A DNA stretch of 57,997 nt, the filler included, from Nitrospirota bacterium (lineage in GTDB: Bacteria; JACPQY01), in NCBI GenBank assembly GCA_016180645.1. It is 3 parts of 3 records of this genome, joined end to end, with 100 filler letters (N's around TTAATTAATTAA, not from the genome) between each part and the next. Parts side by side here need not be neighbours in the genome. Positions count along the whole stretch, not along the records: positions 22,067 to 35,996 come from JACPAV010000017.1; 2 more parts are not named here. One strand, 5' to 3'. The notes beneath the pieces were generated by a model. That model worked only from the letters and a program-made list of their open reading frames with translations, searched no databases and was not told the origin of the DNA. The position numbers and the translations under genes were made by a program. This document shows positions 1 to 57,997 of the stretch, in pieces (within the stretch, counting starts at the first letter, position 1; each line of letters starts with the position of its first letter).

Positions 1-426
1 GGCGCGGTCCAACGCCTTGATCCGGTGGGGAACTCCGATAATGTAGGGATGAAGCGAGATGCCCATGACCCGCCCATTAGATGCGCCTTCCTCGTATAGA
101 ACATCAAACTGATTGCAGATCATCCGGTAGAAATCTTCGCTGTCACGATAGGTGTAGATGCAAACCAGAATATCGTTGATCTCAAGAGGATAGGGCATAG
201 ACAGGAGCGTGCCGTCTCCTACCGTAAAGGGATAAGGCTGATCATCGTTGACCCAGTCTCCGACATAGCGGATGCCCTCCTCCCAAAGGATCTGCAGGGT
301 TCCAGTATTTTCCGCCAAGCCGGCTCCCTTGCCGCCGAGTAGGTCTTTCATCCTCCCATCGCCATCGGCGCGACCGTTTCCGAAAAAGTAAACGTAGCGT
401 TTGCCTTTGGCTTTGTGCTTCTCCAT
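1..426 (-). CDS. Chimeric ORF, 3' end outside window: PPDK-like N-terminus fused in frame to a polysaccharide deacetylase/PuuE-like C-terminal part
   Basis: Hand translation from ATG 426 (SD AAGGAGG upstream): MEKHKAKGKRYVYFFGNGRADGDGRMKDLLGGKGAGLAE|NTGTLQILWEEGIRYVGDWVNDDQPY...LHPYIIGVPHRIKALDRA. Not in the ORF track because no stop lies in the window. Confidence 0.7.
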   Translation of the reverse strand, partial: MEKHKAKGKRYVYFFGNGRADGDGRMKDLLGGKGAGLAENTGTLQILWEEGIRYVGDWVNDDQPYPFTVGDGTLLSMPYPLEINDILVCIYTYRDSEDFYRMICNQFDVLYEEGASNGRVMGISLHPYIIGVPHRIKALDRA

Positions 427-487
427 GCCCGCCTCCTTAGTCAAGAGTCGCCATCGAGACCCTTATTACACTCGCCCCCAAAGGTCG

Positions 488-1069
488 TCAACCCCGCTCC
501 TGCCCCGTCTTGATCGCCTGGAGTACGGGCCGCAAAATTGTTTTGAGAGTGTCAAGAGTCCCTTCGTCCCGCAACGCCACGGCTTCGATCTCCTCCTGGG
601 GAGGCACCGGAATCAGGCTCCGAAGCGTATCCATCGAATGGGCCGCGGGCAGATCCCGCTTATTGTATTGAAGGACCAAGGGCACGCTTTCGATCGAGGC
701 GCCCGCGGAGGCGAGGCCTTGTCGAAGCCGCTCGAAGGCGCGCTGGTTATCCTCTTCCCGCCCGGGCTCGGAATCGACGATGAAGACGACGCCATCCGCT
801 CCGTGCAGAAGGGGTTCACCCAGGGTGAGATTGAACGTGCCATGGAGCGCGCACAGGTGCACCGAGACGTCGAAACCTTGCAGTCCTCCGAGATCGAGGT
901 GCAGCATCTCGACCGGGGGATTTTCGGGGGCGGGGAGCGAAAGGGGTCTGACCGATTCCGGTGAACTTTGCAGGATTGAACGCAGGTTCTCCGATTTGCC
1001 GCAACGGGCCGGACCCCAGTAGACAATCTTGGCGGCGGAAATCCGGTTGAGAGAATCCGTGTAGGACAT
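488..1069 (-). CDS. MglA-like small Ras-family GTPase (divergent)
   Basis: KIVYWGPARCGKS P-loop, GADGVVFIVDS, VLQYNKRDL and EAVA motifs typical of MglA. Confidence 0.8.
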   Translation of the reverse strand: MSYTDSLNRISAAKIVYWGPARCGKSENLRSILQSSPESVRPLSLPAPENPPVEMLHLDLGGLQGFDVSVHLCALHGTFNLTLGEPLLHGADGVVFIVDSEPGREEDNQRAFERLRQGLASAGASIESVPLVLQYNKRDLPAAHSMDTLRSLIPVPPQEEIEAVALRDEGTLDTLKTILRPVLQAIKTGQERG

Positions 1070-1085
1070 GGAGCGTGGGGGTTGC

Positions 1086-1502
1086 CTATTCCCCCAGGAC
1101 GTGCACGATGACATGGCGTTCGCGCGGGCGGTTGTCGAAATCACAGAGCACGATCTGCTGCCACGTGCCGAGGGCCGGTTTTCCGCGGGAAATGGGGACG
1201 GCTACCGATGGGCCCAGGAGCGCGGCGCGCACGTGGGCGTAGCCGTTCATGTCCCCCCAGCGTTGGTCGTGCTCGTACACCGGTCCCCGAGGCGCGATGC
1301 GCTCGATGGCCCGTCGCAAGTCGTTTACCGCGCCGCTTTCATATTCGATAGTGGTGACCGAGGCGGTGGAGCCGGGAACGAAGACCGTGAGCAGCCCCTC
1401 GCGCACGCCGGACTCTTCGACGACCCGTGCGACCTGTGGGGTCAGATCGAGGATATCGGTCTCTGAAGTTGTTCTGAGCGATAGGGTCGAGGTGAAGACC
1501 AT
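1086..1502 (-). CDS. yjbQ: YjbQ/UPF0047 family protein
   Basis: VPGSTAS, YEHD...NGYAHVRAALLG and LGTWQQIVLCDFD motifs; SD GGAGG. Confidence 0.92.
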   Translation of the reverse strand: MVFTSTLSLRTTSETDILDLTPQVARVVEESGVREGLLTVFVPGSTASVTTIEYESGAVNDLRRAIERIAPRGPVYEHDQRWGDMNGYAHVRAALLGPSVAVPISRGKPALGTWQQIVLCDFDNRPRERHVIVHVLGE

Positions 1503-1622
1503 GGGCTGTTGAACCTCCTATCGCACCGCGGCACGCCTTGCAAGAAGGGCGGACCGCCGACTGGGCCGGTGGAGAATCTATTTGCTGTTGCCAAACCGGA
1601 CCGGCTGGGATAGTTTCGGAAT

Positions 1623-2000
1623 GTGCTGGAAGACCGGACCGAGACGGAAAGACTGCTCAGGCTCTACCGTCGGGTCCGCTCCCGATCGAGGAAGCTCTCC
1701 ACGCTGATCCACGAGGCGCAGTCCAGATCAGGCGAGCGGATGCGCCTGCGAACGCCCAGGGGGGCACGAAAATCCAAATTGGGAACGCGCCCCTTTGCGA
1801 TTCCAGAATTGGAAAATCACCTTCTTGAAGAGATCATCGAGATCGAGCAATCGTACCGTGAGATGAGAGGCGACCTCGGAGACCCGACGCTCATCGACAA
1901 AATGGGGAGGAATTCCTGGGCGGAGGCGAATCGACTGCTCGGCGAGATCCTCGGCACCTTCGATAGGATCAAGGACGTCTTTCGCGTCAAGATTTGCTGA
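1623..2000 (+). CDS. Hypothetical helical protein
   Basis: 125-aa ORF filling the intergenic space; no recognised motif. Confidence 0.5.
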   Translation: MLEDRTETERLLRLYRRVRSRSRKLSTLIHEAQSRSGERMRLRTPRGARKSKLGTRPFAIPELENHLLEEIIEIEQSYREMRGDLGDPTLIDKMGRNSWAEANRLLGEILGTFDRIKDVFRVKIC

Positions 2001-2049
2001 TCTGTTCCAGAATCTCAAAATTGAAATTTGAGATATCAGATTCCCGGAT

Positions 2050-2123
2050 GCGGTCGAGCGTGAGGCGAGCCGCACTCGCAACTTCTGCAAGCCGACCATG
2101 GAGGGTCGGCATGTTGAAGCGAG

Positions 2124-2125
<2 letters not shown>
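2050..2125. repeat. 76-bp structured palindromic element, copy 1, abutting the tRNA 3' end
   Basis: 66/76 identical by hand count to the reverse complement of 2627-2702; nested stems CACTCGC/GCGAGTG and GCCGACC/GGTCGGC. Confidence 0.85.
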
Positions 2126-2196
<71 letters not shown>

Positions 2197-2405
2197 ATGG
2201 AAGGCCAGTCCCTGCCGCCCCCGCCGAGCCAGGACGGTGAGGCCGATTCAATCGGCAGGGGCAGGCGCACTATCTCCGTCATCGCGGGCGTCCGTGCCCG
2301 CCGTCAAAGGATGATAGTGCGGCCGACTTCACGTCGGACCGCGGCAACTCCATGGCGAACAGGGTAGTCCGACTTCATCGAGGATTCAATGGATCGGGTG
2401 GGGGG

Positions 2406-3530
2406 TCAGTCGCGAACGTCCCAGGTATCGCCTGAGCCGAAAACCCGGTCGAGGTCCCCGGGACCTCTCTTCTCTGTGATGTCTCGAATCTGACGATGGA
2501 CGAGTTCTTCGTAAGCGGGGAGCTGGGTTTCACGGAAAACGCCGATGGGCATCGGAAAATCCGGCGGCTTCAATCCGGCGAGCAGATAGGCCGTCGCCGG
2601 GTCTGTTGCGTCGTAGTGCAGCACATCACTCGCTTCGTCATGCCGACCTTCCATGGTCGGCGACAAATTGTTGCGAGTGCGGCTCGCCTCACGCTCGACC
2701 GCTGATCCGCGCGCCCCGCTCCCCATCGGGACCACCTCGATGCGGTGACCCGATCCCATTCGCAGCGCTTGGTCCTTGTTCTTCCCAAAAACGAGCGGTT
2801 GACCGTGAACGAGTTCGATGTTGCGATCGTCGCGAATCTCCTTCTCGGTGAAGTCGGTGAACGCATTGTCGTTGTAGATCGGGCAGTTCTGGAAGACATG
2901 GAGAAAGGCGGCCCCTTTGTGCAACGCGGCCCGGCGGAGCATTTCAATCATGTGCTTCTGATACACATCGACGGAACGGGCCACAAACGTGGCGCCGGCC
3001 GCGAGGGCCAATAGGATGGGATCGACAGGTCGCTCCACCGTTCCGAATGGAGCGGACTTGTTTACCTTGCCGAATTCGCTCGTCGGCGAGTACTGACCCT
3101 TGGTCAATCCGTAGATCCGATTGTCAAAGAGAACGATCTTCAGGTTCACGTTCCGACGCATGGCGTGGAGGAGGTGATTCCCTCCGATGGACAGGCCGTC
3201 GCCGTCGCCCGTCATGACCCACACGAGGAGGTCCGGATTGGCCAGCGCGATCCCCGTGGCGATGGCCGGAGCGCGGCCGTGGATGCCATGGAATCCATAG
3301 GTGTTCACGTAATAGGGGAAGCGTGATGAACAACCGATGCCGGAAACGACCACGAATTTCTCGCGGGGCACGCCGAGCTGGGCGAAGGCCGTGGTCGCGG
3401 CGTTCAGGATCGAATAGTCCCCGCAACCTGGGCACCAACGGATCTCCTGATCGGATTGGAAATCTTTCCGACTGAGCTTCAGCGCGGGCGCCGGCGCGGT
3501 GGACGAGGGGACGTTGGGGAGGGTCGACAT
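2406..3530 (-). CDS. korB: 2-oxoacid:ferredoxin oxidoreductase subunit beta
   Basis: WCPGCGD, GIGCSSR, HGRA, GDGD TPP motif and YGLTKGQYSPT. Start MSTLP lies just after the korA stop. Confidence 0.95.
   Translation of the reverse strand: MSTLPNVPSSTAPAPALKLSRKDFQSDQEIRWCPGCGDYSILNAATTAFAQLGVPREKFVVVSGIGCSSRFPYYVNTYGFHGIHGRAPAIATGIALANPDLLVWVMTGDGDGLSIGGNHLLHAMRRNVNLKIVLFDNRIYGLTKGQYSPTSEFGKVNKSAPFGTVERPVDPILLALAAGATFVARSVDVYQKHMIEMLRRAALHKGAAFLHVFQNCPIYNDNAFTDFTEKEIRDDRNIELVHGQPLVFGKNKDQALRMGSGHRIEVVPMGSGARGSAVEREASRTRNNLSPTMEGRHDEASDVLHYDATDPATAYLLAGLKPPDFPMPIGVFRETQLPAYEELVHRQIRDITEKRGPGDLDRVFGSGDTWDVRD
2627..2702. repeat. 76-bp structured palindromic element, copy 2, in frame inside korB
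   Basis: Encodes AVEREASRTRNNLSPTMEGRHDEAS within KorB; inverted relative to copy 1. Confidence 0.85.
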
Positions 3531-3532
3531 CT

Positions 3533-5440
3533 TCAGTTCGCTTTCAGGTGTTTCCGGATTTCCTGCTTCAGTTCCTGCACGGTGAAGGGCTGGCCCGTGA
3601 TGCGATTGTAACCGGCCGCATCCACGAGGTAATCCGCCCTCAAGAGCCGCCGAAGCTGTCCAAGGTTGTTCTCGGCGACGAGCACGCGTGGGGCGCGACG
3701 CAGGATCTCTTCGAGCGCCGAGGGGAGCGGATTCAGATGGCGGAGGTGGACCTGGGCGACCGAGAGGCCTTCCTCGATCGACTGTTCCACCGCGGTGCGG
3801 ATCGGGCCGAAGGTGCTGCCCCACCCCACGATGAGCAGCCGCGCATCGGCGGAGCCGAAGATTTCGGGGGCGGGAATGTCCTGCGCGATTCGCGCCACTT
3901 TCTCGGCCCGCAGCCTCACCATCATGTCGTGATTGGCAGGGTCGTAGGAAATATTTCCATGGATGTGGCCTTTTTCGAGGCCCCCGATGCGATGCTCGAA
4001 GCCCGCCGTGCCGGGGACGACCCACGGCCGGGCGAGGGTTTTCTCGTCCCGGTCGTATGGGTGGAACGGCCCGTTCCGATGGCCCCTTCCGTTCTCGATC
4101 CATTTGCGCGGTCCCATTTCAAACGGAGGGATGTCCTTTGACTGGCGTACCCGCCACGGCTCGGCTCCGAAGACCGTATAGAGATCCGTGAGAACGATCA
4201 CGGGTGTCATGTACTTGACGGCGATCCTCGCCGCCTCGATGACCACGTCGAAGCAGTCGGACGCGGAGGCGGTGGCGAGGATCGGCACCGGTGATTCGGA
4301 GGGTCGGCCGTACATCGCGAAGAGAAGATCGGCCTGCTCCGTTTTTGTCGGCAGTCCCGTGGAGGGGCCGGCGCGCTGCACGTCGATCACGAGGAGCGGG
4401 AGTTCCGTCATCACCGCCAGGTTCACCGCCTCGCTCTTGAGGGCGAGGCCGGGACCGCTCGTGCCGGTGATCCCGAGGGATCCCGCGAAGGAGGCGCCGA
4501 TGGCCGCATTGACCGCGGCGATCTCGTCTTCGGCCTGCATGGTGACCACCCCGAAATGCTTGTAGCCGGAAAGTTCGTGCAGGAGATCGCTGGCCGGCGT
4601 GATCGGATAGCTGCAGTAGACCAGCTGAAGGCCGCTTTTCTGAGACGCGGTGAGGAGGCCGTAGGCGAGGCCCGTGGTGCCGGTGATGTTCTTGTACTTT
4701 CCGGGGGCGAGTCGAGCCGGCGGAACTTCGTAGGCCACCTGGAAGAGTTCCATCGTGTCGGCGAAATTGAAACCGGTTCGAAGCACGCGGGAGTTGGCCT
4801 CGACGAATTCGGGCGACTTGGAGAACTTGCTTCGAATCCAGCGCTCGATCGGTTCCAGGGGACGGTTGTAGAGCCAGCAAACGATACCCAGAGCGAAGAA
4901 ATTGCGGCAGCGCTCGCGGTCCTTATGCGAGATCGAATTCAGATCCTCTATCGCCTTTACGGTCAGGGACGTCATGGGGATTTTGACCACGCGGTAGCCC
5001 GCGAGGGAGCCGTCGTCCAGAGGATTCGTTTTGTATTCGGCGCGCTCAAGATTCTTGTCCGTGAACTCATCCGCGTTGACGATGAGGGTTCCGTTGGGCG
5101 AGAGCCGGTTCAAATTGGTTTTGAGCGCGGCCGGATTGAAAATGACGAGCACTTCCGCCGCGTCGCCCGGCGTGTGAATGTCGTAGGAGGAGAATTGAAT
5201 CTGGAACCCCGAGACGCCCGGAAGCGAGCCGGCGGGGGCGCGGATCTCCGCGGGGAAATCGGGGAACGTGGCCAGATCATTCCCCGCGATGGCCGTCACG
5301 TTCGTAAACTGCCCGCCGGTTACCTGAATGCCGTCGCCGGAATCACCGGCAAATCGCACGGTGACTTGTCGGACCTCCTTGCGTTCGATCTTTCGAGCGA
5401 CGCGGGGTGTCTGGGTTTGAGCCTGTGGATGTGAGTCCAT
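3533..5440 (-). CDS. korA: 2-oxoacid:acceptor oxidoreductase subunit alpha (gamma-alpha fusion type)
   Basis: AGDSGDG, PAEIRAPAG, YPITPAS, AEDEIAA, TSGPG and QRAGPSTGLPTK motifs. Confidence 0.95.
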   Translation of the reverse strand: MDSHPQAQTQTPRVARKIERKEVRQVTVRFAGDSGDGIQVTGGQFTNVTAIAGNDLATFPDFPAEIRAPAGSLPGVSGFQIQFSSYDIHTPGDAAEVLVIFNPAALKTNLNRLSPNGTLIVNADEFTDKNLERAEYKTNPLDDGSLAGYRVVKIPMTSLTVKAIEDLNSISHKDRERCRNFFALGIVCWLYNRPLEPIERWIRSKFSKSPEFVEANSRVLRTGFNFADTMELFQVAYEVPPARLAPGKYKNITGTTGLAYGLLTASQKSGLQLVYCSYPITPASDLLHELSGYKHFGVVTMQAEDEIAAVNAAIGASFAGSLGITGTSGPGLALKSEAVNLAVMTELPLLVIDVQRAGPSTGLPTKTEQADLLFAMYGRPSESPVPILATASASDCFDVVIEAARIAVKYMTPVIVLTDLYTVFGAEPWRVRQSKDIPPFEMGPRKWIENGRGHRNGPFHPYDRDEKTLARPWVVPGTAGFEHRIGGLEKGHIHGNISYDPANHDMMVRLRAEKVARIAQDIPAPEIFGSADARLLIVGWGSTFGPIRTAVEQSIEEGLSVAQVHLRHLNPLPSALEEILRRAPRVLVAENNLGQLRRLLRADYLVDAAGYNRITGQPFTVQELKQEIRKHLKAN

Positions 5441-5573
5441 GATCGCCTTGCAAGTCTTATTGTAGGACCATCTCGATCACCAATCAAGAGGAAGTCTTGG
5501 GGTGAACAGTGCCTGATCGCGCGATGGAATCTCTGTTGAGTTGGGCGATCGTTGTCCATATAATTGCGTGGTT

Positions 5574-6326
5574 ATGGGTCTTTTCTCCTGGCTGGGTGGC
5601 AGTAAGGTGGAGGCGCCGCCGGGTTCGCTGGTCAACCCGAAGGAGGTGGATTTCGTCCTCAAGAACGCCTCTACCGAGAACGTTAAGATCGAGGTTTCCT
5701 TCACCGGCGATCAGATGGAGTACGTGTCGAAATTCCTGGAAGCCGGGAAGGCGAAGAGCGGGCCCTATCTGGCGATAGCGCCACTCGATCCGGAAGACGG
5801 CAACACGGTGTTGACCCGTCGGAAGGTGTTCGAAGTCCACTTTCAGTACCGCGACATCCCCTATGGATTCCGGGCCAACCTCGTGGCCTCACTGGAAGGA
5901 GGATGCTACAAGATTACCTCGCCTCCGTTCCTGCTCCGAACCCAGAAGCGAAGCTATTTTCGTGTCTTTCCTTCCTATCAAGACCCCGTTTTCGTTTCGT
6001 TCATGGTTTCGGGGAACACCTACAAGGAGAAAGTGGAGGACCTGAGCGAAGGAGGTTTCTCTTTCTCCACGAACCTTGAAAAGGACATTCTGAAACCCGG
6101 TCTTGTCATGGAGAATACGGTACTCTACCTGCCGGACGATACGGTATTCACGAACTGCGTGCTCCGGGCGCATTTTCCGAACAAGGATTCAACGGCGACG
6201 AAATACAAGTGCGGCGTCCAATTCCAGCGATTGGAAGGGAACGACGCGCAGGTACTGGCTCGATACATTTTCAAGCGGCAGCGGGACATGCTTCAGGAGG
6301 ACCGGGCCGCTCAGAAGAAAGAGTAG
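5574..6326 (+). CDS. PilZ-domain flagellar brake (YcgR-like) protein
   Basis: QKRSYFRV (RxxxR-type) and DLSEGG (DxSxxG) c-di-GMP motifs; CGVQF. Confidence 0.85.
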   Translation: MGLFSWLGGSKVEAPPGSLVNPKEVDFVLKNASTENVKIEVSFTGDQMEYVSKFLEAGKAKSGPYLAIAPLDPEDGNTVLTRRKVFEVHFQYRDIPYGFRANLVASLEGGCYKITSPPFLLRTQKRSYFRVFPSYQDPVFVSFMVSGNTYKEKVEDLSEGGFSFSTNLEKDILKPGLVMENTVLYLPDDTVFTNCVLRAHFPNKDSTATKYKCGVQFQRLEGNDAQVLARYIFKRQRDMLQEDRAAQKKE

Positions 6327-6332
6327 CGGAGT

Positions 6333-6629
6333 CTACCGGGGCGCGGGGGGAGGCGTGTCGCCCTTGAGCCGGTAGACGAATCCCAGGATCTGCGCGACCG
6401 CGGCATAGACATCGGGCGGGATTTCCGCAAACAGATCGACCTTCGAAAGAATCTCGACCAGGTCGGGGTTCTCTTCCATCGGAATACGGTTCTCCCGGGC
6501 GAGCTCGATGATTTTGTCGGCAATGTACCCCTGGCCCTTGGCCGTCACCCGTGGAGCCGTGTCTCTCGCCGGACGATATCGGAGAGCGACGGCCTTCTTC
6601 TTCGGTGGAGGGTTCGTTTTCTCGTCCAT
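6333..6629 (-). CDS. FlhB C-terminal-like (FlhX/EscU-type) protein
   Basis: KAVALRY...APRVTAKGQGYIADKIIELARENRIP...EIPPDVYAAVAQILGFVY. Confidence 0.9.
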   Translation of the reverse strand: MDEKTNPPPKKKAVALRYRPARDTAPRVTAKGQGYIADKIIELARENRIPMEENPDLVEILSKVDLFAEIPPDVYAAVAQILGFVYRLKGDTPPPAPR

Positions 6630-6636
6630 CGGTGGA

Positions 6637-7620
6637 CTAGGCTCGGGTGTCGATGAGCCGGTATCCCTTGGGGATGAGGATTTGAACCGGACCGGATCCC
6701 GCGGCTTCCCGTCGAAGATCATTGAAACTTAGCCGCGCGCTCCATCCGAGCGATTCAAGAGCGGACTGAAGCTCTGGCGCCCGCTCCTGGGCTTTCGCGC
6801 GCGTGGTCGGCTCGGCGGCGTAGAAGGTGAGGTACAGCGTCTTTCCGGTGAACGAGGCGTCGATTTGGACATTTCCCATCGAGGGCAGATTCAGGAGCAT
6901 CACGACGCGGTACGGAGGAGTTTTTTCCCGCTTCCCTTCGTCTTGATCCGGTTTGTCACCGGTTTTCTTCAGGAAGTAGATGTCGACATCCGACCATTCG
7001 CCGGTTGAGAACTGAAGCAGCAGCGGCAGGAGCTGGGCGCCGTCGTTTTCCCGAGGGACGCTGTTCAGCCATTTGATCAGTTCGAGATTGTCCGAGAGCC
7101 GACGGAGGGAAGAGAGGAGTTTCCCGCTGACGGGAGGTACGATGTCCGGCAGGGCCTTGAGAATGCGCGCGAGCCGTGTGCGAAGGTCATCGCCGAGGGG
7201 GATCTGCGGAGTTCCTAATCGTGCGGCCATCCGAAGAAGGTTCTCGCGCTGCAGACCCAGGGCATGAATCTGCTTTGGGATCGAAAGACCGGGAAGCTTG
7301 TCCTCCGAAACGACCCAATCCTTGAGTGCGCGGGACAGCTCCGTCAGCTCCGGGGTTTCCTCGCTCCCCATCGGAGGGAGGTCGGCGAGAATTTCCCCCA
7401 CCAAGGCGCCCAGCCGTTCGCGCGAGGGCAGGAGGTCGCGGATTCGGGTGCTGACGGGATCCGCCGGCGCCGGGGTACTGGACAAAAGGGAGAGAACCAC
7501 CTGGGGGCGCAACTGGGTGATCTGGAGTTTGACGGTGTCTCCCGGTTTGAGCGGGGCGGTCGATTCCGCGGTAATCCCGAGCCCTTGAACGCTGATCAGG
7601 GCACGGTTCCCTTCCAACAC
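6637..7620 (-). CDS. Flagellar hook-length control FliK-like protein
   Basis: C-terminal LNLPSMGNVQIDASF...LQSALESLG FliK_C-like fold, next to the FlhB-like gene. The frame stays open to about 7746 (possible CTG start at 7740). Confidence 0.7.
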   Translation of the reverse strand: MLEGNRALISVQGLGITAESTAPLKPGDTVKLQITQLRPQVVLSLLSSTPAPADPVSTRIRDLLPSRERLGALVGEILADLPPMGSEETPELTELSRALKDWVVSEDKLPGLSIPKQIHALGLQRENLLRMAARLGTPQIPLGDDLRTRLARILKALPDIVPPVSGKLLSSLRRLSDNLELIKWLNSVPRENDGAQLLPLLLQFSTGEWSDVDIYFLKKTGDKPDQDEGKREKTPPYRVVMLLNLPSMGNVQIDASFTGKTLYLTFYAAEPTTRAKAQERAPELQSALESLGWSARLSFNDLRREAAGSGPVQILIPKGYRLIDTRA

Positions 7621-7798
7621 CTTGACGACGCTGCCTTCGATGATATCCCCCTGGTCGAATTCCCGCTGGGATTTCCCGCGGATGAGTGCCAGTAGATTAA
7701 GATCGGTGGGAAAACCGAGAACCTTAGTTGAAGATCCCAGGGAAACTTAACCTATTTCCAGAGCTTCGCGGAGGGGGGAGCGGAGGCGCGGATCCGCA

Positions 7799-8311
7799 TC
7801 ACGATTCCTCCCGCCGTCCCCGGAGAGAAGCGGAGGGGGCTCCGCGGGCGGAATGGAGGCCGAGGACGAGTTCGAGTTCGCTCTTGGTGAGGTGGAGCTT
7901 CTGGGATATCTCCTGGACGCCCATGCCTTCTTCATAAAGGCGCAAGGCCACCTCGTACGGCTCCTGCCCGCCGTTGGAGGACTCCGGGCGGGCGACGGCG
8001 GCCTGGGGGACCGCTCCTCCCATCTGCTTGATCACGTGCTTCGCCTCGGTGGATTTTTCGCCGAGGTGCCGACCCTGCGTCTGGATCTCCTGCAACATGC
8101 GTTCAAAGGAGGCCCGCTTCTCCTTCATTTCGCCGTCGGCCCTGGATAGAAATTCCTCCCCTTCGCGCATCAGCCGTCCGACGGTCTCCGGCAATTCCGT
8201 CACCTCCTTGGGCAGTTTTCCGCGGCGGCGGTCGAAGAGAATCACCAGGCAGAGGAGGAGAATCAGGAAGTCGAGCGCAATGACGAGGAGAATCGGATCG
8301 GACATGATCAC
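7799..8311 (-). CDS. Membrane-anchored coiled-coil protein with C-terminal HTH (flagellar-cluster DUF2802-like)
   Basis: N-terminal TM helix, coiled coil, then LYEEGMGVQEISQKLHLTKSELELVL. Confidence 0.7.
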   Translation of the reverse strand: MIMSDPILLVIALDFLILLLCLVILFDRRRGKLPKEVTELPETVGRLMREGEEFLSRADGEMKEKRASFERMLQEIQTQGRHLGEKSTEAKHVIKQMGGAVPQAAVARPESSNGGQEPYEVALRLYEEGMGVQEISQKLHLTKSELELVLGLHSARGAPSASLRGRREES

Positions 8312-8634
8312 GCGTCGATGTTGATCTTTCCACCGATGCCCACCTGCTCGCGGAGCACTTTTTCCTCGGCGTCCACCTCCTCGCCCGTGTTCTCCGGATT
8401 CTGTCGGCCTCGCTTCTTAAACTGTTCGCGCCGCTTGTCCGCGTCAATCTTCTTCTGTTCCGCCGAATTGTTCTTCTGCACCGTTATCTTCTTCAGGAGG
8501 GAGTGCTGCTGCTGCTGGATGCTGAGCAGTCGCTGCTGCGTTTCCGGGCTGTTGAGTTGTTCAAATTGTAGTTTCTCGGCTTGGTTGAACTGCGCCAGCA
8601 CACGCTGGATGTCAACGCCGCGTACCACGCCCAT
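8308..8634 (-). CDS. Hypothetical protein (flagellar cluster)
   Basis: 108 aa, Q/K-rich, ends GGKINIDA; 4-bp overlap with the next gene. Confidence 0.6.
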   Translation of the reverse strand: MGVVRGVDIQRVLAQFNQAEKLQFEQLNSPETQQRLLSIQQQQHSLLKKITVQKNNSAEQKKIDADKRREQFKKRGRQNPENTGEEVDAEEKVLREQVGIGGKINIDA

Positions 8635-8742
8635 ACCCTATCATTCATGGGGCGGAGTGTACAAGTCCTTGCGCATGGAGCCGCCGCCGGGCGTAAATTC
8701 GGAGGTTGCATTTCAAACGGCATTTGTTTACCGTCACTTGCC

Positions 8743-9639
8743 ATGAGTCCAGACGAAATGCCCGCAAAGGGTCCCGTATTGCCTTTTGAAGTGCCAAAGG
8801 ATCTCTATCCTTTCGAGCACCGCTTCTTCAGTGTGAGCGGCATACGGATCCACTACGTGGACGAGGGCCACGGCGAGACGATCCTTTTCCTCCATGGGAA
8901 TCCTACGTGGTCGTTTGTCTACCGCGATGTCATCCGCGGGCTGAGGAGCAACCGGTATCGCTGCGTCGCTCCGGACTATCCGGGCTTCGGGATGTCAGGC
9001 AAGCCGAAAGATTTCGGCTACACCGCCGCGGATCATGCCCGAATCATGGAGGCCTGGATCACATCCCAGAAATTGAAGGACCTGACGCTGTTCGTTCACG
9101 ATTGGGGCGGCCCCATCGGGCTGTGGCTGGCCGTTCGGCATCCGGATTGGATCAAGCGGATCATCATCGCGAACACCTGGGCGTGGCCGGTTCAGGGTGA
9201 TCCGCATTTCACCCGGTTCAGCCGGATCATGGGCGGAACGCTGGGCCGGATTCTCATCGGATATCTGAATGTGTTCGTCAATTCCGGGCTGAAGAAGGGA
9301 GTCGTTCGTGGGAAGGAGAGGCTGACCCCGCCGGTGATGCAGGCCTACCGAGCGCCATTCGCGAAGATGGCCGATCGGAAGCCGATGTCGATCTTTCCGG
9401 CGCAGATCCTCGCCGCCGAGGATTTCCTCAAACAGGTTGAAACCGGACTGGCCAAACTTCAGAAGAAGCCGATCCTCATCCTGTGGGGCGAGAAGGACAT
9501 TGCATTCAGAATGTCGGAGCTCGAGCGTTTCAAGACGATTTTCCCGGCCGCCCGGGTCCGCTCGTTCCCGAACGCGGGTCATTTCGTCCAGGAGGACGTG
9601 CCGGAGGATGTGGTCTCCGCGATTCGCGGGTGGATGTAG
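8743..9639 (+). CDS. Alpha/beta hydrolase, haloalkane dehalogenase-like
   Basis: HYVDEG, LHGNPTWS, VHDWGG nucleophile, WGEKD and AGHFVQED motifs. Confidence 0.9.
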   Translation: MSPDEMPAKGPVLPFEVPKDLYPFEHRFFSVSGIRIHYVDEGHGETILFLHGNPTWSFVYRDVIRGLRSNRYRCVAPDYPGFGMSGKPKDFGYTAADHARIMEAWITSQKLKDLTLFVHDWGGPIGLWLAVRHPDWIKRIIIANTWAWPVQGDPHFTRFSRIMGGTLGRILIGYLNVFVNSGLKKGVVRGKERLTPPVMQAYRAPFAKMADRKPMSIFPAQILAAEDFLKQVETGLAKLQKKPILILWGEKDIAFRMSELERFKTIFPAARVRSFPNAGHFVQEDVPEDVVSAIRGWM

Positions 9640-9644
9640 GAAAA

Positions 9645-9762
9645 GCTCTCAGCCCTCAGCGGTCAGCTTTCAGCTTCAGAAGAACTTCCTGAATTTCGTT
9701 TTGGCGCCGGTGCGGTGTTGGAAGCGGACGGCTGAACGCCGAAAGCTGATGGCTGACGGCTT
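9645..9762. repeat. Degenerate heptamer repeats in inverted arrangement between convergent genes
   Basis: CTCAGCC/TCAGCGG/TCAGCTT tract followed by GCTGAAC/GCTGATG/GCTGACG tract. Confidence 0.55.
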
Positions 9763-9765
9763 TCC

Positions 9766-10287
9766 TCAGTGAATCGGCGTGTCTTCTCCGACCAAGTAAT
9801 CGTCCAGGTCCAGCGTTTTCTCGCCGACCTTGACCGTGATGCCTTCGCCGATCAGAATTTTCTCAAGCTTGATGTCGTGTCCCGTCAGATGGCTCCAGAT
9901 GTCGACGGCGCCGGAGAGGTGAACGGTCTCGCTGCAAATTCGGCAGAGGAAATAGCCTCGATGCTGGGCCTTCTCGATTTTCCCGTCGAGCGCCTCGGAG
10001 ATGATGCCGGACCAGATGTCCAAGGCCTGCCTCATCTTCATCGCCTTCCGTTCGATCCGCGCGCGGCCGGACACCCAGTTCACCAGGAGGGTCGTCTGCC
10101 GGATGCCCACCGTCACCGAGATCGCGATCTCGTCTGAGCTGCGCTCGGCGACCTCGAAGACCAGTTCCTCTTCCTCATCCTCGCCTGAGCGGGTCCTGCA
10201 CCAATTGATCAGTTCGACGACCTGCCAACGCAGGAGCTTCGGGGGTTTTTTCGGAGTTGCTTGAAAAGTGGATAATGCCATCCTCAC
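9766..10287 (-). CDS. Hypothetical protein with a possible zinc-finger motif
   Basis: CRIC-x12-HLTGH pattern. Confidence 0.55.
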   Translation of the reverse strand: MRMALSTFQATPKKPPKLLRWQVVELINWCRTRSGEDEEEELVFEVAERSSDEIAISVTVGIRQTTLLVNWVSGRARIERKAMKMRQALDIWSGIISEALDGKIEKAQHRGYFLCRICSETVHLSGAVDIWSHLTGHDIKLEKILIGEGITVKVGEKTLDLDDYLVGEDTPIH

Positions 10288-10416
10288 ACCCTCTACGAAA
10301 AATATTCGGCACTGCTTTCGAATTCATGAGAGGACCGAGCTATGCCCGATAGCCGACATGGGCGGGGTGTCCGGGGGTTTCTGCAATCAACTGGAATACT
10401 TGCTCTTTTTATGCAC

Positions 10417-10444
10417 TTGACACGGATTCAGATTTAGGTACACT
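10417..10444 (+). promoter_or_regulatory. Putative sigma70 promoter for the metal-efflux operon
   Basis: TTGACA-N16-TACACT, 8 nt upstream of ATG 10453 (possibly leaderless). Confidence 0.5.
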
Positions 10445-10452
10445 CATAGTCA

Positions 10453-10800
10453 ATGCGACGAGTTTTGAGACCCACGACTCTAATCCTGACGGCGATCTTC
10501 ATGTTGGCCGGACCCATCGCTTCGATGGCCGCTCCAACCACCGATCTTTGCGCCCAGTCGGAATCGGCCGGATTGAAAGCGACATGCTGCGAAGGCGATT
10601 GCTGCGTGGCGAATGTCCCGCAAGCGCCTTCCCCCGCGGCTCTCCCGGCAGTGGATGCACAGCCGTTGGCGCCTTCCGCGGCGCCGCACTCCCTGGCCGT
10701 GATCGAGCTCGCGCATCCGTGGCTCGGCTCCGCGCCGGTCATGATCTTCGCGCGTAGTCCAGGTCGCACCCTCTCGCTCCTCCAGACCTACCTGCTCTAA
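10453..10800 (+). CDS. Small secreted Cys-rich protein preceding the metal-efflux operon
   Basis: Signal-like N-terminus, TCCEGDCC motif, C-terminal SLLQTYLL. Confidence 0.6.
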   Translation: MRRVLRPTTLILTAIFMLAGPIASMAAPTTDLCAQSESAGLKATCCEGDCCVANVPQAPSPAALPAVDAQPLAPSAAPHSLAVIELAHPWLGSAPVMIFARSPGRTLSLLQTYLL

Positions 10801-10966
10801 ACCTCTCTCCCGTTTCCGCGCTCGGTTCTCCCGGGCGGAGGACTGCGTTGTCTCTGCCCTGAATGCTGGAACCGGGTGCCATTCATCCCTGGACCCCGAG
10901 CGTGAGTCCACAGGTTCTACTCGCAATGGGCATCAGGGGAAAAAACGAGACTCTGAAGAGAGGTGA

Positions 10967-12226
10967 ATGATGAAAATTGGAAGTGTTGGAATGGCGACCA
11001 TCATCGGGCTTGCGGCCCTCGGTTTCCAAGGCTCGGTTCGGGCTGGGGAGAGTGTTCTTCGGCTTGAAGATGTTTTGACAGAGGTTCGCGAGAACAGTCC
11101 CCGAATTCAAGCGGCGGCGAAGATGTCCGAAGCGGCGCGCGCGCGTGTTCCACAAGCCAAGGCCTTGGATGACCCGATCCTGTCCATCGAAAACCAACCT
11201 GGCGATGAGCAGATGGTTGGAGTGGAGCAAATGATTCCGTTCCCTTGGAAGCTCAAGGCGCGAGCGACGGTGGCAGAAGCTGAATCGGACTCGGTCGACC
11301 GGATGTCGGACCGCACCGTTTTGGAAATTCTCGTCGAAGCCAAGCATGCCTTTCATCACCTTTTCCACTGGCACAAGAAGGTCGAGATCAACTTGGAGAA
11401 TCAGGACATTCTCCAAAGATTTGTCCGCATTGCCGAGTCCCGCTATCTGATCGGCCGCGCCGGTCAGGAGGATGTGCTCAAGGCGCAGGTGGAGGCGGGA
11501 AAGCTCGCCAATGAACTGGTGATGCTGAATCGGATGAAGGGGGAGGAAGAAGCGAATCTGAGCCGCTTGATGAATCGATCGATGGTGGCGCCCCTGCCTC
11601 CGCCGGAGTCGTTGCACGTCATGGAGAACCACGGACTTCGCGAGGATGATCTGTACGCGCTTGCGGAGGAGAATCGGCAGGAGACCCGATCTCAGGTCTC
11701 GATGGTGCGCGCCGGGGAAGAGAAGGCGAGGCTGGCCCGACTCGACTACGCTCCGGATTTTCTGGTCGGCGCCGAATGGGGGCGCATGGAAGGCACGCTC
11801 GGGCCTGCCGGCAAACGATGGGGCGCGATGCTCGGCCTCAGCCTCCCCGTGTGGTTCACCCAAAAGCAGCGGTACGGAGTGAGGGAGGCCGACGCGATGC
11901 TCCAGTCGTCGCGGTCTGACCTTCAGGATGTTCGCAATCGTGTCCGGTTTGAGGTGAAGCAGGCCTATTTGAACGTCACCGCCTCGAATGCGCAGCTCGA
12001 CATTTTCAATTCGGGACTTCTGCCCCAGGCCGAGCAGGATCTGAGGATCACCACCTCCGCCTATGAGGCGGGAAAGATGGACTTTCTCCGTCTGCTGGAG
12101 TCGCAGCGCGCGCTCCGCGAGCTGAAGATCGCGTACTTCGACGCCCTCCTCGAATACAACATGAGCTTGGGCGACCTCGAACTGGCTGTCGGCAAGGAAC
12201 TTCCGATCCATACCGGAAGTCACTAA
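10967..12226 (+). CDS. TolC-family outer-membrane efflux protein (CusC-like)
   Basis: OEP repeats, EQMIPFPWKL and AYEAGKMDFL motifs; precedes the MFP and RND genes. Confidence 0.92.
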   Translation: MMKIGSVGMATIIGLAALGFQGSVRAGESVLRLEDVLTEVRENSPRIQAAAKMSEAARARVPQAKALDDPILSIENQPGDEQMVGVEQMIPFPWKLKARATVAEAESDSVDRMSDRTVLEILVEAKHAFHHLFHWHKKVEINLENQDILQRFVRIAESRYLIGRAGQEDVLKAQVEAGKLANELVMLNRMKGEEEANLSRLMNRSMVAPLPPPESLHVMENHGLREDDLYALAEENRQETRSQVSMVRAGEEKARLARLDYAPDFLVGAEWGRMEGTLGPAGKRWGAMLGLSLPVWFTQKQRYGVREADAMLQSSRSDLQDVRNRVRFEVKQAYLNVTASNAQLDIFNSGLLPQAEQDLRITTSAYEAGKMDFLRLLESQRALRELKIAYFDALLEYNMSLGDLELAVGKELPIHTGSH

Positions 12227-12261
12227 GGGGCCCTAGCATGAAGAATGGCCGGACGGTGGCG

Positions 12262-12333
12262 AGACGCAGGCGTAAAGCCTGCGCCTACCGAAAGAGAAGA
12301 TGCCTGTTGGTAGCCGCGGGCTTCAGCCCGCGT
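12262..12333. repeat. GTAG-type REP-like palindrome pair
   Basis: ACGCAGGCGTAAAGCCTGCGCCTACC and GTAGCCGCGGGCTTCAGCCCGCGT. Related copies near 17196, 27700, 28962-29030, 30192-30247, 36097-36152 and 44155-44222. Confidence 0.75.
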
Positions 12334-12362
12334 CTTGTCGCTCGACGCTGTAAGGAGGAGCC

Positions 12363-13439
12363 ATGAAACGAAGAACATCAATCTGCCTGTCGACTTGGGT
12401 TGCGGCGATGTTGGCGCTTTCTGCCTGCGAAGGAAAAGGAACATCCGCGCCGGAAGCGGCGCGTGAGCACGCAGTCCACGAGGAGCATGCCAGGAAGAAA
12501 ACCCTTTACCAGTGCCCCATGCACCCGTCGTACACCTCCGATAAGCCGGGCGAGTGCCCGATTTGTGGAATGACACTGGTGCCGGTAGAGGAGTCCGCCG
12601 CGGGCGAGGAGGCCCCGTCGGATGTGTCCGGACGCGTCACGATCAACATCTCGCCGGAGCGGCAGCAGATCATCGGCGTCAAGACCGATGTGGCGAAAAT
12701 TCAGCCGCTGACCAAGACGGTGAGGGCCGTGGGAAACATCGCTTATGATCCGGAGCTATACCAGGCGGAGAAGGAATACATCGAAAGCCTGAGCAGCCGG
12801 GACAAGACCGGAGGCTCTCCCGGCACGGTCGGACTCGTGGATTCTTCCTCGATTCGCCTGCGGCAGCTCGGTTTGAACGACGCGATGATTGCGGATCTCG
12901 CCCGTTCAAGAAAACCCTCTCTGAACTTGCTGCTCCCGGAGGACACGATGTGGGTTTACGCGCAGGTCTACGAATACGAGATCAATTGGATCAAGGTCGG
13001 TCAGTCGGTTTCGACGACATCACTCGCGCTTCCGGGCGAGATGTTCCGCGGCACGCTCCGGGCCATCGATCCCGTCGTGAATCCGGAGACTCGAACGGTG
13101 CGCATCCGGGCCGAGGTCAAGAACCCCGGCCGGAAACTCAAACCGAACACCTTCGTGAACGTGGAGATCGAGACCGCGCTGGGGAAGGGGCTGACGATCC
13201 CCCGTGATGCCGTCATCGACACCGGAGACCGGAAAATCGTATTTGTCGACCTCGGCGGGGGCAAGTTGCAACCGCGGGAGATCCGTACGGGTATTGAGCT
13301 TGCAGACGACGTGCAGGTATTGGAGGGGTTGGCGAAAGGCGACAAAGTGGTCACCTCCGCCAATTTCCTGATTGATTCGGAGTCCTCCCTCAAGGCTGCG
13401 GTCAAGCAGATGAGTGGCCATGCAGGTCACGGTCAATAG
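12363..13439 (+). CDS. cusB: Efflux RND periplasmic adaptor (CusB-like) with heavy-metal-binding domain
   Basis: Lipobox LSAC, YQCPMHP...CPICGM, FLIDSES. Confidence 0.9.
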   Translation: MKRRTSICLSTWVAAMLALSACEGKGTSAPEAAREHAVHEEHARKKTLYQCPMHPSYTSDKPGECPICGMTLVPVEESAAGEEAPSDVSGRVTINISPERQQIIGVKTDVAKIQPLTKTVRAVGNIAYDPELYQAEKEYIESLSSRDKTGGSPGTVGLVDSSSIRLRQLGLNDAMIADLARSRKPSLNLLLPEDTMWVYAQVYEYEINWIKVGQSVSTTSLALPGEMFRGTLRAIDPVVNPETRTVRIRAEVKNPGRKLKPNTFVNVEIETALGKGLTIPRDAVIDTGDRKIVFVDLGGGKLQPREIRTGIELADDVQVLEGLAKGDKVVTSANFLIDSESSLKAAVKQMSGHAGHGQ

Positions 13440-13453
13440 CGAGCAATACGACC

Positions 13454-16400
13454 ATGATCGAAAAGCTGATCGAAGCCTGCGCCAAGAACCGATTCATGAC
13501 GCTCCTCGTCATCCTGAGCATCGCCCTGTTTGGAGTGTGGAGCGTCAAGCACATCCCGCTGGACGCGATTCCGGATCTGTCGGATACGCAGGTCATCGTC
13601 TACTCCCGATGGGACCGCAGCCCGGACATCATGGAGGACCAGGTGACCTATCCCATCATCTCGGCGATGTTGGGCGCGCCGAAGGTGAAGGCCATCCGGG
13701 GTTTCTCTGATTTCGGCTACTCCTACGTGTACATGATTTTCGAGGACGGGACCGATATCTATTGGGCGCGCAGCCGAACGTTGGAGTATTTGAGCAAGGT
13801 TACGCCCCTGCTGCCTGAAGGCGTGAGGACGGAGCTGGGTCCCGATGCCACCGGCGTCGGCTGGGTTTTTCAGTACGCGCTGGTGGATACCTCCGGCAAG
13901 CAGAGCCTTGCCGATCTCCGGAGCTTTCAGGACTGGACGCTCCGCTACTACCTCCAGGGCGTGCCGGGCGTGGCGGAAGTGGCGCCGATCGGCGGATTTG
14001 TGCGCCAGTACCAGGTGAACCTCGATCCCAACGCGCTCCTCTCGTACAAGATCCCCATCGAGAAGGTGATGGAGGCCATCCGCAACGGCAACAACGACGT
14101 GGGCGGGCGGCTCCTCGAATTCAGCGGAAGGGAATACATGGTGAGGGGCAGAGGCTACGCCCGGAGCACGGCGGATATCGAGAAGATTGTCGTGGGCGTC
14201 AGCCCCCAATCCGGGACGCCGATTCTCGTGAAGAATCTTGGGAGCGTGGTGCTGGGGCCGGATATCCGGCGCGGCCTGGCCGATTTGAACGGCGAGGGGG
14301 ACGTCGTGGGCGGAATCGTGATCATGCGCCACGGCGAGAACGCGCTCAAAGTCATCGACCGGGTCAAGAAGAAGCTCAAGGACATCGAGCCTACGCTTCC
14401 GGAGGGCGTCAAGCTGGTGACGACGTATGACCGCTCGGACCTCATCCTCCGCAGCATCGAAACGCTCAAAGATACGCTGGTGGAAGAAATGGTCGTCGTC
14501 AGCCTGGTCATTCTTGTCTTCCTCTGGCACATCCCTTCGGCCATCATCCCGATCTTCACGTTGCCCATCGCGGTGCTCTTCGCGTTTATTCCGATGTATT
14601 TCATGGGCCTCTCCAGCAACATCATGTCCCTCGGCGGCATTGCGGTGGCCATCGGGGCCCTCGTCGACGCCGCGGTGGTCGTGGTGGAGAACGCCCATAA
14701 GAAGCTGGAACGATGGATGCGGGAGGGAAGGCAGGGAGACTACCGAACCGTCCTCATCGGCGCCATCCAGGAGGTCGGGCGTCCCTCCTTTTATTCCCTC
14801 ATGGTCATCGCCGTGGCGTTCATCCCCGTTTTTACGTTGGAGGCGCAGGAGGGAAGACTTTTCAGACCGCTGGCGTTCACGAAGAACTTCTCCATGTTCT
14901 TCGCCGCCATTCTTGCGATCACCCTCGATCCCGCCATCCGGCTCCTGTTCATGCGCTTCGAGCCCTTCATCTTCCGGCCGAAATGGCTCGCCAAGGTGGT
15001 GAACGCGGCCGTGGTGGGTGAGCTGCACGAGGAGGACAAGCATCCCATCAGTCGTGTCCTGTTTCGTTTCTACCAGCCGGCCGCCGAACTCATGCTCCGC
15101 CGGCCCAAGACGGTTGTGCTCGTGGCCGTGGCCATCGTCATTGCCACGGTTCCGTTCTATTTCAAGCTTGGTTCGGAGTTCATGCCACCCTTGTATGAAG
15201 GGACGCTTCTCTACATGCCCACGACGCCGCCCGGGATCTCGGTGACCGAGTCCGGGAATCTACTGAACATCCAGGACCGGATCATCAAGAGCTTCCCCGA
15301 GGTGGATAGCGTTTTCGGGAAGGCGGGAAGAGCGGAGACTTCCACGGACCCCGCGCCGTTTTCGATGATGGAAACGACGGTCGTCCTCAAGCCGGAGGCC
15401 GAATGGAGGAAGGTGGACCGGTGGTACTCTTGGATGCCGGAGGTTTTCAAGAAGCCCCTGAGGCACGCCTGGAGGGAGGCCATCACGCCCGCCCAGCTTG
15501 TGGACGAAATGGACCAGGCGTTGAAAATCCCGGGAAGCGTCAACGCCTGGACGATGCCCATCAAGGCCCGCATCGACATGCTCACCACGGGCGTACGCAC
15601 ACCCGTCGGGATCAAGATTTTCGGGGCGGACCTCAAGGAGATCGAACGAATCGGGGAGCACATCGAGATGGTCTTGAAGCCGGTGAAGGGCACGCGAAGC
15701 ATTTTCGCCGAGAGGACTGCCGGAGGGTATTTCGTCGATTTCGATTTGAAACGCGAGGAACTGGCCCGCTACGGGCTCTCCGTCGCCGATGCGGAAATGG
15801 TCATCATGTCGGCGATCGGAGGGGAGAATGTTTCGCAGACCGTGGAGGGCAGGGAGCGGTATCCCATCAACGTGCGGTACGCCCGAGAGCTTCGGAACGA
15901 CATGGAACGGCTCAAGAGAGTTCTCGTCCCCACGGAGAGCGGGGCCCAGGTGCCGATTTCACAACTCGCGGACATCCGGATGGTCACGGGTCCCTCGATG
16001 ATCCGGGACGAAAACGGTAGACTCGCCGGCTACGTCTACGTGGACGTGGCGGGCCGGGACATCGGCAGCTACGTGGCCGACGCGAAGAAGGCCGTAAGGG
16101 AACAGGTGCAGATGCCCGCGGGATATGCCCTCACGTGGAGCGGTCAGTACGAGTCCATGGAGCGGGTGAAGGAGAGACTCAAGCTCGTCCTGCCCATCAC
16201 CGTGTTCATCATTTTCTTCCTCTTGTACATGAACACCAAATCGCTGACCAAAACCTTCATCGTCTTTCTGGCCGTGCCCTTTTCCGCCGTGGGAGCCATC
16301 TGGTTTCTCTATGCACTGGGCTATCAATCCTCGATTGCGGTGTGGGTGGGGCTGATCGCGCTGATGGGCTTGGACGCGGAGACGGGAATTTTCATGCTCT

Positions 16401-16714
16401 TATACCTCGATCTGGCCTATGACGAATGGAAGGCCAAGGGCAAGCTCAAGACCAAGGAAGATTTGCGGGAGGCGATTCTCTACGGCGCGGTGAAACGCGT
16501 GAGACCCAAAGTCATGACCGTCGCCTGCGCCGCGATCGGCCTTCTGCCCATCATGTGGTCGACCGGGGCGGGCGCCGACGTGATGAAGCGCATCGCCGCG
16601 CCGATGATCGGCGGGCTGTTCACGTCCTTCATCATGGAGCTGCTGGTCTATCCCGTGATCTACGAACTGTGGCGCGGGAGGGAACTGAAGAAAGTCATGA
16701 GTCGTGCGACATGA
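13454..16714 (+). CDS. cusA: CusA/CzcA heavy-metal efflux RND permease
   Basis: DAIPDLSDTQV, LGPDATGVGW, GSEFMPPL, FSMMET and RVRPKVMT motifs (Met-type Cu/Ag exporter). Confidence 0.95.
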   Translation: MIEKLIEACAKNRFMTLLVILSIALFGVWSVKHIPLDAIPDLSDTQVIVYSRWDRSPDIMEDQVTYPIISAMLGAPKVKAIRGFSDFGYSYVYMIFEDGTDIYWARSRTLEYLSKVTPLLPEGVRTELGPDATGVGWVFQYALVDTSGKQSLADLRSFQDWTLRYYLQGVPGVAEVAPIGGFVRQYQVNLDPNALLSYKIPIEKVMEAIRNGNNDVGGRLLEFSGREYMVRGRGYARSTADIEKIVVGVSPQSGTPILVKNLGSVVLGPDIRRGLADLNGEGDVVGGIVIMRHGENALKVIDRVKKKLKDIEPTLPEGVKLVTTYDRSDLILRSIETLKDTLVEEMVVVSLVILVFLWHIPSAIIPIFTLPIAVLFAFIPMYFMGLSSNIMSLGGIAVAIGALVDAAVVVVENAHKKLERWMREGRQGDYRTVLIGAIQEVGRPSFYSLMVIAVAFIPVFTLEAQEGRLFRPLAFTKNFSMFFAAILAITLDPAIRLLFMRFEPFIFRPKWLAKVVNAAVVGELHEEDKHPISRVLFRFYQPAAELMLRRPKTVVLVAVAIVIATVPFYFKLGSEFMPPLYEGTLLYMPTTPPGISVTESGNLLNIQDRIIKSFPEVDSVFGKAGRAETSTDPAPFSMMETTVVLKPEAEWRKVDRWYSWMPEVFKKPLRHAWREAITPAQLVDEMDQALKIPGSVNAWTMPIKARIDMLTTGVRTPVGIKIFGADLKEIERIGEHIEMVLKPVKGTRSIFAERTAGGYFVDFDLKREELARYGLSVADAEMVIMSAIGGENVSQTVEGRERYPINVRYARELRNDMERLKRVLVPTESGAQVPISQLADIRMVTGPSMIRDENGRLAGYVYVDVAGRDIGSYVADAKKAVREQVQMPAGYALTWSGQYESMERVKERLKLVLPITVFIIFFLLYMNTKSLTKTFIVFLAVPFSAVGAIWFLYALGYQSSIAVWVGLIALMGLDAETGIFMLLYLDLAYDEWKAKGKLKTKEDLREAILYGAVKRVRPKVMTVACAAIGLLPIMWSTGAGADVMKRIAAPMIGGLFTSFIMELLVYPVIYELWRGRELKKVMSRAT

Positions 16715-16753
16715 GTCCTGAGCAAAAAAACGCCTATACAAAAGGAGAAACAC

Positions 16754-17170
16754 ATGAAACGAATAATCTCAATGGCATGGGCGGCATTTTTCATGTCGGC
16801 AGGGTTGGCCCTGGCCGGCGAGAAAGTGACGCTGCAAGGCGAGGTGCTGGATTCAGCCTGCTACATCGCCCACGGCGAAAAAGGCAAGGCGCACGAAAAG
16901 TGCGCCAAGATGTGCCTGAGAAAAGGCGCTCCAGCCGCGCTGCTGACGGACGATCAGAAGGTAATCCTCCTGATAACCAAGCACGGCGGGGAAGCGTTGT
17001 ACGAGGAGTTGAGGAAACTCGGAGGGGAGCGCATCGAAGCCGTCGGCGAGAAGTTCGACAAGGGCGGAATGGTGGCACTCGAATTGGAGTCCATCAAATC
17101 GCTCCAATCCGCCTCCCCGGCGAAGGAGAAGCATGAAGAAAGCGGCCACGGTGGTGGCCACATGCACTGA
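16754..17170 (+). CDS. Periplasmic Cys/His-rich protein
   Basis: Signal peptide, GEVLDSACY...HEKCAKMC, His-rich tail. Confidence 0.75.
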   Translation: MKRIISMAWAAFFMSAGLALAGEKVTLQGEVLDSACYIAHGEKGKAHEKCAKMCLRKGAPAALLTDDQKVILLITKHGGEALYEELRKLGGERIEAVGEKFDKGGMVALELESIKSLQSASPAKEKHEESGHGGGHMH

Positions 17171-17264
17171 TCCACCGTGGAGATGACCCATCCTTGGTAG
17201 GCGCAGGCTTTATGCCTGCGGTTGTCCGCTTCAAGAGGATCAGATTGTGTCTGGAGGTGTCAGC

Positions 17265-18128
17265 ATGAACGAAATCGTGGAGAAAGATCCCGTGTGCGGG
17301 ATGGATGTGAAGGCCGGGCACGAGGCGGCCCGGTTTGATCACCTCGGCAAGACGTACCTATTCTGCAATTCCGGCTGCCGGGACACATTCGCCAAGAACC
17401 CCGATGCCCACGTAAAGCGCGAAGGGGTGATGGGCAATGGACGTGGCGCGAAACCGCACCAGCACTACCGCGTGCTGCCTCCGATGAAGCACGATTTCTT
17501 TACACCGATCTATGACTTGGGCTGCCGACTCATGGGGCTGGGAACGCGATTCCGGGACTCCATCATTGGTTTCCTGGAACTGCGCGGTGGAGAGTCCGTT
17601 CTGGATGCGGGTTGCGGCACGGGCGTCTTGGCCGTGCGGATCAAGGAAAGAGTTCCCCTGGCAAACATGACCGGACTGGACCCGACCTCCTCCGCGCTTC
17701 GAATCGCTCGAAGGCGGGCGGAGAAGCGGAAGGTTGCCGTCGAGTGGAAGGAAGGGTTCGCGGAGTCCATGCCGTTCGCGGAGGCGACGTTCGACCGCGT
17801 GGTCACGTCGCTCGCTTTCCATCACATCCCCGCCGACAAGAAGATTCCGGCCCTCCGCGAGTGTCTTCGCGTCCTGAAGCCGGGAGGCCGACTCCTGCTG
17901 GTGGACTTTTGCGAGTTGGATACGTTCGGCGCGCGGTTCTTTCTCAAGACCGTGGTCGGCTTGGAGCACTTCGGTGATCAAATCGGCCGGCTGGACGACT
18001 TTCCGCGCGAGGCGGGTTTCAGCCATATTCGGCGCGTCCATCGCGCCCACCTGGGGATTGGGTTCTACATCGGTGAGAAAGGCGCGAGCCAAGAATCGAG
18101 AGGAGGAGAAAATGAGCAAAGGGTTTAG
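17265..18128 (+). CDS. YHS domain fused to class I SAM methyltransferase
   Basis: DPVCGM...YLFCNSGC (YHS) followed by VLDAGCGTG and LAFHH. Confidence 0.85.
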   Translation: MNEIVEKDPVCGMDVKAGHEAARFDHLGKTYLFCNSGCRDTFAKNPDAHVKREGVMGNGRGAKPHQHYRVLPPMKHDFFTPIYDLGCRLMGLGTRFRDSIIGFLELRGGESVLDAGCGTGVLAVRIKERVPLANMTGLDPTSSALRIARRRAEKRKVAVEWKEGFAESMPFAEATFDRVVTSLAFHHIPADKKIPALRECLRVLKPGGRLLLVDFCELDTFGARFFLKTVVGLEHFGDQIGRLDDFPREAGFSHIRRVHRAHLGIGFYIGEKGASQESRGGENEQRV

Positions 18129-18606
18129 GCTGCTCATCGCGTTCGGTATTTTTCTGGGTGCGTGCTCTTTTGGCGCGCTCACTCCGGAGAAAGTCTCGAA
18201 GCGCCTCAAGCACGGCTCGCTTGTGGCGGATCGGAGTCGGGTCTGCATGTTGCAGGATACGTACCAGGCCCAGAGCGTCCTCCCAATACCGTACAACGGG
18301 AAGACGTACTACGGCTGATGCGCGGGCTGCGTTGCCCGGTTCGGGCAAGATCCTGAGAAATTCTCGAAATCAACCGACCCCATCTCAGGGGCAAATGTGG
18401 ACAAGGCCCTCGCCTTCGCCTACCAGCGCGACGGAAGGGTTTTCTATTTCGAAACACTCGAAAACATCCTGGGGTTTGACCGTGATCCAAACGCACTCGG
18501 GCGTGTGCCGGTCACCCAGGCAATTCCGACCCCCAGGATGGGGGAAGTGCCGTCGGAAGGCAGGAGCCTGGAACGGCCAATGAATATGCAAGGAGGAACG
18601 CCATGA
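18112..18606 (+). CDS. YHS/TRASH-like exported protein, candidate selenoprotein (Sec69, UCxxC)
   Basis: SD AGGAGG and ATG 18112; VCM...GKTYYG-TGA(18316)-CAGC...DPISGANVDKA...YFE. Joins track ORFs 17974..18318 and 18397..18606 in one frame; ATGA overlap with the next gene. Confidence 0.8.
18332..18348 (+). promoter_or_regulatory. Putative bacterial SECIS hairpin
   Basis: TTGCCCG-GTT-CGGGCAA; loop G is 21 nt after the TGA. Confidence 0.7.
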
Positions 18607-18992
18607 ATAACAAGAAACTTCCCACCTCACCCCTCACCCCTCTCGCCTCTCGATGCAGAGGTATTATCGAACCCATTTCAGCCATTGCCGTGGCAGGGAT
18701 GGTCGTCATGATGGGCGGCATGATGGCTTTCATGGTGTGGGGCATGCCCAAGATGATGGGCATGATGCACGGCGGGCATGATGAAAAATCGCATGAGGAA
18801 GCGACGGAACATGGCGCCCACGCCACAAAGGCCGTCGATCCGGTGTGTGGCATGGAAATGAAGATCGCGGAGGACACGCCGAGAACCACCCACGAAGGCA
18901 AGACCTACTACTTCTGCTCAGGGGAAGACCTCAAGAAGTTCCTCGACGAGCCGGAGAAGTACGCGAAGCCCGGCGATCACGAGCGCAAGTAG
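18603..18992 (+). CDS. Membrane-anchored Met/His-rich YHS-domain protein
   Basis: Met-rich TM segment, His-rich linker, DPVCGM...KTYYFCS. Confidence 0.8.
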   Translation: MNNKKLPTSPLTPLASRCRGIIEPISAIAVAGMVVMMGGMMAFMVWGMPKMMGMMHGGHDEKSHEEATEHGAHATKAVDPVCGMEMKIAEDTPRTTHEGKTYYFCSGEDLKKFLDEPEKYAKPGDHERK

Positions 18993-19068
18993 GGCGATCA
19001 GGAGTCTCTTCCGTCCCTCCTACTCCGGATCAAAGTCCGGGGCAGGCTCCAGCAGAAATCCAGTTTGG

Positions 19069-19468
19069 ATGCCCGCTTTCGCGGGCATGACGATCCTCTT
19101 GGGCCTGTTCATAGCCGCCGCCGATGCACGTGCCTTCGTTCCCGAGGATGGCTTCCACCCCGGCTCCAAGATGGAGATGTGGAATCTCCACGGCCATCTG
19201 TTCACCGACGTTGTAAAGAAGCATGGGTATCGCGGACGTGTGGAAGAGTCCCCGGTCGGGCCGGATGTATCCGCGGCGGCTCCAGATCCGCATACCAGAG
19301 GCCGGCATGGAATGGGAACTGACTCCCGCATTTGACGATCAGGAGTTCTCCATGATGATGAACATGATGGCGTTCTGGACGGGGACGGGATCGGTTCAAG
19401 GAAGCACGGGAGGCGTTTCCGCCACCGGTCGCTACTGCAGCATGCTGCAAGGATACGGGAAGGAGTGA
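19069..19468 (+). pseudogene. Internally deleted and frameshifted AttH/CrtC-like (lipocalin-like) gene remnant
   Basis: EDGFHPGSKMEMWNLHGHL (N-terminal motif) in one frame; WKSPRSGRMYP...LTPAFDDQE...FWTG...LQGY (C-terminal motif) in another. The middle is absent. Confidence 0.55.
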
Positions 19469-19489
19469 GCCGGCCGGGTCACCCCATGT

Positions 19490-19518
19490 TTGACGGGAAA
19501 GTCGTCAAATGTTATGAT
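19490..19518 (+). promoter_or_regulatory. Putative sigma70 promoter
   Basis: TTGACG-N17-TATGAT with extended -10 TG, upstream of 19533. Confidence 0.55.
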
Positions 19519-19532
19519 ATCTGACGGAGAAT

Positions 19533-20699
19533 ATGACGAAGGATGCCTTGCCCCCCGGAGTCCCCGCCATCGACCGCCTTCCGGACCTCTCGATGTGGCT
19601 CGACAAGAAATCGCATTTCCTCTTCGGCCCCCGGCAAACAGGCAAGACGTTCCTCATCCGAAGGGCTCTGCCGAAGGCAAGGATATACGATCTCTTGGAC
19701 AGCTCCGTCTACCTGGCGTTGAGTCAACGCCCCTCCAGACTCGGCGAAGAAATCGCCGGGGACGACCGGCTCGTGGTGATCGACGAAATTCAGCGTCTTC
19801 CCGTTCTCCTCAACGAAGTTCATCGGTTGATCGAGGAGCGGCGGATTCGTTTCCTCCTGACGGGGTCCAGCGCGCGGAAACTGCGTCGAGGCGGAGTCAA
19901 CCTCCTGGGAGGCCGGGCGCGCGTGCGGTACCTCCACCCCCTGACCTACCGCGAACTGGGATCGCATTTCGATCTGGGGCGGGCCGTATCGAGGGGGCTG
20001 CTGCCGTCGGTCTATTTCTCGGACGACCCGGCGGCGGATCTGGAGGCGTACACGGGCGCCTACCTCCAGCAGGAGATTCTCGCGGAAGGCGCCACGCGGA
20101 ACGTGCCCGCCTTCAGCCGATTCCTGCGCGTTGCGGCCCTCTGCAACGCCACGGTGATCAACTTCACCAACGTAGCCAACGATGCCCAGGTGCCGCGCAC
20201 CACCGTGTATGAATACTTCGAGATCCTGAAGGATACGTTGATCCTTCATGACGTACCGGCTTGGAAATCCTCGCGGAAGCGCAAGCCCCTCGTTTCCTCA
20301 AAGTACTATTTCTTTGATGTCGGAGTGGCGTCCTCGCTCCAAGGCCGTTTGCCGAGGCCGCGAACGCCCGAATTCGGCGCGGCGTTTGAGAGTTGGCTTG
20401 CCCACGAACTGCTGGCTTATCGGGACTACATGTCCGGAGAAGCGGTACGCCATTGGCGATCGGCCTCGGGCTTTGAAGTGGACTTTATTTTGGGAGACCA
20501 TACGGCCATCGAAGCCAAGGCCAAAGAGAACGTTTCCCCCGGCGATCTGCGGTCCCTTCGCGCGATCGCCGATGAGAAAACGATGAAACGCCTCATCTGT
20601 GTGACTCTGGAGCCTCGGCGTCGAAGGATCGACGGCATTACCCTCCTGCCCTATCGCGAGTTTCTGATCGGACTATGGAACGGTGAATTCACCTCATAG
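19533..20699 (+). CDS. AAA_14 ATPase with DUF4143 domain
   Basis: GPRQTGKT, IDEIQ, LTGSSARKL, KYYFFDVGV and EVDF...IEAK motifs. Confidence 0.9.
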   Translation: MTKDALPPGVPAIDRLPDLSMWLDKKSHFLFGPRQTGKTFLIRRALPKARIYDLLDSSVYLALSQRPSRLGEEIAGDDRLVVIDEIQRLPVLLNEVHRLIEERRIRFLLTGSSARKLRRGGVNLLGGRARVRYLHPLTYRELGSHFDLGRAVSRGLLPSVYFSDDPAADLEAYTGAYLQQEILAEGATRNVPAFSRFLRVAALCNATVINFTNVANDAQVPRTTVYEYFEILKDTLILHDVPAWKSSRKRKPLVSSKYYFFDVGVASSLQGRLPRPRTPEFGAAFESWLAHELLAYRDYMSGEAVRHWRSASGFEVDFILGDHTAIEAKAKENVSPGDLRSLRAIADEKTMKRLICVTLEPRRRRIDGITLLPYREFLIGLWNGEFTS

Positions 20700-20739
20700 C
20701 AGTTGGCGAGGAACGCAGGCTGCGGATGAAACCGGCGGC

Positions 20740-21375
20740 ATGGGAGTCGTCGCGCGCACGTACGGGTTCTGGGGACGCCATCCGGCTATCTACCGATTGC
20801 TTTCCGCCCCCACGTTTCTTTTTCGCGAACGACTGCTCCGGGGTCTCGCCGTGCAAGGGTTGGGGCTACGTCCTGGGAACGTGGCGCTTGAGGTTGCCTG
20901 CGGGACGGGGCTCAATTTGGCGCGGCTCAGGGAAGCGGTCGGCGAGGCCGGCCGGGTGGTGGGCTTCGATTATTCCGCCGAGATGCTGTCCGCGGCGAAA
21001 TCCCTCGCTCGGACGGAAGGATGGCGGAACGTCGAGTTTTTCCAGGGAGACGCGGCCGAGCTTTCGATCCCCGGCGGGATGTTCGACGGCGTCCTTTGCA
21101 TCCTCGGACTGAGCGCCATTCCGAGACGGCGAGCGGCCCTTGACCGCATCCACGCGCTCCTTCGCCCCGGGGGCCGCCTCTCGGCCTGCGACGCACAAGC
21201 CTTCCAGGGGGCGTGGAGATTCTTGAACCCCGTCATCCGTCCCCTCTACAGGAAGACGACGGCGTGGGATCCGGACGCGGACATTCCTTCAGAGATCCGT
21301 TCCATTTTCGGGAACCTGGAAATCGGGTACTTCAACGGCGGATCGTACTTTGTGGCCGTAGCGGAGAAGCGGTGA
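20740..21375 (+). CDS. Class I SAM-dependent methyltransferase
   Basis: LEVACGTG, GFDYSAEML and LRPGG motifs. Confidence 0.85.
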   Translation: MGVVARTYGFWGRHPAIYRLLSAPTFLFRERLLRGLAVQGLGLRPGNVALEVACGTGLNLARLREAVGEAGRVVGFDYSAEMLSAAKSLARTEGWRNVEFFQGDAAELSIPGGMFDGVLCILGLSAIPRRRAALDRIHALLRPGGRLSACDAQAFQGAWRFLNPVIRPLYRKTTAWDPDADIPSEIRSIFGNLEIGYFNGGSYFVAVAEKR

Positions 21376-21821
21376 GAGAGTCGATCGTCGAAGGGAGCAT
21401 CGACATCCCCCGTCCGCCGCGGGAGGTGTGGGCATTTATCGTGAAACCTGAGAACTTCCCCGAGTACGTTGACGGCTATCGGAGCGGGGTGGTCCTGAGC
21501 GATGTGAAGGAGGGCGTGGGGCTGCGATTTCGCTGGCAGGGTGGTTCGTTCGGACTTTCCGCCGAATCCGAGGAGGAGGTCGTGGAGTGGGAGCCTCATC
21601 GGCGAGTGGCCTATCAGGGTAGGATGTCGGGGGTTTCGTTCCGTTCCGCCATGATCTTGGAGAAAGCCGGAGAGGGCACCCGTTTGACCGTGCAGATTCA
21701 TTTCTCCCTCCCCGTGCCGGTGGCGGGACTGCTTGTGGGTGAACTCATCCTCAAACCGCTCGTCCGCCACTCCATCAGCCGATCCCTCCGCAACGTTCGC
21801 AACCATTTTCACGGTAGGTAG
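21372..21821 (+). CDS. SRPBCC (polyketide cyclase-like) family protein
   Basis: IDIPRPPREVWAFI..PENFPEY...VVEWEP; GTGA overlap with the upstream stop. Confidence 0.8.
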   Translation: MRESIVEGSIDIPRPPREVWAFIVKPENFPEYVDGYRSGVVLSDVKEGVGLRFRWQGGSFGLSAESEEEVVEWEPHRRVAYQGRMSGVSFRSAMILEKAGEGTRLTVQIHFSLPVPVAGLLVGELILKPLVRHSISRSLRNVRNHFHGR

Positions 21822-21900
21822 GTGTTTCGTCGCATAGCCTCTTGTTGACATTGCCTAAGCTCGACTTTTGCCATTTTTTGAAAGGTTTATGTTGGTCATG

Positions 21901-21966
21901 ATGCGTAGGGGAGGGTCTTCAGACCCTCCCGACAAGAGGGAGCATCTGAAGATGCTCCCCTACGAA
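21901..21966. repeat. Palindromic repeat core (same family as 46551-46700 and 54450-54550), truncated by contig end
   Basis: GTAGGGGAGGGTCTTCAGACCCTCCCGACAAGAGGGAGCATCTGAAGATGCTCCCCTACGAA. Confidence 0.85.
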
Positions 21967-22066
21967 NNNNNNNNNNNNNNNNNNNNNNNNNNNNNNNNNN
22001 NNNNNNNNNNTTAATTAATTAANNNNNNNNNNNNNNNNNNNNNNNNNNNNNNNNNNNNNNNNNNNN
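21967..22066. other. Artificial contig linker
   Basis: N-run, TTAATTAATTAA, N-run. Confidence 0.98.
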
Positions 22067-22721
22067 TGTCCTTCAAGATGCGAATGGTCGTTTCGAGGGC
22101 CAGCCCAGCGCGCTGGGCAAGATCCTGCCGCCGGATCGGGGGGAGCGGTACGGGGAGGTTGTCGAGTCTGGGTGTATGGCCCCTCACCGCCACCGCCAGG
22201 ATCTCCGCCACGCGACGGTAGGAGCCGTGGTAGGCCATCGTCAGGGCGATTTCCTCCGCCTGGCCGACCTGCTCGGCCAGCTGTCGAATCAGCCGCATCA
22301 TGAGGGTCGGCTGTCGTTTCAGGAGGTCGAAGAAATATTCCCTGTCCAGGAAGGTGACCACGGAGAGCTCCGTGGCCTCCACCGTGGCGGAGAAGGGTTC
22401 ATCCAGCAGCAGAGAGCGGTAGCCGACCAGCGTTCCGGCGCGGCCCAGGCGGACGGCCAGTTGGTGCCCGGATTCGTCCGTCTTGCACACCTTGGCCTGC
22501 CCGCTGCAAAGAAGGAAGACGCCGTGGGGGCGCACCCCTTCGTGGGCGATGACTTGGTTCTTTTTGTATCGGTTGGCGATCAATCGCTCCTCGATCGTCG
22601 CCCTCTCGGAGGGATCAACCCCGGAAAAATAGCAGTGAGAATTGACGAGGCACTCGCCGCAACCGCAAGTGGCGCGGGTACGCGCCGCCGATAGTTTAAG
22701 CCTGCTCGACGCGGCGGCCAA
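22067..22721 (-). CDS. Crp/Fnr family regulator with N-terminal Cys cluster (3' truncated by the gap)
   Basis: CGCGEC...HC, cNMP-binding domain, RQDLAQRAGLALETTIR HTH. Confidence 0.88.
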
Positions 22722-23756
22722 TCAACCTCCTAGGAGATGCATGGGAGTTTGGACCCGGTGGCCCGGAGGCGGCACGGCCGCGGCGGGTCGGCGATCATCC
22801 CCTTTGAGCCATTCGATGCATCCTGCCGGCTTGCGCGAAACGATGTCGCGGATCAGCGACTCCAGATCGTCGTCCGACCCGCCGTTCCGGAGGACGGCCC
22901 TGAGGTCGTTGGATCGGTCGCGGGCGTAGAGGCAACTGACGAGTCGCCCGTCCGACGTGAGCCGCAACCGGTTGCAGGTGTTGCAGAAGGGGCGCGTGAC
23001 GGAGGGGATAATGCCGATCCGCCCGGCCCAGCCCGCAGGGAGGTATTCGCGGGCCGGGCCGTCCGATACCGGCGGATCTGTTGGTTCGAGTGCCACCGAT
23101 GTGGCGAGTCTTTGGATCACCTCGTCGAACGCGACGACGCGCGACGGGTTCCAAAGGCCCGACCCATCGAAGGGCATGAACTCGATGAACCGGACGACGT
23201 AGGGATCATGTTCGGCGAGACGCGCGATGGATTCGATCTCATCGTCGTTCACGCCGCGAATCAGGACGCAGTTGATCTTGACGCGCAGGCCGACTTCCGC
23301 GGCGCTCGCGATGGAGTGGAGCACCCGCGCGACGGCGTCCACCCCCGTGATGAGCATGAACTTCTCGCGTTTGAGCGAATCCAGGCTCACGTTCACGGTG
23401 GATACGCCGGACTCCTTGAGTTCCTGCGCGTGGCGCGCCAGACCGAATCCGTTCGTGGTCAAGGCGATCCCGCCGATGCCGGGAATGGCATGCAATCGTT
23501 TCACCAGATCGGGGAGGTCGTTCCGGAGGAGGGGTTCGCCGCCCGTCAGCCGGATGCGATCAATCCCCATCCCGGCCAACAGCCGCACGAGGCGCTCGAT
23601 CTCCTCGAAGGACAGAAGGTCGGAGCGTTGCACCCAGCCCCCTTCGGGCGAGCAGGGCAGGCAGTACATGCAGCGCATGTTGCACCGGTCCGTCACCGAC
23701 AGCCGGAGCTTGGTCACCGGACGCCCGAGCGAATCCTGAAGAGGACGCAGAGTCAT
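22722..23756 (-). CDS. moaA: GTP 3',8-cyclase MoaA
   Basis: LRLSVTDRCNMRCMYC, RFIEFMP, FCNTCNRLRLT and C-terminal GG. Confidence 0.95.
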   Translation of the reverse strand: MTLRPLQDSLGRPVTKLRLSVTDRCNMRCMYCLPCSPEGGWVQRSDLLSFEEIERLVRLLAGMGIDRIRLTGGEPLLRNDLPDLVKRLHAIPGIGGIALTTNGFGLARHAQELKESGVSTVNVSLDSLKREKFMLITGVDAVARVLHSIASAAEVGLRVKINCVLIRGVNDDEIESIARLAEHDPYVVRFIEFMPFDGSGLWNPSRVVAFDEVIQRLATSVALEPTDPPVSDGPAREYLPAGWAGRIGIIPSVTRPFCNTCNRLRLTSDGRLVSCLYARDRSNDLRAVLRNGGSDDDLESLIRDIVSRKPAGCIEWLKGDDRRPAAAVPPPGHRVQTPMHLLGG

Positions 23757-23762
23757 CCTTCG

Positions 23763-23918
23763 TCACACCTCCGGACGATGGTCCTTGAGCGCCTTTCTGA
23801 ATTCGATGAGTGATTTGCCAAGGCCGCGGAACAGTTCCGGGAGACGCCCTGCGCCGAATACGAGCACGACGATCAGGGCGATCACCACGATCTCCCGCCA
23901 TCCGATGTTGCCGAGCAT
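23763..23918 (-). CDS. tatA: Twin-arginine translocase TatA/E subunit
   Basis: Hand translation MLGNIGWREIVVIALIVVLVFGAGRLPELFRGLGKSLIEFRKALKDHRPEV (51 aa; too short for the ORF track). Confidence 0.9.
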   Translation of the reverse strand: MLGNIGWREIVVIALIVVLVFGAGRLPELFRGLGKSLIEFRKALKDHRPEV

Positions 23919-24056
23919 GATTTACATCCTTTCGCGTCTTGAACGGCCGGACATCCGCCGGCAGGTTGCAGTCTGTCAGCTCCAGAACATAGAAATATGA
24001 CCGATATCAGGTTTCTCATTCTTGATATTTCCCCTCCGCCAGAATAGGATGCGCTC

Positions 24057-25025
24057 ATGGTTGAGCAGCCCCAATTCATGATCGAGTCAGATCTGACCCG
24101 AGGGCTCTATTCGGAGGCGGGGAAAGTCTCCCAGAGCACGGAACCTATTCTGATCATCGGTGAGACGGGAACCGGCAAGGAGGTTCTCGCCCGCCACATT
24201 CACAACCGATCGACCCGATCCTCCGGCCCGTTCATTCCCCTCAATTGCGCGGCGATGCCGGAGACGCTCGTCGAGAGCGAGCTGTTCGGTTACCGGAAAG
24301 GCGCCTTCACGGATGCCAAGTCCGACAAGTCCGGCGTGATCGAAATGGCCAACGGCGGGACGCTGTTTCTGGACGAAATTGCGGAGCTGCCGGGCCCCGC
24401 ACAGGCCAAGTTCCTCCGCGTGCTCGAAACGGGCGAGTTCATGCCCTTGGGTACCGTTCAGTTCCGTCGCAGCGATTTCCGCCTGGTCTGCGCCACCAAC
24501 AAGAACCTTCAGAAGGATCGGCGGGATTTCCGGGATGATCTATTCTATCGGGTCAGCACGTTCACGCTTTTCCTCCCGCCTCTCCGGGATCGGAAGGACG
24601 AGATCCCCCTCTTTGTAAACAGTTTTCTGAACCGGAATGGGCGCGAGGCGGCGTCCATTTCTACCCAGGCCATGGAGCTCCTTCTCTGCTACACGTGGCC
24701 GGGGAATATCCGTGAGCTCCGCAATGTGATGCACCACGCCTTGGCGCTGGCGGAGAATGAAATCCGTCCCGAGCACCTGCCGAAATGGCTCCTGGATTTC
24801 TGCCCGCGAAGGGACGTAATGGAGAGCGACGACGTAGGCGCCAAAATCGCATGTTTCGAGCGGTGCCTGATGCAGTCGTATCTGGACCGCGGCGCCAGCG
24901 TGGGCGAGTTGAGCAAGGTAATCGGCGTGCCGCAGAGCACTGTCTATCGCAAATTGAAGAAGGGCGGGGTGCTCACCCCCAAGAAGGCCAAATCGGCCCT
25001 CAAGGCCAGGCCGGAGAAATCGTGA
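24057..25025 (+). CDS. Sigma54-interacting transcriptional activator lacking an N-terminal sensor domain
   Basis: GETGTGKE, ESELFG, GAFTDA, LFLDEI, WPGNIRELRN and Fis-type HTH. Confidence 0.9.
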   Translation: MVEQPQFMIESDLTRGLYSEAGKVSQSTEPILIIGETGTGKEVLARHIHNRSTRSSGPFIPLNCAAMPETLVESELFGYRKGAFTDAKSDKSGVIEMANGGTLFLDEIAELPGPAQAKFLRVLETGEFMPLGTVQFRRSDFRLVCATNKNLQKDRRDFRDDLFYRVSTFTLFLPPLRDRKDEIPLFVNSFLNRNGREAASISTQAMELLLCYTWPGNIRELRNVMHHALALAENEIRPEHLPKWLLDFCPRRDVMESDDVGAKIACFERCLMQSYLDRGASVGELSKVIGVPQSTVYRKLKKGGVLTPKKAKSALKARPEKS

Positions 25026-25483
25026 TGCTCTGGATAAAATTTGTTCATGTGGCCGCGGTGATCCTCTGGTTCGGATCGGCGGCGGCGGATGTCATTCTGG
25101 AATTGGTCCTCAAGAAGACCGTCTCCCGGGACGGCCAACTCGCGCTCATTGGACTGCACGCGAAGGTCGATCAAATATTGGAGGCCCCGGCGATCGTCCT
25201 CACCCTTTTCACGGGAATATTCCTTCTTTTCTTTGGAGGTGCGCAATGGCCGGGCGTGCTGGTGGTCAAAATACTGTGCGCGCTGGCGGCGGCCGGAGCC
25301 AATCTCTATTGCGTGAAAGTGGTGGTGGAGCGGGATCGCTGGGCGCGCGGGGCGGCCCCGGACGTGTCGCTCCTGCAGAGTCCGGAAGGGAAGAGTCTGG
25401 CGCTTCGAATTTTCGCAACGGGGTCGGGAATTCCTTTCGCCGCCGTCGCCCTGGCGATTGCCGTCGTCTACCTGTCGAAGTAG
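25025..25483 (+). CDS. Four-TM membrane protein (CopD/DUF2269-like)
   Basis: MLWIKFVHVAAVILWFG and further hydrophobic segments; start overlaps the upstream stop. Confidence 0.6.
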   Translation: MLWIKFVHVAAVILWFGSAAADVILELVLKKTVSRDGQLALIGLHAKVDQILEAPAIVLTLFTGIFLLFFGGAQWPGVLVVKILCALAAAGANLYCVKVVVERDRWARGAAPDVSLLQSPEGKSLALRIFATGSGIPFAAVALAIAVVYLSK

Positions 25484-25484
25484 G

Positions 25485-25931
25485 TCAGTTCCGGACGGCT
25501 TTCCGCTCTCTGAGCAACTTCAATCCCGGGCAGTGGGCCCGTGTGCACGTGCACTCCACCCCCAGGATCTGAGCGAGAAAATCGCGCAACTGGAGAAGCC
25601 TCTTCCGATCCTGCTTTGCGTTGATGTGTTCCACGCGGGACACAATATCGAGCGTGACCTCGGGAAGAGTCTGGTTCGAGATGAATGCGATAGTCACGGG
25701 GCAGAGGTGCAGCGCATCGGTGATCTTGGAGAGAGTGGTGAAGGTGACATTGGCCCGGCCGCGTTCCACGCGGTTGTAGTACCGGACGTCAAGTTTGGAC
25801 ATGCGGGCGATCTGAGCCTGCGTTTTTCTCACGCCCAGACGAGCCTGCCGGAGCAGGTTCCCCATCTGAATCAGAGCTTGCTTGTCTCCCATTAAACCAA
25901 GTTGATGATCGCTCAAAGTGATATAGATCAC
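25485..25931 (-). CDS. XRE-family HTH regulator
   Basis: LRQARLGVRKTQAQIARMSKLDVRYYNRVERGRANVT; start uncertain. Confidence 0.7.
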   Translation of the reverse strand: MIYITLSDHQLGLMGDKQALIQMGNLLRQARLGVRKTQAQIARMSKLDVRYYNRVERGRANVTFTTLSKITDALHLCPVTIAFISNQTLPEVTLDIVSRVEHINAKQDRKRLLQLRDFLAQILGVECTCTRAHCPGLKLLRERKAVRN

Positions 25932-25932
25932 A
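25917..25932. promoter_or_regulatory. Possible CRP/FNR-type binding site
   Basis: AGTGA-TATAGA-TCACA between divergent genes. Confidence 0.35.
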
Positions 25933-26019
25933 ATTGGGGTAAAAGGCGATAATCACTGGGTAAATCACCCTATGCGTGTATTGACGGGGCACGCCGGATG
26001 GGAGATTTGTTGGGTCACG

Positions 26020-26817
26020 ATGAGCAAGATCAAGCCCCGCAGAGTGACCCCACGAGAGAAAACAAAGAGGTCGAGGAAGCCTCGCCCGGGGCGTTGGTCT
26101 GAATCTCTTCAAGCGAAGGCCAACCGTCTCGAGTCCGTCCTGTTCATGGCAGTGGGGGTCGTTCACGATTTCAATTCTGTCCTCACGGGGGTTCTGGCCT
26201 CCTTGGAAGGGGCAAAGTCGGGCATCGAGCGCGTCCGCGCCGGGGCCATCGCGGACGCAGAACGGTCGGCTTGGAAGGCGCGGGAGCTTACAGCCGAACT
26301 CATGGCCGTCGCCGTGGACCGGCCGGAAAAACGCGAGCCCCTGGACCTTGTCGAATTGGTCCGGCGTTCAATGAAATTTGCCCTGCGGGGTGGGTGCGTA
26401 CGCTGTGTGGAACGATTCGGCGACAACATCCGGCCCGTCGAAGGAAGTCGGAATCAGATCGGCCGGGTCATCCACAACCTGGCCCTGAACGCGCGGCAGG
26501 CGATGCCAAAGGGGGGAACCGTTCGTGTCGAGATCGTGAACGCGGCGCTGAGGAAGAGCGTTGGGAGGGGTCTTTCCAGGGGCGACTACGTGAGAATCAC
26601 GCTGACCGACGAAGGACCGGGTATCCGGCCGGAGAGCCTGGGAAGAATATTCGAGCCTTTCTTCACGACGAAGGAGGGCGGGAGTGGGTTGGGCCTGGCC
26701 GTCGCCGCCGCCATCGTCAAGGCGCACGGGGGCGCCATCACGGCCGGCTCGGGATCGGGGGCCACCTTCAGCGTGTATCTCCCTGCACGACCACCGGCTT
26801 TGAAGCCGGCGCCCTGA
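26020..26817 (+). CDS. Histidine kinase core (HisKA + HATPase) without sensor or receiver domain
   Basis: GVVHDFNSVL H-box, NLALNARQAM, DEGPGI and FEPFFTTK..GSGLGL. Confidence 0.8.
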   Translation: MSKIKPRRVTPREKTKRSRKPRPGRWSESLQAKANRLESVLFMAVGVVHDFNSVLTGVLASLEGAKSGIERVRAGAIADAERSAWKARELTAELMAVAVDRPEKREPLDLVELVRRSMKFALRGGCVRCVERFGDNIRPVEGSRNQIGRVIHNLALNARQAMPKGGTVRVEIVNAALRKSVGRGLSRGDYVRITLTDEGPGIRPESLGRIFEPFFTTKEGGSGLGLAVAAAIVKAHGGAITAGSGSGATFSVYLPARPPALKPAP

Positions 26818-26842
26818 AGGGTCTCCGCGCCCCCGGGTGGGC

Positions 26843-26899
26843 TTGACAGGGATCCCGTCCGATACTACAGTGTCTATAGTTTCGATACTTAGAAACTAT
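26843..26899 (+). promoter_or_regulatory. Sigma70 promoter plus palindromic operator upstream of the ArsR-family gene
   Basis: TTGACA-N17-TACAGT, then ATAGTTTC-N8-GAAACTAT (26876-26899) overlapping the ATG. Confidence 0.7.
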
Positions 26900-27233
26900 G
26901 GGAAAGACCGAAAACGACCGGAGGATCTTTGAGCTGCACGCGCAGATCTGCAAAGTGCTGTCGAATCCGAGGCGGCTGGAAATCATTCACCACCTGCGGG
27001 GGGCCGAAGGAACGGTGAAGCAACTCGTCAACGCCACCGGGTACCCCAAGGCGAACTTGTCGCAGCATCTGAGCGTCATGCGCGCGGCGGGACTCCTCCG
27101 ATCGAGGCGGAATGGACGGGAAATCCACTACCGCCTGGCTTTTCCGAAGATGTTGAAGGCGTACGATCTGCTTCGCGAAATCCTCTTCGAACGGATGCGG
27201 GAGCAGTCAAGAATGTTGGGAGGCAAACCATGA
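26898..27233 (+). CDS. ArsR/SmtB family repressor
   Basis: ICKVLSNPRRLEI...NLSQHLSVMR...RRNGREIHYRL. Confidence 0.92.
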   Translation: MGKTENDRRIFELHAQICKVLSNPRRLEIIHHLRGAEGTVKQLVNATGYPKANLSQHLSVMRAAGLLRSRRNGREIHYRLAFPKMLKAYDLLREILFERMREQSRMLGGKP

Positions 27234-28942
27234 GAGTGCTGGACGAAAGCCGGGGAGGCGTGAAGTCGGGCGAACGGCTGGATTTGAAGGGCGCGGGGCT
27301 GCCCTTGGAAATCCGACGGGCGGCCCTGATCGTCTTCTGGAAGGGTCGCTGACAGACCTGCCGGCAGGAGGCTCCTGCCATACGAGGCGTGGCCGAGAAG
27401 TTCGGCCCGAAGGGACTTGATGTGGTCTACGTGGGCGCCATGGAGACCGCAGAAGATTGTGAGCGGTGGAAAAAAGAATACGGCCTGCCCTTCCCCGTGA
27501 TTCCGGATCCCGAGGGCCAACTGTTCAGGCGGTTCGCCAACGGTTGGGTTCCTTTCAATCTGCTGGTGGGTCCGGACGGTCGAGTTGTGTTCTGCGAAAA
27601 TGAGTTCGATGAAGCGGGCTACTCCCGCGAGATTGCGCGATTGTGCGGGGAACCGGCGCGCCCCCCATCCGCTCCTTCCCCCACAAGGGGGGAAGGGATG
27701 GTAGCCGCACCCTTCATGGGTGCGTCTTCAGACGCAGGCATTAAGCCTGCGCCTACCCCCTCCCCTTCAAAGGGTGGGGGTAACCACTCTAGCCCGCAAA
27801 CCATCGTCATTCTTGGCGGAGGGACAGGAGGCATCGTGGCCGCCCATCACTTGCGCAAGAGACTGCCGCGCGAGCACCGGATCGTCCTGATCGACCGTTC
27901 GGAGTCGCATCTCTTTGCCCCCTCGCTCCTGTGGATGATGGTGGGCCTGCGTCGCGCCGAACAAATCCGACGGCCGCTGATGCGTCTGAAATCGAAGGGC
28001 ATCGAATACCATCATGGAAGTGTGAATGGGATCGATACCGAGAATCGAATGATCCATGCCGATGGAGCGGATATCCCTTACGACCACCTCGTGATTGCCC
28101 TCGGTGCGGAGACGGCGCCGGAGTCCATCCCGCACTTTGAGGATAAGGCGCACAATCTCTACTCCGTGGAAGGCTGCACCCGATTGCACGAGGCTCTGGA
28201 AAGCTTTCAAGGTGGAGCGATCACCGTGCTGATCCCGTCCATGCCGTTCAAATGCCCGGCCGCACCCTACGAGGCGGCCTTTCTGGTGGAAGCATTCGCT
28301 CGGAGGAGGGGAATCCGCGACAAGACCGACATCCATCTCCTGACCCCTGAGCACCAGCCGATGCCGGTGGCTGGGAAACTGCTGGGTGGGGCCATTGTGG
28401 AGATGCTGCGAAGCCGCGGGATTCACTACCATCCGTTATTCACGTTCAAAGAGCTGAACGGTGCGGAGGAACGGGTGGTGGCCGCGGACGGTCAGGCGGT
28501 GCGGGCGGGACTCCTGATCGGAATCCCGCCGCACCGTGCGCCGGCCGTGGTCCGCGAGGCGGGGTTGGCGGGAGTTTCCGGATGGATTCACGTGGATCCC
28601 CACACGATGAAGACGCAGGTGGACGGTGTGTACGCGATCGGCGACGTGGCAGCCGTCAAGCTCCCCAACGGAAAAATGCTGCCCAAGTCCGGCGTGTTCG
28701 CGCATTTCGAGGCGGAGGTGGTTGCAAAGAACATCGCCGCGGAGGTGGGCGGAGAGGGCGGGAACGCGGCGTTTGATGGCAAGGGTTATTGCTGGGTGGA
28801 AACGGGCGATGGGAGAGCCGGCTTCGCGAGTGGAAACTTCTTCGCGGAGCCGGAGCCGCGCATCACGATGCATAGACCAGGCCGGATGTGGCGATGGGGG
28901 AAGCTTGCGTTCGAGCAGTGGTGGCTCCGGCATTGGTTCTGA
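27230..28942 (+). CDS. Thioredoxin/peroxiredoxin-fold (UxxC, Sec41) domain fused to an SQR-like FAD-dependent oxidoreductase; candidate selenoprotein, 570 aa
   Basis: ATG 27230 overlaps the ArsR stop (ATGA, SD GGAGG). LIVFWKGR-TGA(27350)-QTCRQEAP is in frame with track ORF 27389..28942. Trx fold (LPFPVIPDP, WVPFNLLVGPDGRV) then ILGGGTGG, PFKCPAAPYE, YAIGD, LPKSG and GKGYCWVETG. Confidence 0.85.
27363..27379 (+). promoter_or_regulatory. Putative bacterial SECIS hairpin
   Basis: GGCAGGA-GGC-TCCTGCC; loop G is 18 nt after the TGA. Confidence 0.72.
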
Positions 28943-29185
28943 AGCGAGGCCGGTGATCAAGCACGCGGGCTGAAGCCCGCGGCTACCGGCAACGCTTGGT
29001 GGAGCGGTAGGCGCAGGCTTCATGCCTGCGTTGTCTCGACTTCGCGCCGCTCATTTGACGGATGTGTCTGATCCACATTCACCCGTTCTCCCACCGCGGA
29101 GTTGCTTGACGCTCGGACAGGGGCCATGTAGCGTCGCTGCCGGGAGGAAGTGTCGGGCTCAGCTCGACGAGAAAGGAGTGCGTCC

Positions 29186-30175
29186 ATGCTTCGAACTCAA
29201 CTGACCGATCTGCTCGGGATTCGTCATCCCGTTATCCAAGGGGGACTCCAATGGTTGGCCACCGCTGAACTGGCGTCGGCGGTCTCTAATGCCGGCGGAC
29301 TGGGCACGATCTGCGCCCTGTCGTTCGGCTCGGCCGACGAATTTCGCAGCGAACTGAAGCGGATGAAGGACAGGACCGACAAGCCGTTCTGCGTGAATCT
29401 CTCGATGCTTCCCATGATGGGCGACAATGAAGTCTACGGGATGTACATCGACATCCTGATCGAAGAGGGCGTAAAGGTGGTGGAGACGTCCGGCCGGAGT
29501 CCCGAAGCGTTTGTGCCGCAATTACATGGCGCGGGGATCAAGATCATCCACAAAGTTCCAGCGGTGCGGTTTGCGAAGAAAGCGGAGGGTGTGGGGGCGG
29601 ACGCGGTGACGCTCGTCGGATTCGAGTGCGGAGGCCATCCGGGACTGGACGACGTGACCAGCCTCATCCTGATTCAGAAAGCGGCGAAGACCCTCAAAGT
29701 CCCTGTCATCGCGGCGGGAGGCTACACGGATGGTCGGGGGCTCGTTGCGGCCCTCGCTCTGGGGGCGAGCGGGGTGCTGATGGGCACGCGCTTCGTGGCC
29801 ACGAAGGAATGTATCGTTCATCCCAACTTCAAGGAGTGGATGCTGAAGGCGCAAGAGACGGACACGATGATCGTGGAGCGCAGCATTCGCAATCCCGCGC
29901 GCGTGCGGCGCAACAAGGCCGCAGAGGACGTGCTGGAGCTTGAAAAGCAGGGCGCCACGCTGGCGGATCTCCTGCCACACATTGCCGGCAAGATGGGTTT
30001 GGAAGCCTATCGCTCGGGCGATCTGGACAAGGGCGTCATCGCCTGCGGTCAGGCCGTGGGGTTGGTGGACGACGTGCCGACGGTGAAGGAATTGATGGAC
30101 CGGATCATTGGCGATGCGGAAAACACGATGGACGGCCTCCGTTCCTTCCGCGTCAACGGAGCCGGGGGGCGGTAG
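29186..30175 (+). CDS. Nitronate monooxygenase / FabK-like flavin oxidoreductase
   Basis: PVIQGG, AVSNAGGLG, GFECGGH, IAAGG and GVLMGTRF motifs; SD AAGGAG. Confidence 0.9.
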   Translation: MLRTQLTDLLGIRHPVIQGGLQWLATAELASAVSNAGGLGTICALSFGSADEFRSELKRMKDRTDKPFCVNLSMLPMMGDNEVYGMYIDILIEEGVKVVETSGRSPEAFVPQLHGAGIKIIHKVPAVRFAKKAEGVGADAVTLVGFECGGHPGLDDVTSLILIQKAAKTLKVPVIAAGGYTDGRGLVAALALGASGVLMGTRFVATKECIVHPNFKEWMLKAQETDTMIVERSIRNPARVRRNKAAEDVLELEKQGATLADLLPHIAGKMGLEAYRSGDLDKGVIACGQAVGLVDDVPTVKELMDRIIGDAENTMDGLRSFRVNGAGGR

Positions 30176-30285
30176 TGGAAGGTGTCAGGACGGTAGCCGC
30201 AGCCTTTATGGCTGCGTCCAGAACGCGGGCTGAAGCCCGCGCCTACCGGAACTGACAGCCGGACGCTGATGGCTGAGAGCGGCTA

Positions 30286-31182
30286 GTGTACCAAGGCCCT
30301 GCCTGGGAAACAGTCAAGTCGGCGATCGTCGATCTGACGGACCGCTGCAACCTCCGCTGCAAGCATTGCTTCTACTACCGGGAGCAGCATGACAGCGAGG
30401 AGTTGCCCGCCGATGAACTCCTGGCCGGCCTGAAAGTCCTCCGGGACCGTCACCATGTGCAGGCCATGGCATGGTGTGGAGGCGAGCCCCTTCTGCGAAC
30501 AGACGTGCTGGAGCAGGGGGCGGCGCTCTTCCCCATGAATTGGATCTTTTCGAACGGCACGCTGCCTATCCCGGACGTTTCAAACGCGATGCAGTTCGTG
30601 TCGGTGGAAGGTCCGAAGGAGATCCACGACAAGATCCGCGGCCGCGGCACGTATGACAAGATCATGGCCACCGTCGCGAATCGTCCCGGTGAAAAGCCGA
30701 TCGTTTTTCTGCCGACGATTCACAAACTCAACGCCCCGTTCCTGGAGCAAACGATGAAGGAACTCTCGAAAATCACCAACGCATTCCTCGGAGTCGAATT
30801 CTTCACTCCGCTCAAGGAGTACCGGCCGATCAAGGGCTATCCCCACGTGGAGATCCAGAAGAAGGATTTGGACCTGACATGGGAGGAACGCGACCGGATC
30901 ATCGATCGTCTGTTCGCCCTCAAGAAGTCCTATCCGGGATTCATCGTTGTGCGCGATCGCGTTCTGGAGTTGATGCGCTCGGAGTACGCGCCCACCTGCA
31001 TCGAGAAGTGCAACATGCCGAACCGGTGCCTCACGCTCGACGTGAAACTCAATCGCAAGCAGCCGTGCGTACTCGGCAAGGACGTGGACTGCTCCAAGTG
31101 CGGCTGCATCTTCCCCTACGAGCAGCAGGCCCGAGCAGAGGAGAAGGCATCGGGCAAAGATACCCGCCCCCTGTTTTTCTGA
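30286..31182 (+). CDS. Radical SAM protein with C-terminal Cys cluster
   Basis: CNLRCKHC, GGEP, HDKIRG; C-terminal PCVLG..DCSKCGC. Confidence 0.88.
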   Translation: MYQGPAWETVKSAIVDLTDRCNLRCKHCFYYREQHDSEELPADELLAGLKVLRDRHHVQAMAWCGGEPLLRTDVLEQGAALFPMNWIFSNGTLPIPDVSNAMQFVSVEGPKEIHDKIRGRGTYDKIMATVANRPGEKPIVFLPTIHKLNAPFLEQTMKELSKITNAFLGVEFFTPLKEYRPIKGYPHVEIQKKDLDLTWEERDRIIDRLFALKKSYPGFIVVRDRVLELMRSEYAPTCIEKCNMPNRCLTLDVKLNRKQPCVLGKDVDCSKCGCIFPYEQQARAEEKASGKDTRPLFF

Positions 31183-31312
31183 AGACATGAGAAATTGCCA
31201 CGCGGCGATGGCAAATCGCCACGCAGCGGTCCCAAGTGTGGATTGAAATAGTCCACGTGTAACTTAGCGTGATCCCGCCGAAACCACGCTTTTTCAAACT
31301 CCTGGCTTGTCT

Positions 31313-31327
31313 TGGCGCAAATGTTGC
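31313..31327 (+). promoter_or_regulatory. Possible sigma54 promoter
   Basis: TGGCGCAAATGTTGC (GG-N10-GC), 39 nt upstream of ATG 31366. A direct repeat AAAT(T/C)GCCACGC(G/A)GCG lies at about 31192-31228. Confidence 0.45.
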
Positions 31328-31365
31328 GCATCCCTCGGCATGGCTTTGACCCAAAGGAGGCAATC

Positions 31366-33105
31366 ATGAAGAACCAATCCATCACCACCGTTTCGCTTGG
31401 AATCATGCTTTTCCTGTTCAACGTAGCCGCGTCGCCGGGCGGATGCGGAGGGACGGAAGAGAAGCCGAAACAAACGACCACGACGGCGACGGAGCCGGCG
31501 CAACCCACGACAGCGGCTACTTCGACCGCGGAGCCGACGGCATCGATCGCGGCGCCCGTTCCGGCGAAAATTGAGGTCGCGCTGCCGACTACCGCCCTCA
31601 AGATAAGAGATACCCAGCAGCTCACCGTCGTTGTGAAAGACAAGGACGACAAGGAAGTGACGGGCGCCACGGTGAAGTGGTCCAGTTCGGACGAGAAGGT
31701 CGTGACCGTCGATGCGACGGGGAAGGTCACGGTGGTTGGAGCGGGCAACGTGACGCTGAAGGCCTGTGTGGAGAACGTGTGCGGCGAGGCCACGCTCGTC
31801 ATCAAGGCCCTTGGCATTCCGCCCGATGTGGCCATGGCGCGTGTCGTTACGGCCGGTTCGACGTCCATGAGCGTGGGCGGCGGATCTCTCAAAGGCGGCG
31901 GGTCGGTTCGGAGCGCGACGCTTGAGCCTCTGCCCGGAGCTCCGCCCCGCTGGATGGGCTGGGTGGACGGTGCCGCGGACATGGGCTTGTTCGCGTCGCC
32001 CCGGCTCTACGTGAAAACCAGCGATCCCCTGTGTGATTCGGCGGCCGACCCGGTCGGCGCGGACGGCGTGCCCCTGTGGAAAGTCCCTACTTCATCGGGC
32101 ATTGCCGCCGGCACGTTCTACTGTCTCTTGAAGGCCGAGATCGGCCCGCCCAAGACGGTTCCTTCCGCTCTCGCGGCGGTTCGGAAACCGATCTGCGCCA
32201 TTCTCAAGCTGGTTCCCTACGAACAACTCAAGTTCGACGGGGCGAAGCAGGAGATCAAGGGTCCGAAACCCGCCGAGTGCTATCCGGAAGGAGGAGGAGG
32301 GGAGAGCAGGCAGTTCGGCCCGGGGACTGGCGAGACCGCGTTCACGGGCGATATGGTGTTGGCCCTCATTGCCAATCGACCGGGCGCTCTCGGCAAGAGC
32401 GGGTCTTGGGACGAGAGCTTCGACATCGATTGGCTGGTCAACGAGCGCGGGAAATCCGGCGGCCAACGAAAACTCGCGACCAAGTCCGGCGACGGGTGGA
32501 TTGCGGCGGCCTCCGTATTTACCACGGGCACGAACACGGACGGCTTTGCCTACTACCTCGATTGGAAGAACGGCATCGTCCGTTTTGAGCAGAAGACGCA
32601 GCATTTCGACGCGCCGACGACCGAGCAGGATTGTTGCTACAGCACGCACGCCCGCCTTCTTGTGAAAGGCAAGGTGGACGAGAACGGCGTGTTCAGCGAG
32701 GTGACCCATTTCGAGGGAGTGCACAGCCAGCTCACTTCGTCGAGATTTACGCTGCCGGGGCTGACCGCCGACCCCAATCCAATCGACAAGGCGAAACTGC
32801 TCAGCATCCGCGGGAATCCGAAGGACGGGTACAAGACCCACGAGTATTGTAATCTGGCCCAATGCGGGCAGAGCGGGGGCGCTACTCTCTCCCCGCTGTC
32901 GACGTCGTCTTACATCGACAAAGTGGCATGCTCCGGCGATGTCGGCGCGACATGCGCGGGAAACGACGGCATCAAGATCACCAAAGCGTCGGACCTCGAT
33001 TTCACGATGCTTCCTTCGGCGCCGACGTACACGTCCACGACGACGTGGTTCAACTCCCTTGGTGTTCTCAGCTACGACGCCGTTACCTGGGCGGACACGC
33101 AGTAG
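31366..33105 (+). CDS. Exported/lipoprotein with Ig-like (Big_2) domain and Cys-containing unknown domain
   Basis: SD AGGAGG, signal peptide with GGC, Thr-rich linker, VKWSSSDEKVVTVDATGKVTVVGAG. Confidence 0.8.
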   Translation: MKNQSITTVSLGIMLFLFNVAASPGGCGGTEEKPKQTTTTATEPAQPTTAATSTAEPTASIAAPVPAKIEVALPTTALKIRDTQQLTVVVKDKDDKEVTGATVKWSSSDEKVVTVDATGKVTVVGAGNVTLKACVENVCGEATLVIKALGIPPDVAMARVVTAGSTSMSVGGGSLKGGGSVRSATLEPLPGAPPRWMGWVDGAADMGLFASPRLYVKTSDPLCDSAADPVGADGVPLWKVPTSSGIAAGTFYCLLKAEIGPPKTVPSALAAVRKPICAILKLVPYEQLKFDGAKQEIKGPKPAECYPEGGGGESRQFGPGTGETAFTGDMVLALIANRPGALGKSGSWDESFDIDWLVNERGKSGGQRKLATKSGDGWIAAASVFTTGTNTDGFAYYLDWKNGIVRFEQKTQHFDAPTTEQDCCYSTHARLLVKGKVDENGVFSEVTHFEGVHSQLTSSRFTLPGLTADPNPIDKAKLLSIRGNPKDGYKTHEYCNLAQCGQSGGATLSPLSTSSYIDKVACSGDVGATCAGNDGIKITKASDLDFTMLPSAPTYTSTTTWFNSLGVLSYDAVTWADTQ

Positions 33106-33258
33106 GGAATGTGGAGATGTGAGACGGGGTCATGTCGTCATCTCGGGCGCTGCGCCAGCCGAAACGTGCCGAGCGTGAGGAGGATGCAGAGGAGCCAGCA
33201 GGGGAAGGTGTACGGGAGGCGCATGCCCTCGCCGAGGGAGGATACTCAGGCGGGCGCC

Positions 33259-33654
33259 TCAGTCGACTTCGGTGATGTCGGGGTCGTGCATGTCGCGGCC
33301 GACGCGGACCTCAGTGTCGCCATTCCTGTTGAGCACGCTGATGTCCCACATCTGCATGGTCCCAGCGCCGATCAGCATTTGCTGGCGCAGGTCGGGAGAG
33401 ACAAGCGCATACGCCTCGATCATCTTGCCCTCCAGCCTCAGCACGAGGTAGGTTGTGCCGGCGACATGGACCTCTCCCCCCTGACCGGCTGTTTTCAGGG
33501 ATCGGGTCTCAGGAGAGTGGAGGACGGGGGTATCCTTCGGGAGCACGTCCAGTCGAATGATCGTATGGAATGACCCGGTATCGATGACGGCCTGCACATC
33601 CACGGACTTGGATTCGCTGGTCGTGATTCTGATCTCGCGAGTAGGCTTGCTCAC
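33259..33654 (-). CDS. Retropepsin-like (clan AA) aspartyl protease
   Basis: AVIDTGS and MLIGAG motifs. Confidence 0.75.
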   Translation of the reverse strand: MSKPTREIRITTSESKSVDVQAVIDTGSFHTIIRLDVLPKDTPVLHSPETRSLKTAGQGGEVHVAGTTYLVLRLEGKMIEAYALVSPDLRQQMLIGAGTMQMWDISVLNRNGDTEVRVGRDMHDPDITEVD

Positions 33655-33696
33655 GGAGTTATTCTAGACTCAGGACAATGCGAAGTAAACGCGGGG

Positions 33697-35996
33697 TCAG
33701 GGCAGGCTGGTCACCGTGACGGGGGTGAGGCGGTTGACCGTCGTTCCATCGCCGAGTTCACCTTCACCGTTGTAGCCCCAGCATTTCACCGTGCCGTCGG
33801 CAAGAAGAGAACAGGAGTGACTATATCCCCCCGCCACGGCTACAGCGGCGCTGAGCGCCGACACGCCGACGGGTGTTGACTTATCCACGGTTGTCCCTTC
33901 CCCGAGCTGGCCGCTGCCACTGGTTCCCCAGCACTTGACCGTTCCGTCCGAAAGAAGCGCGCAGGTGTGGGCGTTCCCTCCCGCGACGGAGATCGCTCCG
34001 GACAGGGAGGAGACGGCCACGGGCATCCATCTGTCCGCCGTCGTCCCGTCCCCAAGCTGGCCGTAGAGATTGTACCCCCAGCACCTCACCGTCCCATCTG
34101 AAAGAAGCGCGCAGGTGTGGGTGTTCCCTGCCGCGGCGGAGATCACACCTGAAAGGGATGTGACGACAACGGGTGTCGTCTTTTGAACCGTCGTCCCATC
34201 CCCAAGGTTGCCATAGAGATTGCTTCCCCAGCATTTGGCGGTCCCGTTTGAGAGGATCGCACAGGAGTGCTGGAACCCACCCGCAGCGGCGATCGCGCCG
34301 GAGAGGGAGGAGACGGCCACGGGCGTTGACTTGTCCACCACCGTCCCATCCCCAAGTTGACCGGTGGCATTGTAGCCCCAACACTTTACCGTCCCGTCCG
34401 AAAGAAGCGCGCAGGTGTGATAACGCCCACCTGCGGTCGTGATCACACTGGAAAGAGTTGAGACGGCCACGGGCGTCGTCTTCTGAACCGTCGTCCCATC
34501 TCCAAGCTGGCCATTGCCGTTATCCCCCCAGCACTTCACGGTCCCGTCTGAAAGAAGCGCGCAGGTGTGATTCTGCCCTCCCGCCGTTGCGATCGCACTC
34601 GACAGGGAACTCACGGCGACCGGTGTGATCGAATTGGTTGTCGATCCGTTCCCAAGCTGGCCCTTGCCGTTGTACCCCCAACACTTCACCGTGCCGTTCG
34701 AAAGGAGCGCGCAGGTGCGGTTGCCGATGTGGTTGGTGAGGCCTTCGCGGAAGGGGCGGGCGGGGGCGCCGGAGGCGGTCGATACGTGCAGTCGGGGGAG
34801 TTTGACGCCGAACGGGCCGGTGAGGCTTGTGACGGCCACGGGGGTCAGCCTCGTGGCGGTCGTTCCGTCGCCGAGTTGTCCCGAACTGTTGAGGCCCCAG
34901 CACTTTGCCAGACCGTCCGATCCGAGTGCGCAGGTGTGGTTGCCGCCGCCGGCAATCATGGCCACCCCTGAGAGCGTGGAGACGGTAACCGGGGTCGTCC
35001 GGTTGGACGTTGTACCGTCGCCCACGTAGCTTCCTGTTCCCCAGCATCGGACCGTGGCGTCAGACAACAGTGCGCAGGTGTGGAGCCCTGCGGCGCCCAA
35101 GGCAACGACATTCGAGAGCGTCGACACTCCGACGGGAGTGGATTTATTCGCGGTCGTTCCATCGCCAAGGCGACCCGAGCCGTTGCTCCCCCAACATCTG
35201 ACCGTTCCGTCCGTAGAGAGGGCGCAGGAGTGGCTGGAGCCATTGCTGATCGCGACGATTCCGGAGAGGCTGGAAACGTTGACAGGCGTCGACTTGTTCG
35301 CTGTCGTCCCATCTCCGAGTTGGCCGGTGCCGCTCGATCCCCAGCATTTCACCAGTCCATCCGCTGTGAGCGCACACGTATGGTAGGCGCCGCCTCCGGC
35401 GATGGCCACCGCTCCGCTGAGAGAGGTAACGGCCACCGGCGACCACTTATCTGAGACTGTCCCGTCGCCCAATTCACCGTCGCCGTTGTATCCCCAGCAC
35501 TTCACTTTTCCATCTACGATCAGGGCGCAGGAGTGGAAATCCCCTCCGGCGATCGCCACGGCGCCGGACAGAGAGCTCACGGCCGTCGGCGTGAGTCTCC
35601 CAATGGTCGTCCCGTCCCCGAGCTGGCCTTGGCCATTGCCACCCCAACATCGGACGCCGCCGTCCACGACGAGTGCGCACGAATGCCGGTATCCTCCGCT
35701 AAACGCCACAACCCCGGTCAGAGACGTCACGGTCACAGGCGTCGATCGATCGGTGGTCGTGCCGTCCCCGATCTGCCCGAATTGGTTCAAGCCCCAGCAT
35801 CGTCCGGTGCCATCCGTGGCGAGGGCACAATTGTGAGAGTTGATGGCGGCTATGGTTTGCATGGTTGAGGTGCTTCCGCAGACGCCGCCTTCGTCGCTGG
35901 AGCCGTCGCAGTCGTTGTCTTTGGTGTCGCAGATTTCGGCGGAGGGCGAGCCGGCGGTGGCGCTGCACTGAGTGCCGGAGCCATCGGTCTTGCATG
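33697..35996 (-). CDS. RCC1/BLIP-II repeat surface protein with upstream Cys-rich metal-binding motif (5' truncated by the gap)
   Basis: Many HTCALLSDGTVKCWG.N..GQLGDGT repeats. The frame extends upstream of 35862 as CKTDGSGTQCSATAGSPSAEICDTKDNDCDGSSDEG. Confidence 0.9.
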
Positions 35997-36096
35997 NNNN
36001 NNNNNNNNNNNNNNNNNNNNNNNNNNNNNNNNNNNNNNNNTTAATTAATTAANNNNNNNNNNNNNNNNNNNNNNNNNNNNNNNNNNNNNNNNNNNN
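35997..36096. other. Artificial contig linker
   Basis: N-run, TTAATTAATTAA, N-run. Confidence 0.98.
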
Positions 36097-36230
36097 GTAG
36101 CGCCCGATTTTACATCGGGCGAGAGGTCGTCCGGTATGAAACCGGACGCTACGAAGAAAAGGATCCGGCCCGCGGCAGATGTAACCCTAATGATTGAACA
36201 ACCCCCAACCCGATCTGAACCCGAATCCCC

Positions 36231-37751
36231 TCACCCCCTCCATCTGAAATACCGCTCCAGCCATCGGCGCAACGAGGGGGTCAGCCGGGCCCGATTGTAG
36301 GCGTCTCCCAACCGCTTGATCGCCTCCGATTGAGTTGGATAGGGGTGGATCGTTGCCGCGATCTTGGCGAGTCCCACGCCGGCCGTCATCGCCAGCGAGA
36401 ATTCTGAAATCATTTCTCCCGCGTGGGCGGCAACCACCGTGGCTCCGAGGATCCGGTCCGTTCCCGCTCGCAGATGGACCCGCGAAAAGCCTTCGGTTTC
36501 GCCATCCAGCACCGCCCTGTCAATCTCGCGCAATTCGACGGTAAGAGTCTGAACCGGGATTCCGCGCTCTTTCGCCTCCCGTTCGTACAGACCCACGTGG
36601 GCGATTTCCGGATCGGTGTAGGTACACCATGGGATCGTCAACGCACTCGCCTTCTTTCGTCCGAAAAACAGGGCGTTCTGGACAACGATCCGCGCCATCG
36701 CGTCCGCCGCGTGAGTGAATTTGTACATTGAACAGATGTCCCCCGCCGCGTAGATGCGCGGATTGCTCGTCTGGAGCCTGTTCGACACCTTTACGCCCGC
36801 CCTCGAATCGTATTCGACTCCGGCGGCCTCGAGGTTCAATCCCTCGACATTCGGCGCCCGGCCGACACCGACGAGAATCTCATCCACCTCGATGTGCCCC
36901 GATTGCCCGGCGCATTCCAGCCGGATCTTCCTCGAATCGCCCTGCCTCTCCACGCTCAGGATCTTGCAGCCCAGAACCAGATTCACGGCATCCTTCGCCA
37001 GTGCCGACTGCACTCGTTCCGCCGCGTCGCCGTCCTCCCGCATGAGAATGTGCGGCGCCGCCTCAAGCAGGTGTACTTTCGACCCGAACCGGGCGAACGC
37101 CTGGGCCATCTCGCAGCCGATGGGCCCGCCCCCGATGACCGCCAGCCGCGGGGGGAGCCTCGTGAGTGAAAAGACCGACTCATTCGTGAGTGAACCGGCT
37201 TCGGCAAGACCAGGGATCGGCGGCACCGCCGCCCGCGCCCCGGTCGCAAGGACGGCCTTCTTGAAATGAAGTCGTCGTCCGTCGGCGCTGATGGTGGAAG
37301 GACCCTCGAACCGGGCGTCGGCGAGAAAGACATCCACGCCGAGCTTTCGGAATCGATCCACGGAATCGTTGGGACTGATCTGCGCCCGCAGGCGTCGCAT
37401 TCTTTCCATGACCCTCGGAAAATCAACCCGGCCGCCGGCAGGGATGGTCGTGCCGAATTCGTCCGCGCGCCGCACTTCGGCCGCCGATCGGGACGCGCGT
37501 ATCAGCGCCTTCGAGGGCACGCATCCCACGTTCAAGCAATCACCGCCCATCAGGTGCCGCTCCACAAGCGCAACCTTGGCCCCCAGCGAGGCGGCGGCGG
37601 AAGCCGTCACGAGTCCGGCGGTCCCCGCCCCGATCACCACGAGGTTGTACCGCGATGCCGGTTCAGGATTGATCCAGTCCGGTGGATGGGCATTGGCGAG
37701 CAGGGCTCGGTTGTACTCGTCGTCGGGTTTGAGGGACGGCGACGCTTTCAC
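36231..37751 (-). CDS. Pyridine nucleotide-disulfide oxidoreductase (mercuric reductase/lipoamide dehydrogenase-like)
   Basis: IGAGTAG, GGDCLNVGCVPSK, GGGPIG and HPYPTQSE. No C-terminal CC pair as in true MerA. Confidence 0.9.
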   Translation of the reverse strand: MKASPSLKPDDEYNRALLANAHPPDWINPEPASRYNLVVIGAGTAGLVTASAAASLGAKVALVERHLMGGDCLNVGCVPSKALIRASRSAAEVRRADEFGTTIPAGGRVDFPRVMERMRRLRAQISPNDSVDRFRKLGVDVFLADARFEGPSTISADGRRLHFKKAVLATGARAAVPPIPGLAEAGSLTNESVFSLTRLPPRLAVIGGGPIGCEMAQAFARFGSKVHLLEAAPHILMREDGDAAERVQSALAKDAVNLVLGCKILSVERQGDSRKIRLECAGQSGHIEVDEILVGVGRAPNVEGLNLEAAGVEYDSRAGVKVSNRLQTSNPRIYAAGDICSMYKFTHAADAMARIVVQNALFFGRKKASALTIPWCTYTDPEIAHVGLYEREAKERGIPVQTLTVELREIDRAVLDGETEGFSRVHLRAGTDRILGATVVAAHAGEMISEFSLAMTAGVGLAKIAATIHPYPTQSEAIKRLGDAYNRARLTPSLRRWLERYFRWRG

Positions 37752-38386
37752 GGGGTGGGCAAACTTTCACGCAGGCTGCGCCGCGCAAGGCGGGTGACAA
37801 AGAGCGTGACTCCGATCGTGGCCAGCAATCCCGCCCAATAGAACGCCTTTCCCGCGGTGCCTGCCTCCGGCGCCCTCCCCCCGATCAATTGCGTCGCTTC
37901 CGTGACCAACGATCCCAGGTATACATAAAGAAAAGTTCCAGGCAACATCCCGATGAAAGAGCCCAGGACGTACTTGGGGAGACTGATCCGCGTCAGACCG
38001 AAGGCGTAGTTGACCAGCGTGAAGGGAAATATCGGGCTGAGTCGGATGAGCACGAGGATCTTAAGCGCCTCCCGGCCGATCGCTTGATCCAGCCCTTTGA
38101 ATTTCGGACTACCCGCCATGCGCCGGCTGATCCAATCGCGGGCGAGGGTTCGCCCGAGAAGGAAGGCGCCCGTGGCGCCGAGCACACTGGCCGGTGAAAC
38201 GATGGCGGTCCCGACCAGCGGTCCGTACACAAAACCCGCCGCCAGCGTGAGGATCGAGCCGGGCAGAAACGCGACGGTCGCTGCCGCATAGATCACTACA
38301 AACGCCGTCGCCCCGATCGCGCCGGCGCCGCGGATCCAGTCAATGCCGGAGAGGGCCCAGTCGCTCAGCAGCACCCCGGCCCGCAC
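37748..38386 (-). CDS. TVP38/TMEM64 (DedA/SNARE-associated) membrane protein
   Basis: FLPGSILTLAAG and LIRLSPIFPFTLVNYAFG motifs; start may be 38374. Confidence 0.9.
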   Translation of the reverse strand: MRAGVLLSDWALSGIDWIRGAGAIGATAFVVIYAAATVAFLPGSILTLAAGFVYGPLVGTAIVSPASVLGATGAFLLGRTLARDWISRRMAGSPKFKGLDQAIGREALKILVLIRLSPIFPFTLVNYAFGLTRISLPKYVLGSFIGMLPGTFLYVYLGSLVTEATQLIGGRAPEAGTAGKAFYWAGLLATIGVTLFVTRLARRSLRESLPTP

Positions 38387-40923
38387 CTTTCCGACTCGGC
38401 TGCCGCCGTCTCCGCAATCTCAAACGCCAAGGTCTTCGCGTTTTCCTCCGCCTCCAGCACAACGAACGAACCCGCATACGGCGCATGCCTCAATTTCGCC
38501 GCCGTATCCGTGCAAACCTCCACCGGTTCGTTTCGCGGAAACAGGTGCCCCTCCTCGTCAATCGCCGCCTTGAACGGTCCCGCATAAATAGCCCGCTGGC
38601 CGATGTACCGGCAACCGTCCTTCTTCTCGAATTTGAATCCCTCGACCGTGATGGAAGAAAAATGAAGTCCCTCCACTTCCCTCCATGGTTTCTTGTCGAT
38701 CAGGCGCAGGCCGTAGAAGCCGGACTTCTCCAAACCCGCGAGAAACTCCTCCTCGGTCAGCGCCCCGGTGATGCAGGCGCCGCGGAGCTGGATGTCCCTC
38801 TGAAGTTCCATCGAGACTGTGCGATCGGACACAATATCCGAGATGACCGCCCGACCGTGGTCCCTGAGCACTCTCCACATCTCGGCGAAGACCGCTTTCT
38901 TGTCCGGCGAAAGATTGATCACGCAATTGGACATGACCAGATCCGCAGTCCGGTCTTCCACCGGCACGTGCTCCAAGTATCCCTTCCGGAACTCCACCGC
39001 GTTGTAGCCCAGGCGGTCGGCCACCTCGGTCCCACATCGGCGGGCCACGTCCAGCATTTCGTCCGTCATGTCGACCCCGATGGCGCGGCCGTTCGGTCCG
39101 ACTTTCTTTGCCGCGATGAAGCAGTCGATCCCCGCGCCCGAGCCGAAGTCCACGACCACTTCGCCTTCCCGAATCCGGGCCGCGGCCACCGGCCCGCCGC
39201 AGCCGTAGAATCGGTCGATCACATCCTGGGGGATATGGCCCAAGTCCTCCGAGTCATATTTCACGGGGCAACAGAGCGCCTCCTGTGGTTCTTTCGCCGC
39301 GGCAGCGTAGAACGAACGAACGTCCTCCCGCATATGCGCGATGTCGGACGCGAGGTGGCACGACGAATGGCCCAGGGCCACGCCGTTCCGACCCCGCGTG
39401 AGCGCCGATTCCTGTCCGCAAAGGATCGCGTCGCCCATGGACCGCAAAACGACCGGGGCGTTGAAGCCCGATCGGGGATTCGGGGCACCCCCATCCCCCG
39501 CAAGATGCGCCGCCGAACTCGCCTCGCTGAGCAGGATGTCCTCCAGCGCGGTCTTATACAGATCGCAAAAGGGATCGTGGGCGTGGAAACCGTCGCCCGC
39601 GCGCCGCGACCGGCCGTTCTGGGAGTAGAAATAGCCGTGTTCAATCTCCCCCCCCCCGCAGATGAACCGCCACGTGCACGATCGGCACATCTCCTTATTG
39701 ATGACCGATACTTTGCGGGTTTCGGCCAGCACTTCAGAGCTCCTCCAGATCGACTCCAAGGGCGATTCCAAAACATTCCCGCAAGACAGCGCGGGATAGC
39801 CGGCAGTCGAGGCCGACGGGAACACGCGCCCGTCGGCATAGACGCACAGGCTCTCAAAACCGGCGCTGGAGTGGTCCATCTTCACCCCGCGACGCCCGTG
39901 AATGCGGGCGCGGAAAGACTCGAAGTTGTCGACCGTCACGCCAACCTCCGCGCCCGCCTCTTTCGCTTCCCGGAGAACTTCAAGACATTCGAGCGCCGAC
40001 AAGCTGAATTGACCGTTCATGGCCGCCGACCTTCCGCGGTGATGCGGCCAAATCAGGTGGTGGCTTTTCACGCCCAGGGTCGCGAGCAGACGCGTGACCT
40101 CCGCAACCTTGTGCCGGTTGGCGGCATTCACAACCGTTGTGACAATCGGTGCAAAGCCAGCCGCCTGCGCCGATCGGATTCCGCGAAGGATGGGATCGAA
40201 GCTGCCCTTCCCTCGGATCGGGTCGTTTGTTTCCGCATCCGGCCCGTCCAGGCTGATTTGGAGGACCAACGGGCGCCCGGAGTAATCCCGTAATCGATCC
40301 AGCGTCGGCCCTTTGAAAAGCATCCCATTGGTCAGGATGACCAGTTTCCGGTCGGGACGGCTCAGGACGAAATCCATCAGCTCGAAAATATCTTTGCGCA
40401 GGAACGGCTCGCCTCCCGTGAAGTAGACCTGGCCGGTTCCCAGATCGAACGACTGCCGTAGGATGGCTTTCCACTGATCCGTGGAGAGTCCCTGATCCTC
40501 CTTCGGACCGGAAGAAACGAGGCAGTGGGAACACGAAAGATTGCAGGAATTGTTGAGATGGAGCCAGATCTCGCGGAGACCCGTGAGTTGGAGAATCTCG
40601 CTTCGCCCTAGATAGCCCGGCCGCGCCGCAAACGGCTCGTCGCTCACGAAGCCCGCGCGGGCGGCATCCTTGATGAACGTTGCGCAATGGACCCAAGCGG
40701 CGGCCGTGGGTGTTCCCGTCTCAGCGGAGTACCTTCGGACAACGGCGTCGAATGACGTTGTTCCATCCAGCCCTTCGAGAATCTTCGCTCCTCGCGAATC
40801 CGTGCTGATCCAGTTCGGCCCCTCGGGATCCAGGAAGACGACCATTCCATCCCGCTCCTTCCGAACGAAATCCGGCACGTGCCAAACCGTTTGATCGGTG
40901 AACAGCATTTGCGAACGATCCAT
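38365..40923 (-). CDS. Fusion: PqqD/RRE-like domain + radical SAM/SPASM + ArsM-like methyltransferase
   Basis: [19 protein letters not shown]-like [13 protein letters not shown]; ArsM-type [32 protein letters not shown] and CGPGCC tail. Confidence 0.88.
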
Positions 40924-40937
40924 ATCTCTGCCTCCCA

Positions 40938-42062
40938 TCATAAATATTCGACGCCCAGCCAGTATGCCCCCGCCGAAAAGGCCGCGGAAAGCGGCAGCGT
41001 GATGACCCATGCAAGCACGATTTTCCGCACCACGCCCCACCGCGCCCCGCCTCCGACCGCGCCGATGCCCAGGAGCGACCCCACGGACACGTGCGTCGTG
41101 GAAACCGGCAACCCGAAGAGGGAGGCCGAGACGACAAGAGCGGCGGTGACCAGGTTTCCCGAGAGAGCCTGACCGTGATTCATCTCCGTGATCCGCCGGC
41201 TCATGGTATCCGCCACGCGTTTCGCGGCGAGCAGGCCGCCCGCCGCAATGGCCATCGCCACGAACAGATTCGATCCCGGCGAGGCAACGGCACCCGTCGC
41301 AAGCAGCAAGGCCACCATCTTCGGAGTATCGTTCAACCCTCGCGCAAAGCTCACGACGCCCGCGGATGCAAAGTGCGCGCCGCCGAGTACAGCCTGAATC
41401 GACACCCCCAGCATTCGCCCCCGGTAGCGTTCGGCGCAGGCGCCGACTGAATCGGATCGTACGGTAATCATCCTTCGCGCGATCGCCGCCCCCTCACCCG
41501 CCGGACTCAGGCCGACGGCCACCACCTGCTCTTCCTCCCCTACGCAAATGCAAAACTCCTTTTCAATCCCCAGCCGTTTTCGAGCGGAGGTCGCCACACC
41601 ATAGGTCAGCACGGTCAGCACCCCGGCAATCAGCGGGGACACGAGCAGCGGCACGAAAAAGTCGAATCCGAGCGCGGACCAATGAAGGCCCGAACCCGCG
41701 GCTGCGAGACCGGCGCCCGCGAGGGCGCCCACCAAGGCGTGCGTGGTTGAAATCGGGAACCCCCTCCACGTGGCGAGCAGGACCGTCAGCGCAGCGCCGA
41801 GAGCCACGGCCAAGACAAACGAAGGTTCACCCGCGATCGCATCGGGCACAAGCCCCTTGCCGCTGAATCTCCTACCCAACTCGCCCGCCAGGAAAATCGC
41901 CCCGAGCGATCCCGCCAGCGTGGCCGCCGTCGCCCACGTCAACGCGCGCCGGTAATTCGCCGTCCCGCTCCCGACCAGCGTGGCCACGCCCTTGAAGTTG
42001 TCATTCGCTCCATTCGCGAACGCAACCAACATCGCCACGACGATCAGTCCAATCTCCAACAT
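40938..42062 (-). CDS. PiT-family inorganic phosphate/anion transporter
   Basis: ANGANDNFKG, PISTTHA, RGLNDTPK and PVSTTHV signature repeats. Confidence 0.9.
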   Translation of the reverse strand: MLEIGLIVVAMLVAFANGANDNFKGVATLVGSGTANYRRALTWATAATLAGSLGAIFLAGELGRRFSGKGLVPDAIAGEPSFVLAVALGAALTVLLATWRGFPISTTHALVGALAGAGLAAAGSGLHWSALGFDFFVPLLVSPLIAGVLTVLTYGVATSARKRLGIEKEFCICVGEEEQVVAVGLSPAGEGAAIARRMITVRSDSVGACAERYRGRMLGVSIQAVLGGAHFASAGVVSFARGLNDTPKMVALLLATGAVASPGSNLFVAMAIAAGGLLAAKRVADTMSRRITEMNHGQALSGNLVTAALVVSASLFGLPVSTTHVSVGSLLGIGAVGGGARWGVVRKIVLAWVITLPLSAAFSAGAYWLGVEYL

Positions 42063-42218
42063 GATATCCGTCCGTGGTCCCGCCACCCCCATTCGTTACG
42101 CCCATGGACGGGCCGCACCCGAAGCTGCTCAGAGGCGCCCGGAAGGCATCTCAATGCTCTGCGCGGGGTGCGCCGTGGTCCTCCTGTCAATCAGAGACCG
42201 CAGAACCTCCGTCGATCC

Positions 42219-43607
42219 TCAAAAAGCAAATTCCCAGCCGATCCTGGCGGCATGCGCCTCCACCGCATCAGATCCCGACGACCTCATGTAGTGATATTCG
42301 GCAACCCATCGCTGAAACTCCCACGGCGAGGCAAACCCCACGGTCACGGCGCGCGTCCCGCCCCCTCGGGCGTCCGAAGGATCGAAGAAGTCATAGCGAA
42401 CCAAGGGCGTGAAATTGTCCCACAGGGCGATATCGACTTCACCGAAGAATCCCTTGCTGTTGATCGGTACCCTTTCGCCACCCGATTCGACCATGTCCCG
42501 CCCCCCCCCTATTCCGGCGAGCAGATGCAGTGCGTCGATGGGAGGATAGTTCGCAACGATGGCGCCGCGCCAGAAACCGTTTCGAAAGGTTTCGGAGTCT
42601 GGGTCAGATGCGTCCTTGGGTTCGTCCACGCTCCCCAAGTATCCAACGATTTCCACGGCCCCGCCGGTGTCTCCGACAAACTGAACGAGGTTGAACGCCG
42701 CGTCCACGCGGTTGTTATCTCTGGAGAAACCTGCCGTTCCGCTCCCATCTGAGGCAAGCCCGTTGAAGACCGTGATGGAGGCCAAGGTATCCTCACGGCC
42801 GCCGCCGAGCATCACCCCGATCTGGCTCGGATACGCGAAGGAAAAAGTCTTTCCCGCGGCGGGTGTGGCGGTTACAAGGGGTTCCGTAAAAGTGACGGAG
42901 TTGTCCAGGCCCGCCCATCCCTCCACGGGATGCATGATCCCGGCTTTGACCTGGAAGAACCGATCTTCCTGCCCGAACGTGGCGCGCACATTGCCCATGT
43001 GGACGTCCGCCTTTCCGCTGTCCGCGGCGAGCCGCACGTCGAAAAAGGTTGAGTAGTACCGCCCGAACGGCGCGCTGGAGAAAATGTCGACTTCAGGCGC
43101 GGAAAAACCGATCCTGGTCTTGGAAGAGTCCGTTCCCAACACCCCGGCCGTTTCCGCATCTCGTCTGGGAGACTTCTCTCGGCGGATTGGAGCGACCCCG
43201 AGCGGGATGGAGCCGATGTTGACCTCCGCCGCGGGGACGGCGTCTTCTTTGTTGCAGAAGATCGTGATCCCCGTGCTCCCTCCGTGGGTGTGACCGGGGA
43301 CATCCACACTCTCCACGAACACCTCCTTGTCCACGCACCGGGAGGAGCGAGTCACATTGAATGACAGGCCGCCCTTCATGGCGAAAGCATCGAGGAGCCG
43401 TTTGAGACCGGGGCCTTCTTCGCCGTTGATTTCTTGAGGAGTGCGATAGCCCATCGCGCGGAACATGAACCCGAATTTGTTCAGCCGGGGCCAGGAATCG
43501 TGGCAACGATGACACGGCATCTTTTCGCGGCGGGCGAAAGCGGGGATGGCATGGGCCTCCCGCGGGACGGCGTGCCAGGCGGTCATCGCCAACGCCAGGC
43601 CCGCCAT
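42219..43607 (-). CDS. Outer-membrane beta-barrel protein with N-terminal c-type heme motif
   Basis: Signal peptide ...AHA-IPAFARREKMPCHRCH..WPRLNKFG; amphipathic strands; C-terminal WEFAF. Start may be 43661. Confidence 0.78.
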   Translation of the reverse strand: MAGLALAMTAWHAVPREAHAIPAFARREKMPCHRCHDSWPRLNKFGFMFRAMGYRTPQEINGEEGPGLKRLLDAFAMKGGLSFNVTRSSRCVDKEVFVESVDVPGHTHGGSTGITIFCNKEDAVPAAEVNIGSIPLGVAPIRREKSPRRDAETAGVLGTDSSKTRIGFSAPEVDIFSSAPFGRYYSTFFDVRLAADSGKADVHMGNVRATFGQEDRFFQVKAGIMHPVEGWAGLDNSVTFTEPLVTATPAAGKTFSFAYPSQIGVMLGGGREDTLASITVFNGLASDGSGTAGFSRDNNRVDAAFNLVQFVGDTGGAVEIVGYLGSVDEPKDASDPDSETFRNGFWRGAIVANYPPIDALHLLAGIGGGRDMVESGGERVPINSKGFFGEVDIALWDNFTPLVRYDFFDPSDARGGGTRAVTVGFASPWEFQRWVAEYHYMRSSGSDAVEAHAARIGWEFAF

Positions 43608-43623
43608 GATCCGGGCGGTGCAG

Positions 43624-44040
43624 CTACCCAGCCTCAGTCGTAAGGGGTGGGCGCCAGTCATCTTGCAGCGCAGCCGCTTTCCGAATCCAACGCCGGAATT
43701 CCGGATACGCATCCAGTATGAGTTTCCAACCCGCTCGACTGATAAAGGTGACCCCCACCTTGCCTGCCGCCTGCGTGGAAACGGTGAGTTCGCTGTTGCT
43801 CATCAGCGCGTGAACTCCCAGGAGGCACGGCTCGCTGCAATCTCCTACCCCGGCGCCTCCTCTGAGGAACGAAAGATGTCCGGTTTCGTGCAGGTAGACT
43901 CCGAGTGGCCGATGACCTTCATAGGCGATCACCTGACCCGACCGGAAACATTGTCCGGTACCTCGGCCTTTGATTACGAAGGCAAGGGCGGGACTCGGAA
44001 GGCGGCTAATGGGGATGGTGGGCGCCGGGATCGAAAGGCC
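43624..44040 (-). CDS. Stand-alone cyclic-nucleotide-binding (Crp-like) domain; no clear start, possibly a remnant
   Basis: FRSGQVIAYEGHRPLGVYL...LLGVHALM...VTFISR parallels YKKNQVIAHEGVRPHGVFL...LVGYRSLL...VTFLDR of the Crp/Fnr at 22067-22721. No HTH. Confidence 0.55.
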   Translation of the reverse strand, partial: GLSIPAPTIPISRLPSPALAFVIKGRGTGQCFRSGQVIAYEGHRPLGVYLHETGHLSFLRGGAGVGDCSEPCLLGVHALMSNSELTVSTQAAGKVGVTFISRAGWKLILDAYPEFRRWIRKAAALQDDWRPPLTTEAG

Positions 44041-44115
44041 CGATGGCCCTCGAATCTCCGGCGCCTTACCACAGTCCCCTGCCCTATGAGATGCGGCCGC
44101 ATGCCCGGCCGGATT

Positions 44116-44243
44116 AGAGCCTATCCCAAAACCTGACGAGGGAGAGGCGGGTTCCGCGGAGCCTGAAGGCTCCGCTACAGGTGAAACACAGCTTCTCCGT
44201 AGCGGGCCCTTTAGGGTCCGCGATACGTTTTGGGACAGGCTCT
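44116..44243. mobile_element. MITE-like element with 17-bp terminal inverted repeats enclosing GTAG-type palindromes
   Basis: AGAGCCTATCCCAAAAC ... GTTTTGGGACAGGCTCT (16/17 complementary); sits on the stop codon of 44243..45358. Confidence 0.65.
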
Positions 44244-45358
44244 CAGAAGAACACATGGACCATGCCGATGACCTCGCTGATGCCGCCAATCGGATTGTCG
44301 GATCGGGCCACGGAACGGCGGTACAGCATTTTGAACTCGAGATACGGAATCGGGAACATTTCGAATCCGCCGCCGACGCGGTGAACGAGATCGCCCTCCA
44401 GGTCGAAATCCGGGTTGGTGTATTCATAGAGTCCTTGGATTTCAAGACCCCGCCTGACGATGACGTTGGCCTCCTCATAGAGGACCCATCCCCGAACGGT
44501 TTTCTTCGCGCCCAGATCGCGGTTCGAGAACCAGTCGGCCTCACCGAGGTACCCCAAGCGCCCGTAGGACGCGCCCCAGATGACGCCGTCCCGCACGGCG
44601 ATTCTGCGGGGCGACTCTTCGGCCGTTTCACGGCTGCCGGTGAGATTGTACAGACTGGACAGGCCGAGCATGATCGGGACTTGGCCGAGACGTGAGCCAT
44701 ATTCGACGCGGGCGGTTGCGGCCTTTTCGGTATTGTTGTCTTGGTTGACTTTGCCTCCCACGCCGTTGAACACGTCCAACTGGACGAGGAACGGGCCGGG
44801 CCGGATTCCGAATTCAATGCCCGTCTCTTTCTCGCGCGGCGCGAAGCCGATGTCCTCCCGCACGAACGTGCGGTGGTTGTCGAGCCGCCAACCGTAGGTG
44901 GGAATGAACCGGCCCACTTTGACGAAGCTCCCGGCCCAGGGGAGGGAGATGATTCCCATGGCCTCATAGGTTCCGTTAAGACCTTGGTCGTAGTAGAGGT
45001 TCAGCCGCTCGTGCAGTTTCGCCGAGGCGTATAAATCCGCCTGCATCTGGAAGAAGGAGCTCGTGCTGGTGACGCCCTCTTCCTGGGATGGGATGTAGAT
45101 GTATGCCGAGCGAGAGTCGGCTCCAAGGCGAAGCGGGCCGACCTCCGGCGGGGCCCAGACTTTTCCGATCCGAGTCAAGGGCAGGTCGAGCCGTTCGTAC
45201 ACCTGGCTTCCGTACGCGTTCCGCATCCCACCGCCCGAGGGATTGACGTGGCAGGCGCCACACGTCATGCCCTCCCGTACGGCAAACCGCGGCAGAGCCG
45301 ACGCCGACGCGGAGCCCAGCAGCCACAGGCTCAGGATGAGCGAAATCCGTCGAATCAT
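44243..45358 (-). CDS. Outer-membrane beta-barrel protein with N-terminal c-type heme motif
   Basis: Signal peptide ASA-LPRFAVREGMTCGACHVNPSGGGMRN, FFQMQADLY, GRFIPTYG, C-terminal HVFF. Confidence 0.8.
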   Translation of the reverse strand: MIRRISLILSLWLLGSASASALPRFAVREGMTCGACHVNPSGGGMRNAYGSQVYERLDLPLTRIGKVWAPPEVGPLRLGADSRSAYIYIPSQEEGVTSTSSFFQMQADLYASAKLHERLNLYYDQGLNGTYEAMGIISLPWAGSFVKVGRFIPTYGWRLDNHRTFVREDIGFAPREKETGIEFGIRPGPFLVQLDVFNGVGGKVNQDNNTEKAATARVEYGSRLGQVPIMLGLSSLYNLTGSRETAEESPRRIAVRDGVIWGASYGRLGYLGEADWFSNRDLGAKKTVRGWVLYEEANVIVRRGLEIQGLYEYTNPDFDLEGDLVHRVGGGFEMFPIPYLEFKMLYRRSVARSDNPIGGISEVIGMVHVFF

Positions 45359-45780
45359 CTGGGTCGTTCCAGACGGATTTCGGCGCGCGGCGCCGCGGAG
45401 AGCGGGCGGATTCGGATCCTATCCGCCGCGCCGGCATATCCAAACGGATCGACTCCCGCTTTCAGCATCCCGGCGTACGGCGTGTCCGAAGGGTCCAGAT
45501 CGACCGATGCGCCGACCACGTAGTCCCCCGGCGGCAGGCCTTCAAACCGGACCGTGGTTGGGAACGAGTAATCTTCGATGAGCTTGTATGCGAGCGGGGC
45601 ACCTGTTGGAGGGTGAGACTCGTAGACGGCTACGGCCAGGGGCTGCCCCGCCCGCGCAGTTTTTCCGTGGTAGTCGATGATGACGTCGAGGGAGCCTTCC
45701 CCGCCCCCCACCTGCCCGCCGCAACTTTCGAGCAGGCAGACAAGCGCCATCCCTATTCCAAGCCGAAGAATCTTTCCCAA
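45355..45780 (-). CDS. Putative lipoprotein
   Basis: Lipobox LESC; beta-rich FEGLPPGDYVVGA. Start at TTG 45780 or ATG 45750. Confidence 0.6.
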   Translation of the reverse strand: MGKILRLGIGMALVCLLESCGGQVGGGEGSLDVIIDYHGKTARAGQPLAVAVYESHPPTGAPLAYKLIEDYSFPTTVRFEGLPPGDYVVGASVDLDPSDTPYAGMLKAGVDPFGYAGAADRIRIRPLSAAPRAEIRLERPR

Positions 45781-46523
45781 AGTCCTTTCTCCTTTCCAAG
45801 CGAGCGAACGTAATGAACGACGTCCCATAGTTCCTCCGGACTGACCAAATCCTGGTGGGAGGGCATGGGAGTGCCGCAGATGCCTTGGACGATCACGCGG
45901 TAGAGATCCGTGTTCGTCCCGCCGCTCTTGAAAAGCGCCTTTGTAAAGTCTCGCGGGCGGACGGATCCACCCCAATCATCTTTCAGAGTACCGGCCGAGG
46001 GGCCGTCCCCGCGCCCCGAGGGGCCGTGACATTTTGCGCACTCCAGGTCTTCGAAGACTTTTCGGCCTCGTTCGATCCCCGGGGCGTCCACCGCCGTTTC
46101 GGGCGGGACGCCGGAGGCCCCGGCGGGCCTGGGGGATGACGTAATGAGTTGCAGGACGAAAGCCGCCACGGAGGAAATCTCTTCATCGCTCAGCATGCCC
46201 GCCCATCCGGGCATTTTCGTGCCGGGGAGGCCATCCCTGACGATGCGCTCGATGTCCTCCCGCTGCGGAAGCGAGCCGCACGGCGTGGTCTGGAATTTGA
46301 GAACCCCTTTCCGGAAGTCGCGCGGGCGCGGATTCATGTACGAAGAAACATCGCCCTGTCCGTCCCCTTCGGCGCCGTGGCAGGCGGCGCAGGCATTGCG
46401 GTAGGCATCCCGGCCTTGGATCAGGCGCAGAACCGCGTTGTCCGCTCCGGCTTCACCCCACGCGGGGCCGCCCAGGCAACAGATCCCCGTCAAAAGTACC
46501 ACGGCTGCGTAAAACGCTTTCAT
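45753..46523 (-). CDS. Diheme cytochrome c
   Basis: CAACH...PRDF...PGTKMP and CAKCH...PRDF...GTPMP (His/Met hemes); signal peptide. Confidence 0.9.
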   Translation of the reverse strand: MKAFYAAVVLLTGICCLGGPAWGEAGADNAVLRLIQGRDAYRNACAACHGAEGDGQGDVSSYMNPRPRDFRKGVLKFQTTPCGSLPQREDIERIVRDGLPGTKMPGWAGMLSDEEISSVAAFVLQLITSSPRPAGASGVPPETAVDAPGIERGRKVFEDLECAKCHGPSGRGDGPSAGTLKDDWGGSVRPRDFTKALFKSGGTNTDLYRVIVQGICGTPMPSHQDLVSPEELWDVVHYVRSLGKEKGLWERFFGLE

Positions 46524-46550
46524 CCTCGCCTCTATTTGGAGGGGTTCTTC

Positions 46551-46700
46551 GAGCCTCTAACAGAATGCCGATTCGTAGGGGAGCATTTTCAGATGCTCCC
46601 TCTTGTCGGGAGGGTCTGAAGACCCTCCCCTACGCATTCTGTTGCTCCTTCTTGTCGGGAGGGTCTGAAGACCCTCCCCTACGCATTCTGTTAGACGCAC
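46551..46700. mobile_element. MITE-like palindromic element with internal duplication
   Basis: Reverse-complement homolog of 54450-54550; ends GAGCCTCTAACAGAATG / CATTCTGTTAGACGCAC; abuts the TAA stop at 46701. Confidence 0.75.
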
Positions 46701-47270
46701 TTATTCCTCTACGATGAGGGTTCCCTTGAGCTTTGGGTGGATCGTGCACCACTGGTTCTGGCAGGAGAACCCGTAGCGCCCCGGGGTGTCGGCGCTGAAT
46801 TCCACGGTTCCGGACGGCTTTGCGGCCGACAGCTCCGTCTCGGGCAGACTCAGCCCTGAGAACGCGATGATATGCACGTTGTCTCCTGTCGTATCGCTAT
46901 TGACGAACTTGATACGCACGCGCGAGCCTCTTTTCACGGTCAAGGTGAAGCCTTTGGGCACGCCGCCAAAACCGTTTGACGTGATCTCTACCGTGATATC
47001 CGAAGAGGTCGGGCCCGCCGCGGCGGCGGACGGCGCCGGTTGACCCGCGGCAGGTTGTTCGCCTGTCGGGGCGGTGGGAGCGCTGGGCTGGGCCGCCTGA
47101 ACGTCCGGCCCGCTTCCGGCGATTTGATGGCCTTCGTGTTCGCTCGAATCCACGGCTTGGAAGTCGGCCACGTCGATGCGGGCCAGCGGGGCATCCTCCA
47201 ATCCGCACGCCGGGGCCGCGGTAAGAGCCGCGACCGCCAAGGCATACCCGTATCGGCAAGGTGTACACAT
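46701..47270 (-). CDS. Cupredoxin-domain lipoprotein
   Basis: APAC lipobox-like, VKRGSRVRIKFVNSD..NVH, FSADTPGRYGFSCQNQWCTIHPKLKGTLIVE. Confidence 0.82.
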   Translation of the reverse strand: MCTPCRYGYALAVAALTAAPACGLEDAPLARIDVADFQAVDSSEHEGHQIAGSGPDVQAAQPSAPTAPTGEQPAAGQPAPSAAAAGPTSSDITVEITSNGFGGVPKGFTLTVKRGSRVRIKFVNSDTTGDNVHIIAFSGLSLPETELSAAKPSGTVEFSADTPGRYGFSCQNQWCTIHPKLKGTLIVEE

Positions 47271-47287
47271 CACGGCGCTCCTCCCCG

Positions 47288-48799
47288 CTACTTCGACCGG
47301 AAGACGTTGACGCTGACTTTGTCCGTCTTCCACACGATCTCTTTGACACCGAGCAGGTCTTCCTTGGCCGTCCTCGCGCTGCCGTGGAGGCCGGACTGAT
47401 CGGAGAGAACCTCGCCGGCCAACGAGCCGTCGGAGTTGACGGCGTATTTCACAAAAGAGCCGTTGTGGGAGCTACCCGTGTGGTTGATGGTCTTTTTGAT
47501 CTCGTTTTTCGTCAGGTCGAAGACCACATCGCGGAAGTTGGAGTTGTAGCTGATCCAGAGTTCATTCCTGTCGGGATTCGGATGGAGGATTCCATGGTCG
47601 CCCCGCAGGCAGTGCGTCTCGAAGGTGTCCGACGGCGCCATGGCCACCGGATCGACGAGGCCCAGGGCTTTCCCGCGATTGTGCGACGCCTCGCCCTTCT
47701 CCACCACATAGAGTTGGGTGTCGTCCCAGTTGAGATGGATGCCGTACCCGCCGTGGACCGCGGAACGCGAGGTGCCGATCATCTTCATCGTGACGTTGTC
47801 GATCTTGAAGATCTCGTCGCTCCCGCCGTCACCGACGTAGGCGTACTTCCCGTCCGCGGTGAAGGCCGTCCAGATCGGATCAAAACCGACGGTGAAATAC
47901 TTCACGGGCTTCCAGGTTTTCATATCCACGATCGCGACGCTGCCTTCCAGCTTGTGCCGGATGTCCGGATCCGATATGGGGCCGGGAGGGAGGCCGACGT
48001 AGAGGTGACGACCGTCCGGATGGGGGAAAGCCAGGTAGGGATTGCCTTGAACATCCTCGCTCCTGAAGCCGCCGACCACGCGATTATTGTCGTTCGGATC
48101 GAGAACGTAGATGCCGGAACCCGGCTGGATGCTGCCGGGCACCTGCCAGTTGAAGTTTTCAACAAGCACGAGATCCTTGCGCGTCTCCCCGTCATAGTAG
48201 TTCACGGTTCTGACGTGATGGGGATAGCTGCTGGTTTGAAGAATCTGATGCATTTTGAGCGTTTGCGCATTGACGATGAGAAGTCGCCCCGCCTCCTTGA
48301 TGGGTTTCGCCATGTCGCCCGTCGGAATGTAGAAGAATTTTCCGTCGGGCGAAGCGGCTGAACCGTGATCCTCCCACAACTTCTTCGGATCGACTCCATC
48401 GAGTTGGAACTGTTTTTCCACGATAACCTCATAGGTGTCTGCATCGACTACGACGAGTCCCGGAGTTTGCGTGGGCGAGGGGAACCCGCCATAGCCGGCC
48501 CCGTTCGTGGTCATGTATATGAGAGGGTGCTTCGCCGCATCCCACGCCGCATCCCCGCTGGAGTCGTATTGCGCCATCAGCTTGATCTCCAGTTTCTGGG
48601 AGAACGTGGTGTCCCAGCCGGTCGGTGATGTGGCCGGCGTGGACGTTCCGCCGGGAACGACCACGGTGTCCGTGGACGTGGGGACCGGAGTTCCTTTCTG
48701 GTCCGCGCTGCCGGAAGCGGTTTTGTCCTCCGTGCCGCAGGCGAAAGTGACGGCCATGCTGACGACAAGCAGGGCAAACAGGCGCGATAATTTGTTCAT
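47288..48799 (-). CDS. His-rich YVTN/cytochrome cd1-type beta-propeller lipoprotein
   Basis: Lipobox FAC; blades HGSAASPDGK, PHH, PHPDGR, FTADGK, DHGILHP and SHNG; SD AAGGAGG. Confidence 0.8.
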   Translation of the reverse strand: MNKLSRLFALLVVSMAVTFACGTEDKTASGSADQKGTPVPTSTDTVVVPGGTSTPATSPTGWDTTFSQKLEIKLMAQYDSSGDAAWDAAKHPLIYMTTNGAGYGGFPSPTQTPGLVVVDADTYEVIVEKQFQLDGVDPKKLWEDHGSAASPDGKFFYIPTGDMAKPIKEAGRLLIVNAQTLKMHQILQTSSYPHHVRTVNYYDGETRKDLVLVENFNWQVPGSIQPGSGIYVLDPNDNNRVVGGFRSEDVQGNPYLAFPHPDGRHLYVGLPPGPISDPDIRHKLEGSVAIVDMKTWKPVKYFTVGFDPIWTAFTADGKYAYVGDGGSDEIFKIDNVTMKMIGTSRSAVHGGYGIHLNWDDTQLYVVEKGEASHNRGKALGLVDPVAMAPSDTFETHCLRGDHGILHPNPDRNELWISYNSNFRDVVFDLTKNEIKKTINHTGSSHNGSFVKYAVNSDGSLAGEVLSDQSGLHGSARTAKEDLLGVKEIVWKTDKVSVNVFRSK

Positions 48800-48860
48800 G
48801 GGTTTCCTCCTTCGAGGGTAGGGAATACAGAGTTACGATTTTTCATCCTCAGGCGTAAGC

Positions 48861-48875
48861 GCAACCGCCGTACCA
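48861..48875 (-). promoter_or_regulatory. Sigma54 (-24/-12) promoter of the propeller operon
   Basis: Minus strand TGGTACGGCGGTTGC against consensus TGGCACG-N4-TTGC; 62 nt upstream of the ATG. Confidence 0.8.
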
Positions 48876-48950
48876 AGACCGGTGGAATGGGAAATTCGAG
48901 CTATCTTGAGGAGTTGAATTGTCGAGCGGGGCGCTCGACATGAAAGAACC

Positions 48951-48999
48951 GTTACGAGTTCGTAACGTGTTTCAGGGGGCGAGGTTACGACTTCGTAAC
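48951..48999. promoter_or_regulatory. Tandem palindromic enhancer (UAS) sites for the sigma54 activator
   Basis: GTTACGAGTTCGTAAC (48951-48966) and GTTACGACTTCGTAAC (48984-48999), 33 bp apart. Confidence 0.72.
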
Positions 49000-50643
49000 G
49001 TCGCCGGCGGGATCAGGCTTGCCGGTGGGGAGCCACAGCGTGATGCTCGCGCCCCCGCCGAGTCGATCCCCGATTTCGATGTAACCTCCGTGGGCCTTGA
49101 CGATCCCAAGCGTGACGGACAGTCCAAGTCCGGTCCCTTCACCCTCCGGCTTCGTCGTGAAAAACGGCTCGAAGACTCTCTCGCGAATCTCTTTCGGAAC
49201 GCCCGGACCGTTGTCCGCTATCTGAATGCCGATCCTGTTCTCCTGATGCGCAAAGTTGACTTCGACCATGCCTCCGCTCGGAACCGCGTGAATGGCATTG
49301 AGGAGAACGTTCATGCAGGCCTGGCGAAGCTGTCCGCGGTCCGCCAATACAAGAAATCCATCCGGCCCGCCCGGGGTGGGAGCCCACAGTTTGCGCGACC
49401 GGATGGCCTTCGCTTTCATGGTCGGCGAAAGCAGGTCGAGGCAGTCGTCAACCAAGGCCGGAAGACCTACCTCGGTCGGATGAAGATTGTCCGGGCGGCT
49501 GAATCGAAGGAGTCCTCTTACCGTGTCGGCCATCCTTTCCAGGCACTCGCGCATGATTCTCATGTACCGCTCGCGCCGCTCCGGCTTGAGATCATCCTGC
49601 TCCAGTGCCTTCAGGGCATTCATCAAGCCGGAGAGGGGATTGTTGATTTCGTGGGCGACGCCCGAGGCCAGCAGACCGACGGCGGAGAGTCGTTCCGTCA
49701 TGGCCATTCCCCGCTGTTCGGCGTCTTTTCTCGCGCTGATGTCGCGGCAAAGCGCCAAGGTGCTGAGGAACTTCCCATGCGGGTCGCGGATGGCGATGGC
49801 GCTGACCTCCATCGGAATCCGTCGGCCGTCTTTCGTGATCACGGCCGTTTCATGCGAAGAGAAACCTTTCTCGCGAACCCGGGTGTGCGCTTCCACGTTC
49901 GACTTCATGGCGTCGGGCGCCACGATATCCGCCATACTCATCCCGAGAATTTCCTCCTTGGTGTACCCGGTGAGGTCAAGCATTTTCTGGTTGACCCGCG
50001 TGGGGCGCCGTTCGGCGTCGGTGCACCCCACGGCGTCGGGAAGCAACTCGATCAGTTGATCGATCATCCCTTCCGACGTGTACCATCGCTTGGCGGTCTC
50101 GGTGTGTTGCTGTTCAACTTCCCGGAGGAGAGCTCGGTCGTGGTCCGAGAGGTTGCCCATGAGGAAGCTGAGCGTGCCGATGATGCCGACCGGAAGAATG
50201 GCGTCGAACCAAGTGGGGCCGGCGCCGACCCGTGAGGCCTCCAGCAGAAAGAAGATCAAGGCGGCCGCCGCGCCGAGGGCGAACACACTGCCCTCCCGTC
50301 TTCCAAAGTAGTAGCTGTGGAAAGCGCAAAAGAGGTAGAGCGCCGGCACGAAATCGCTGCGGAATCCGTCGGTCAGATGGATCAGGACGGCGAGGAACGC
50401 CAGATCGATCCATCCGGCGACGAAGTAGAAGTGTCTCTTTTCCCCGAGGAGGGGCCAGGCCAGGAGGTAAAGCGCCACGCTGGCGGCGGCGAAAAGGCCG
50501 AAGAGGAACCCGATGATCCGGATCGCCTGAAAATGTTCGCGGGCGGACAGGACGAACACCAATCCCCCGCCGAAAGCCAGAATGCGGAGGACGAGAAAAG
50601 CTGCGTCCTGGCGGTCGCTATCCGTCCTGCCGGGGAGCTTCAT
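48985..50643 (-). CDS. Membrane PAS-domain sensor histidine kinase
   Basis: N-terminal TM helices, PAS, AHEINNPL and FEPFFTTK.EGEGTGLGL. Confidence 0.92.
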   Translation of the reverse strand: MKLPGRTDSDRQDAAFLVLRILAFGGGLVFVLSAREHFQAIRIIGFLFGLFAAASVALYLLAWPLLGEKRHFYFVAGWIDLAFLAVLIHLTDGFRSDFVPALYLFCAFHSYYFGRREGSVFALGAAAALIFFLLEASRVGAGPTWFDAILPVGIIGTLSFLMGNLSDHDRALLREVEQQHTETAKRWYTSEGMIDQLIELLPDAVGCTDAERRPTRVNQKMLDLTGYTKEEILGMSMADIVAPDAMKSNVEAHTRVREKGFSSHETAVITKDGRRIPMEVSAIAIRDPHGKFLSTLALCRDISARKDAEQRGMAMTERLSAVGLLASGVAHEINNPLSGLMNALKALEQDDLKPERRERYMRIMRECLERMADTVRGLLRFSRPDNLHPTEVGLPALVDDCLDLLSPTMKAKAIRSRKLWAPTPGGPDGFLVLADRGQLRQACMNVLLNAIHAVPSGGMVEVNFAHQENRIGIQIADNGPGVPKEIRERVFEPFFTTKPEGEGTGLGLSVTLGIVKAHGGYIEIGDRLGGGASITLWLPTGKPDPAGDVTKS

Positions 50644-52087
50644 CCTCTTCCTCTTTTTCGGCGGGTGGATTCAGCCCGTGTTCGCGCAATTTCTCCCAGA
50701 GCGTCTTGCGCGAGATGCCCAGCAGGTCGGCGGTCTCCTGCCTACGCCATCCGGTGGATTGCAGAGCTTTGGAAAGGTACTCGCGCTCGAACGATTTCAA
50801 GACCTCCTCCAAACCGCGCGATCCCGGCGCCATGTGATCCGGGAGCAAGGCGTTCGAGCTGGTGCCGCGAACCGCTTCGGGAAGGTGCGCGGCGTCGATC
50901 TCACCGCCACGGGCCAGGATGGAGGCGTGTTCGATGGCGTGTTCCAGTTCTCTGACATTGCCGGGCCAGGCGTATGCGGTGAGGGCCGCCCAGGCCGTGG
51001 GCGAAATGTCCTGCCGGGATGAACCCTGTTTGGAGGCCAGCCGCCCGAGGAAGGCGGCGACGAGAATCGGGATGTCGTCCTTCCGATCCCGAAGAGGAGG
51101 CACCTCCAGGCAGACGACATTGAGCCGGAAATAGAGATCCTCCCGGAAGCGGCCCTCCTTGCTTCGCCGGCGAAGATCGACATTGGTTGTGGAAATGATC
51201 CGGACATTCACCTGAACGCTTGCATTGGTCCCGAGAGGCTCGAAGGTCCCCTCTTGGATCACGCGGAGGAGCTTGGCTTGCGCCGGAAGAGGAATCTCCG
51301 ACACGTCATCCAGGAGCAGGGTGCCTCCGTCCGCGGCCTTGAACCTCCCGTCGCGTCTCTTCACGGCGCCGGTGAAGGCCCCCCGTTCGTATCCAAAGAG
51401 TTCCGCCTCGAGGAGGGTTTCCGGAAAAGCAGCGCAGTTCACGGCCACGAAGGGTTTGGCCTCACGCGAGCTGAGCCGGTGAACTTCCCTCGCCAGCAAC
51501 TCCTTTCCCGTCCCGGTTTCGCCATTGATCAGGACGTTGGATTCGGAGGCCGCCACCACACCGACTTGGTCCAGGAGAAAACGCATCCGGGGCGAGCCGC
51601 CCAGGATTGTCCGCGAAGCGTCCAGTTCGCTCAGACGCCGCCGGGCCTCCTCGAGTTCGGAGCGCAGCCGGCTCTCCTCCTGGATTCGGCGGACTCGGAT
51701 GAGCAGCTCATCGCGGTCGAAGGGCTTGGTGAGGTAATCGTAGGCGCCCTGCTTGACGGCCTTCACGGCATCGGTCACCGACGCGAAAGCCGTCATAAGA
51801 ATCACCCGCGTTTCCTCACGGCTTTGCCTGATCAGGTGGAAGAGGCTCAAGCCGTCTACCTTGGGCAGACGAATATCCAGAATCACGAGATTGTAGGAGC
51901 GGGCTCTCATTTTTCGCTGGGCTTCGGCGCCGTCCGCCGCCGTGTCCACCTCGAACCCTGAATCGTGGAGGAAATCCGAAAGCGTCAGGCGAAGGGAGGC
52001 TTCATCCTCGGCAATCAAGATGGTGAAACCGGCTGAATTCGCCAAGGCCGGTTTCCGAGCCCCACCGTCTTTTTCCTTGCCTACCAT
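50618..52087 (-). CDS. Sigma54-dependent response regulator (NtrC family)
   Basis: Receiver domain (AEDE, LDIRLP, YLTKP), GETGTGKE, GAFTGA, WPGNVRELE and HTH. Confidence 0.95.
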   Translation of the reverse strand: MVGKEKDGGARKPALANSAGFTILIAEDEASLRLTLSDFLHDSGFEVDTAADGAEAQRKMRARSYNLVILDIRLPKVDGLSLFHLIRQSREETRVILMTAFASVTDAVKAVKQGAYDYLTKPFDRDELLIRVRRIQEESRLRSELEEARRRLSELDASRTILGGSPRMRFLLDQVGVVAASESNVLINGETGTGKELLAREVHRLSSREAKPFVAVNCAAFPETLLEAELFGYERGAFTGAVKRRDGRFKAADGGTLLLDDVSEIPLPAQAKLLRVIQEGTFEPLGTNASVQVNVRIISTTNVDLRRRSKEGRFREDLYFRLNVVCLEVPPLRDRKDDIPILVAAFLGRLASKQGSSRQDISPTAWAALTAYAWPGNVRELEHAIEHASILARGGEIDAAHLPEAVRGTSSNALLPDHMAPGSRGLEEVLKSFEREYLSKALQSTGWRRQETADLLGISRKTLWEKLREHGLNPPAEKEEEDEAPRQDG

Positions 52088-52240
52088 GTCGCTGGAAGAA
52101 TCATCCCGCAATTTCCATTCCAGCATGGTGCTCACGTTGATGACAGGTTCGCTCCAAAAGCGAATCCTTGACATGACGCAGATCAATGAACCTGAGTGAG
52201 TTTGAATGGACGGGCCTGCCGTGATAGGGGTCAGCAGCAG

Positions 52241-52795
52241 ATGGATCGGAAACAAACGGGCGAAGCCTTCCTGAAAGACATGCCGGCGCTCTACCGTTTC
52301 GCCCTGCGGCTCACGCGTTCGCCCCAAGACGCGGACGAAGCCGTCTCACGAACCGCCCTGCGCTCCCTGGAAAAGGCCGAGGCGTTCAGAGGCGAATCCT
52401 CCATTCGCACATGGATTTTCGGGATCCTGATCAACGTCGTGCGCGAGATGCGGAAGGAAGGGTGGCGGGAGGAGTCGCTGGACGAAGGTCCCTACCCTCC
52501 CAACTCCGAATTCGACGACGGTGGGCGGAGGCTCCAGCCGGCAACCGAACAAGGCGACGATCCGGAGCACGTCCTTCTGCGAACCGAAGGCGTCGAACGC
52601 ATCCGCAACGAACTGGACACTCTACCCCCCCTCCAACGGAGCGCCTTCCACCTCCGATTCATTGAGGGATGGGAAATGGAGGAGATCTGTAACGCCCTCC
52701 AGATCAAGGCCACGCATTTGAGGGTCCTGCTCCACCGGGCACGACTGCGACTGAGAGAACGCATGATTGATTACGTCAAAGGAGAATCCAAGTGA
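52241..52795 (+). CDS. ECF RNA polymerase sigma factor
   Basis: LYRFALRL...DADE, FRGESSIRTWIFGI and LRVLLHRARLRLR. Confidence 0.9.
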   Translation: MDRKQTGEAFLKDMPALYRFALRLTRSPQDADEAVSRTALRSLEKAEAFRGESSIRTWIFGILINVVREMRKEGWREESLDEGPYPPNSEFDDGGRRLQPATEQGDDPEHVLLRTEGVERIRNELDTLPPLQRSAFHLRFIEGWEMEEICNALQIKATHLRVLLHRARLRLRERMIDYVKGESK

Positions 52796-53046
52796 TGATG
52801 CCCACGATGCTCATGGGTACTTGCCGGGAGACGTCCCAGAACATCGGCGACTATCTCGACCGCGCGATGCCGCTCGCCCGGAGGCTCAGGATTCGATTCC
52901 ATCTCTCCCTCTGCCCGGACTGCCGCAAATGGATGGCCGGCCTCAAGGCGACGATGGCCGGAATCGGCCTGGCGCGGGCGTTGGAACTCTCCGCGCAGCC
53001 GCCGGCCGAACTCCGCGCGAAAATCGAACGCATTTTCACGGCGTAA
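52795..53046 (+). CDS. zf-HC2 anti-sigma factor
   Basis: TCRE...DYLD...HLSLCPDC. Confidence 0.85.
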   Translation: MMPTMLMGTCRETSQNIGDYLDRAMPLARRLRIRFHLSLCPDCRKWMAGLKATMAGIGLARALELSAQPPAELRAKIERIFTA

Positions 53047-53080
53047 CGCCCGCCCTCCTTCTGCCACCCACCCTTCGATC

Positions 53081-53848
53081 ATGGGTGATTGGAGCGAGTT
53101 TCCGGCAACGCTGAGAGTGCAGCTCAAACTCTATCCCTATCGGTCAGTCAAGGATGCCCCTTGGTCACCCCTCCGCAAGCCCCTTCGCGAATGCACCGTG
53201 GCCCTCATTTCGTCGGCGGGCTTCGTTCGTCCCGATCAAACCCCGTTCGACAAATCCGCCCTCGGCGGCGACTCGTCGTTTCGAGAATTGCCTGCCGATA
53301 CGGATTTGGCCGGCTTGAAGGACACCCACCGCAGCAAGAGCTTCGATCACTCTGGGTATCGCCGGGATCCGAATCTCGCCTTCCCCCTGGACCGGCTCAA
53401 GGAACTGGTCGCTGAGGGGTTTATCGGCGGCATCGTGGATACGCATTACAGTTTCATGGGATCTCTCACAGCGGTCGGGAAGTTCGTGAAGGCAACGGCG
53501 CCGGAAATCGCCCGTCGCCTCGTTGCGCAGCATGCCGATGCAGCTTTGCTTGTACCGGTGTGACCGCTTTGCAATCAGGCCGTGGGCCTGATGCAGGGGG
53601 AAATCGAGCGGGCGGGCATCCCCACCGTTTCCATCAGTCTCCTCAAGGACATCACGCTCAAGGTGAAGCCACCCCGCGCCCTTTGGGTGCCCTTCAATCA
53701 CGGCTACCCGCTGGGTGAACCGGACAACCCCGCGATCCAGAAGGAGGTGCTCCAGGCGGCTCTTTCCCTCCTGACGGAGGCACAAACCGCTCCCGTGATT
53801 CTCCGTGATTTCGTATCCCAACCAGGGGCCCAACCCACCCAGAGGTAA
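53081..53848 (+). CDS. GrdB/PrdB-related (glycine/proline reductase selenoprotein B-like) candidate selenoprotein, Sec161 UxxC
   Basis: VALISSAG, GDSSFR, DPNLAFPLDRLKEL, SFMG, ALLVPV-TGA(53561)-PLCNQAVGL..IERAGIPTV...PFNHGYPLG. Joins ORFs 53081..53563 and 53582..53848 in frame. Confidence 0.9.
53574..53592 (+). promoter_or_regulatory. Putative bacterial SECIS hairpin
   Basis: ATCAGGCC-GTG-GGCCTGAT; loop G is 19 nt after the TGA. Confidence 0.78.
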
Positions 53849-53921
53849 ACCTCATGTCCCGCAACCCGGCTCCTCGCGATGCCCCACGCAGGGCCCTGCC
53901 ACGGATGGGTCGCGTAGGTCC

Positions 53922-54449
53922 TTGACGCTCCCGAGCCACGTTTTCTGGACGTGCTTTCTTTTCCGCGGAAGGAAAGAGAAGTGGTGGGCCATGGCGGGAT
54001 CGATCCTTCCTGATGCCCCTTACGTCATCCCCCTGCTGGCGGGCGGCGTCACCGGCGCGTTGGATGTCTGGGCGCACTGGTGGAACCATCCCGTCACGAG
54101 AATCCTCCACTCCTATCCCATCGTGGGCGCGACCTTGATCCTCTCCCTCCTGCTGAAGCGTCGTCGAACGGCATTTCTTCTCGGAGGAATCCTCCTTCAC
54201 GCCTTCTTCGACATGTGGACCCATGTGAGCGACGCGTATCCCGTGTTTTATCCGTTCAGCGAATTTAGGTTCCCGACCCCGTTCTCATATTGGGAAAAGG
54301 CGCACCACGCGCCCGCGCTGAGGATCGTCAATGGCCTGCTGGTGGCCGCCGCGGCGCTTTACTTGTGGAGGGAGAGGCGATCGCGCCGCGCTGAGTCCGG
54401 GCCTGCCTGTCAGTCACCGAGCCAGTCTTCTGGTAACGGCGTCTCTTAA
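53922..54449 (+). CDS. Membrane-bound metal-dependent hydrolase-like protein
   Basis: TLPSH, GSILPD, LHS, LLHAFFDMWTH..DA and PFSYWE motifs; TTG start inferred. Confidence 0.7.
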   Translation: MTLPSHVFWTCFLFRGRKEKWWAMAGSILPDAPYVIPLLAGGVTGALDVWAHWWNHPVTRILHSYPIVGATLILSLLLKRRRTAFLLGGILLHAFFDMWTHVSDAYPVFYPFSEFRFPTPFSYWEKAHHAPALRIVNGLLVAAAALYLWRERRSRRAESGPACQSPSQSSGNGVS

Positions 54450-54550
54450 GTGCGTCCAACAGAATGTGTAGGGGAGGGTCTTCAGACCCTCCCGACAAGA
54501 GGGAGCATCTGAAGATGCTCCCCTACGAATCGGCATCCTGTTCGAGGCTC
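54450..54550. mobile_element. MITE-like palindromic element with TAA target duplication
   Basis: TAA|GTGCGTCCAACAGAATG...CATCCTGTTCGAGGCTC|TAA; the left TAA is the upstream gene's stop. Confidence 0.78.
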
Positions 54551-54981
54551 TAAGTTTCGGATCGCGCCGAGCTGAAACGTGGTCACCTCTCAGTGACTCG
54601 AATCTGACGGATCGTTACATCCACGGCGAAGATTCGCGCCGAGTAACGGTTTGTCGCCGCGCGCCACGAACGAACGAAGCCATGAAAACACATATCGCGG
54701 CTGTTGGCGCCCAGGGCCGTTCGTATCATTGTGAAAAGGAAGCCGCCCATCTCAGGAATTAGGAGGTATTTATGAAACGCTCTTTACGCAATCGAGTGTC
54801 TTTGCTCTTCGCGGGAGCATTCTTCCTCTGGGCGGCGCAAGCCGGCGCGGCCCGGGCCGGCGACGTCCGATCATCCTGTAGAACTTTTGGCACGATTGGA
54901 GAGGTGGGCCTGAAAATGTAGTCACGGATTTCCTGGGCTGGGTCGTTGGATTTCGGATACTCTTCCGGAAGGAGGAAGACG

Positions 54982-55371
54982 ATGGACGACGCAGCGCAGA
55001 CGGTGAAAGGGAACGGGGAATCGGCTCACGGGCTGATCCAGAAGGTCAAGAGGGCGACGCGGAGGCGGTTTGGGGCGGAGGAGAAGATTCGGATTCTCCT
55101 GGAGGGGATGAAGCGGGAGGTTTCGACCTCGGAACTTTGCCGGAAGGAGGGGATTCATCCGCACGCCTATTATTCGTGGCTGAAGGACTTCATGGAGGCT
55201 GGGAAGTCGAGGCTGAGGGGGGATTTGAAGCGGAGCGCGACCGAGGGGGAGGTGGAGAGCCTGCGGCGGGAGAACGAGAGGCTGAAGGTGATTTTGGCGG
55301 ACCCGGTTCTGGAGAACACCCTTTTGAAAAAAAGTCTGATCGGGTCGGAGATCGATGGACTTACGCGATGA
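54982..55371 (+). CDS. IS3-family transposase OrfA
   Basis: RRRFGAEEKIRILLEG...ELCRKEGIH..YYSWLKDF...LRRENERLK. Confidence 0.88.
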   Translation: MDDAAQTVKGNGESAHGLIQKVKRATRRRFGAEEKIRILLEGMKREVSTSELCRKEGIHPHAYYSWLKDFMEAGKSRLRGDLKRSATEGEVESLRRENERLKVILADPVLENTLLKKSLIGSEIDGLTR

Positions 55372-56363
55372 CGGCTGCCGAGAAGGCGAGCCTGATCGAC
55401 CGGGTCGAGGGGAGCCGGTGCAAGAGGCGGCTTCTCCGGGCGCTCGGGATACCCGACTCGACGTACTACCACTGGGTGCGGCTTTACCGGGAAGGGGGAC
55501 CGAACGCATTGGATAAGCTTTTGCCCGTGGCCCGGACGATCTGGAACCGGATCACGCCGAAGGAGGAGCTGAGAGTCCTGGAGATCGCGCGGGACCTCCC
55601 GGAGCTCTCTCCCCGGCTTCTGTCCGTAAAGATCACGGATGAAGAGGAGTTCGCCATCTCGGAGTCGAAGGTCTACGAGATCCTGAAGAAGAACGATCTC
55701 ATTCGGCCCCGGCCCTTGCCGGAGCTTCCGGCGAGGTCGGAGTGGCCCCACAAGACGAGGAGGCCCAACGAGATCTGGCAGATCGACGCGACGACGTTCT
55801 TCGTGGCGGGATGGGGGTACTACAAGCTCATCCCCGTTCTTGACGACTACTCCCGGAAGATCCTGGCGTGGGACCTCCTGCCGGACGAATCGGCCGGTTC
55901 GATCTCGAACGCGGTGGAGCAGGCGGTGGAGGCGACGGGAATACCGGAGCGGCCGGAGCACGAGAAGCCGACGCTTCTGTCCGACAACGGATCGGGCTTC
56001 ATCTCGTGGCTCCTGGCGGACTACCTCAAGGCCCACGGCATCCGGCACATCTTCGGCAAGCCCTATCATCCGCAGACGCAGGGAAAAATCGAGCGGTTCA
56101 ATCGGCGGATCAAGGAGGGCGAGTGTCTGATCGTGTATCTCAGCCCCGGAGACCTCAAGGAGGCCCTCAAGCTGGCCATCGTGCGCTACAATGCCACACC
56201 GCACGAGGCGCTGAAAAACGTGGCGCCGAACGACCTGTACGCCGGCCGCCAGGAGGAGATCCTCAGGCGCCGGGAGGAGAAAAAGAAAGCGACCTACGCC
56301 CGTCGCAAGGAGTATAATCGGGGCGTGAACAACGGTCCGGCTCAGCCCGGAAAGTGTGACTAA
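55368..56363 (+). CDS. IS3-family transposase OrfB (rve integrase core)
   Basis: PNEIWQID, VLDDYSR, LLSDNG and HPQTQGKIERFNR (DDE). Confidence 0.9.
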   Translation: MTAAEKASLIDRVEGSRCKRRLLRALGIPDSTYYHWVRLYREGGPNALDKLLPVARTIWNRITPKEELRVLEIARDLPELSPRLLSVKITDEEEFAISESKVYEILKKNDLIRPRPLPELPARSEWPHKTRRPNEIWQIDATTFFVAGWGYYKLIPVLDDYSRKILAWDLLPDESAGSISNAVEQAVEATGIPERPEHEKPTLLSDNGSGFISWLLADYLKAHGIRHIFGKPYHPQTQGKIERFNRRIKEGECLIVYLSPGDLKEALKLAIVRYNATPHEALKNVAPNDLYAGRQEEILRRREEKKKATYARRKEYNRGVNNGPAQPGKCD

Positions 56364-56843
56364 GAAAAATGGTCACTTCTCCAAAAAGGTCAAAAGACGT
56401 ACCCATGCAACCCATGCGCCGGGAAAAAGATCAAGTACATGAGGGACAAGTCGGCCCGTCAAAAGGACCCGAAGAAGCTGATCGACATCGGGGCAAGGCT
56501 CTGGACCGATCGCAACCTCGGAAAGACCGGCGTTTCGTGCGATACCTGTCACGCGAACTACAAGACTTTCAAGAGCACGGTGACGCAATCCTTCTCCCAT
56601 TTCGTGGAAATGGCGGACGACATCGTCACGCTCGATCAGATGATCAACGTGTGCATGGAGAATCCGATGGGCACGGAACCGCTCGCGTGGAATTCGACGG
56701 AACTGAGCGCGCTCAACGCCTACTACACCGAATGGATCAAGGGCTACAAGGCGCCCGCCAACCCGTGCGGCATGAAGAATCCGTGCAACCCCTGCGGGAA
56801 GCGAAAGTAGAACACAAGAGAGTCATTACCCTCGGGTAACGCC

Positions 56844-57461
56844 ATGAGCGTCACGGTACGGCTCTATTCTGATTTCGTCTGACCCTTCTGCTTCATTGCG
56901 GAGCAAAGCAGCCTGGTCAGGCTGCAACGGGAATTTGAAATCGAAGTGGACTGGAGGGGCTTTGAGCTTCATCCGGAGATTCCGCTCGGCGGCATGCCCA
57001 TCGAGCGCTATTTCCCCGGCCACAAGTTGGAAGGGGTGCGAAAATACCTTCATGACTTTGCGCGAAGTTTCGGTGTTGAAGACATGAAGGCCCCGGGACA
57101 TCTCCCGAATACGAGGCGCATCCTGGCCGTTTCCGAGATGGCGCGGGATCTCGGCAAGCTGGAGCCCTTCCGGGAACGGGCGATGAACGCCTACTGGCGT
57201 GAGGGGAGGAACGTGGAGGATATGGAGGTGATACGCATAGTGGCGGCTGATTCCGGGCTGGACGCCGAGGCCGCGGCCCAGGCCGCTTCCGATCCTTCCT
57301 ACCTTGCGCGGGTGGAGGCGATGCGTGGAGAAGCGAGCGAGGCGGGAGTCACCGGCATCCCCACCTTCTTTTTTGACGACCGGATGGTCGTCGGCTGTCA
57401 GCCCTATGACGTGCTGACCAAGGTGGCTGTACACTCGGGCGCCAAGCGGCGTACGCTATGA
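56844..57461 (+). CDS. DsbA/FrnE-family thiol oxidoreductase, candidate selenoprotein (Sec13, UxxC)
   Basis: MSVTVRLYSDFV-TGA(56880)-PFCFIAE...WRGFELHP...GVTGIPTFFF...GCQP; in frame with track ORF 56946..57461. Confidence 0.88.
56888..56911 (+). promoter_or_regulatory. Putative bacterial SECIS hairpin
   Basis: CTGCT-TCA-TTGC-GGA-GCAA-AGCAG; loop G is 18 nt after the TGA. Confidence 0.62.
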
Positions 57462-57504
57462 CCTCTCGAGTACGGGCTGGGAAGCCGCCCGCCCGCCGAG
57501 AGGA

Positions 57505-57891
57505 TTTCTCATCATCCTTCAGGCCGGAAAAGAATCGCATGAGGGTTTGGCCCGGGCGGTACACGCCCTTCTCTATGCCAAGGAACTCAAGCTAAAAGGC
57601 CACGAGGTTGTATTGGTTTTTGACGGCGCCGGAACGGAATGGGCGGAGGCGTGGAAGCAACCGGACCATAAGCTACATGCGAAGTATGAGGAGTTGCGGC
57701 AGATGGGCATCGTGGAGGAACTTTGCGATTTCTGCTCGGGGGCATTCAAGGTGAAAGACGGCCTCAAACAGATGTCGGTTGACACACTCGTTTCTGAATT
57801 CGAAGGTCATCCAAGCCTCGCCAAGTGGATCAGCCGGGGGTATGAGGTGTTGATTCTCCAGATAACCTGCTTGTGGATCAATGGACCGTAA
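57505..57891 (+). CDS. DsrE-like protein (CxxC); 5' end apparently frameshifted
   Basis: FLIILQAGKESHEGLARAVHALLYA...VFDGAG...CDFCSGAF...GHPS. The coupled ATG at 57458 is out of frame. Confidence 0.7.
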   Translation, partial: FLIILQAGKESHEGLARAVHALLYAKELKLKGHEVVLVFDGAGTEWAEAWKQPDHKLHAKYEELRQMGIVEELCDFCSGAFKVKDGLKQMSVDTLVSEFEGHPSLAKWISRGYEVLILQITCLWINGP

Positions 57892-57997
57892 GATACTGAG
57901 CTCGACTTTTGCCATTTTTCCATGCTGTGTGAACATCACTTCACGAGGGAAGGCCATTTCCACGCCGTGAATGTTGAGACAGGAGCCGTTTTCCGGT

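Follow-up and report, generated by a model that had tools for sequence, protein, structure and literature searches.

A gene in the window, the 57,997-nucleotide stretch of DNA from a Nitrospirota bacterium that was analysed here, encodes an exported YHS-type protein of 164 residues in which an in-frame TGA at codon 69 very probably specifies selenocysteine (Sec). The full explanation, in which this codon is recoded, the product is exported and the Sec residue serves as a metal ligand in an accessory protein of a neighbouring pump, holds in our estimate with a probability of about 0.7. The Sec reading is favoured because the genome carries the required machinery, Cys and Sec alternate at a near-invariant column, and the reading frame stays conserved past the TGA. 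It is favoured further because a hairpin specific to the TGA forms matches that of selD, a second TGA form occurs in an unrelated genome, and the TGA is found in four runs.

The original prediction had described an open frame from ATG 18112 with an in-frame TGA, 95 codons beyond it and a second YHS-like half, and all of these elements are present in the sequence (Table 1). The start codon was read at 18112-18114, and codon 69 lies in the context NGKTYYG-TGA-CAGC, followed by 95 further open codons and a terminal TGA at 18604-18606. The relatives of this protein also begin with a hydrophobic leader, which in several of them is followed by a Cys. In the second YHS-like half, which is degenerate, D89, V96, D97, K98 and F113 are invariant and P90 is nearly so in an alignment of 121 rows. 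The predicted model of the protein has pLDDT values above 90 at residues 30-130 and of 57-70 in the tail. The part of the gene that encodes this tail contains a copy of a repeat of about 52 nt, of which the genome contains at least 12 dispersed copies that are 38 nt or longer, and extra contig pieces were found at this repeat in all four runs. No Rfam match was obtained in 18250-18700.

Table 1. Features of the Sec gene and its surroundings; positions count along the window.
Feature	Position	Strand	Basis
Outer-membrane factor	10967-12226	+	Pfam OEP
Adaptor with HMBD (heavy-metal-binding domain)	12363-13439	+	Pfam HlyD_D23 and HMBD
CusA/CzcA-family RND pump	13454-16714	+	Pfam ACR_tran; TIGR00914, 1100 bits (cut-off 701)
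Small exported Cys- and His-rich protein with His-rich tail	16754..17170	+	Translation
YHS domain (residues 13-55) fused to SAM-dependent methyltransferase	17247..18128	+	Pfam YHS and Methyltransf_25
Ribosome-binding site, GGAGG type, 5-12 nt 5' of ATG 18112	18100..18107	+	Read from sequence
Gene for exported YHS-type protein, 164 residues, putative Sec at codon 69	18112..18606	+	Translation with TGA read-through
Putative signal peptide ending in lipobox-like L-G-A-C (Cys18)	18112..18165	+	Inferred from translation
Cys45 (V-C-M), first invariant Cys of the cluster	18244..18246	+	Invariant in 7/7 and 121/121 alignment rows
TGA codon 69, read as Sec, followed by Cys70 and Cys73 (U-C-A-G-C)	18316..18318	+	Comparison of the Cys/TGA column
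SECIS-like hairpin: 13-nt spacer, perfect 7-bp stem, loop GTT	18332..18348	+	Sequence reading and folding
Second, cysteine-free YHS-like half (DP-x-SG..VDKA..YFE)	18376..18483	+	Alignment and model
Copy of a dispersed structured repeat, about 52 nt, in the poorly conserved 3' tail	18527..18578	.	Repeat search
Membrane-anchored Met/His-rich protein with C-terminal YHS (residues 78-122)	18603..18992	+	Pfam and translation

The gene had been assigned to a Cu/Ag efflux operon. This is right in part: the outer-membrane factor, the HMBD adaptor and the CusA/CzcA-family pump upstream agree with a heavy-metal efflux operon, of which Cu/Ag would be putative substrates. The adaptor scores 106.5 bits against the CusB model, under its cut-off of 390. 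From the pump to the Sec gene all genes lie on the same strand, with gaps of 40 and 77 nt and then an overlap of 17 nt between the end of the YHS-methyltransferase gene and the start of the Sec gene, whose stop in turn overlaps the start of the next gene (ATGA). The small protein encoded directly behind the pump has no match in Pfam or NCBIfam. Among 19 non-redundant metagenome loci of the family, six have metal-resistance or efflux neighbours, namely P-type ATPases, CopA/CopB multicopper oxidases, MerR and an outer-membrane factor, and a seventh has an iron permease as a neighbour. The link to a CusCBA-type pump is not conserved, since the ortholog in G001, the one further genome of this phylum, has no adjoining RND pump and the TGA form found in a genome of a different phylum (G229) adjoins a permease of the MacB/FtsX type. 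SAM-dependent methyltransferases, some of them fused to YHS domains, are encoded near the gene in G000 and G001.

Pfam YHS (PF04945) matches residues 60-85 of the protein with 43.5 bits (cut-off 30.3), a match that covers only profile positions 19-44 of 47. The metal site of TRASH domains, attributed to Ettema and colleagues in 2003, reportedly has the form C-x19-22-C-x3-C. The arrangement Cys45-x23-Sec69-x3-Cys73 fits this form in its C-x3-C part, while its first spacer exceeds the reported range by one residue. The four residues of the cluster are conserved as a set in alignments of 7 and of 121 rows. No PDB chain matched the family profile at E values up to 1, and a Foldseek search with the predicted model gave no match at E values up to 0.001. 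In a wide VIA fold search the best Z was 4.4. The weak matches of the fold searches, to the C-termini of YHS-bearing monooxygenase hydroxylases, eL24, NosL and an FCS zinc finger, would fit a YHS/TRASH-like ribbon and prove nothing. A copper-binding function has been proposed for YHS domains (PMC4626032).

We propose that SelB and tRNA-Sec recode the UGA of codon 69, guided by the hairpin 13 nt downstream. The product would be made in the cytoplasm and, judging from its N-terminus, exported via its signal peptide, probably as a lipoprotein. It would fold into a YHS/TRASH-type domain and, behind it, a second half free of cysteine. The cluster would comprise Cys45 and Sec69-Cys70-x-x-Cys73, with Sec standing where the C-x3-C pair of the domain has its first Cys. 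The selenolate would then be a ligand of a soft metal, most likely Cu(I) or Ag(I), and its low pKa and softness could make binding tighter or exchange faster in the extracytoplasmic space. In this role the Sec protein would serve the adjacent CusA/CzcA-type pump as a periplasmic accessory, either a buffer or a chaperone. It is reasonable to read Sec as a soft-metal ligand, because Sec replaces the first Cys of C-x3-C, the protein has a putative signal peptide with a lipobox-like motif, and a heavy-metal pump is encoded nearby. Metal binding via the Sec-containing cluster itself, a proposal based on knowledge of the family and on the gene neighbourhood, is slightly favoured.

CusF, which serves E. 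coli CusCFBA as a periplasmic chaperone for Cu(I) and Ag(I), uses Met, His and Trp as ligands, not Cys or Sec. The protein described here would resemble CusF in its proposed role, as a small exported metal-binding protein encoded together with an HME-RND pump, but it differs in sequence, and Pfam finds YHS alone in it.

Alternatively, the TGA may encode Sec but the Sec69-Cys70 pair, together with Cys73, may form a redox centre that cycles via a selenenylsulfide and is not a static ligand, for example for the reduction or oxidation of a metal(loid) or of partner thiols in the periplasm. Redox proteins with UxxC or CxxU motifs make up most of the bacterial selenoproteins (PMC2398784, PMC13188914), and the present motif holds both U-x3-C and C-x-x-C. 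The methyltransferases near the gene in G000 and G001 could likewise point to a transformation of metal(loid)s over plain efflux. However, the domain is of the YHS/TRASH type and not thioredoxin-like, with which the weak fold matches agree, the four cluster residues are conserved together as predicted for a metal site, and no oxidoreductase partner is conserved beside the family. We therefore consider a redox centre unlikely, although it is the strongest competitor of the ligand role.

The proposed Sec ligand has to be seen against the family to which the protein belongs. Exported CCxxC YHS-type proteins form a large, unnamed family, with 1225 representatives at E values up to 0.001 and 147 at 1e-30, which is characterised by export and by the pattern V-C-M ... 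YYG-C-C-x-x-C ... DPVSG-x-x-VDKA ... YFE. Cys-form members have the same architecture over their full length, with identities of 25-49% in the 121-row alignment, and differ from the Sec form in carrying Cys at column 69 and in the absence of the hairpin. No member is characterised, and the searches returned no Pfam family beyond the partial YHS match, no NCBIfam model and no solved structure. The automatic clusters of a Cys-form relative are named only 'hypothetical protein' and 'MlpB protein', and a literature search on MlpB gave nothing relevant among the matches listed.

At the column of codon 69, Cys is found in 149 of the 150 best family representatives. It had been stated that related proteins read KTYYGCCxxC, and the Cys-Cys-x-x-Cys motif is indeed present in the same 149 representatives, with Ala-Cys in the remaining one. 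At the codon level, 70 of 72 distinct family genes have TGC or TGT at this position and the other two have TGA, which corresponds to two of the 32 genomes with the family. The second TGA, in the G229 homolog, answers the reservation that no relative might share this codon. A change from Cys to TGA needs one base change, and a recent nonsense mutation would give the same codon picture.

Further searches covered several data sets. A scan of metagenome contigs with the family alignment gave 248 relatives, of which 80 were kept; its pattern demanded Cys codons, so that it was blind to Sec forms. A scan of genome contigs with the Sec protein returned only two distant YHS matches, one to N-terminal repeats in a P-type ATPase region and the other to a Chloroflexi gene; each has F-C at the column. 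In viral contigs, the pattern YYG-TGA-C-x-x-C gave 37 matches, all of them out of frame and due to chance, and no family member. G427 was considered as a further TGA form and was rejected, its single TGA being the terminal stop. In-match TAA or TAG codons were flagged in G575, G699 and G1048.

The ortholog in G001 shares 53% identity with the Sec protein over residues 13-143 of the latter and reads KTYHQ-C-CAGC at the column, and neither selA nor selB scored over the cut-off in that genome. Since this closest relative reads Cys, the Sec form would have arisen from a Cys form. The G229 form reads RTYYG-TGA-CDDC and has an 8-bp hairpin with the loop GGTC 22 nt downstream, and its frame is conserved up to the usual end of the family. 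Its phylum is represented by two genomes, and both selA and selB are over their cut-offs in G229. This genome is 87% complete with 7% contamination, and the TGA gene lies on a contig of 5.8 kb; its selA and selB could in principle stem from another organism. In a quick family tree the protein from the source genome pairs with the G001 Cys form with a support of 100, while the G229 form is placed elsewhere on a long, poorly supported branch. This topology suggests two independent switches from Cys to Sec.

Downstream of the TGA, the prediction of a perfect 7-bp hairpin with a G-initiated loop 21 nt away was confirmed: the arms lie at 18332-18338 and 18342-18348, and the first G of the GTT loop (18339-18341) is the 21st base past the TGA. 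In bSECISearch, attributed to Zhang and Gladyshev, the apical loop of a bSECIS element is said to lie about 16-37 nt after the UGA with a G at the loop start, and the loop at 21 nt agrees with this range. The selD gene of the same genome has a hairpin of the same geometry (13-nt spacer, 7 bp, loop GGA). When perfect hairpins of at least 7 bp with a G in the first two loop bases were counted at a start 8-25 nt past the TGA, a comparable hairpin was found for 0.58% of 135,481 genomic TGA triplets, and for 0.085% when spacings of 11-15 nt and loops of 3-5 nt were demanded. None of 70 distinct Cys-form genes has a hairpin of at least 7 bp at this site (6 bp in two of them), while both TGA forms have one. 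The folding energy of the 60 nt past the TGA is unremarkable (z = -1.06), and 29 of 200 shuffled sequences fold equally well.

The TGA is not an assembly error. Contigs of four runs cover 18316-18318 and show no other letter. These runs all belong to one study, two of them may be the source of the assembly, and the comparison was made at the level of contigs; the other two come from samples unmarked as possible sources, with depths of 40.5 and 3.2.

These data also bear on the idea that a nonsense mutation has recently turned a Cys codon into the TGA and left a fresh pseudogene, with a hairpin that is there by coincidence. TGC and TGT would each need just one base change for this, Cys is much the more common state of the family, and a look-up of RNA data sets listed none for this stretch. 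A coincidental hairpin, however, would be expected at only 0.085-0.58% of TGAs, and the one observed has selD-like geometry and occurs in none of the 70 Cys forms. Moreover, a second lineage (G229) has TGA at the same column together with a hairpin, selA and selB, the contigs of four samples show TGA without exception, and the 95 codons downstream are intact and better conserved than those upstream, with identities to the G001 ortholog of 15/33 at residues 36-68 and 38/61 at residues 70-130. A fresh pseudogene is thus improbable.

The databases contain the gene in no other form than two pieces, of 68 and 69 residues, the latter starting at GTG 18397. A search of short proteins with the Sec protein matched nothing but these two pieces, and no TGA-truncated relative scored when short proteins of 30-50 aa were searched with the family alignment as the query. 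We conclude that 18112-18606 is one gene, not two. Were the TGA a true stop, the gene would yield an exported peptide of 68 residues and perhaps a separate product of 69 residues from GTG 18397, exactly the two pieces given by the gene callers. Of the four conserved cysteine positions, however, the shorter piece would retain just one, the other piece would have neither a signal peptide nor residues 70-95, which are conserved in relatives, and every relative examined, save the two TGA forms, is one continuous protein. A true stop is accordingly very improbable.

Selenocysteine at codon 69 would further require a genome with Sec genes, the lack of which had been named as a finding that would speak against the prediction. 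All of them were found: selA (556 bits), selB (369.8 bits) and selD (356.9 bits) are over their cut-offs in the source genome, tRNA-Sec was detected with 73.3 bits and the anticodon TCA, and selD contains an in-frame TGA of its own. Decoding of TGA as a standard amino acid, by an alternative code or general read-through, is practically negligible, given that the Sec gene and its relatives terminate in TGA, that the genome is 97% complete under the standard code and that it has a dedicated tRNA-Sec and SelB.

A comparison with curated selenoprotein models had been proposed, and it showed that a 'YHS domain' selenoprotein family is indeed catalogued (NF041384), of which the present protein is no member and from which its Sec motif differs. 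NF041384 corresponds to the family that Zhang and Gladyshev (2007, PMC1976440) reported from symbionts of Olavius as the 'YHS domain protein'. The NF041384 model (threshold 70 bits) gave no match to the Sec protein even at E values up to 10, and in the source genome it found only two weak YHS stretches elsewhere, with 16 bits. As far as the accessible text of the reports goes, the two cases are alike in that a small protein with a YHS-type Pfam signature has Sec and Cys forms and was recognised by Cys/Sec pairs and a downstream hairpin. Two translated members of NF041384, however, read GYDPVAYF...Y-x-FAS...YGGYCAY and have no cysteine cluster. Their Sec/Cys position ('GxU' in the accessible part of PMC13188914) is located in GGY-C/U-AY, 3' of the YHS part, a motif that the Sec protein does not have; in the present protein Sec lies inside the Cys cluster of the YHS domain itself.

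No NCBIfam model matches the CCxxC/UCxxC YHS family, and the Sec form very probably represents an uncatalogued selenoprotein family that is set apart from NF041384. In selenoproteins connected with metal resistance, Sec likewise replaces a Cys of a motif that binds soft metals or clusters (PMC9312934, PMC2398784, PMC13188914). These proteins belong to other folds and families, and among those in the accessible parts of these papers no YHS/TRASH domain with C...U-C-x-x-C occurs. A role of Sec as a metal ligand has already been put forward in PMC13188914. In our literature searches, the relevant reports on YHS selenoproteins were all of the NF041384 type, and a 2026 review mentions no UCxxC, UxxxC, CUxxC or PF04945 in its accessible part; in both cases supplements might list further families. 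Nothing was found that joins selenocysteine with the TRASH domain, or on a YHS domain and copper in a periplasmic lipoprotein.

For the study of selenoproteins the gain is incremental, as Sec in metal-binding motifs has been described before and Sec forms are rare in the family (2 of 32 genomes). The YHS-methyltransferase fusions nearby could also mean that the genes constitute a metal(loid)-transforming module rather than a simple efflux system. Public annotation truncates selenoproteins for which there is no curated model, and the present case argues for such a model, with which annotation pipelines would no longer divide these genes. On a more tentative note, the widespread exported CCxxC YHS family as a whole might consist of extracytoplasmic soft-metal chaperones in which the first ligand Cys has been replaced by Sec independently in at least two unrelated deep lineages. 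On this broader reading, which we regard as doubtful at present, the Sec protein would be the first selenium-based periplasmic binder of Cu(I)/Ag(I) (or Hg/As) that works with an efflux pump, and metal resistance would be linked to the supply of selenium. The Sec form would provide a first approach to the function of a large family without characterised members, and, as a natural experiment, a YHS/TRASH metal site with Sec would show how selenium alters the binding of soft metals outside the cytoplasm.

Runs of N at positions 21967-22066 and 35997-36096 split the window into three contigs, and the probable selenoprotein gene lies on the first of these (window 1-21966, G000:C12); since the contigs are merely joined, genes past 21966 are not necessarily its neighbours. 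The original prediction of an in-frame TGA after KTYYG and before CAGC, with 95 more codons, was borne out by translation, and the terminal TGA overlaps the ATG of the next gene. We estimate the probability that the in-frame TGA is a selenocysteine codon at roughly 85%. Six lines of evidence agree on this reading: the selenocysteine machinery, a hairpin like that of selD, the cysteine-containing relatives, the nearest relative, the linkage of the hairpin to TGA, and a second TGA form.

Features of the probable selenoprotein gene and its neighbourhood (window positions)
Feature	Position	Strand	Remarks
Outer-membrane factor	upstream of the Sec gene	same as Sec gene	
Adaptor with heavy-metal-binding domain	upstream of the Sec gene	same as Sec gene	
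CusA/CzcA-family RND pump	upstream of the Sec gene	same as Sec gene	TIGR00914, 1100 bits
Small exported Cys/His-rich protein	16754-17170	same as Sec gene	between RND pump and YHS genes; several Cys, His-rich C-terminal tail
YHS-SAM-dependent methyltransferase fusion	17247-18128	same as Sec gene	directly upstream; 3' end overlaps Sec gene start
Sec gene start	ATG at 18112	+	GGAGG-type ribosome-binding site upstream, read from sequence
Probable recoded codon	TGA 18316-18318	+	frame NGKTYYG-[TGA]-CAGC
SECIS-like hairpin	18332-18338 with 18342-18348	+	perfect 7-bp stem, loop GTT, spacer 13 nt after TGA
Sec gene stop	TGA 18604-18606	+	frame open 95 codons past in-frame TGA
Membrane-anchored Met/His-rich protein with YHS domain	18603-18992		directly downstream, ATGA overlap

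The source genome is 97% complete and contains selD, selB and selA, all above curated cut-offs, as well as a tRNA-Sec with anticodon TCA, so that the machinery check attached to the original prediction came out positive. The predicted 7-bp hairpin with a G-first loop was also confirmed, the first loop base being base 21 after the TGA. Using selD as the in-genome reference, we found the same geometry after its own TGA (13-nt spacer, 7-bp stem and 3-nt loop starting with G). This selD is a selenoprotein itself (C-A-G-[TGA]-A-G-K, G000:C25:71715, locus L001), an arrangement that is already known. A perfect stem of at least 7 bp within 8-25 nt and with G in the first two loop bases follows 0.58% of the 135,481 TGA triplets of the whole genome, and 0.085% when restricted to the spacing of the Sec gene and a small loop; the hairpin thus exceeds chance expectation. 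By folding energy alone, the 60 nt after the TGA are ordinary (z = -1.06). Among 72 distinct family genes, the codon at this column is TGC in 54, TGT in 16 and TGA in two. A hairpin of at least 7 bp with a loop G, located 8-30 nt downstream, is present in both TGA-form genes and in none of the 70 Cys-form genes, two of which have 6 bp.

The 3' tail of the gene carries a structured repeat of ~52 nt (18527-18578), directly before the ribosome-binding site of the next gene. It folds into two hairpins, with a compensatory change in one copy, and looks like a REP-like element; no match was found in Rfam. The genome has at least 12 copies (at least 38 nt), spread over 11 contigs; one copy sits directly 3' of tRNA-Cys. 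The repeat also accounts for a weak protein match on contig C33.

When 1.84 billion representatives were searched with a profile, 1225 relatives were returned at E ≤0.001 and 147 at 1e-30. The Cys/TGA pairs sought among homologues were found: the best 150 relatives read Cys-Cys-x-x-Cys in 149 cases, and TGA recurs in a genome of a different phylum (G229). The sole exception among these 150, the representative P0104, reads Ala-Cys-x-x-Cys (G-A-C-P-M-C), so that the position turned to Sec is not absolutely required. Cys45, Cys70 and Cys73 do not vary in alignments of 7 and 121 sequences, and column 69 hardly does. From the source phylum, the collection contains just one other genome, the 84% complete G001; it encodes an ortholog that is 53% identical over residues 13-143 and reads KTYHQ-C-CAGC, and neither selA nor selB was found above cut-off in this 84% complete genome. 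Identity to this ortholog is higher after the TGA (38/61) than before it (15/33). In 1345 whole-genome searches with the family profile, some genomes being covered twice, the family was found in 32 genomes. The form in G229, from a different phylum that also comprises two genomes, reads RTYYG-[TGA]-CDDC, after which the frame passes through DPVSG..VDKA..YYFE and ends normally. An 8-bp hairpin lies 22 nt past the TGA (loop GGTC), and selA and selB are adjacent to each other in that genome; a caveat is that it is fragmented and 7% contaminated.

In Logan contigs from four runs of a single groundwater study, the codon is covered with zero variants; two of the runs are a possible source of the assembly, and the other two have depths of 40.5 and 3.2. 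One run (X3) contains a variant contig at window 18330-18431 (depth 3.46 vs ~41) with 7 differences, none of the five listed lying inside the hairpin; a related strain shares the habitat. With an intact frame and a hairpin on a TGA that recurs in another phylum, a fresh nonsense mutation appears improbable; a genuine stop codon and an alternative genetic code are both less likely still.

Pfam recognizes a partial YHS domain at residues 60-85 (43.5 bits, cut-off 30.3), while NCBIfam has no model for the Sec protein, the G229 form or a Cys-form relative. Family members begin with a hydrophobic leader, followed by V-C-M and, ~23 residues further on, by YYG-C/U-C-x-x-C; the second YHS-like half (DPVSG-x-x-VDKA...YFE) is free of cysteine. 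The leader of the Sec protein ends in L-G-A-C, a putative lipobox-like site. An AlphaFold model based on 121 sequences reaches pLDDT >90 across residues 30-130, with the tail disordered; its last residue is an artefact, the terminal TGA having been read through. Foldseek returned nothing at E ≤0.001, and the best Z in a VIA search was 4.4. All matches were weak (monooxygenase hydroxylase C-termini, eL24, NosL, FCS zinc finger), and they fit a YHS/TRASH-type ribbon. The ligands of YHS/TRASH domains, as Ettema reportedly described in 2003, are one early Cys and a C-x3-C pair; in the Sec protein we take this pair to be Sec69 and Cys73, with Cys70 as an additional residue.

"YHS domain protein" selenoproteins were reported in 2007 (PMC1976440) and have been catalogued as NF041384, with the motif GxU (PMC13188914, PMC9312934). 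Two translated NF041384-type members read GYDPVAYF...Y-x-FAS...YGGYCAY and lack the cysteine cluster. Their Sec/Cys sits in GGY-C-AY, whereas the TGA studied here lies in YYG-U-C-x-x-C; membership was rejected, which answers whether the family was already catalogued, as the known YHS selenoproteins represent a different family and site. In the accessible literature, neither the CCxxC YHS-type family nor a TRASH-type site with Sec was found. Metal ligation by Sec is of a known kind, since it has been proposed for families such as cation ATPase UxxC, MerP/MerT, UxxU metal-binding and CopZ-family proteins (PMC13188914).

Of the predicted "Cu/Ag efflux operon", the RND pump, adaptor, outer-membrane factor and operon-like spacing were found, and the spacing fits a single operon; Cu/Ag is what we infer. 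The protein at 16754-17170 matched no Pfam or NCBIfam family. In the YHS domain of the downstream protein, the C-x3-C pair is missing its last Cys. The family's tie to an efflux pump is not fixed across genomes. Near the G001 ortholog are two methyltransferases, one YHS protein and one HMA protein, without a pump, and the G229 form directly follows a MacB/FtsX-type ABC permease gene (locus L133, G229:C238, 2099-3238, minus strand), another kind of efflux context than the RND pump. When flanking ORFs of 19 non-redundant metagenome loci, chosen from 80 that a Cys-demanding pattern had detected, were scanned against Pfam, six had metal-resistance or efflux neighbours (P-type ATPase and YHS protein in one, CopA/CopB in two, MerR and permease in one, outer-membrane factors in two), and a seventh had an iron permease. 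The pairing of YHS and methyltransferase recurs in the fusion gene and at L156 (8467-9892), in the neighbourhood of the G001 ortholog with its two methyltransferases, YHS protein and HMA-domain protein; this recurrence hints at metal(loid) methylation; a further methyltransferase lies at window 20683-21375.

UGA-69 is very probably recoded in a SelB-dependent manner, the one step of the mechanism that the evidence supports, and the product would be exported as a lipoprotein with a four-residue soft-metal site in which a selenolate replaces a thiolate. The protein may serve the adjoining pump in the periplasm, either as a buffer or as a chaperone. Cu(I)/Ag(I) would be the most likely metal, in view of the nearby Met/His-rich and YHS proteins and of the copper genes that accompany relatives. 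In the main functional rival, the vicinal Sec-Cys pair would act in redox chemistry; this is the less likely reading, though one to be taken seriously. Taken together, the evidence supports well that the gene, which current annotation splits in two, encodes a real new selenoprotein; within a large family that is uncharacterised, it is the rare Sec form. Its significance would be greater if periplasmic metal binding through selenium were demonstrated.

Follow-up and report, generated by a model that had tools for sequence, protein, structure and literature searches.

Our results indicate that four in-frame TGA codons in a stretch of DNA of 57,997 nucleotides (the 58-kb window, meaning the whole stretch that was analysed) are very probably selenocysteine (Sec) codons of the ordinary bacterial kind. 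Sec coding together with SelB-type hairpins is well supported for three of the four genes concerned, which encode a redoxin fused to a sulfide:quinone reductase (SQR)-like flavoprotein, a PrdB-like protein, and a DsbA-like protein, and it is probable for a YHS-like lipoprotein gene, the weakest of the four cases. The reading frames, the pairing of Sec with Cys, the retention of TGA elsewhere for the redoxin-SQR, PrdB-like, and DsbA-like genes, and the covarying hairpins of the redoxin-SQR and PrdB-like genes are direct observations.

Results

Four TGA codons lie within conserved reading frames

The window is made up of three contigs (1-21966, 22067-35996, and 36097-57997), with N spacers at the two junctions. 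The source is an uncultured groundwater bacterium. The original prediction had placed in-frame TGAs at 18316, 27350, 53561, and 56880, on all three contigs, each at the first Cys of a (U)CxxC or UxxC motif. The frames were confirmed, with one or two TGAs per contig, and at all four sites TGA occupies the first Cys position, the motifs reading U-CAGC, U-QT-C, U-PL-C, and U-PF-C, respectively. In all four genes the family profile matches continue through the TGA, and the UGA is aligned with a Cys of the homologues, with conserved flanks on both sides.

18112..18606, + strand, YHS-like lipoprotein gene with Sec69 (YYG-U-CAGC), Pfam YHS 43.5 bits against a cut-off of 30.3
18316..18318, + strand, putative Sec-UGA of the YHS-like gene, in frame, codon 69 from ATG18112
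27230..28942, + strand, redoxin-SQR fusion gene with Sec41 (U-QT-C), matching AhpC-TSA, Redoxin, and Pyr_redox_2
27350..27352, + strand, Sec-UGA in the redoxin domain, codon 41 from ATG27230
53081..53848, + strand, stand-alone PrdB/GrdB-like gene with Sec161 (PV-U-PLC), Pfam GRDB 43.8 bits against a cut-off of 22
53561..53563, + strand, Sec-UGA of the PrdB-like gene, codon 161 from ATG53081
56844..57461, + strand, DsbA/FrnE-like gene with Sec13 (FV-U-PFC), Pfam DSBA 111.3 bits against 25.6, residues 4-192
56880..56882, + strand, Sec-UGA of the DsbA-like gene, codon 13 from ATG56844

A fifth Sec candidate was sought within the 58-kb window, and none was found. The original reading of a very Sec-rich organism with a hidden selenoproteome is not supported by these 58 kb. 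TGA is the stop codon of 20 of the 41 well-supported (Pfam-matched) genes in the window; therefore, the genetic code is standard here, which also speaks against the idea that TGA is a sense codon throughout this organism. That idea is a variant of the reading in which the four TGAs simply act as stops, leaving each gene as either a pair of genes or a dead one. Standard gene callers do treat the TGAs as stops, but TGA is kept across phyla in three families, with conserved flanks and covarying hairpins, and at the level of sequence comparison these data already contradict the ordinary-stop reading for three of the genes; its probability, in either variant, is negligible. The claim that gene callers split all four genes held for two of them, as the genes' own pieces are present in protein collections for the YHS-like gene (68 and 69 aa) and the PrdB-like gene (160 aa), whereas for the redoxin-SQR and DsbA-like genes splitting is only deduced, from relatives called from a post-TGA start.

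Predicted SECIS hairpins follow the TGA codons

In the SECIS element of the E. coli fdhF type, an in-frame hairpin lies just past the UGA, and its apical loop begins with G about 20 nt downstream. Counting the U of UGA as position 0, the following hairpins were predicted.

18332..18348, + strand, SECIS-like hairpin of the YHS-like gene, 7 bp, GUU loop at 23, -10.3 kcal/mol
27363..27379, + strand, SECIS hairpin of the redoxin-SQR gene, 7 bp, GGC loop at 20, -12.2 kcal/mol
53574..53592, + strand, SECIS hairpin core of the PrdB-like gene, 8 bp, GUG loop at 21, extendable to 53564-53600
56888..56911, + strand, candidate SECIS A of the DsbA-like gene, the one originally proposed, 6 bp and 3 bp parted by a 3-nt bulge, GGA loop at 20
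56908..56925, + strand, candidate SECIS B of the DsbA-like gene, 7 bp, GGUC loop at 35, -12.6 kcal/mol

All four sites have a G-started triloop 20-23 nt past the U of UGA; the offsets of +21, +18, +19, and +18 given previously had been counted from the A of TGA and denote identical places. The predicted elements thus resemble the fdhF type in being in-frame hairpins after the UGA with a G-first apical loop about 20 nt on, the loop G being invariant and, in the PrdB-like family, the next U as well, and they differ from it in being short triloop hairpins.

A G-first loop at 19-24 with at least 7 contiguous pairs follows 22 of 1720 TGA triplets (1.3%; all frames, both strands). A bulge-tolerant energy score was much less selective than this contiguous-pair count, since 194 of 1722 TGAs (11%) score -10 kcal/mol or better and 115 (6.7%) score -12 kcal/mol or better, compared with -10.3, -12.2, and -23.2 kcal/mol at the first, second, and third sites; the last value is the fourth best among the 1722 TGAs. 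Equally good hairpins behind ordinary stops had been named as a finding that would count against the original prediction. The contiguous-pair test finds at most four such pairs after any of the 20 ordinary TGA stops in Pfam-supported genes, whereas by the energy test three of the 20 reach -12 kcal/mol, among them the DsbA-like gene's own stop at 57459 (-25.7 kcal/mol). By folding energy alone, the hairpins are unexceptional in DNA of 61% GC, and this measure does not discriminate. Hairpins are present at all four sites, and covariation was demonstrated for two families, those of the redoxin-SQR and PrdB-like genes.

A redoxin with a probable Sec is fused to an SQR-like flavoprotein

The fusion gene encodes an N-terminal TlpA/Prx-like redoxin, a linker, and an SQR-like flavoprotein. 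The redoxin domain reaches 46.7 bits with AhpC-TSA (against 26) and 42.2 bits with Redoxin (against 26.6), ResA structures match fusion residues 30-121, and U-Q-T-C corresponds to residues 41-44. This is the thioredoxin-fold domain with UxxC that characterizes the UxxC redoxin selenoproteins (PF00578, PF08534), and the N-terminal UxxC redoxin is a trait in common with the catalogued Prx-like families. The flavoprotein part scores 90 bits with Pyr_redox_2, and its best solved relatives are SQRs (98-108 bits). In the alignment with human SQOR, Cys342 and Cys521 coincide with the Cys residues of its K-C-x-x-A-P motif and its C-terminal motif, and we take these counterparts to be the SQR catalytic pair. 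Like members of the SQR superfamily, the C-terminal flavoprotein combines an FAD-binding fold with two active-site Cys, both of which align to those of solved SQRs.

Assignment to the Type III SQR selenoprotein subtype (NF049943) was rejected, as the score of 249.4 bits falls short of the cut-off of 525. That subtype is catalogued with HxxU, its Sec being in the flavoprotein, whereas here Sec is in the redoxin, and no TGA was found within the flavoprotein part of the fusion. In contrast to known redoxins and SQRs, both modules are present in one chain, and the portions of the selenoprotein literature covered by our search make no mention of a redoxin-SQR fusion.

TGA is found in all 36 redoxin-SQR metagenomic relatives covering the site, and the six fused relatives in the protein collection are all called only from a post-TGA start. 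The 7 core hairpin pairs form in each of 32 distinct sequences, the first loop G is invariant, and one pair shows a compensatory change from A-U to G-C (6/32). The gene is preceded by a regulator gene.

26898..27233, + strand, ArsR-family regulator gene, Pfam HTH_5, sharing an ATGA overlap with the start of the fusion gene

Of 22 related loci examined, 3 have an ArsR gene immediately upstream, and two of these ArsR genes are rhodanese-fused.

A PrdB-like gene retains TGA across many phyla

The search for relatives of the PrdB-like gene yielded 1826; among 120 matches listed, 93 terminate at the place of the TGA and the other 27 run to full length. Of 12 full-length relatives that were aligned, 11 carry Cys at the site. 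TGA was found in 79 of 80 genomic loci, from many phyla, and the lone TGC locus is without the hairpin. Among 78 distinct sequences, both partners vary at four of the eight hairpin pairs (one of them being G-C in 38 and A-U in 34), the loop G and U are invariant, and the covariation score was not reached by any of 500 shuffles.

The protein shares with PrdB selenoproteins (PF07355; TIGR04483) the UxxC placement, a length of about 250 aa, and the Pfam GRDB match, and it differs from them in its score (143 against 300 bits) and in the lack of an adjoining PrdA. Identification as D-proline reductase PrdB (TIGR04483) was rejected, as the score of 143.4 bits lies below the equivalog cut-off of 300 and neither PrdA nor another reductase gene was found beside the gene; therefore, we class it as a stand-alone homologue rather than as D-proline reductase. 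With TIGR01918 it scores 60.6 bits against a cut-off of 65.45. According to excerpts of the respective papers, "Proline reductase PrdB" is among the most abundant selenoprotein families in ocean metagenomes (PMC2398784), and a PrdB selenoprotein is listed for the Olavius delta-1 symbiont (PMC1976440).

A DsbA-like gene belongs to a family mixing Sec and Cys forms

The DsbA-like protein has the composition of DsbA-like selenoprotein form 1 (PF01323, UxxC), that is, a DSBA domain with U-P-F-C at residues 13-16 and Sec at the first active-site position. In a sample of one phylum, matches were found in 50 of 401 genomes, and 39 of the 50 carry one TGA; of 31 loci read from this one-phylum sample, 22 have TGA and nine have TGC/TGT as the active-site codon. 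As in form 1, relatives thus mix Sec and Cys forms; what sets the window's protein apart is its identity of at most 38% to the sampled genomes and the presence of two candidate SECIS hairpins. The hairpin originally proposed at the shared spacing (candidate A) does exist, with the same spacing as at the other three sites, but it is weak (-7.0 kcal/mol) and is not the minimum-energy fold, whereas the stronger candidate B, further downstream, lies within that fold.

A YHS-like lipoprotein gene follows metal efflux genes

The YHS-like gene is flanked by two further YHS-domain genes, and efflux genes for an outer-membrane factor, a membrane-fusion protein with a heavy-metal-binding domain, and an AcrB-family pump lie upstream of the YHS genes.

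10967..16714, + strand, CusCBA-type RND metal efflux genes, Pfam OEP, HlyD_D23 with HMBD, and ACR_tran (725 bits)
17247..18128, + strand, gene for a YHS domain fused to a SAM methyltransferase, Cys form
18603..18992, + strand, third YHS-domain gene, Cys form, Pfam YHS 47 bits

The putative Sec gene overlaps the upstream YHS-methyltransferase gene and, by ATGA, the start of the next gene. It has 967 relatives at E <= 1e-3, and in an alignment of 42 of them at least 90% carry Cys at position 69 and the sequence past the TGA is conserved. The protein has a second, Cys-less YHS-like half. The catalogues contain a YHS domain-containing (seleno)protein, NF041384, originally described in the Olavius delta-1 symbiont; the window's protein shares with it a YHS-type domain with Sec, here putative, replacing a Cys. 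It differs in its motif (G-U-C-x-x-C against the catalogue's GxU) and in being a lipoprotein with a Cys-less second half in a Cus-type operon. NF041384 gave no match to the putative Sec YHS protein even at E <= 1, and its match to the third YHS gene is weak (16.9 bits against a cut-off of 70).

A different origin of this TGA was considered, in which the other three genes use Sec and the YHS lipoprotein gene is a young pseudogene, its TGA having arisen recently by mutation of a Cys codon and its hairpin being a chance product of GC-rich DNA. Every full-length relative seen has Cys at the site, the hairpin is without comparative support, the corresponding stretch of a Cys-form relative folds well too, and 11% of window TGAs have an equally stable G-first hairpin at that offset. 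Against this, the 95 codons after the TGA are open, conserved at the protein level, and end in the ATGA overlap with the next gene, and a perfect 7-bp stem with a G-first loop at that offset follows only 1.3% of TGAs and none of the 20 true stops. The TGA at 18316 is also identical in contigs from four runs of one groundwater study. Moreover, a 73-aa relative with 60% identity starts two residues past the site, as expected of a gene split by TGA at the matching place, which hints at a second Sec form of the YHS gene. A pseudogene is thus unlikely, and Sec remains our preferred reading of this codon.

Sec machinery and the amino acid inserted

The genes selA, selB, selC, and selD were sought, and none lies within the 58 kb. 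In all five other genomes examined with a TGA-form PrdB-like gene, SelB scores above its cut-off and tRNA-Sec above the gathering score. We infer from sequence that Sec is inserted in the source organism; the in-frame hairpin, with its apical loop about 20 nt past the UGA, would recruit SelB loaded with Sec-tRNA(Sec), and the ribosome would then place Sec where relatives have their first redox or metal-binding Cys.

The same UGA and hairpin might instead be read as Cys. The decoder would be a tRNA(Cys) that resembles tRNA-Sec and bears a UCA anticodon (selC*), working with an additional copy of SelB, a mechanism put forward for certain anaerobes. According to PMC5389517, selC* tRNA(Cys) genes, some followed by a second selB, occur in Desulfobacterales and Syntrophobacterales, and selC* is also present in Thermodesulfovibrio and in Nitrospirae-assigned contigs, but all selC*-bearing genomes hold a complete Sec apparatus as well (PMC5389517); therefore, reading as Cys would be an addition to Sec and not a replacement. 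The window offers nothing in its favour, and we regard reading as Cys as highly improbable here and retain Sec as the preferred residue at all four sites.

Discussion

The PrdB-like, DsbA-like, Prx-like/redoxin, and YHS superfamilies are all already in published selenoprotein catalogues. Of the four genes, two fall into selenoprotein families that have been known for a long time, whereas the remaining two represent less familiar forms of known families: a Sec-redoxin fused to a sulfide:quinone reductase and a YHS subfamily within a Cus-type metal efflux operon, both apparently undescribed.

The use of Sec in metal, sulfur, and thiol functions, as originally put forward, fits the domains found, namely a YHS lipoprotein in a Cus-type operon, a redoxin-SQR fusion, a PrdB-like protein, and a DsbA-like protein. 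The chemistry of each protein is likewise predicted from its sequence. The YHS-like lipoprotein would be periplasmic and close the Cus-type metal efflux operon, and its residues Sec69, Cys45, Cys70, and Cys73 would make a soft-metal site. The third product would be a stand-alone PrdB-like protein, and the fourth a cytoplasmic DsbA/FrnE-like thiol-disulfide oxidoreductase. The redoxin-SQR fusion is predicted to be cytoplasmic, with a flavoprotein that retains both SQR active-site Cys, and its selenolate would accept or resolve sulfane sulfur formed at the flavoprotein site.

Four in-frame TGA codons fall within conserved protein families

The window comprises contigs 1-21966, 22067-35996 and 36097-57997, joined by runs of N, and has a G+C content of 61%. 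The four TGA codons proposed to encode selenocysteine (Sec) were found at the predicted positions, and each lies in the reading frame set by a start codon upstream. They are listed below with the hairpins that follow them, which are the candidate SECIS elements; hairpin positions are counted with the U of UGA as 0, and counting from the A of TGA instead gives the loop offsets originally proposed.

Candidate Sec codons, sequence contexts and downstream hairpins
Site 1, TGA 18316: codon 69 of the YHS-like lipoprotein gene (18112-18606); YYG-U-CAGC; 7 pairs, perfect stem, triloop GUU from 23
Site 2, TGA 27350: codon 41 of the fusion gene (27230-28942), redoxin plus sulfide:quinone-reductase-like (SQR) flavoprotein; U-QT-C; 7 pairs, perfect stem, triloop GGC from 20
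Site 3, TGA 53561: codon 161 of the PrdB-like gene (53081-53848); U-PL-C; 8 pairs, perfect stem, triloop GUG from 21
Site 4, TGA 56880: codon 13 of the DsbA-like gene (56844-57461); U-PF-C; hairpin A, 6-pair stem, 3-nt bulge, 3 more pairs, GGA loop at 20

When read through, 18112-18606 matches Pfam YHS (43.5 bits), the fusion matches first AhpC-TSA/Redoxin and then a sulfide-dehydrogenase-type pyridine-nucleotide-disulfide oxidoreductase, 53081-53848 gives a GRDB/PrdB match, and 56844-57461 matches DSBA (111 bits). In all four genes the TGA is covered or bordered by the family match. TGA is also the stop codon of 20 of the 41 well-supported (Pfam) genes in the window, indicating that the standard genetic code is in use. 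No Sec genes and no tRNA-Sec are located within the 58-kb window, where a tRNA-Arg was the only RNA found by Rfam (gathering score) and ARAGORN.

Controls for the downstream hairpins give a mixed picture

A loop starting with G at 19-24 and closed by at least 7 contiguous pairs follows 22 of the 1720 TGA triplets of the window (1.3%), and the ordinary TGA stops of Pfam-supported genes (n=20) reach at most 4 contiguous pairs of that kind. When hairpins were scored by energy with bulges allowed, the value of site 1 (-10.3 kcal/mol) was reached by 11% of all TGAs and that of site 2 (-12.2 kcal/mol) by 6.7%, and 3 of the 20 true TGA stops did equally well, among them the stop of the DsbA-like gene itself. 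The site 3 hairpin is outstanding (-23.2 kcal/mol, rank 4 of 1722 TGAs). Hairpin A of site 4 is weak (-7.0 kcal/mol), and a stronger candidate, hairpin B (-12.6 kcal/mol, GGUC loop), starts 35 nt past the U. Sites 1, 2 and 4 are thus not separated from ordinary TGAs by energy, and only the contiguous-stem count separates them.

Equally good hairpins behind ordinary stops had been named as an observation that would speak against recoding; such hairpins are absent by the contiguous-stem count but present by the energy score. Strong hairpins behind real stops do exist in the window, for example at 57459-57530, where the DsbA-like gene ends in an ordinary TGA stop and a hairpin of high stability (-27 kcal/mol) comes after it. 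Because of this mixed picture, the Sec assignment is not carried by the hairpins alone.

The PrdB-like gene and its hairpin are conserved across phyla

A protein search yielded 1826 relatives of the PrdB-like gene; among the 120 listed, 93 end exactly at the position of the TGA, including the 160-residue fragment from the window itself, and 27 are full length. Cysteine occupies the site in 11 of 12 aligned full-length relatives. At the genomic level, 79 of 80 loci carry TGA and one carries TGC; Acidobacteriota, Gemmatimonadota, Myxococcota, Verrucomicrobiota, Desulfobacterales, Binatia and further groups are represented. Across these loci the hairpin is conserved, with an invariant G and U in the loop. 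Four of its eight pairs change on both sides, one of them being G-C in 38 distinct sequences and A-U in 34; the covariation score was reached in none of 500 shuffles. Unlike PrdB proper, the protein has no PrdA neighbour, and it scores below the PrdB equivalog cut-off.

All five other genomes examined with a TGA-form PrdB-like gene encode SelB above the curated cut-off and a tRNA-Sec above the gathering score. UGA might instead be read as cysteine by a tRNA-Sec-like tRNA(Cys) with a UCA anticodon, together with a second SelB. Such tRNAs have been seen in Nitrospirae-type sequences too, but the genomes carrying them have the full Sec apparatus as well, according to that report (PMC5389517). We consider cysteine decoding highly improbable and read the UGA codons as Sec.

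The PrdB-like gene lies in a block with two regulator genes and an ECF sigma factor, which is flanked by the following repeats, 7.8 kb apart:
46547-46703: tandem 49-nt repeats
54447-54554: tandem 49-nt repeats, forming with the former a 98-nt inverted pair of 95% complementarity

Divergent relatives of the DsbA-like gene mostly retain TGA

In a sample of 401 genomes of one phylum, 50 contain a match to the DsbA-like protein at E <= 1e-25, and 39 of these matches contain one TGA. In the 31 loci that were read, the active-site codon is TGA in 22 and TGC or TGT in 9. The relatives share at most 38% identity, none of the 401 genomes providing a closer one, and their hairpins differ. The protein has no signal peptide and resembles cytoplasmic members of the FrnE type. 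The surroundings of the gene are as follows:
55137-56839: IS-type integrase gene (rve) and a 156-residue ORF with a Cys-rich C-terminus, directly upstream
57547-57891: DsrE-like gene, without in-frame TGA

A redoxin-SQR fusion with TGA in all sampled loci that cover the site

All six fused relatives in the protein collection have been called only from a start past the TGA. A scan of genome contigs with the fusion protein alone as query found no relative. In metagenomes, TGA is present in 36 of 36 loci covering the site and the Cys form was not seen among them; the other 44 loci kept from the metagenome scan match the flavoprotein part only or end before the site. The seven core pairs of the hairpin are present in each of the 32 distinct sequences; in six of these, one pair is G-C instead of A-U. 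The first G of the loop is invariant.

ResA-type thiol-disulfide oxidoreductases are the nearest match of the N-terminal half. For the flavoprotein half the closest solved structures are sulfide:quinone reductases (98-108 bits), with which both active-site cysteines align. In contrast to NF049943, whose cut-off the flavoprotein does not reach, the fusion has its Sec located elsewhere. We infer that the Sec-x-x-Cys domain might accept or resolve a persulfide formed on the flavoprotein; the selenolate of the appended TlpA-like domain would take sulfane sulfur off the SQR active site.

A gene for an ArsR-family regulator overlaps the start of the fusion gene. An ArsR gene lies directly upstream in only 3 of 22 related loci, two of which have it as a fusion with a rhodanese domain; ArsR was therefore rejected as a fixed partner of the fusion. 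A 26-nt REP-like palindrome occurs four times in the window:
12265-12289: REP-like palindrome
17196-17220: REP-like palindrome
27732-27757: REP-like palindrome
29006-29031: REP-like palindrome
One of these copies sits in frame within the fusion's linker and explains why about 25 residues are inserted there compared with other members.

No description of a redoxin-SQR fusion selenoprotein was found in the accessible parts of the literature, although supplements or a groundwater study of 44,000 genome bins may list one. The fusion may represent an enzyme family, so far undescribed, that depends obligately on selenium and occurs in bacteria of soil and groundwater.

The YHS lipoprotein gene is the weakest of the four cases

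A word-indexed search returned 5 relatives of the YHS gene, and an exhaustive search returned 967 at E <= 1e-3. Cysteine is found at the site in at least 90% of 42 aligned sequences, and the stretch past the TGA is conserved. Cys also occupies the site in the full-length relative of highest identity (53%); another relative of 73 residues (60% identity) begins two residues past it, a start that hints at a gene split by the same TGA. The window's own fragments of 68 and 69 residues are present in the protein library.

An unlikely alternative to Sec is that this TGA is a young nonsense mutation. The Cys-form relative also folds in the hairpin stretch, so that both forms fold. The codon is identical, without variant, in contigs of four runs of one groundwater study, two of which may be the source of the window DNA, and it is followed by 95 open, conserved codons that end in an ATGA overlap with the next gene. 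This is the weakest of the four cases, and on these comparisons the TGA probably encodes Sec.

The N-terminal signal peptide ends in a lipobox-like L-G-A-C. The first, YHS-like half of the protein contains Cys45, Sec69, Cys70 and Cys73, and the second half is Cys-less. Compared with NF041384, the gene gives no match at all. It is located at the end of a same-strand run that encodes, in order, an outer-membrane factor, a membrane-fusion protein with a heavy-metal-binding domain, an RND pump, a small ORF, a YHS-methyltransferase fusion, the Sec YHS protein and a third YHS protein. The likeliest role would be periplasmic binding of soft metals, and this may be the first case in which a periplasmic metal-binding protein from a Cus-type efflux operon uses Sec as a metal ligand. 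At the 3' end of the gene the following stretch was observed:
18526-18572: stretch common to many contigs of the same metagenome runs (depth spikes, loose ends), which looks like a small dispersed repeat giving the protein a C-terminal extension absent from relatives

Other loci in the window

36231-42092 (-): gene run encoding a MerA-like FAD oxidoreductase (NF004991, 817 bits), a DedA/VTT membrane protein, an 891-residue fusion of radical SAM/SPASM and ArsM-like methyltransferase, and a PHO4-type phosphate transporter; suggests metalloid handling
2406-5440 (-): two long ORFs with pyruvate:ferredoxin oxidoreductase domains, POR and POR_N in one and TPP_enzyme_C in the other, overlapping by about 570 nt in different frames; the overlap may be a frameshift or a mis-set start
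33697-35862 (-): 721-residue RCC1-repeat protein encoded by 150-nt tandem DNA repeats

Size of the selenoproteome and significance of the four genes

No fifth Sec candidate with a Cys-type motif was found in the window, whether among hairpin-bearing TGAs, among the 364 TGAs with open flanks, or by scoring codon usage before and after each TGA. The local density of Sec genes, four in 58 kb, is high in a window that was chosen because of those genes. Selenoproteomes of isolates comprise up to 46 genes (PMC12013277), and the largest bacterial ones reported have 57 and 63 genes. The density observed here would fit a selenoproteome near these record sizes. The joint reading, namely that the fusion is an undescribed obligate-selenium family, the YHS protein a lipoprotein with Sec as metal ligand, and the selenoproteome near-record, is conceivable and rather doubtful.

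The finding itself is real and, judged from conservation, the original prediction appears to be right about the mechanism, Sec insertion at UGA with a hairpin: the TGAs of the PrdB-like, fusion and DsbA-like genes are kept in relatives, and the hairpins are conserved in the PrdB-like and fusion genes. That gene callers split the genes is seen directly in the window's own fragments for YHS (68 and 69 residues) and PrdB-like (160 residues), and extrapolated from relatives for the fusion and the DsbA-like gene. For annotation, the four genes appear mis-called as fragments in public protein sets, as do hundreds of relatives.

Common selenoproteins in ocean metagenomes include PrdB, DsbA 1 and the Prx-like families (PMC2398784), and the first report of YHS selenoproteins came from the Olavius delta-1 symbiont (PMC1976440). 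The PrdB-like and DsbA-like genes belong, as ordinary members, to selenoprotein families that are well known; since the mechanism and these two families are textbook matter, they add little. The YHS gene and the fusion are new members of known selenoprotein kinds, or perhaps new variants of them. The fusion, a Sec redoxin joined to a sulfide:quinone reductase, is possible new ground, and the retention of TGA in every relative sampled suggests a need for selenium in sulfide or persulfide handling by groundwater and soil bacteria. If the lipoprotein encoded with the metal efflux genes carries Sec, selenium use would be tied to copper, silver or mercury resistance.

Follow-up and report, generated by a model that had tools for sequence, protein, structure and literature searches.

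Genes and features at the locus

The window (the whole stretch of DNA that was analyzed, 57,997 nucleotides from the Nitrospirota bacterium assembly GCA_016180645.1) contains a locus that is best explained as a two-gene unit, in which an ArsR-family gene is followed by a translationally coupled selenoprotein gene. The following features were identified at this locus.

26843..26871, plus strand: sigma-70-like promoter, TTGACA-17-TACAGT, with 10 of 12 consensus matches (consensus match only)
26876..26899, no strand: candidate ArsR operator, a perfect inverted repeat ATAGTTTC-N8-GAAACTAT with 8-nt arms that are 100% complementary
26898..27233, plus strand: ArsR/SmtB-family regulator gene, 111 aa, with one Cys (C18); from profile matches and alignment
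27219..27233, plus strand: GGAGG ribosome-binding site, six-nt spacer, then ATGA; from direct sequence reading
27230..28942, plus strand: 570-codon fusion gene containing a single in-frame TGA; from ORF reading
27257..27649, plus strand: thioredoxin-fold (AhpC-TSA/Redoxin, ResA-like) domain, residues about 10-140; from profiles, alignment, and model
27350..27352, plus strand: TGA very probably read as selenocysteine (U41), motif U-Q-T-C; from conservation and alignment to the ResA CxxC
27363..27379, plus strand: SECIS-like hairpin GGCAGGA-GGC-UCCUGCC, with a 7-bp stem and a 3-nt loop that opens with G, beginning 11 nt downstream of the UGA
27657..27782, plus strand: in-frame copy, about 126 nt, of a structured, genome-wide repeat (57 further matches in genome G000)
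27797..28939, plus strand: SQR/FCSD-type flavoprotein domain, residues 190-570, with a GGGTGG FAD motif, C342, and C521; from profiles, alignment, and structure search
28883..28936, plus strand: Trp-rich C-terminal helix, a candidate membrane anchor (model helix 552-569), kept in all orthologues
29006..29031, minus strand: partial copy of the linker-repeat family just past the stop codon, 26 nt at 96% identity

One promoter-like site was found, compared with 0.3 expected from shuffled sequences. The palindrome covers both the expected transcript start and the ATG of the ArsR gene, and the ArsR-family repressor would probably bind this candidate operator over its own start. In the ATGA at 27230-27233, the ArsR stop codon and the start codon of the fusion gene overlap, and a terminator scan of positions 26700-29200 found none. 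The promoter, palindromic operator, ArsR gene, and ATGA overlap described in the initial annotation were all recovered in place, and the frame that it had read, from FWKGR-U-QTC through KCPAAPYE and GYCW to 28942, was likewise seen in the sequence.

The N-terminal domain of the fusion protein matched the AhpC-TSA (PF00578, 46.7 bits, cutoff 26) and Redoxin (42.2 bits) profiles. Alignment with ResA placed U41 and C44 on the two Cys of its CxxC motif, which agrees with the earlier claims that the TGA stands at a Cys-equivalent position and that selenocysteine takes the place of the first Cys of a CxxC motif within a thioredoxin fold. U41, C44, C77, and GWVP are invariant in the redoxin domain. 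The domain is best explained as cytoplasmic, with a ResA/TlpA-like thioredoxin fold and U-x-x-C as its active site.

The remainder of the protein matched Pyr_redox_2 (90 bits) and FCSD_central (27.5 bits), and the best Foldseek matches were SQRs, with a TM score of 0.79 normalized to the target. C342, in KCPAAPYE (codon 28253-28255), and C521, in GYCW (codon 28790-28792), correspond in alignment to the Cys residues of the human SQOR KC and SC motifs, which we take to be Cys201 and Cys379; a fusion to an SQR-type flavoprotein retaining both Cys, as first proposed, was thereby borne out. Both residues are invariant in two alignments (17 and 15 sequences), and frame reading found no TGA inside the SQR domain. 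A type III-like assignment may be put forward as that of the nearest NCBIfam model only, NF049943 (type III SQR), which matched at 249 bits (E 5.7e-74), below its cutoff of 525. The Trp-rich C-terminal helix may anchor the protein to the membrane. The flavoprotein domain is best explained as a predicted sulfide:quinone reductase of the membrane-peripheral type.

Selenocysteine and the spread of the fusion family

The recoded position and the two-domain architecture are conserved. The TGA was kept in all 16 full-length loci, including the locus described here, and in 19 of 19 further matches, which came from 18 of the 301 genomes of the class of genome G041. Intact single frames were found at 14 of 15 orthologous loci (537-559 codons, with one TGA at codon 40 or 41), and all 14 intact orthologues have a redoxin fused to a 380-residue flavoprotein. 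The 40 codons ahead of the TGA showed conservation at the protein level across four phyla. U/C variation at U41, which the initial annotation had raised, was not seen in the loci examined, where the codon was always TGA.

A bSECIS is recognized as a hairpin located a short distance 3' of the UGA, whose apical loop contains a G. The hairpin found here was conserved in 16 of 16 loci, with GGC, GUC, or GUG as the loop, and 104 of the 105 cells of its 7-pair core were paired. At one stem pair, a compensatory change from A-U to G-C, involving both sides, occurred in 5 of 15 distinct sequences. The hairpin had earlier been called strong; its presence was upheld but its energetic strength was not, given that the 81-nt stretch containing it had a folding energy z score of -1.35, which is not exceptional. 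The weight of the hairpin therefore comes from its conservation in all 16 loci and from the one compensatory pair, not from energy. No Rfam match was obtained at E values up to 1 within 26700-29200. The genome encodes SelA (556 bits), SelB (370 bits), and SelD (357 bits), all above their cutoffs, together with a tRNA-Sec (73 bits, above cutoff) to which ARAGORN assigned the anticodon tca. The UGA at codon 41 is very probably read as selenocysteine, and its insertion would be directed by the hairpin 11 nt downstream.

No Cys-containing orthologue was found among database homologues, 1.84 billion representatives, and the 301 genomes from the class to which G041 belongs; this is unusual and suggests a chemistry with a genuine requirement for a selenol. 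None of 16 aligned homologues reached the U position (18 of the 120 matches listed were retrieved), and the listed matches above 47% identity among the 1.84 billion representatives all began at query residue 55 or later, with the gene's own 40-residue fragment as the sole exception. The public gene calls examined all start after the TGA, and the call in this genome (P0003) starts only at residue 203. Genes of 470-500 residues that are annotated as "FAD-dependent oxidoreductase" or "SQR" and start just after a TGA should accordingly be extended.

The fusion is present in at least four other phyla. It was not found in the text of the selenoprotein papers searched, and a term search likewise failed to find it in the selenoprotein table of a 2026 review. 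The earlier view of the fusion as undescribed is consistent with its absence from that table; it is not a one-off, however, and belongs to a cross-phylum family. In samples of 401 genomes on the Acidobacteriota side and 401 on the Desulfobacterota side, the seed genome alone matched, and the only other genome of the same family carried the SQR part alone, at 49% identity. The genome described here has one match to each half of the fusion. In the tree, a branch with support of 100 separates the fused SQR domains from the rest, and both halves of the protein belong to the fused clade.

Sulfur partners and the proposed role of the fused domain

The DsrE-like gene and the fused selenocysteine domain show a complementary pattern, with a DsrE-like gene (PF02635) near 47 of 62 standalone SQR loci and near none of 17 fusion loci. 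Of the 41 DsrE-like matches with E values of 1e-15 or lower, 25 are found immediately upstream in the same orientation. Locus L062 has the order ArsR-DsrE-SQR, and the ArsR proteins of L062 and of the locus described here share 52% identity. Because the standalone relatives mostly have a DsrE-like gene in this place, we read the selenocysteine domain as a built-in sulfur or redox partner that the SQR module may carry. The context of the 14 fusion loci examined is variable, with an ArsR gene upstream in about 5 and a rhodanese gene in 3; other fusion loci among the 14 adjoin unrelated genes. The neighbors of the fusion gene described here include no other sulfur gene and no ars genes. Sulfur-carrier neighbors of its relatives comprise DsrE, rhodanese, and TauE, and the sulfur or persulfide role suggested by the initial annotation is plausible from these neighborhoods, whereas the BigR/SqrR-type sensor that accompanied it is not upheld.

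Prx-like thiol:disulfide oxidoreductase selenoproteins are small single-domain proteins. CoADR-RHD and Npsr are NAD(P)H-dependent enzymes that reduce persulfides. The redoxin described here shares with the Prx-like group (PF00578, UxxC; excerpt of PMC13188914) the AhpC-TSA/Redoxin fold, a selenocysteine placed first in U-x-x-C, and a hairpin right after the UGA; it differs in being the N-terminal module of a 540-570-residue flavoprotein for which no Cys orthologue was found. In Methylacidiphilum, an H2S-induced operon combines a type III SQR with TusA-like and DsrE2 genes, according to the excerpted text of PMC10205796. Such type III SQRs, including this SQR-TusA-DsrE2 set, resemble our protein in the SQR fold, the FAD motif, the two redox Cys, the C-terminal helix, and the genetic association with a small partner protein for sulfur or redox chemistry, whereas the partner here is fused, has a thioredoxin fold, and carries selenocysteine, and the type III label is by nearest profile only. 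An NF049943 type III SQR selenoprotein (HxxU), listed in the same part of PMC13188914, is likewise an SQR-type flavoprotein that uses selenocysteine; its selenocysteine lies inside the flavoprotein, whereas here the flavoprotein is all-Cys and the selenocysteine lies in the added domain. SQR-rhodanese fusions are on record (PMC9163753, in part), and these, like the flavoprotein-rhodanese persulfide reductases (3ict and 6pfz), join a flavoprotein to a small sulfur-handling domain; the rhodanese has a single Cys, in contrast to the thioredoxin fold with U-x-x-C found here.

We lean toward a selenoprotein in which an SQR module is combined with a tethered selenolate that takes over sulfane sulfur. 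A disordered linker would tether the U-x-x-C domain to the SQR-type flavoprotein, the SQR module would oxidize sulfide and pass electrons through FAD to quinone, and the sulfane sulfur would stay on the SQR Cys pair. The tethered selenolate would then attack the persulfide or polysulfide and remove or resolve the sulfur, which is the job presumed for the separate DsrE-like carrier in standalone relatives. The analysis directly supports the recoding, the architecture, the conservation, and the complementary pattern of DsrE-like gene and selenocysteine domain; in this scheme, we infer the substrate, which way sulfur and electrons would move, and the signal of the ArsR protein. A more specific form is offered tentatively and with greater reserve, namely a selenium-dependent sulfide oxidation in which an obligate selenocysteine redoxin replaced a DsrE-type carrier and strips or resolves sulfane sulfur through a selenium-sulfur intermediate.

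The same architecture could belong to a selenothiol:quinone oxidoreductase, in which the flavoprotein would not act on free sulfide and would re-oxidize, or in a sulfide-driven manner reduce, the tethered U-x-x-C redoxin. The redoxin would then be the real catalytic end, acting on another substrate (disulfide, persulfide, or peroxide), and the protein would be a flavin analogue of DsbB-DsbA or of VKOR-thioredoxin fusions. U-x-x-C is a signature of dithiol/disulfide exchange, and the persulfide carriers rhodanese, TusA, and DsrE each rely on one Cys, which weakens a sulfur-relay reading. U41 and C44 coincide exactly with this exchange site in ResA, and the redoxin domain has an invariant third Cys, C77. 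A C-G-[TS]-C motif was present in 32 of the 41 DsrE-like matches of standalone relatives; therefore, both partner types have a two-Cys motif. Selenocysteine at the nucleophilic position is also typical of the redox-exchange selenoproteins in the excerpt of PMC13188914. However, the SQR fold and both SQR Cys are fully retained, the relatives are named SQR, and the DsrE, rhodanese, and TauE neighbors indicate sulfane sulfur rather than a foreign substrate. In addition, no candidate for a conserved substrate gene was found beside the fusion in the 14 loci examined. We regard this alternative as unlikely.

Linker repeat, regulator, and remaining alternatives

The repeat copy constitutes most of the inter-domain linker and is highly structured at the nucleic acid level (-73.9 kcal/mol, z -5.26); the initial annotation had overlooked that the linker is such an insertion. 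Residues 141-186 have a pLDDT below 50 in the AlphaFold model and are predicted to be disordered. The same repeat also occurs in frame in the linker of a CheA gene. Rickettsia palindromic elements are repeats inserted in frame in protein genes. The linker repeat resembles them as a short, structured, genome-wide repeat lying in frame at a tolerant inter-domain site; it differs in organism and sequence, which are unrelated, and two in-frame cases were checked here.

The assembly was checked against contigs of four DNA runs from one study, three of which may be the source DNA. In all four runs, the contigs end or begin within the repeat, at 27712-27713, with no contig spanning it; the reading frame across the linker repeat is that of the genome assembly. 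The gene might be damaged in this genome, with the repeat or a misassembly splitting or frameshifting the domains, so that the family and not this copy would work; the 57 other matches of the repeat and the start of P0003 at residue 203 fit such a reading. It is nevertheless improbable, given that the frame is open throughout, with no indel when aligned to seven further repeat copies, and that the depths on the two sides of the break agree (40.4 vs 37.4, 9.57 vs 8.6, 9.58 vs 8.88, and 4.3 vs 3.51). The one genomic match per half, the placement of both halves in the fused clade, the predicted disorder, the naturally differing linker length of the orthologues, and the in-frame CheA copy also argue against damage.

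The regulator matched PF01022 (45 bits, cutoff 22) and NF033788 (76.9 bits, cutoff 55), and its winged-helix HTH_5 domain, above cutoff, places it in the ArsR/SmtB family. Its single Cys, C18, lies in an HAxxC motif that is kept in its own subgroup (6 of 6). The initial annotation had equated this residue with the helix-2 Cys of BigR, which proved wrong: alignment with BigR (3pqj) puts His31 at that position and C18 one helix earlier. Like BigR and SqrR, the protein is an ArsR/SmtB winged-helix repressor beside sulfide-oxidation genes, here a predicted one; both Cys of their sensing pair (in helix 2 and near the C-terminus) have no counterpart in this protein, however, and NF040642 matched at 46.3 bits, below its cutoff of 155. 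A persulfide sensor of the BigR/SqrR type was therefore rejected. Two of five related ArsR genes (loci L062 and L046) are likewise preceded at short distance by an inverted repeat of 7-8 bp, which differs in sequence from the palindrome described here, and no operator sequence common to the five was found.

The ArsR genes also bear on a possible role as a metalloid sensor, in which case the enzyme would act on a sulfur species that contains arsenic or selenium (for example, thioarsenicals or selenide) and not on sulfide itself. Thermoleophilia fusions are preceded by an ArsR of another subgroup, marked by a CC motif at the C-terminus, ArsP (locus L025) and ArsC (locus L032) adjoin the fusion, and an SQR crystal with bound selenide is deposited as entry 3sz0, judging by its title. 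The ArsR described here belongs to the other subgroup, without the CC motif; no ars genes lie near the gene, and ars-type neighbors occur in just 2 of 14 loci, which makes this substrate very improbable. Finally, an ordinary stop that yields a peptide of 40 residues and, from GTG 27389, a second protein of 517 residues, exactly the split given by table 11 ORF calling and in line with the public starts after the TGA, is extremely improbable in view of the protein-level conservation ahead of the TGA, a codon never replaced by another stop or a sense codon, the loss of the first strand and active site of the thioredoxin fold from any later start, and the presence of the SECIS-like hairpin and full selenocysteine machinery.

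If the preferred reading of a selenocysteine redoxin tethered to an SQR module is true, a two-domain, cross-phylum family would be added to the prokaryotic selenoproteome, with every public gene call examined being too short, and selenium use would be tied directly to sulfide and sulfane-sulfur metabolism. The alternation between an upstream DsrE-like gene and a fused selenocysteine redoxin would provide a natural experiment on how SQR unloads its sulfur. In the more tentative, selenium-dependent form of this reading, sulfide detoxification or sulfur trafficking would depend on selenium supply in some lineages.

The recoded redoxin-SQR frame

The region around the redoxin-SQR fusion gene comprises the following features (SQR, sulfide:quinone reductase):

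26843-26871: promoter-like TTGACA-17-TACAGT, the sole such site in 26700-29200 (0.3 expected in shuffles)
26876-26899: perfect inverted repeat, ATAGTTTC-N8-GAAACTAT, overlapping the ArsR ATG
26898-27233: gene for an ArsR/SmtB protein of 111 residues
27230-28942: fusion frame, open save one TGA at 27350-27352
27657-27782: copy of a genome-wide structured repeat (about 126 nt; 57 further matches in the genome)

All the elements that the initial annotation had listed (promoter, palindrome, ArsR gene, ATGA junction, FWKGR-U-QTC and both Cys motifs) were found in the sequence. The ArsR stop and the fusion start overlap as ATGA, and GGAGG lies six bases 5' of the fusion start. The read-through product carries FWKGR-U-QTC inside an AhpC-TSA/Redoxin domain (residues 31-128), and a Pyr_redox_2/FCSD flavoprotein domain (residues 191-482 and onward) contains KCPAAPYE and GYCW.

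The TGA is almost certainly decoded as selenocysteine (Sec). The same two-domain architecture, which the initial annotation had proposed searching for, was found at 15 loci in public genomes, and TGA occupied the U codon in all 15 and in the window. Fourteen of these loci were intact, with 537-559 codons and a single TGA, which falls at codon 40 or 41; the exception, L032, was frameshifted. An ordinary stop at this codon is extremely improbable: residues 1-40, ahead of the TGA, were kept across phyla (e.g., M-[KR]-V, G-L-P, and L-[IL]-V-F-W-K), and the N-terminal domain gave 19 matches in 18 of 301 sampled genomes from the class of the public locus L019, with one TGA in all 19. U41 and C44 aligned with both Cys of the ResA CxxC, so that the TGA does fall on a Cys position, a point on which the original claim had been made to depend; the GWVP motif aligned with the ResA cis-Pro region. 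The genome encodes SelB (370 bits), SelA (556 bits), SelD (357 bits), and tRNA-Sec (73 bits; ARAGORN anticodon tca), all scoring over their family cutoffs. The SelD gene (L104, G000:C25:71685-72605) has one in-frame TGA of its own, and SelD is therefore probably a selenoprotein too. Several redoxin-like matches with a single in-frame TGA also occurred in other genomes (G023 and G036); these are probably ordinary Prx-like selenoproteins.

A hairpin, GGCAGGA-loop-UCCUGCC, begins 11 nt past the UGA in 16 of 16 sequences, and 104 of the 105 cells of its 7-pair core are paired. Of the 15 distinct sequences, 10 have A-U and 5 have G-C at one of the pairs; this switch is a Gln-to-Arg change coupled to a synonymous Pro change, in two separate sub-clades. 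The 81-nt stretch around the hairpin was not unusually stable (z -1.35), and Rfam gave no family match. Because a single pair covaries and the arms encode conserved residues, the RNA evidence is supportive, not decisive.

A search of 5.8 billion proteins by word index scored 8000 candidates, of which 4286 matched at E 0.001 or better. The best 120 of the 4286, the own-genome 368-residue call aside, were 448-504 residues long and 52-61% identical. From these best 120, 18 homologues were fetched and 16 aligned: 4 begin directly after U and 12 further on, and none reaches the U position. When the N-terminal domain was searched with HMMER against 1.84 billion representatives, no protein spanned residues 1-135 at >40% identity. 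Among the matches listed, those with >47% identity begin no earlier than residue 55, the one exception being the 40-residue fragment of the window itself, and those covering the CxxC were generic redoxins (21-40% identity). The family is thus cut short in all public gene calls examined. The U/C variation envisaged by the initial annotation did not appear: TGA stood at all loci examined, and no Cys orthologue was found in either protein search, although clusters of 50% identity are each represented by one protein in the HMMER library, so that a rare Cys form could lie hidden.

Going by record titles, loci with the fusion come mainly from Actinomycetota (Gaiellales/Thermoleophilia), and also from Acidobacteriota, Thermodesulfobacteriota, and Gemmatimonadota. 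In a sample of 401 genomes centred on the Acidobacteriota seed, and in another of 401 centred on the Desulfobacterota seed, the seed alone matched. The sole same-family relative of the window's genome compared has the SQR part only (49% identity). A Vicinamibacterales locus (L016:4001-5257) combines a fused-clade SQR domain with the last redoxin residues; stops break the frame upstream, and either decay of the copy or faulty assembly may account for this. Directly 3' of the fusion lies another SQR-like or Pyr_redox_2 gene at L030:5796-6944 and L017:4248-5255; L017 also has an OsmC gene 3' and a DsbD-thioredoxin gene upstream.

The available portion of a 2026 review of prokaryotic selenoproteomes covers Prx-like UxxC redoxins and type III SQR with internal Sec, and no redoxin-SQR fusion was found in it; the available portions of the deep-Sep and BSepDB papers yielded nothing relevant. 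Full-text literature searches found no description of the fusion.

Intactness and structure of this copy

The linker copy of the repeat has no insertions or deletions relative to seven other copies and folds as RNA at -73.9 kcal/mol (z -5.26). Translated in frame, it lengthens the linker by about 25 residues relative to orthologues; the AlphaFold2 model is disordered at residues 141-186 (pLDDT <50). The same repeat lies in frame in the CheA gene of this genome (L014), between the Hpt and dimerisation domains. Further matches occur in the window at 29006-29031, 12262-12289, and 17196-17220, as well as at loci L008-L014, and other copies sit within very long open frames (725-2081 codons).

That this genome carries a damaged copy is unlikely. 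In Logan contigs from four runs, all of one study and three possibly the source DNA, a contig breaks off at 27713 and its neighbour starts at 27712, and none bridged the repeat. Read depths agree on either side and each half matches once in the genome; these results, with both halves in the fused clade, make the adjacency safe, and the exact frame across the repeat is taken from the assembly alone. The fusion lies on the contig (G000:C13) that follows the filler near 21967-22067, where N runs surround the ttaattaattaa spacer.

The top NCBIfam model was NF049943, for a selenoprotein subtype of type III SQR; its score of 249 bits falls short of the 525-bit cutoff, which makes the protein a relative rather than a member. 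Every NCBIfam model stayed below its cutoff. The top PDB sequence matches were human SQOR (E 2.5e-30), flavocytochrome c sulfide dehydrogenase, and Acidithiobacillus SQR. PFKCPAAPYE aligned with SQOR PVKCAGAPQ, and GYCW with YTSCP; we take the Cys of these KC and SC motifs of SQOR to be the catalytic Cys201 and Cys379. The AlphaFold2 model from a 15-sequence input (mean pLDDT 75.7, pTM 0.75) predicted a confident thioredoxin fold, a flavoprotein domain, and a terminal helix (552-569), and its top Foldseek matches were SQRs (TM 0.79, normalised to target).

The ArsR regulator

The initial annotation had assigned the ArsR a helix-2 Cys and had brought in the persulfide sensors BigR/SqrR. In our alignment the BigR helix-2 Cys position is His31 and the C-terminal Cys is absent; the protein belongs to the ArsR family but is of another type than BigR/SqrR. 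Its sole Cys, Cys18, lies within an HAxxC motif present in 6 of 6 members of an ArsR subgroup adjoining SQR-like genes in very different lineages. One of these members, at L062, stands first in the gene order ArsR-DsrE-SQR and shares 52% identity with the window's ArsR. An inverted repeat of 7-8 bp likewise marks the start of two of the five related ArsR genes (L062 and L046), each repeat being its own, with no shared sequence.

The ArsR ahead of Thermoleophilia fusions (L024, L025, L029, and L030) belongs to another subgroup, with a C-terminal CC motif, and ArsP or ArsC genes lie beside some of these fusions (L025:3431-4606; L032:5626-5922), which hints at an arsenic link there. ArsR-rhodanese fusion proteins of ~225-255 residues adjoin many SQR-like genes (L027:914-1588 and about 20 standalone loci), and Pfam confirmed the domain pair for L027 alone. 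As a group these proteins are candidates for a sulfur-sensing type of regulator.

The DsrE-like partner and the proposed chemistry

The 80 related loci comprised 17 fused or partly fused and 62 standalone ones, with L035, a short piece, unclassed. A DsrE-like gene lay nearby (E 1e-5 or better) at 47 of the 62 standalone loci but at none of the 17 fusion loci; the Sec redoxin thus occupies the place of the DsrE-like gene. Among the fusion loci, L029 carries a different, DrsE_2-type gene. The DsrE-like genes scored 75-87 bits against PF02635. Among the 41 matches at E 1e-15 or better, 25 lay immediately upstream in the same orientation, and 32 had a C-G-[TS]-C motif. For most standalone SQR-like relatives (L043, L062, L075, and 44 other loci), the gene directly upstream is such a DsrE-like one, with a conserved C-G-[TS]-C-M-D-A-R-G. 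No description of this gene pair was found in the literature searched.

In a tree of 74 SQR domains (L032, L033, L035, L037, L072, L081, and L093 left out by the extraction filter), all 17 fused rows fell on one side of a branch with an SH-aLRT of 100, the window being sister to the other 16. The tree was midpoint-rooted for drawing only, and a single fusion origin is therefore consistent with it, not proven.

The recoding signal and the fusion are real, and the chemistry is what we infer. The main alternative is that the flavoprotein just oxidises or reduces the U-x-x-C redoxin, whose own target would be some other substrate. This possibility, which we consider rather doubtful, is favoured by the two-Cys-type motif that the two kinds of partner share. 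A metalloid-sulfur substrate is very unlikely. A type III SQR-TusA-DsrE2 operon reported to be induced by H2S in Methylacidiphilum (PMC10205796) and the reported SQR-rhodanese fusions (PMC9163753) are precedents favouring sulfur unloading. We lean slightly toward this reading, in which the SQR module would oxidise sulfide, pass the electrons to quinone, and hold the resulting sulfane sulfur on the enzyme; the tethered selenolate, standing in for a DsrE-type carrier, would then remove or resolve this sulfur.

Follow-up and report, generated by a model that had tools for sequence, protein, structure and literature searches.

To our knowledge, only two radical SAM (rSAM) routes to carbon–arsenic bonds have been described, those of ArsS and ArsL. 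Two preprints (bioRxiv 10.64898/2026.04.29.721666, 10.1101/2024.02.01.577332) describe ArsS as attaching 5'-dA to a methylated arsenical, and ArsL as binding As(III) by a C-terminal Cys motif and as a CxxxCxxC enzyme able to cleave SAM the other way. The groundwater bacterium studied here (Nitrospirota, GCA_016180645.1) encodes a single polypeptide in which an RRE/PqqD-like domain, an rSAM core and a SPASM-type domain precede an ArsM-type methyltransferase. A literature search found no paper on this fusion family, which is large and unnamed: 627 database clusters match at E≤0.001 among 7998 candidates scored, and full-length relatives with 47–53% identity occur in several phyla, marine anammox bacteria included.

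The operon and the domains of the fusion protein

The window, meaning the whole stretch of DNA analyzed (57,997 nucleotides, filler included), is a string of contigs. Four co-directional minus-strand ORFs can be read from its sequence, encoding in order a PiT carrier, the fusion, a VTT protein and a reductase. The features are as follows.

40938..42092, minus strand: PiT/PHO4-family carrier, 384 aa, first gene of the unit
38365..40923 (stop codon included), minus strand: fusion protein, 852 aa; RRE, radical SAM, SPASM, ArsM-type methyltransferase and Cys tail
40639..40890, minus strand: RRE/PqqD-like winged-helix domain of the fusion, residues ~12–95 (PF05402, 21.6 bits; model and Foldseek)
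39889..40572, minus strand: radical SAM core, residues ~118–345 (PF04055, E 6.4e-25; C127-x3-C131-x2-C134)
39499..39882, minus strand: SPASM-type auxiliary-cluster domain, residues ~348–475 (PF13186, E 1.7e-6; CX2CX5CX3[D/E])
38449..39288, minus strand: ArsM-type As(III) SAM methyltransferase including its C-terminal domain, residues ~546–825 (CmArsM match)
38368..38448, minus strand: flexible C-terminal tail ending in C-x3-CC (pLDDT <50 at residues 843–852)
37748..38386, minus strand: VTT/TVP38 (DedA-superfamily) membrane protein, 212 aa (PF09335, E 8.2e-30)
36231..37751, minus strand: FAD/NAD(P)H pyridine-nucleotide disulfide oxidoreductase, 506 aa (CLNVGC redox motif)
36098..36205, no strand: short dispersed repeat at the contig terminus, outside the operon (15 further genome matches)
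35997..36097, no strand: artificial N/stop-codon spacer joining contigs (read directly)

The four genes are as tightly packed as the earlier note had described them: 14 nt separate the PiT gene from the fusion gene, the fusion and VTT genes overlap by 22 nt provided that VTT begins at its first GTG, and the VTT and reductase genes overlap by 4 nt. GC3 is 0.75–0.77 in all four. The downstream side of the reductase gene is a contig end, which lies 133 nt from the operon start, inside the repeat, where word depth is ~3.7x and contigs branch in four runs. The RCC1 gene at 33697–35862 is not an operon neighbor, because the spacer at 35997–36097 and the contig end intervene.

The longest ORF for the fusion has 891 aa and starts with GTG at 41040, but the 852-aa form starting with ATG at 40923 is likely the product, since a GGGAGG lies 7 nt ahead of that ATG, alignments of homologues run from it onward, and an identical 852-aa entry is present in the protein collection. 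Pfam places Radical_SAM at residues 125–266, SPASM at 354–417 (34 of 41 family members match) and Methyltransf_31 at 585–710. The PqqD match covers residues 29–93 and, at 21.6 bits, is slightly below Pfam's 23.4; with E≤0.01 as the limit, it is found in 24 of the 41 family members. Structure prediction of the N-terminal domain, which the earlier note had suggested, gives an RRE fold and bears out the PqqD-like N-terminus: the AlphaFold model of residues 1–111 (pLDDT 88.1) has as its top Foldseek matches TbiB1 (5v1v, E 6e-4), PqqD (5sxy), the PbtF RRE (8t19) and lasso B1 (6jx3), which are leader-peptide-binding RRE proteins, and the fusion-family profile finds TbiB1 among PDB sequences with E 0.042. 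In the model of the whole fusion (pLDDT 85.6, pTM 0.84), the N-terminal half resembles CteB/SkfB/SuiB-type maturases by Foldseek, and the C-terminal half resembles CmArsM (4fr0, E 6e-23), with 5evj and human AS3MT also matched. None of the curated NCBIfam models scores over its cut-off against the fusion. The earlier note had named placement of the rSAM domain in a characterized family of unrelated function as grounds for dropping its reading; the domain falls in none, its best match reaching 133 bits against a cut-off of 380, and those grounds are therefore absent.

A fold of this kind invites the idea of a RiPP maturase, in which the RRE would bind a leader, the rSAM/SPASM domains would cross-link or modify a peptide, and the methyltransferase would methylate it, leaving the arsenic-type cysteines as a relic. 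The confident RRE fold, with leader-peptide binders as its nearest structures, and the likeness of the N-terminal half to the sactipeptide/ranthipeptide maturases CteB, SkfB and SuiB speak for it. We nevertheless regard this as very unlikely indeed, as the short gap and the overlaps flanking the fusion gene leave no space for a precursor gene in the window, no RiPP-type peptidase or exporter recurs near the fusion in the loci surveyed, and all five cysteines of the ArsM domain are strictly conserved. When 980 small ORFs around the fusion gene were compared across 67 loci, any given same-strand cluster was shared by at most three loci, in keeping with the earlier note's remark that no precursor peptide is evident.

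Two features of this half of the protein sit awkwardly with the organoarsenical reading that we prefer below: the rSAM portion looks like that of a peptide maturase and is architecturally unrelated to ArsS, and the reading leaves the well-folded RRE domain unaccounted for.

Conserved cysteines and the ArsM domain

Conservation was counted in a 41-sequence alignment of the fusion family. C127, C131 and C134 of the CxxxCxxC motif are invariant (41/41), as is the SAM-binding core of the rSAM domain. The same holds for C551/C552, C575, C667 and C717 of the methyltransferase (41/41) and for C522 in the linker. In the alignment with the solved CmArsM, C575, C667 and C717 occupy the positions of C72, C174 and C224, and the C551/C552 pair lies 23–24 residues upstream of C575, just before the aligned block, where CmArsM C44 would fall. 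The C-terminal CC is kept in 39–40 of the 41 sequences, and each of 10 free-standing ArsM proteins adjoining ArsS or a split rSAM protein carries the same tail. The SPASM-region cysteines vary more (C360 in 39/41, C381 in 29/41, C413, C416 and C422 in 40/41, C453 in 35/41), and position 426 is Asp in 38 sequences, Glu in two and Cys in one. Asp or Glu at this fourth Cys of the SPASM motif could mean that one auxiliary cluster has a vacant or altered ligand site. Of the cysteines claimed in the earlier note, the CxxxCxxC motif, the ArsM-type positions and the CC tail hold, but the full SPASM set does not, the motif being CX2CX5CX3[D/E].

Residues 558–822 align to residues 55–339 of CmArsM (4fr0/4kw7) with E 1.6e-41. 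The class-I SAM methyltransferase fold is followed by As-binding and C-terminal domains, and cysteines equivalent to CmArsM C44, C72, C174 and C224 are present. Judged from its sequence, the C-terminal half is a complete ArsM-type methyltransferase for which As(III) methylation is predicted, although it scores under every curated NCBIfam ArsM cut-off (PRK11873, 232.9 vs 263; methyl_ArsM, 206.6 vs 500; AsSugarArsM, 152.4 vs 400). In a quick tree of ArsM domains, all fused forms (62 of 131 rows) fall on one side of a branch with SH-aLRT 94.

Partner genes, neighborhoods and the distribution of ArsS

The PiT carrier matches PF01384 with E 3.6e-61 and 207.5 bits over profile positions 1–350, that is, as a full-length PiT/PHO4 protein, and matches no NCBIfam family over cut-off. 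It is a rare subtype, found at E≤1e-20 among 41 diverse genomes only in the genome under study and in its nearest relative (G001, 84% complete). The reductase belongs to NF004991, 'FAD-containing oxidoreductase' (816.9 bits vs a cut-off of 620). MerA is distinguished by a C-terminal Cys pair and a metal-binding N-domain. The operon reductase has neither and falls below the MerA cut-off (TIGR02053, 405.8 vs 454.45), so the earlier description of it as MerA-like was not upheld. It is a CxxxxC disulfide reductase lacking MerA features, and thiol recycling is a more likely role for it than arsenate reduction. NF004991 scores over cut-off in three of the 41 diverse genomes, precisely those that hold the fusion, and in all three the reductase gene adjoins the fusion gene.

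Across 66 long-fusion loci, mostly on short contigs, the neighbors include PiT (20), VTT (14), reductase (14), TIGR04282 (12), TIGR04283 (11), thioredoxin (10), DUF547 (8), DUF3179 (6) and ArsR-type regulators (5), and 37 of the 66 have one or more of PiT, VTT, reductase and TIGR04282/3. TIGR04282 is nearby in only four of the 14 long-fusion loci with long flanks. Both TIGR04282 and TIGR04283 are named 'arsenosugar biosynthesis glycosyltransferase' in NCBIfam, and the locus neighbors score over cut-off. Genome context is the basis of these names (the models are of the types 'hypoth_equivalog' and 'equivalog'), and the arsenosugar argument therefore chains context to context. ArsS is known by its occurrence with ArsM and TIGR04282/TIGR04283, and the fusion family keeps the same company. 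This genome carries both transferase genes (TIGR04282, 197 bits vs 134; TIGR04283, 261 vs 182) on another contig than the operon (G000:C5:1334-2817), beside msrAB; no contig-end overlap was found. TIGR04282 did not score over cut-off in G001 or in a further genome, G044. An Acr3 gene, described also as Acr3/ArsC-like, is over cut-off elsewhere in the genome under study.

ArsS itself was not found in this genome, where the fusion scores 51.7 bits against the ArsS cut-off of 300, over model positions 5–149 only. The ArsL family NF040542 has 14 weak matches there, none above 450 bits and the fusion gene not among them, which agrees with the earlier view that the architecture differs from those of both ArsS and ArsL. 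No ArsS scores over cut-off in any of eight fusion-holding genomes. A survey of 132 genomes, the class of genome G046, found the long or ~1000-aa fusion in 36, ArsS in 33 and both in none, counts that are not independent across kin, and the non-overlap could reflect lineage in part. Of the 132 genomes, 24 carry a shorter rSAM-ArsM fusion, never together with ArsS and once with the long fusion. TIGR04282 is present in 32 of the 36 long-fusion, 31 of the 33 ArsS and 22 of the 24 shorter-fusion genomes, and one of the three rSAM types is present in 84 of 97 TIGR04282-positive vs 8 of 35 TIGR04282-negative genomes. In the same class, NF004991 is over cut-off in 14 genomes, all with TIGR04282 and seven with the reductase within ~1 kb of it; none of the 33 long-type fusion holders has an over-cut-off NF004991, and nine have a relative at ~500 bits.

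These distributions bear on two other readings. ArsM alone is enough for methylation in many organisms, and the operon might serve plain arsenic methylation for detoxification, with the rSAM half a redox or regulatory appendage for electron supply or oxygen sensing and no third C–As bond made; one family member (L002) indeed lacks most SPASM cysteines. The invariance of the CxxxCxxC motif and SAM-binding core, the lack of co-occurrence with ArsS in the genomes searched, the retention of the arsenosugar transferases and the separate branch of the fused ArsM domains make this quite improbable. Alternatively, the substrate might be a soft metalloid other than arsenic, for example Sb(III) or a selenium or tellurium species, in a detoxification or volatilization unit whose PiT and VTT/DedA proteins take up an oxyanion that the flavoprotein reduces; in other bacteria, links to the handling of tellurite and selenite have been drawn for PiT carriers, DedA-type proteins and disulfide reductases of the flavoprotein kind. 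ArsM-like selenoprotein families in NCBIfam do give partial matches, all below cut-off (134–150 bits). This too is improbable given that the As(III)-binding residues of solved ArsM are all kept, that ArsR-type regulators and the arsenosugar-tied NCBIfam families are neighbors, that the fusion and ArsS, an arsenic enzyme, were never found together in the genomes searched, and that the loci hold nothing selenium-specific, no in-frame TGA being reported in fusion matches. Of the suggestion that the pathway is organo-arsenic or organo-selenium, the arsenic part thus finds support in these neighbors, thioredoxin among them, and in the distribution of ArsS, whereas the selenium part finds no specific support.

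Proposed function and described systems

We build on what was observed of the fusion, namely its domain make-up, conserved residues, gene neighborhood and absence from those searched genomes that carry ArsS; how the radical step proceeds and what the RRE does are inferred. Our preferred reading, which we hold to be probable, is that the fusion is a bifunctional organoarsenical synthase acting in place of ArsS and ArsM, with a dedicated carrier, reductase and membrane protein. Because it replaces the known arsenosugar enzymes in related genomes, it probably makes C–As compounds by an unstudied route. The ArsM domain would hold As(III) on its conserved cysteines and methylate it with SAM; the rSAM/SPASM domain of the same chain would then reductively cleave a second SAM and make a further C–As bond, the likeliest radical step being an ArsS-like addition of the 5'-deoxyadenosyl radical to methylated As(III). 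The adenosylated arsenical would enter an arsenosugar-type pathway completed by the TIGR04282/TIGR04283 transferases of the other contig. The Cys-rich C-terminal tail probably ferries As(III) between the two active sites, and the most likely task of the NF004991 reductase is the NAD(P)H-dependent reduction of cysteine pairs or of a thioredoxin-like carrier. Transport of an oxyanion substrate or product across the membrane may fall to the PiT-type carrier, arsenate uptake being one possibility, and the VTT protein may handle a membrane-bound intermediate or carrier lipid.

The organoarsenical purpose could be kept with a different radical chemistry, which we consider unlikely. A carbon of some second substrate, be it a sugar, a lipid or an amino acid, would lose a hydrogen to the radical and be joined to arsenic at the auxiliary cluster or Cys tail, as in a sactisynthase, or a 3-amino-3-carboxypropyl group would be transferred, as by ArsL, giving a product other than that of ArsS. 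The N-terminal half matches CteB, SkfB, SuiB, TigE and anSME, all of which abstract hydrogen, and does not match ArsS; the Asp or Glu at the fourth SPASM-motif position and the invariant linker C522 point the same way, and ArsL, as described in the preprints cited above, is a precedent for altered SAM cleavage by a CxxxCxxC enzyme. However, the TIGR04282/TIGR04283 context is common to ArsS genomes as well, which speaks for an identical or closely similar intermediate, the ArsL family is not matched, and no candidate co-substrate enzyme recurs in fusion neighborhoods.

More doubtful still, though it gives the RRE a task, is an 'arsenic sactisynthase', in which arsenic methylated on the ArsM domain is carried on the protein's own Cys tail, which the RRE grips like a leader peptide and offers to the SPASM-type rSAM site. 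A carbon radical would there attack arsenic near the auxiliary cluster that is short of one Cys ligand, and the product, unlike that of ArsS, would be placed in or across the membrane by the VTT and PiT proteins. If true, this would be a third and mechanistically new route to C–As bonds, and the first RRE to recognize part of its own polypeptide.

As a bifunctional synthase, the fusion family would be a third rSAM route to C–As bonds and one common in databases. Microbial arsenic transformations decide arsenic mobility and toxicity in groundwater, and methylation and radical chemistry on one chain would be convenient for studying the hand-over of arsenic between active sites. The recurrent partners also give testable roles to the generically named NF004991 reductase, the rare PiT subtype and the VTT proteins.

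Set against described systems, the operon reductase shares with MerA and other class-I pyridine-nucleotide disulfide oxidoreductases the FAD, NAD(P)H and dimerization domains and the CxxxxC pair, but as an NF004991 protein it tracks arsenosugar-type genes in the genomes sampled. The first ~480 residues of the fusion have the domain order (RRE, rSAM core, SPASM) and fold of CteB, SkfB, SuiB and PqqE with PqqD; against CteB the TM-score normalized to the target is 0.70–0.72 over 482–488 columns. The fusion differs from these maturases in its attached arsenic methyltransferase, in having neither a precursor gene found nearby nor room for one in the window, and, from the seven-Cys SPASM maturases, in its Asp or Glu at position 426 (40/41) and in C381, kept in only 29/41. 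The ArsL and ArsM pair of arsinothricin synthesis likewise combines an rSAM enzyme with ArsM, a C–As bond being predicted for the fusion, and the fusion tail probably holds As(III) as does the flexible C-terminal Cys motif of ArsL in the preprint work. Yet the fusion has no detectable NF040542 similarity and no ArsQ-type permease, and the RCCLKC tail of ArsL ends the rSAM protein, whereas the differing tail of the fusion follows the ArsM domain and, unlike that of ArsL, is also found on free-standing ArsM proteins. A further parallel is the ArsM and ArsS pathway of arsenosugar synthesis. The rSAM portion of the fusion is of RRE and SPASM type, with no DUF3641 or Cys-rich domain among its Pfam matches, in contrast to ArsS (TIGR04167), and ArsS and ArsM are two polypeptides where the fusion is one. 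Both systems pair an rSAM enzyme with an ArsM-type methyltransferase bearing a C-terminal domain and CC tail, and TIGR04282/3, the NF004991 reductase, VTT and PiT also stand beside ArsS in two loci, L012 and L016.

Operon genes and contig context

The four genes, which an earlier note on this DNA had described as tightly packed, are indeed all co-directional, with a 14-nt gap followed by overlaps of 22 and 4 nt, and each has a GC3 of 0.75-0.77.

40938-42092, minus strand: PiT/PHO4 carrier, 384 aa
38365-40923, minus strand: multidomain fusion protein
37748-38386, minus strand: VTT/TVP38 membrane protein, 212 aa
36231-37751, minus strand: FAD-dependent pyridine-nucleotide disulfide oxidoreductase, 506 aa

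The fusion has two candidate starts, a GTG that gives 891 aa and the ATG at 40923 that gives 852 aa. The shorter form is likely the real product, since GGGAGG stands 7 nt 5' of this ATG, the alignments of relatives begin there, and an identical 852-aa entry exists in the database. Consensus scans for terminators and promoters gave matches no more numerous than in shuffled sequence. The operon stretch occurs in four DNA sequencing runs of one study, with no RNA run listed, and a 7099-nt contig from a public run matches window positions 36166-42400 with zero differences; this match is not independent support, because the run may be the source sample.

A spacer of N and stop codons at 35997-36097 separates contigs, and the contig with the operon (C14 of G000, the genome of the window) starts at ~36098. 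The RCC1-repeat gene at 33697-35862 lies on another contig, beyond this break, and was therefore rejected as an operon neighbour. The known context stops on the reductase side, where the end of C14 falls in a short, hairpin-rich dispersed repeat that recurs at contig ends (window 36098-36205; G000:C45:37337-37434; the start of contig C5). Elsewhere in the genome the terminal 103 nt of C14 are matched 15 more times, word depth at the repeat is ~3.7-fold, and contigs branch there in 4/4 runs, where assembly breaks. Contig C45, which ends in 98 nt of the repeat, enters it in the same direction as C14, and no pathway genes were found in its last 12 kb. Contig C5 carries adjacent TIGR04282 and TIGR04283 genes (G000:C5:1334-2817). 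Each exceeds its cut-off, the two diverge from msrB/msrA, and NCBIfam names both families 'arsenosugar biosynthesis glycosyltransferase'. Joining them to the operon was rejected: the contig starts have no terminal overlap, and msrB/msrA lie between. Another contig encodes an Acr3 arsenite carrier (G000:C60:85572-86960; 460 bits, over cut-off), which shares a 588-aa open frame with an ArsC-like low-molecular-weight-phosphatase stretch (45 bits, under cut-off). Neither ArsS nor ArsL, the known radical SAM partners of ArsM, was found in this genome.

Upstream of the PiT gene, an unexplained electron-transfer set occupies 42219-48799 on the minus strand. These genes were rejected as operon members, having no synteny in the six related loci compared. 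They are followed by a histidine kinase and a sigma-54 response regulator, likewise not syntenic with the fusion in other loci.

42219-43712 and 44243-45358, minus strand: paralogues with an N-terminal CxxCH haem motif, a beta-barrel-like body and a Phe end, no Pfam match
45753-46523, minus strand: dihaem cytochrome c
46701-47333, minus strand: CuA-like cupredoxin
47288-48799, minus strand: YVTN-type beta-propeller
55137-56363, plus strand: outside this set, a transposase with rve integrase core and HTH domains, near the contig's far end

Domains and conserved cysteines of the fusion protein

Pfam places Radical_SAM at residues 125-266, SPASM at 354-417 and Methyltransf_31 at 585-710; PqqD, at 29-93, scores 21.6 bits, slightly below its cut-off of 23.4. 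Across 41 family sequences, Radical_SAM matched in 41, SPASM in 34 and PqqD in 24. Structure prediction had been proposed as a check on the PqqD-like N-terminus, and it supports that description: the model of residues 1-111 (pLDDT 88.1, built on 46 sequences) finds its best structural matches in the leader-peptide-binding RRE proteins TbiB1, PqqD, PbtF RRE and lasso-peptide B1, and a profile of the domain searched against PDB sequences reaches TbiB1 at E 0.042. The whole-protein model (pLDDT 85.6, pTM 0.84, last ten residues disordered) matches SkfB, CteB, SuiB, TigE, anSME and PqqE in its N-terminal half (CteB at TM 0.70-0.72, normalised to the target) and CmArsM, CrArsM and human AS3MT in its C-terminal half. 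In a speculative reading, the RRE might hold the protein's own C-terminal tail; predicted docking of the tail (816-852) on residues 1-500 scored 0.02 against a mark of 0.32, which weighs neither for nor against it. The protein could instead be a peptide maturase, but no precursor peptide gene is evident near the fusion loci, as had already been remarked from the window, and we consider this role highly improbable.

The cysteine motifs read from the sequence held up in part. The CxxxCxxC motif (C127, C131 and C134) is invariant in all 41 sequences, and the SPASM-like set is there, with C413, C416 and C422 in 40/41 and C453 in 35/41, but the fourth SPASM-motif position is Asp in 38 sequences, Glu in two (the window among them) and Cys in one. 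C381 is retained in just 29/41, and most SPASM cysteines are gone from one relative (locus L002). The ArsM-type cysteines were correctly recognised: C575, C667 and C717 align to C72, C174 and C224 of CmArsM, in an alignment that extends through the C-terminal domain, and these three, together with the C551/C552 pair just upstream of C575, are invariant (n=41). The CC terminus, also singled out in the earlier note, recurs in 39/41 family proteins, with one or two more cysteines a few residues earlier. It is not peculiar to the fusion; the same tail ends each of ten inspected free-standing ArsM proteins whose neighbour is ArsS or a separate small radical SAM protein.

Relatives, neighbours and companion genes

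No curated NCBIfam model claims the fusion at cut-off. The best ArsM model gives 232.9 bits against a cut-off of 263, and the radical SAM domain, for which membership of a characterised family with an unrelated function had been considered, scores best against the uncharacterised Rv1681 family (133 bits vs 380). Of the 7998 candidates that the homologue search scored, 627 clusters reached E<=0.001. Full-length relatives with 47-53% identity come, by their source names, from Scalindua/Brocadiales, Nitrospirota, Acidobacteriota, Thermodesulfobacteriota, Armatimonadota and Omnitrophota, and one relative reaches 72%. A search of publications outside subscription journals found none on a radical-SAM/ArsM fusion.

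Several related forms exist among the fetched loci. A ~1000-1077-aa subfamily (L153-L169, e.g. L153:8992-12153) has 30-35% identity in the radical SAM part, gives no match to the window's RRE, and is also accompanied by VTT, reductase and TIGR04282/3. Short radical SAM-ArsM fusions of 608-640 aa lack the RRE (L004:1575-3401, L006:6718-8592, L187-L190), and in a split form a ~290-350-aa 'Rv1681-like' radical SAM protein stands beside a free ArsM (L010, L011, L021, L025, L026, L034, L035). A 1170-aa open frame (L122:1526-5038) joins the fusion to a PiT-like part, possibly a further fusion. A quick, midpoint-rooted tree of 131 ArsM domains, whose row choice follows from the way the loci were retrieved, gathers every fused form behind a single branch (62 rows, SH-aLRT 94), with the free-standing forms, including those linked to ArsS, opposite; in it the window's domain and that of its family-level relative are sisters.

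We collected 87 loci, 66 of them with the long RRE-type fusion, and counted neighbours by tblastn within each locus's DNA. Neighbours were identified by Pfam and NCBIfam scans of representatives, and thioredoxin and ArsR by reading sequences; the TIGR04282 and TIGR04283 neighbours exceed their cut-offs.

Table. Neighbours of the long fusion by tblastn (loci out of 66)
PiT: 20/66
VTT: 14/66
Reductase: 14/66
TIGR04282: 12/66
TIGR04283: 11/66
Thioredoxin: 10/66
DUF547: 8/66
DUF3179: 6/66
ArsR-type regulator: 5/66
DUF255 thioredoxin-domain protein: 5/66

At least one of PiT, VTT, reductase, TIGR04282 and TIGR04283 occurs in 37/66 loci, which are mostly short contigs; counts are lower in the 14 long-flank loci (PiT 6, TIGR04282 4, reductase 3, VTT 2). 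A B12-radical SAM protein, present in only 2/87 loci (L001, L007), was rejected as a partner. Three closely related loci have ArsR-type regulators with a C-terminal CC motif upstream of the fusion, and a short ORF, conserved and on the fusion's strand, stops immediately 5' of it (L096:3309-3437, L097:1974-2153, L098:2545-2610).

The reductase had been taken for a MerA-like enzyme; it is assigned to NF004991, not MerA. Its redox pair is CLNVGC, and its C-terminus lacks a Cys pair. Over its cut-off, NF004991 occurs in 3/41 diverse genomes, exactly those that hold the fusion and always beside it, and the window's PiT type (E<=1e-20) occurs among these 41 only in the window's genome and its nearest relative, G001. 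Within the 132 genomes of the class around G046, a further fusion-holding genome, NF004991 exceeds its cut-off in 14, all with TIGR04282 and seven with the two genes within ~1 kb; ArsS is found in nine of the 14, and the ~1000-aa fusion in two. The 33 long-type holders in this class all lack an over-cut-off NF004991; nine of them have a ~500-bit relative. Synechococcus elongatus is the sole control genome over cut-off for both ArsS and NF004991, and apparently for TIGR04282 too, for which the control scan lists a second genome among its matches. These distributions suggest that the reductase and the PiT type belong specifically to arsenosugar-type gene sets, irrespective of which radical SAM type is present. 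Some reductases are extended by ~200 aa at the N-terminus (frames of 687-725 aa; L124:11690-13753, and G004:C3:128483-129904 and G030:C9:251424-252848 in two further genomes) and are perhaps VTT-reductase fusions.

Proposed chemistry and relation to ArsS and ArsL

ArsS is over cut-off in none of eight fusion-holding genomes (G000, G001, G040, G044-G048), six of which have TIGR04282. In the G046 class, neither the long nor the short fusion occurs with ArsS in any of the 132 genomes, and both fusion kinds occur together in one. TIGR04282 is present in 97/132, and any of the three radical SAM types in 84/97 TIGR04282-positive vs 8/35 TIGR04282-negative genomes; these are counts, not statistics, as kin genomes are non-independent and many are incomplete.

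Table. Radical SAM types in the 132 genomes of the G046 class (long or ~1000-aa fusion at E<=1e-80, ArsS at E<=1e-40)
Long or ~1000-aa fusion: 36 genomes, TIGR04282 in 32
ArsS: 33 genomes, TIGR04282 in 31
Short fusion: 24 genomes, TIGR04282 in 22

From the architecture, conserved residues and gene context observed here, we infer that the ArsM domain would methylate As(III) and that the radical SAM domain would make a further carbon-arsenic bond. That the methyltransferase serves another metalloid seems to us improbable, and that the operon serves plain detoxification a shade more so. ArsM-type enzymes need a thiol-reducing system, and the reductase may regenerate the thiols; the membrane steps for the substrate or the product could fall to PiT and VTT. 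For the carbon-arsenic bond, the simplest radical step would be ArsS-like, adding 5'-deoxyadenosyl to methylated As(III), as a preprint describes for ArsS (bioRxiv 10.64898/2026.04.29.721666). A different radical reaction in the same pathway is unlikely, though it carries some weight. Two preprints report that ArsL binds As(III) through its RCCLKC tail (bioRxiv 10.1101/2024.02.01.577332; 10.64898/2026.04.29.721666); analogously, the Cys tail of the fusion might shuttle arsenic.

The fusion differs from both enzymes, as first proposed from its architecture: it does not appear even among the weak NF040542 (ArsL family) matches of the window's genome, and the ArsS model (TIGR04167) gives it 51.7 bits against a cut-off of 300. 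The window contributes a tight PiT-fusion-VTT-reductase unit, evidence for the NF004991 reductase and the PiT subtype as specific companions, and the three-way non-overlap of radical SAM types.
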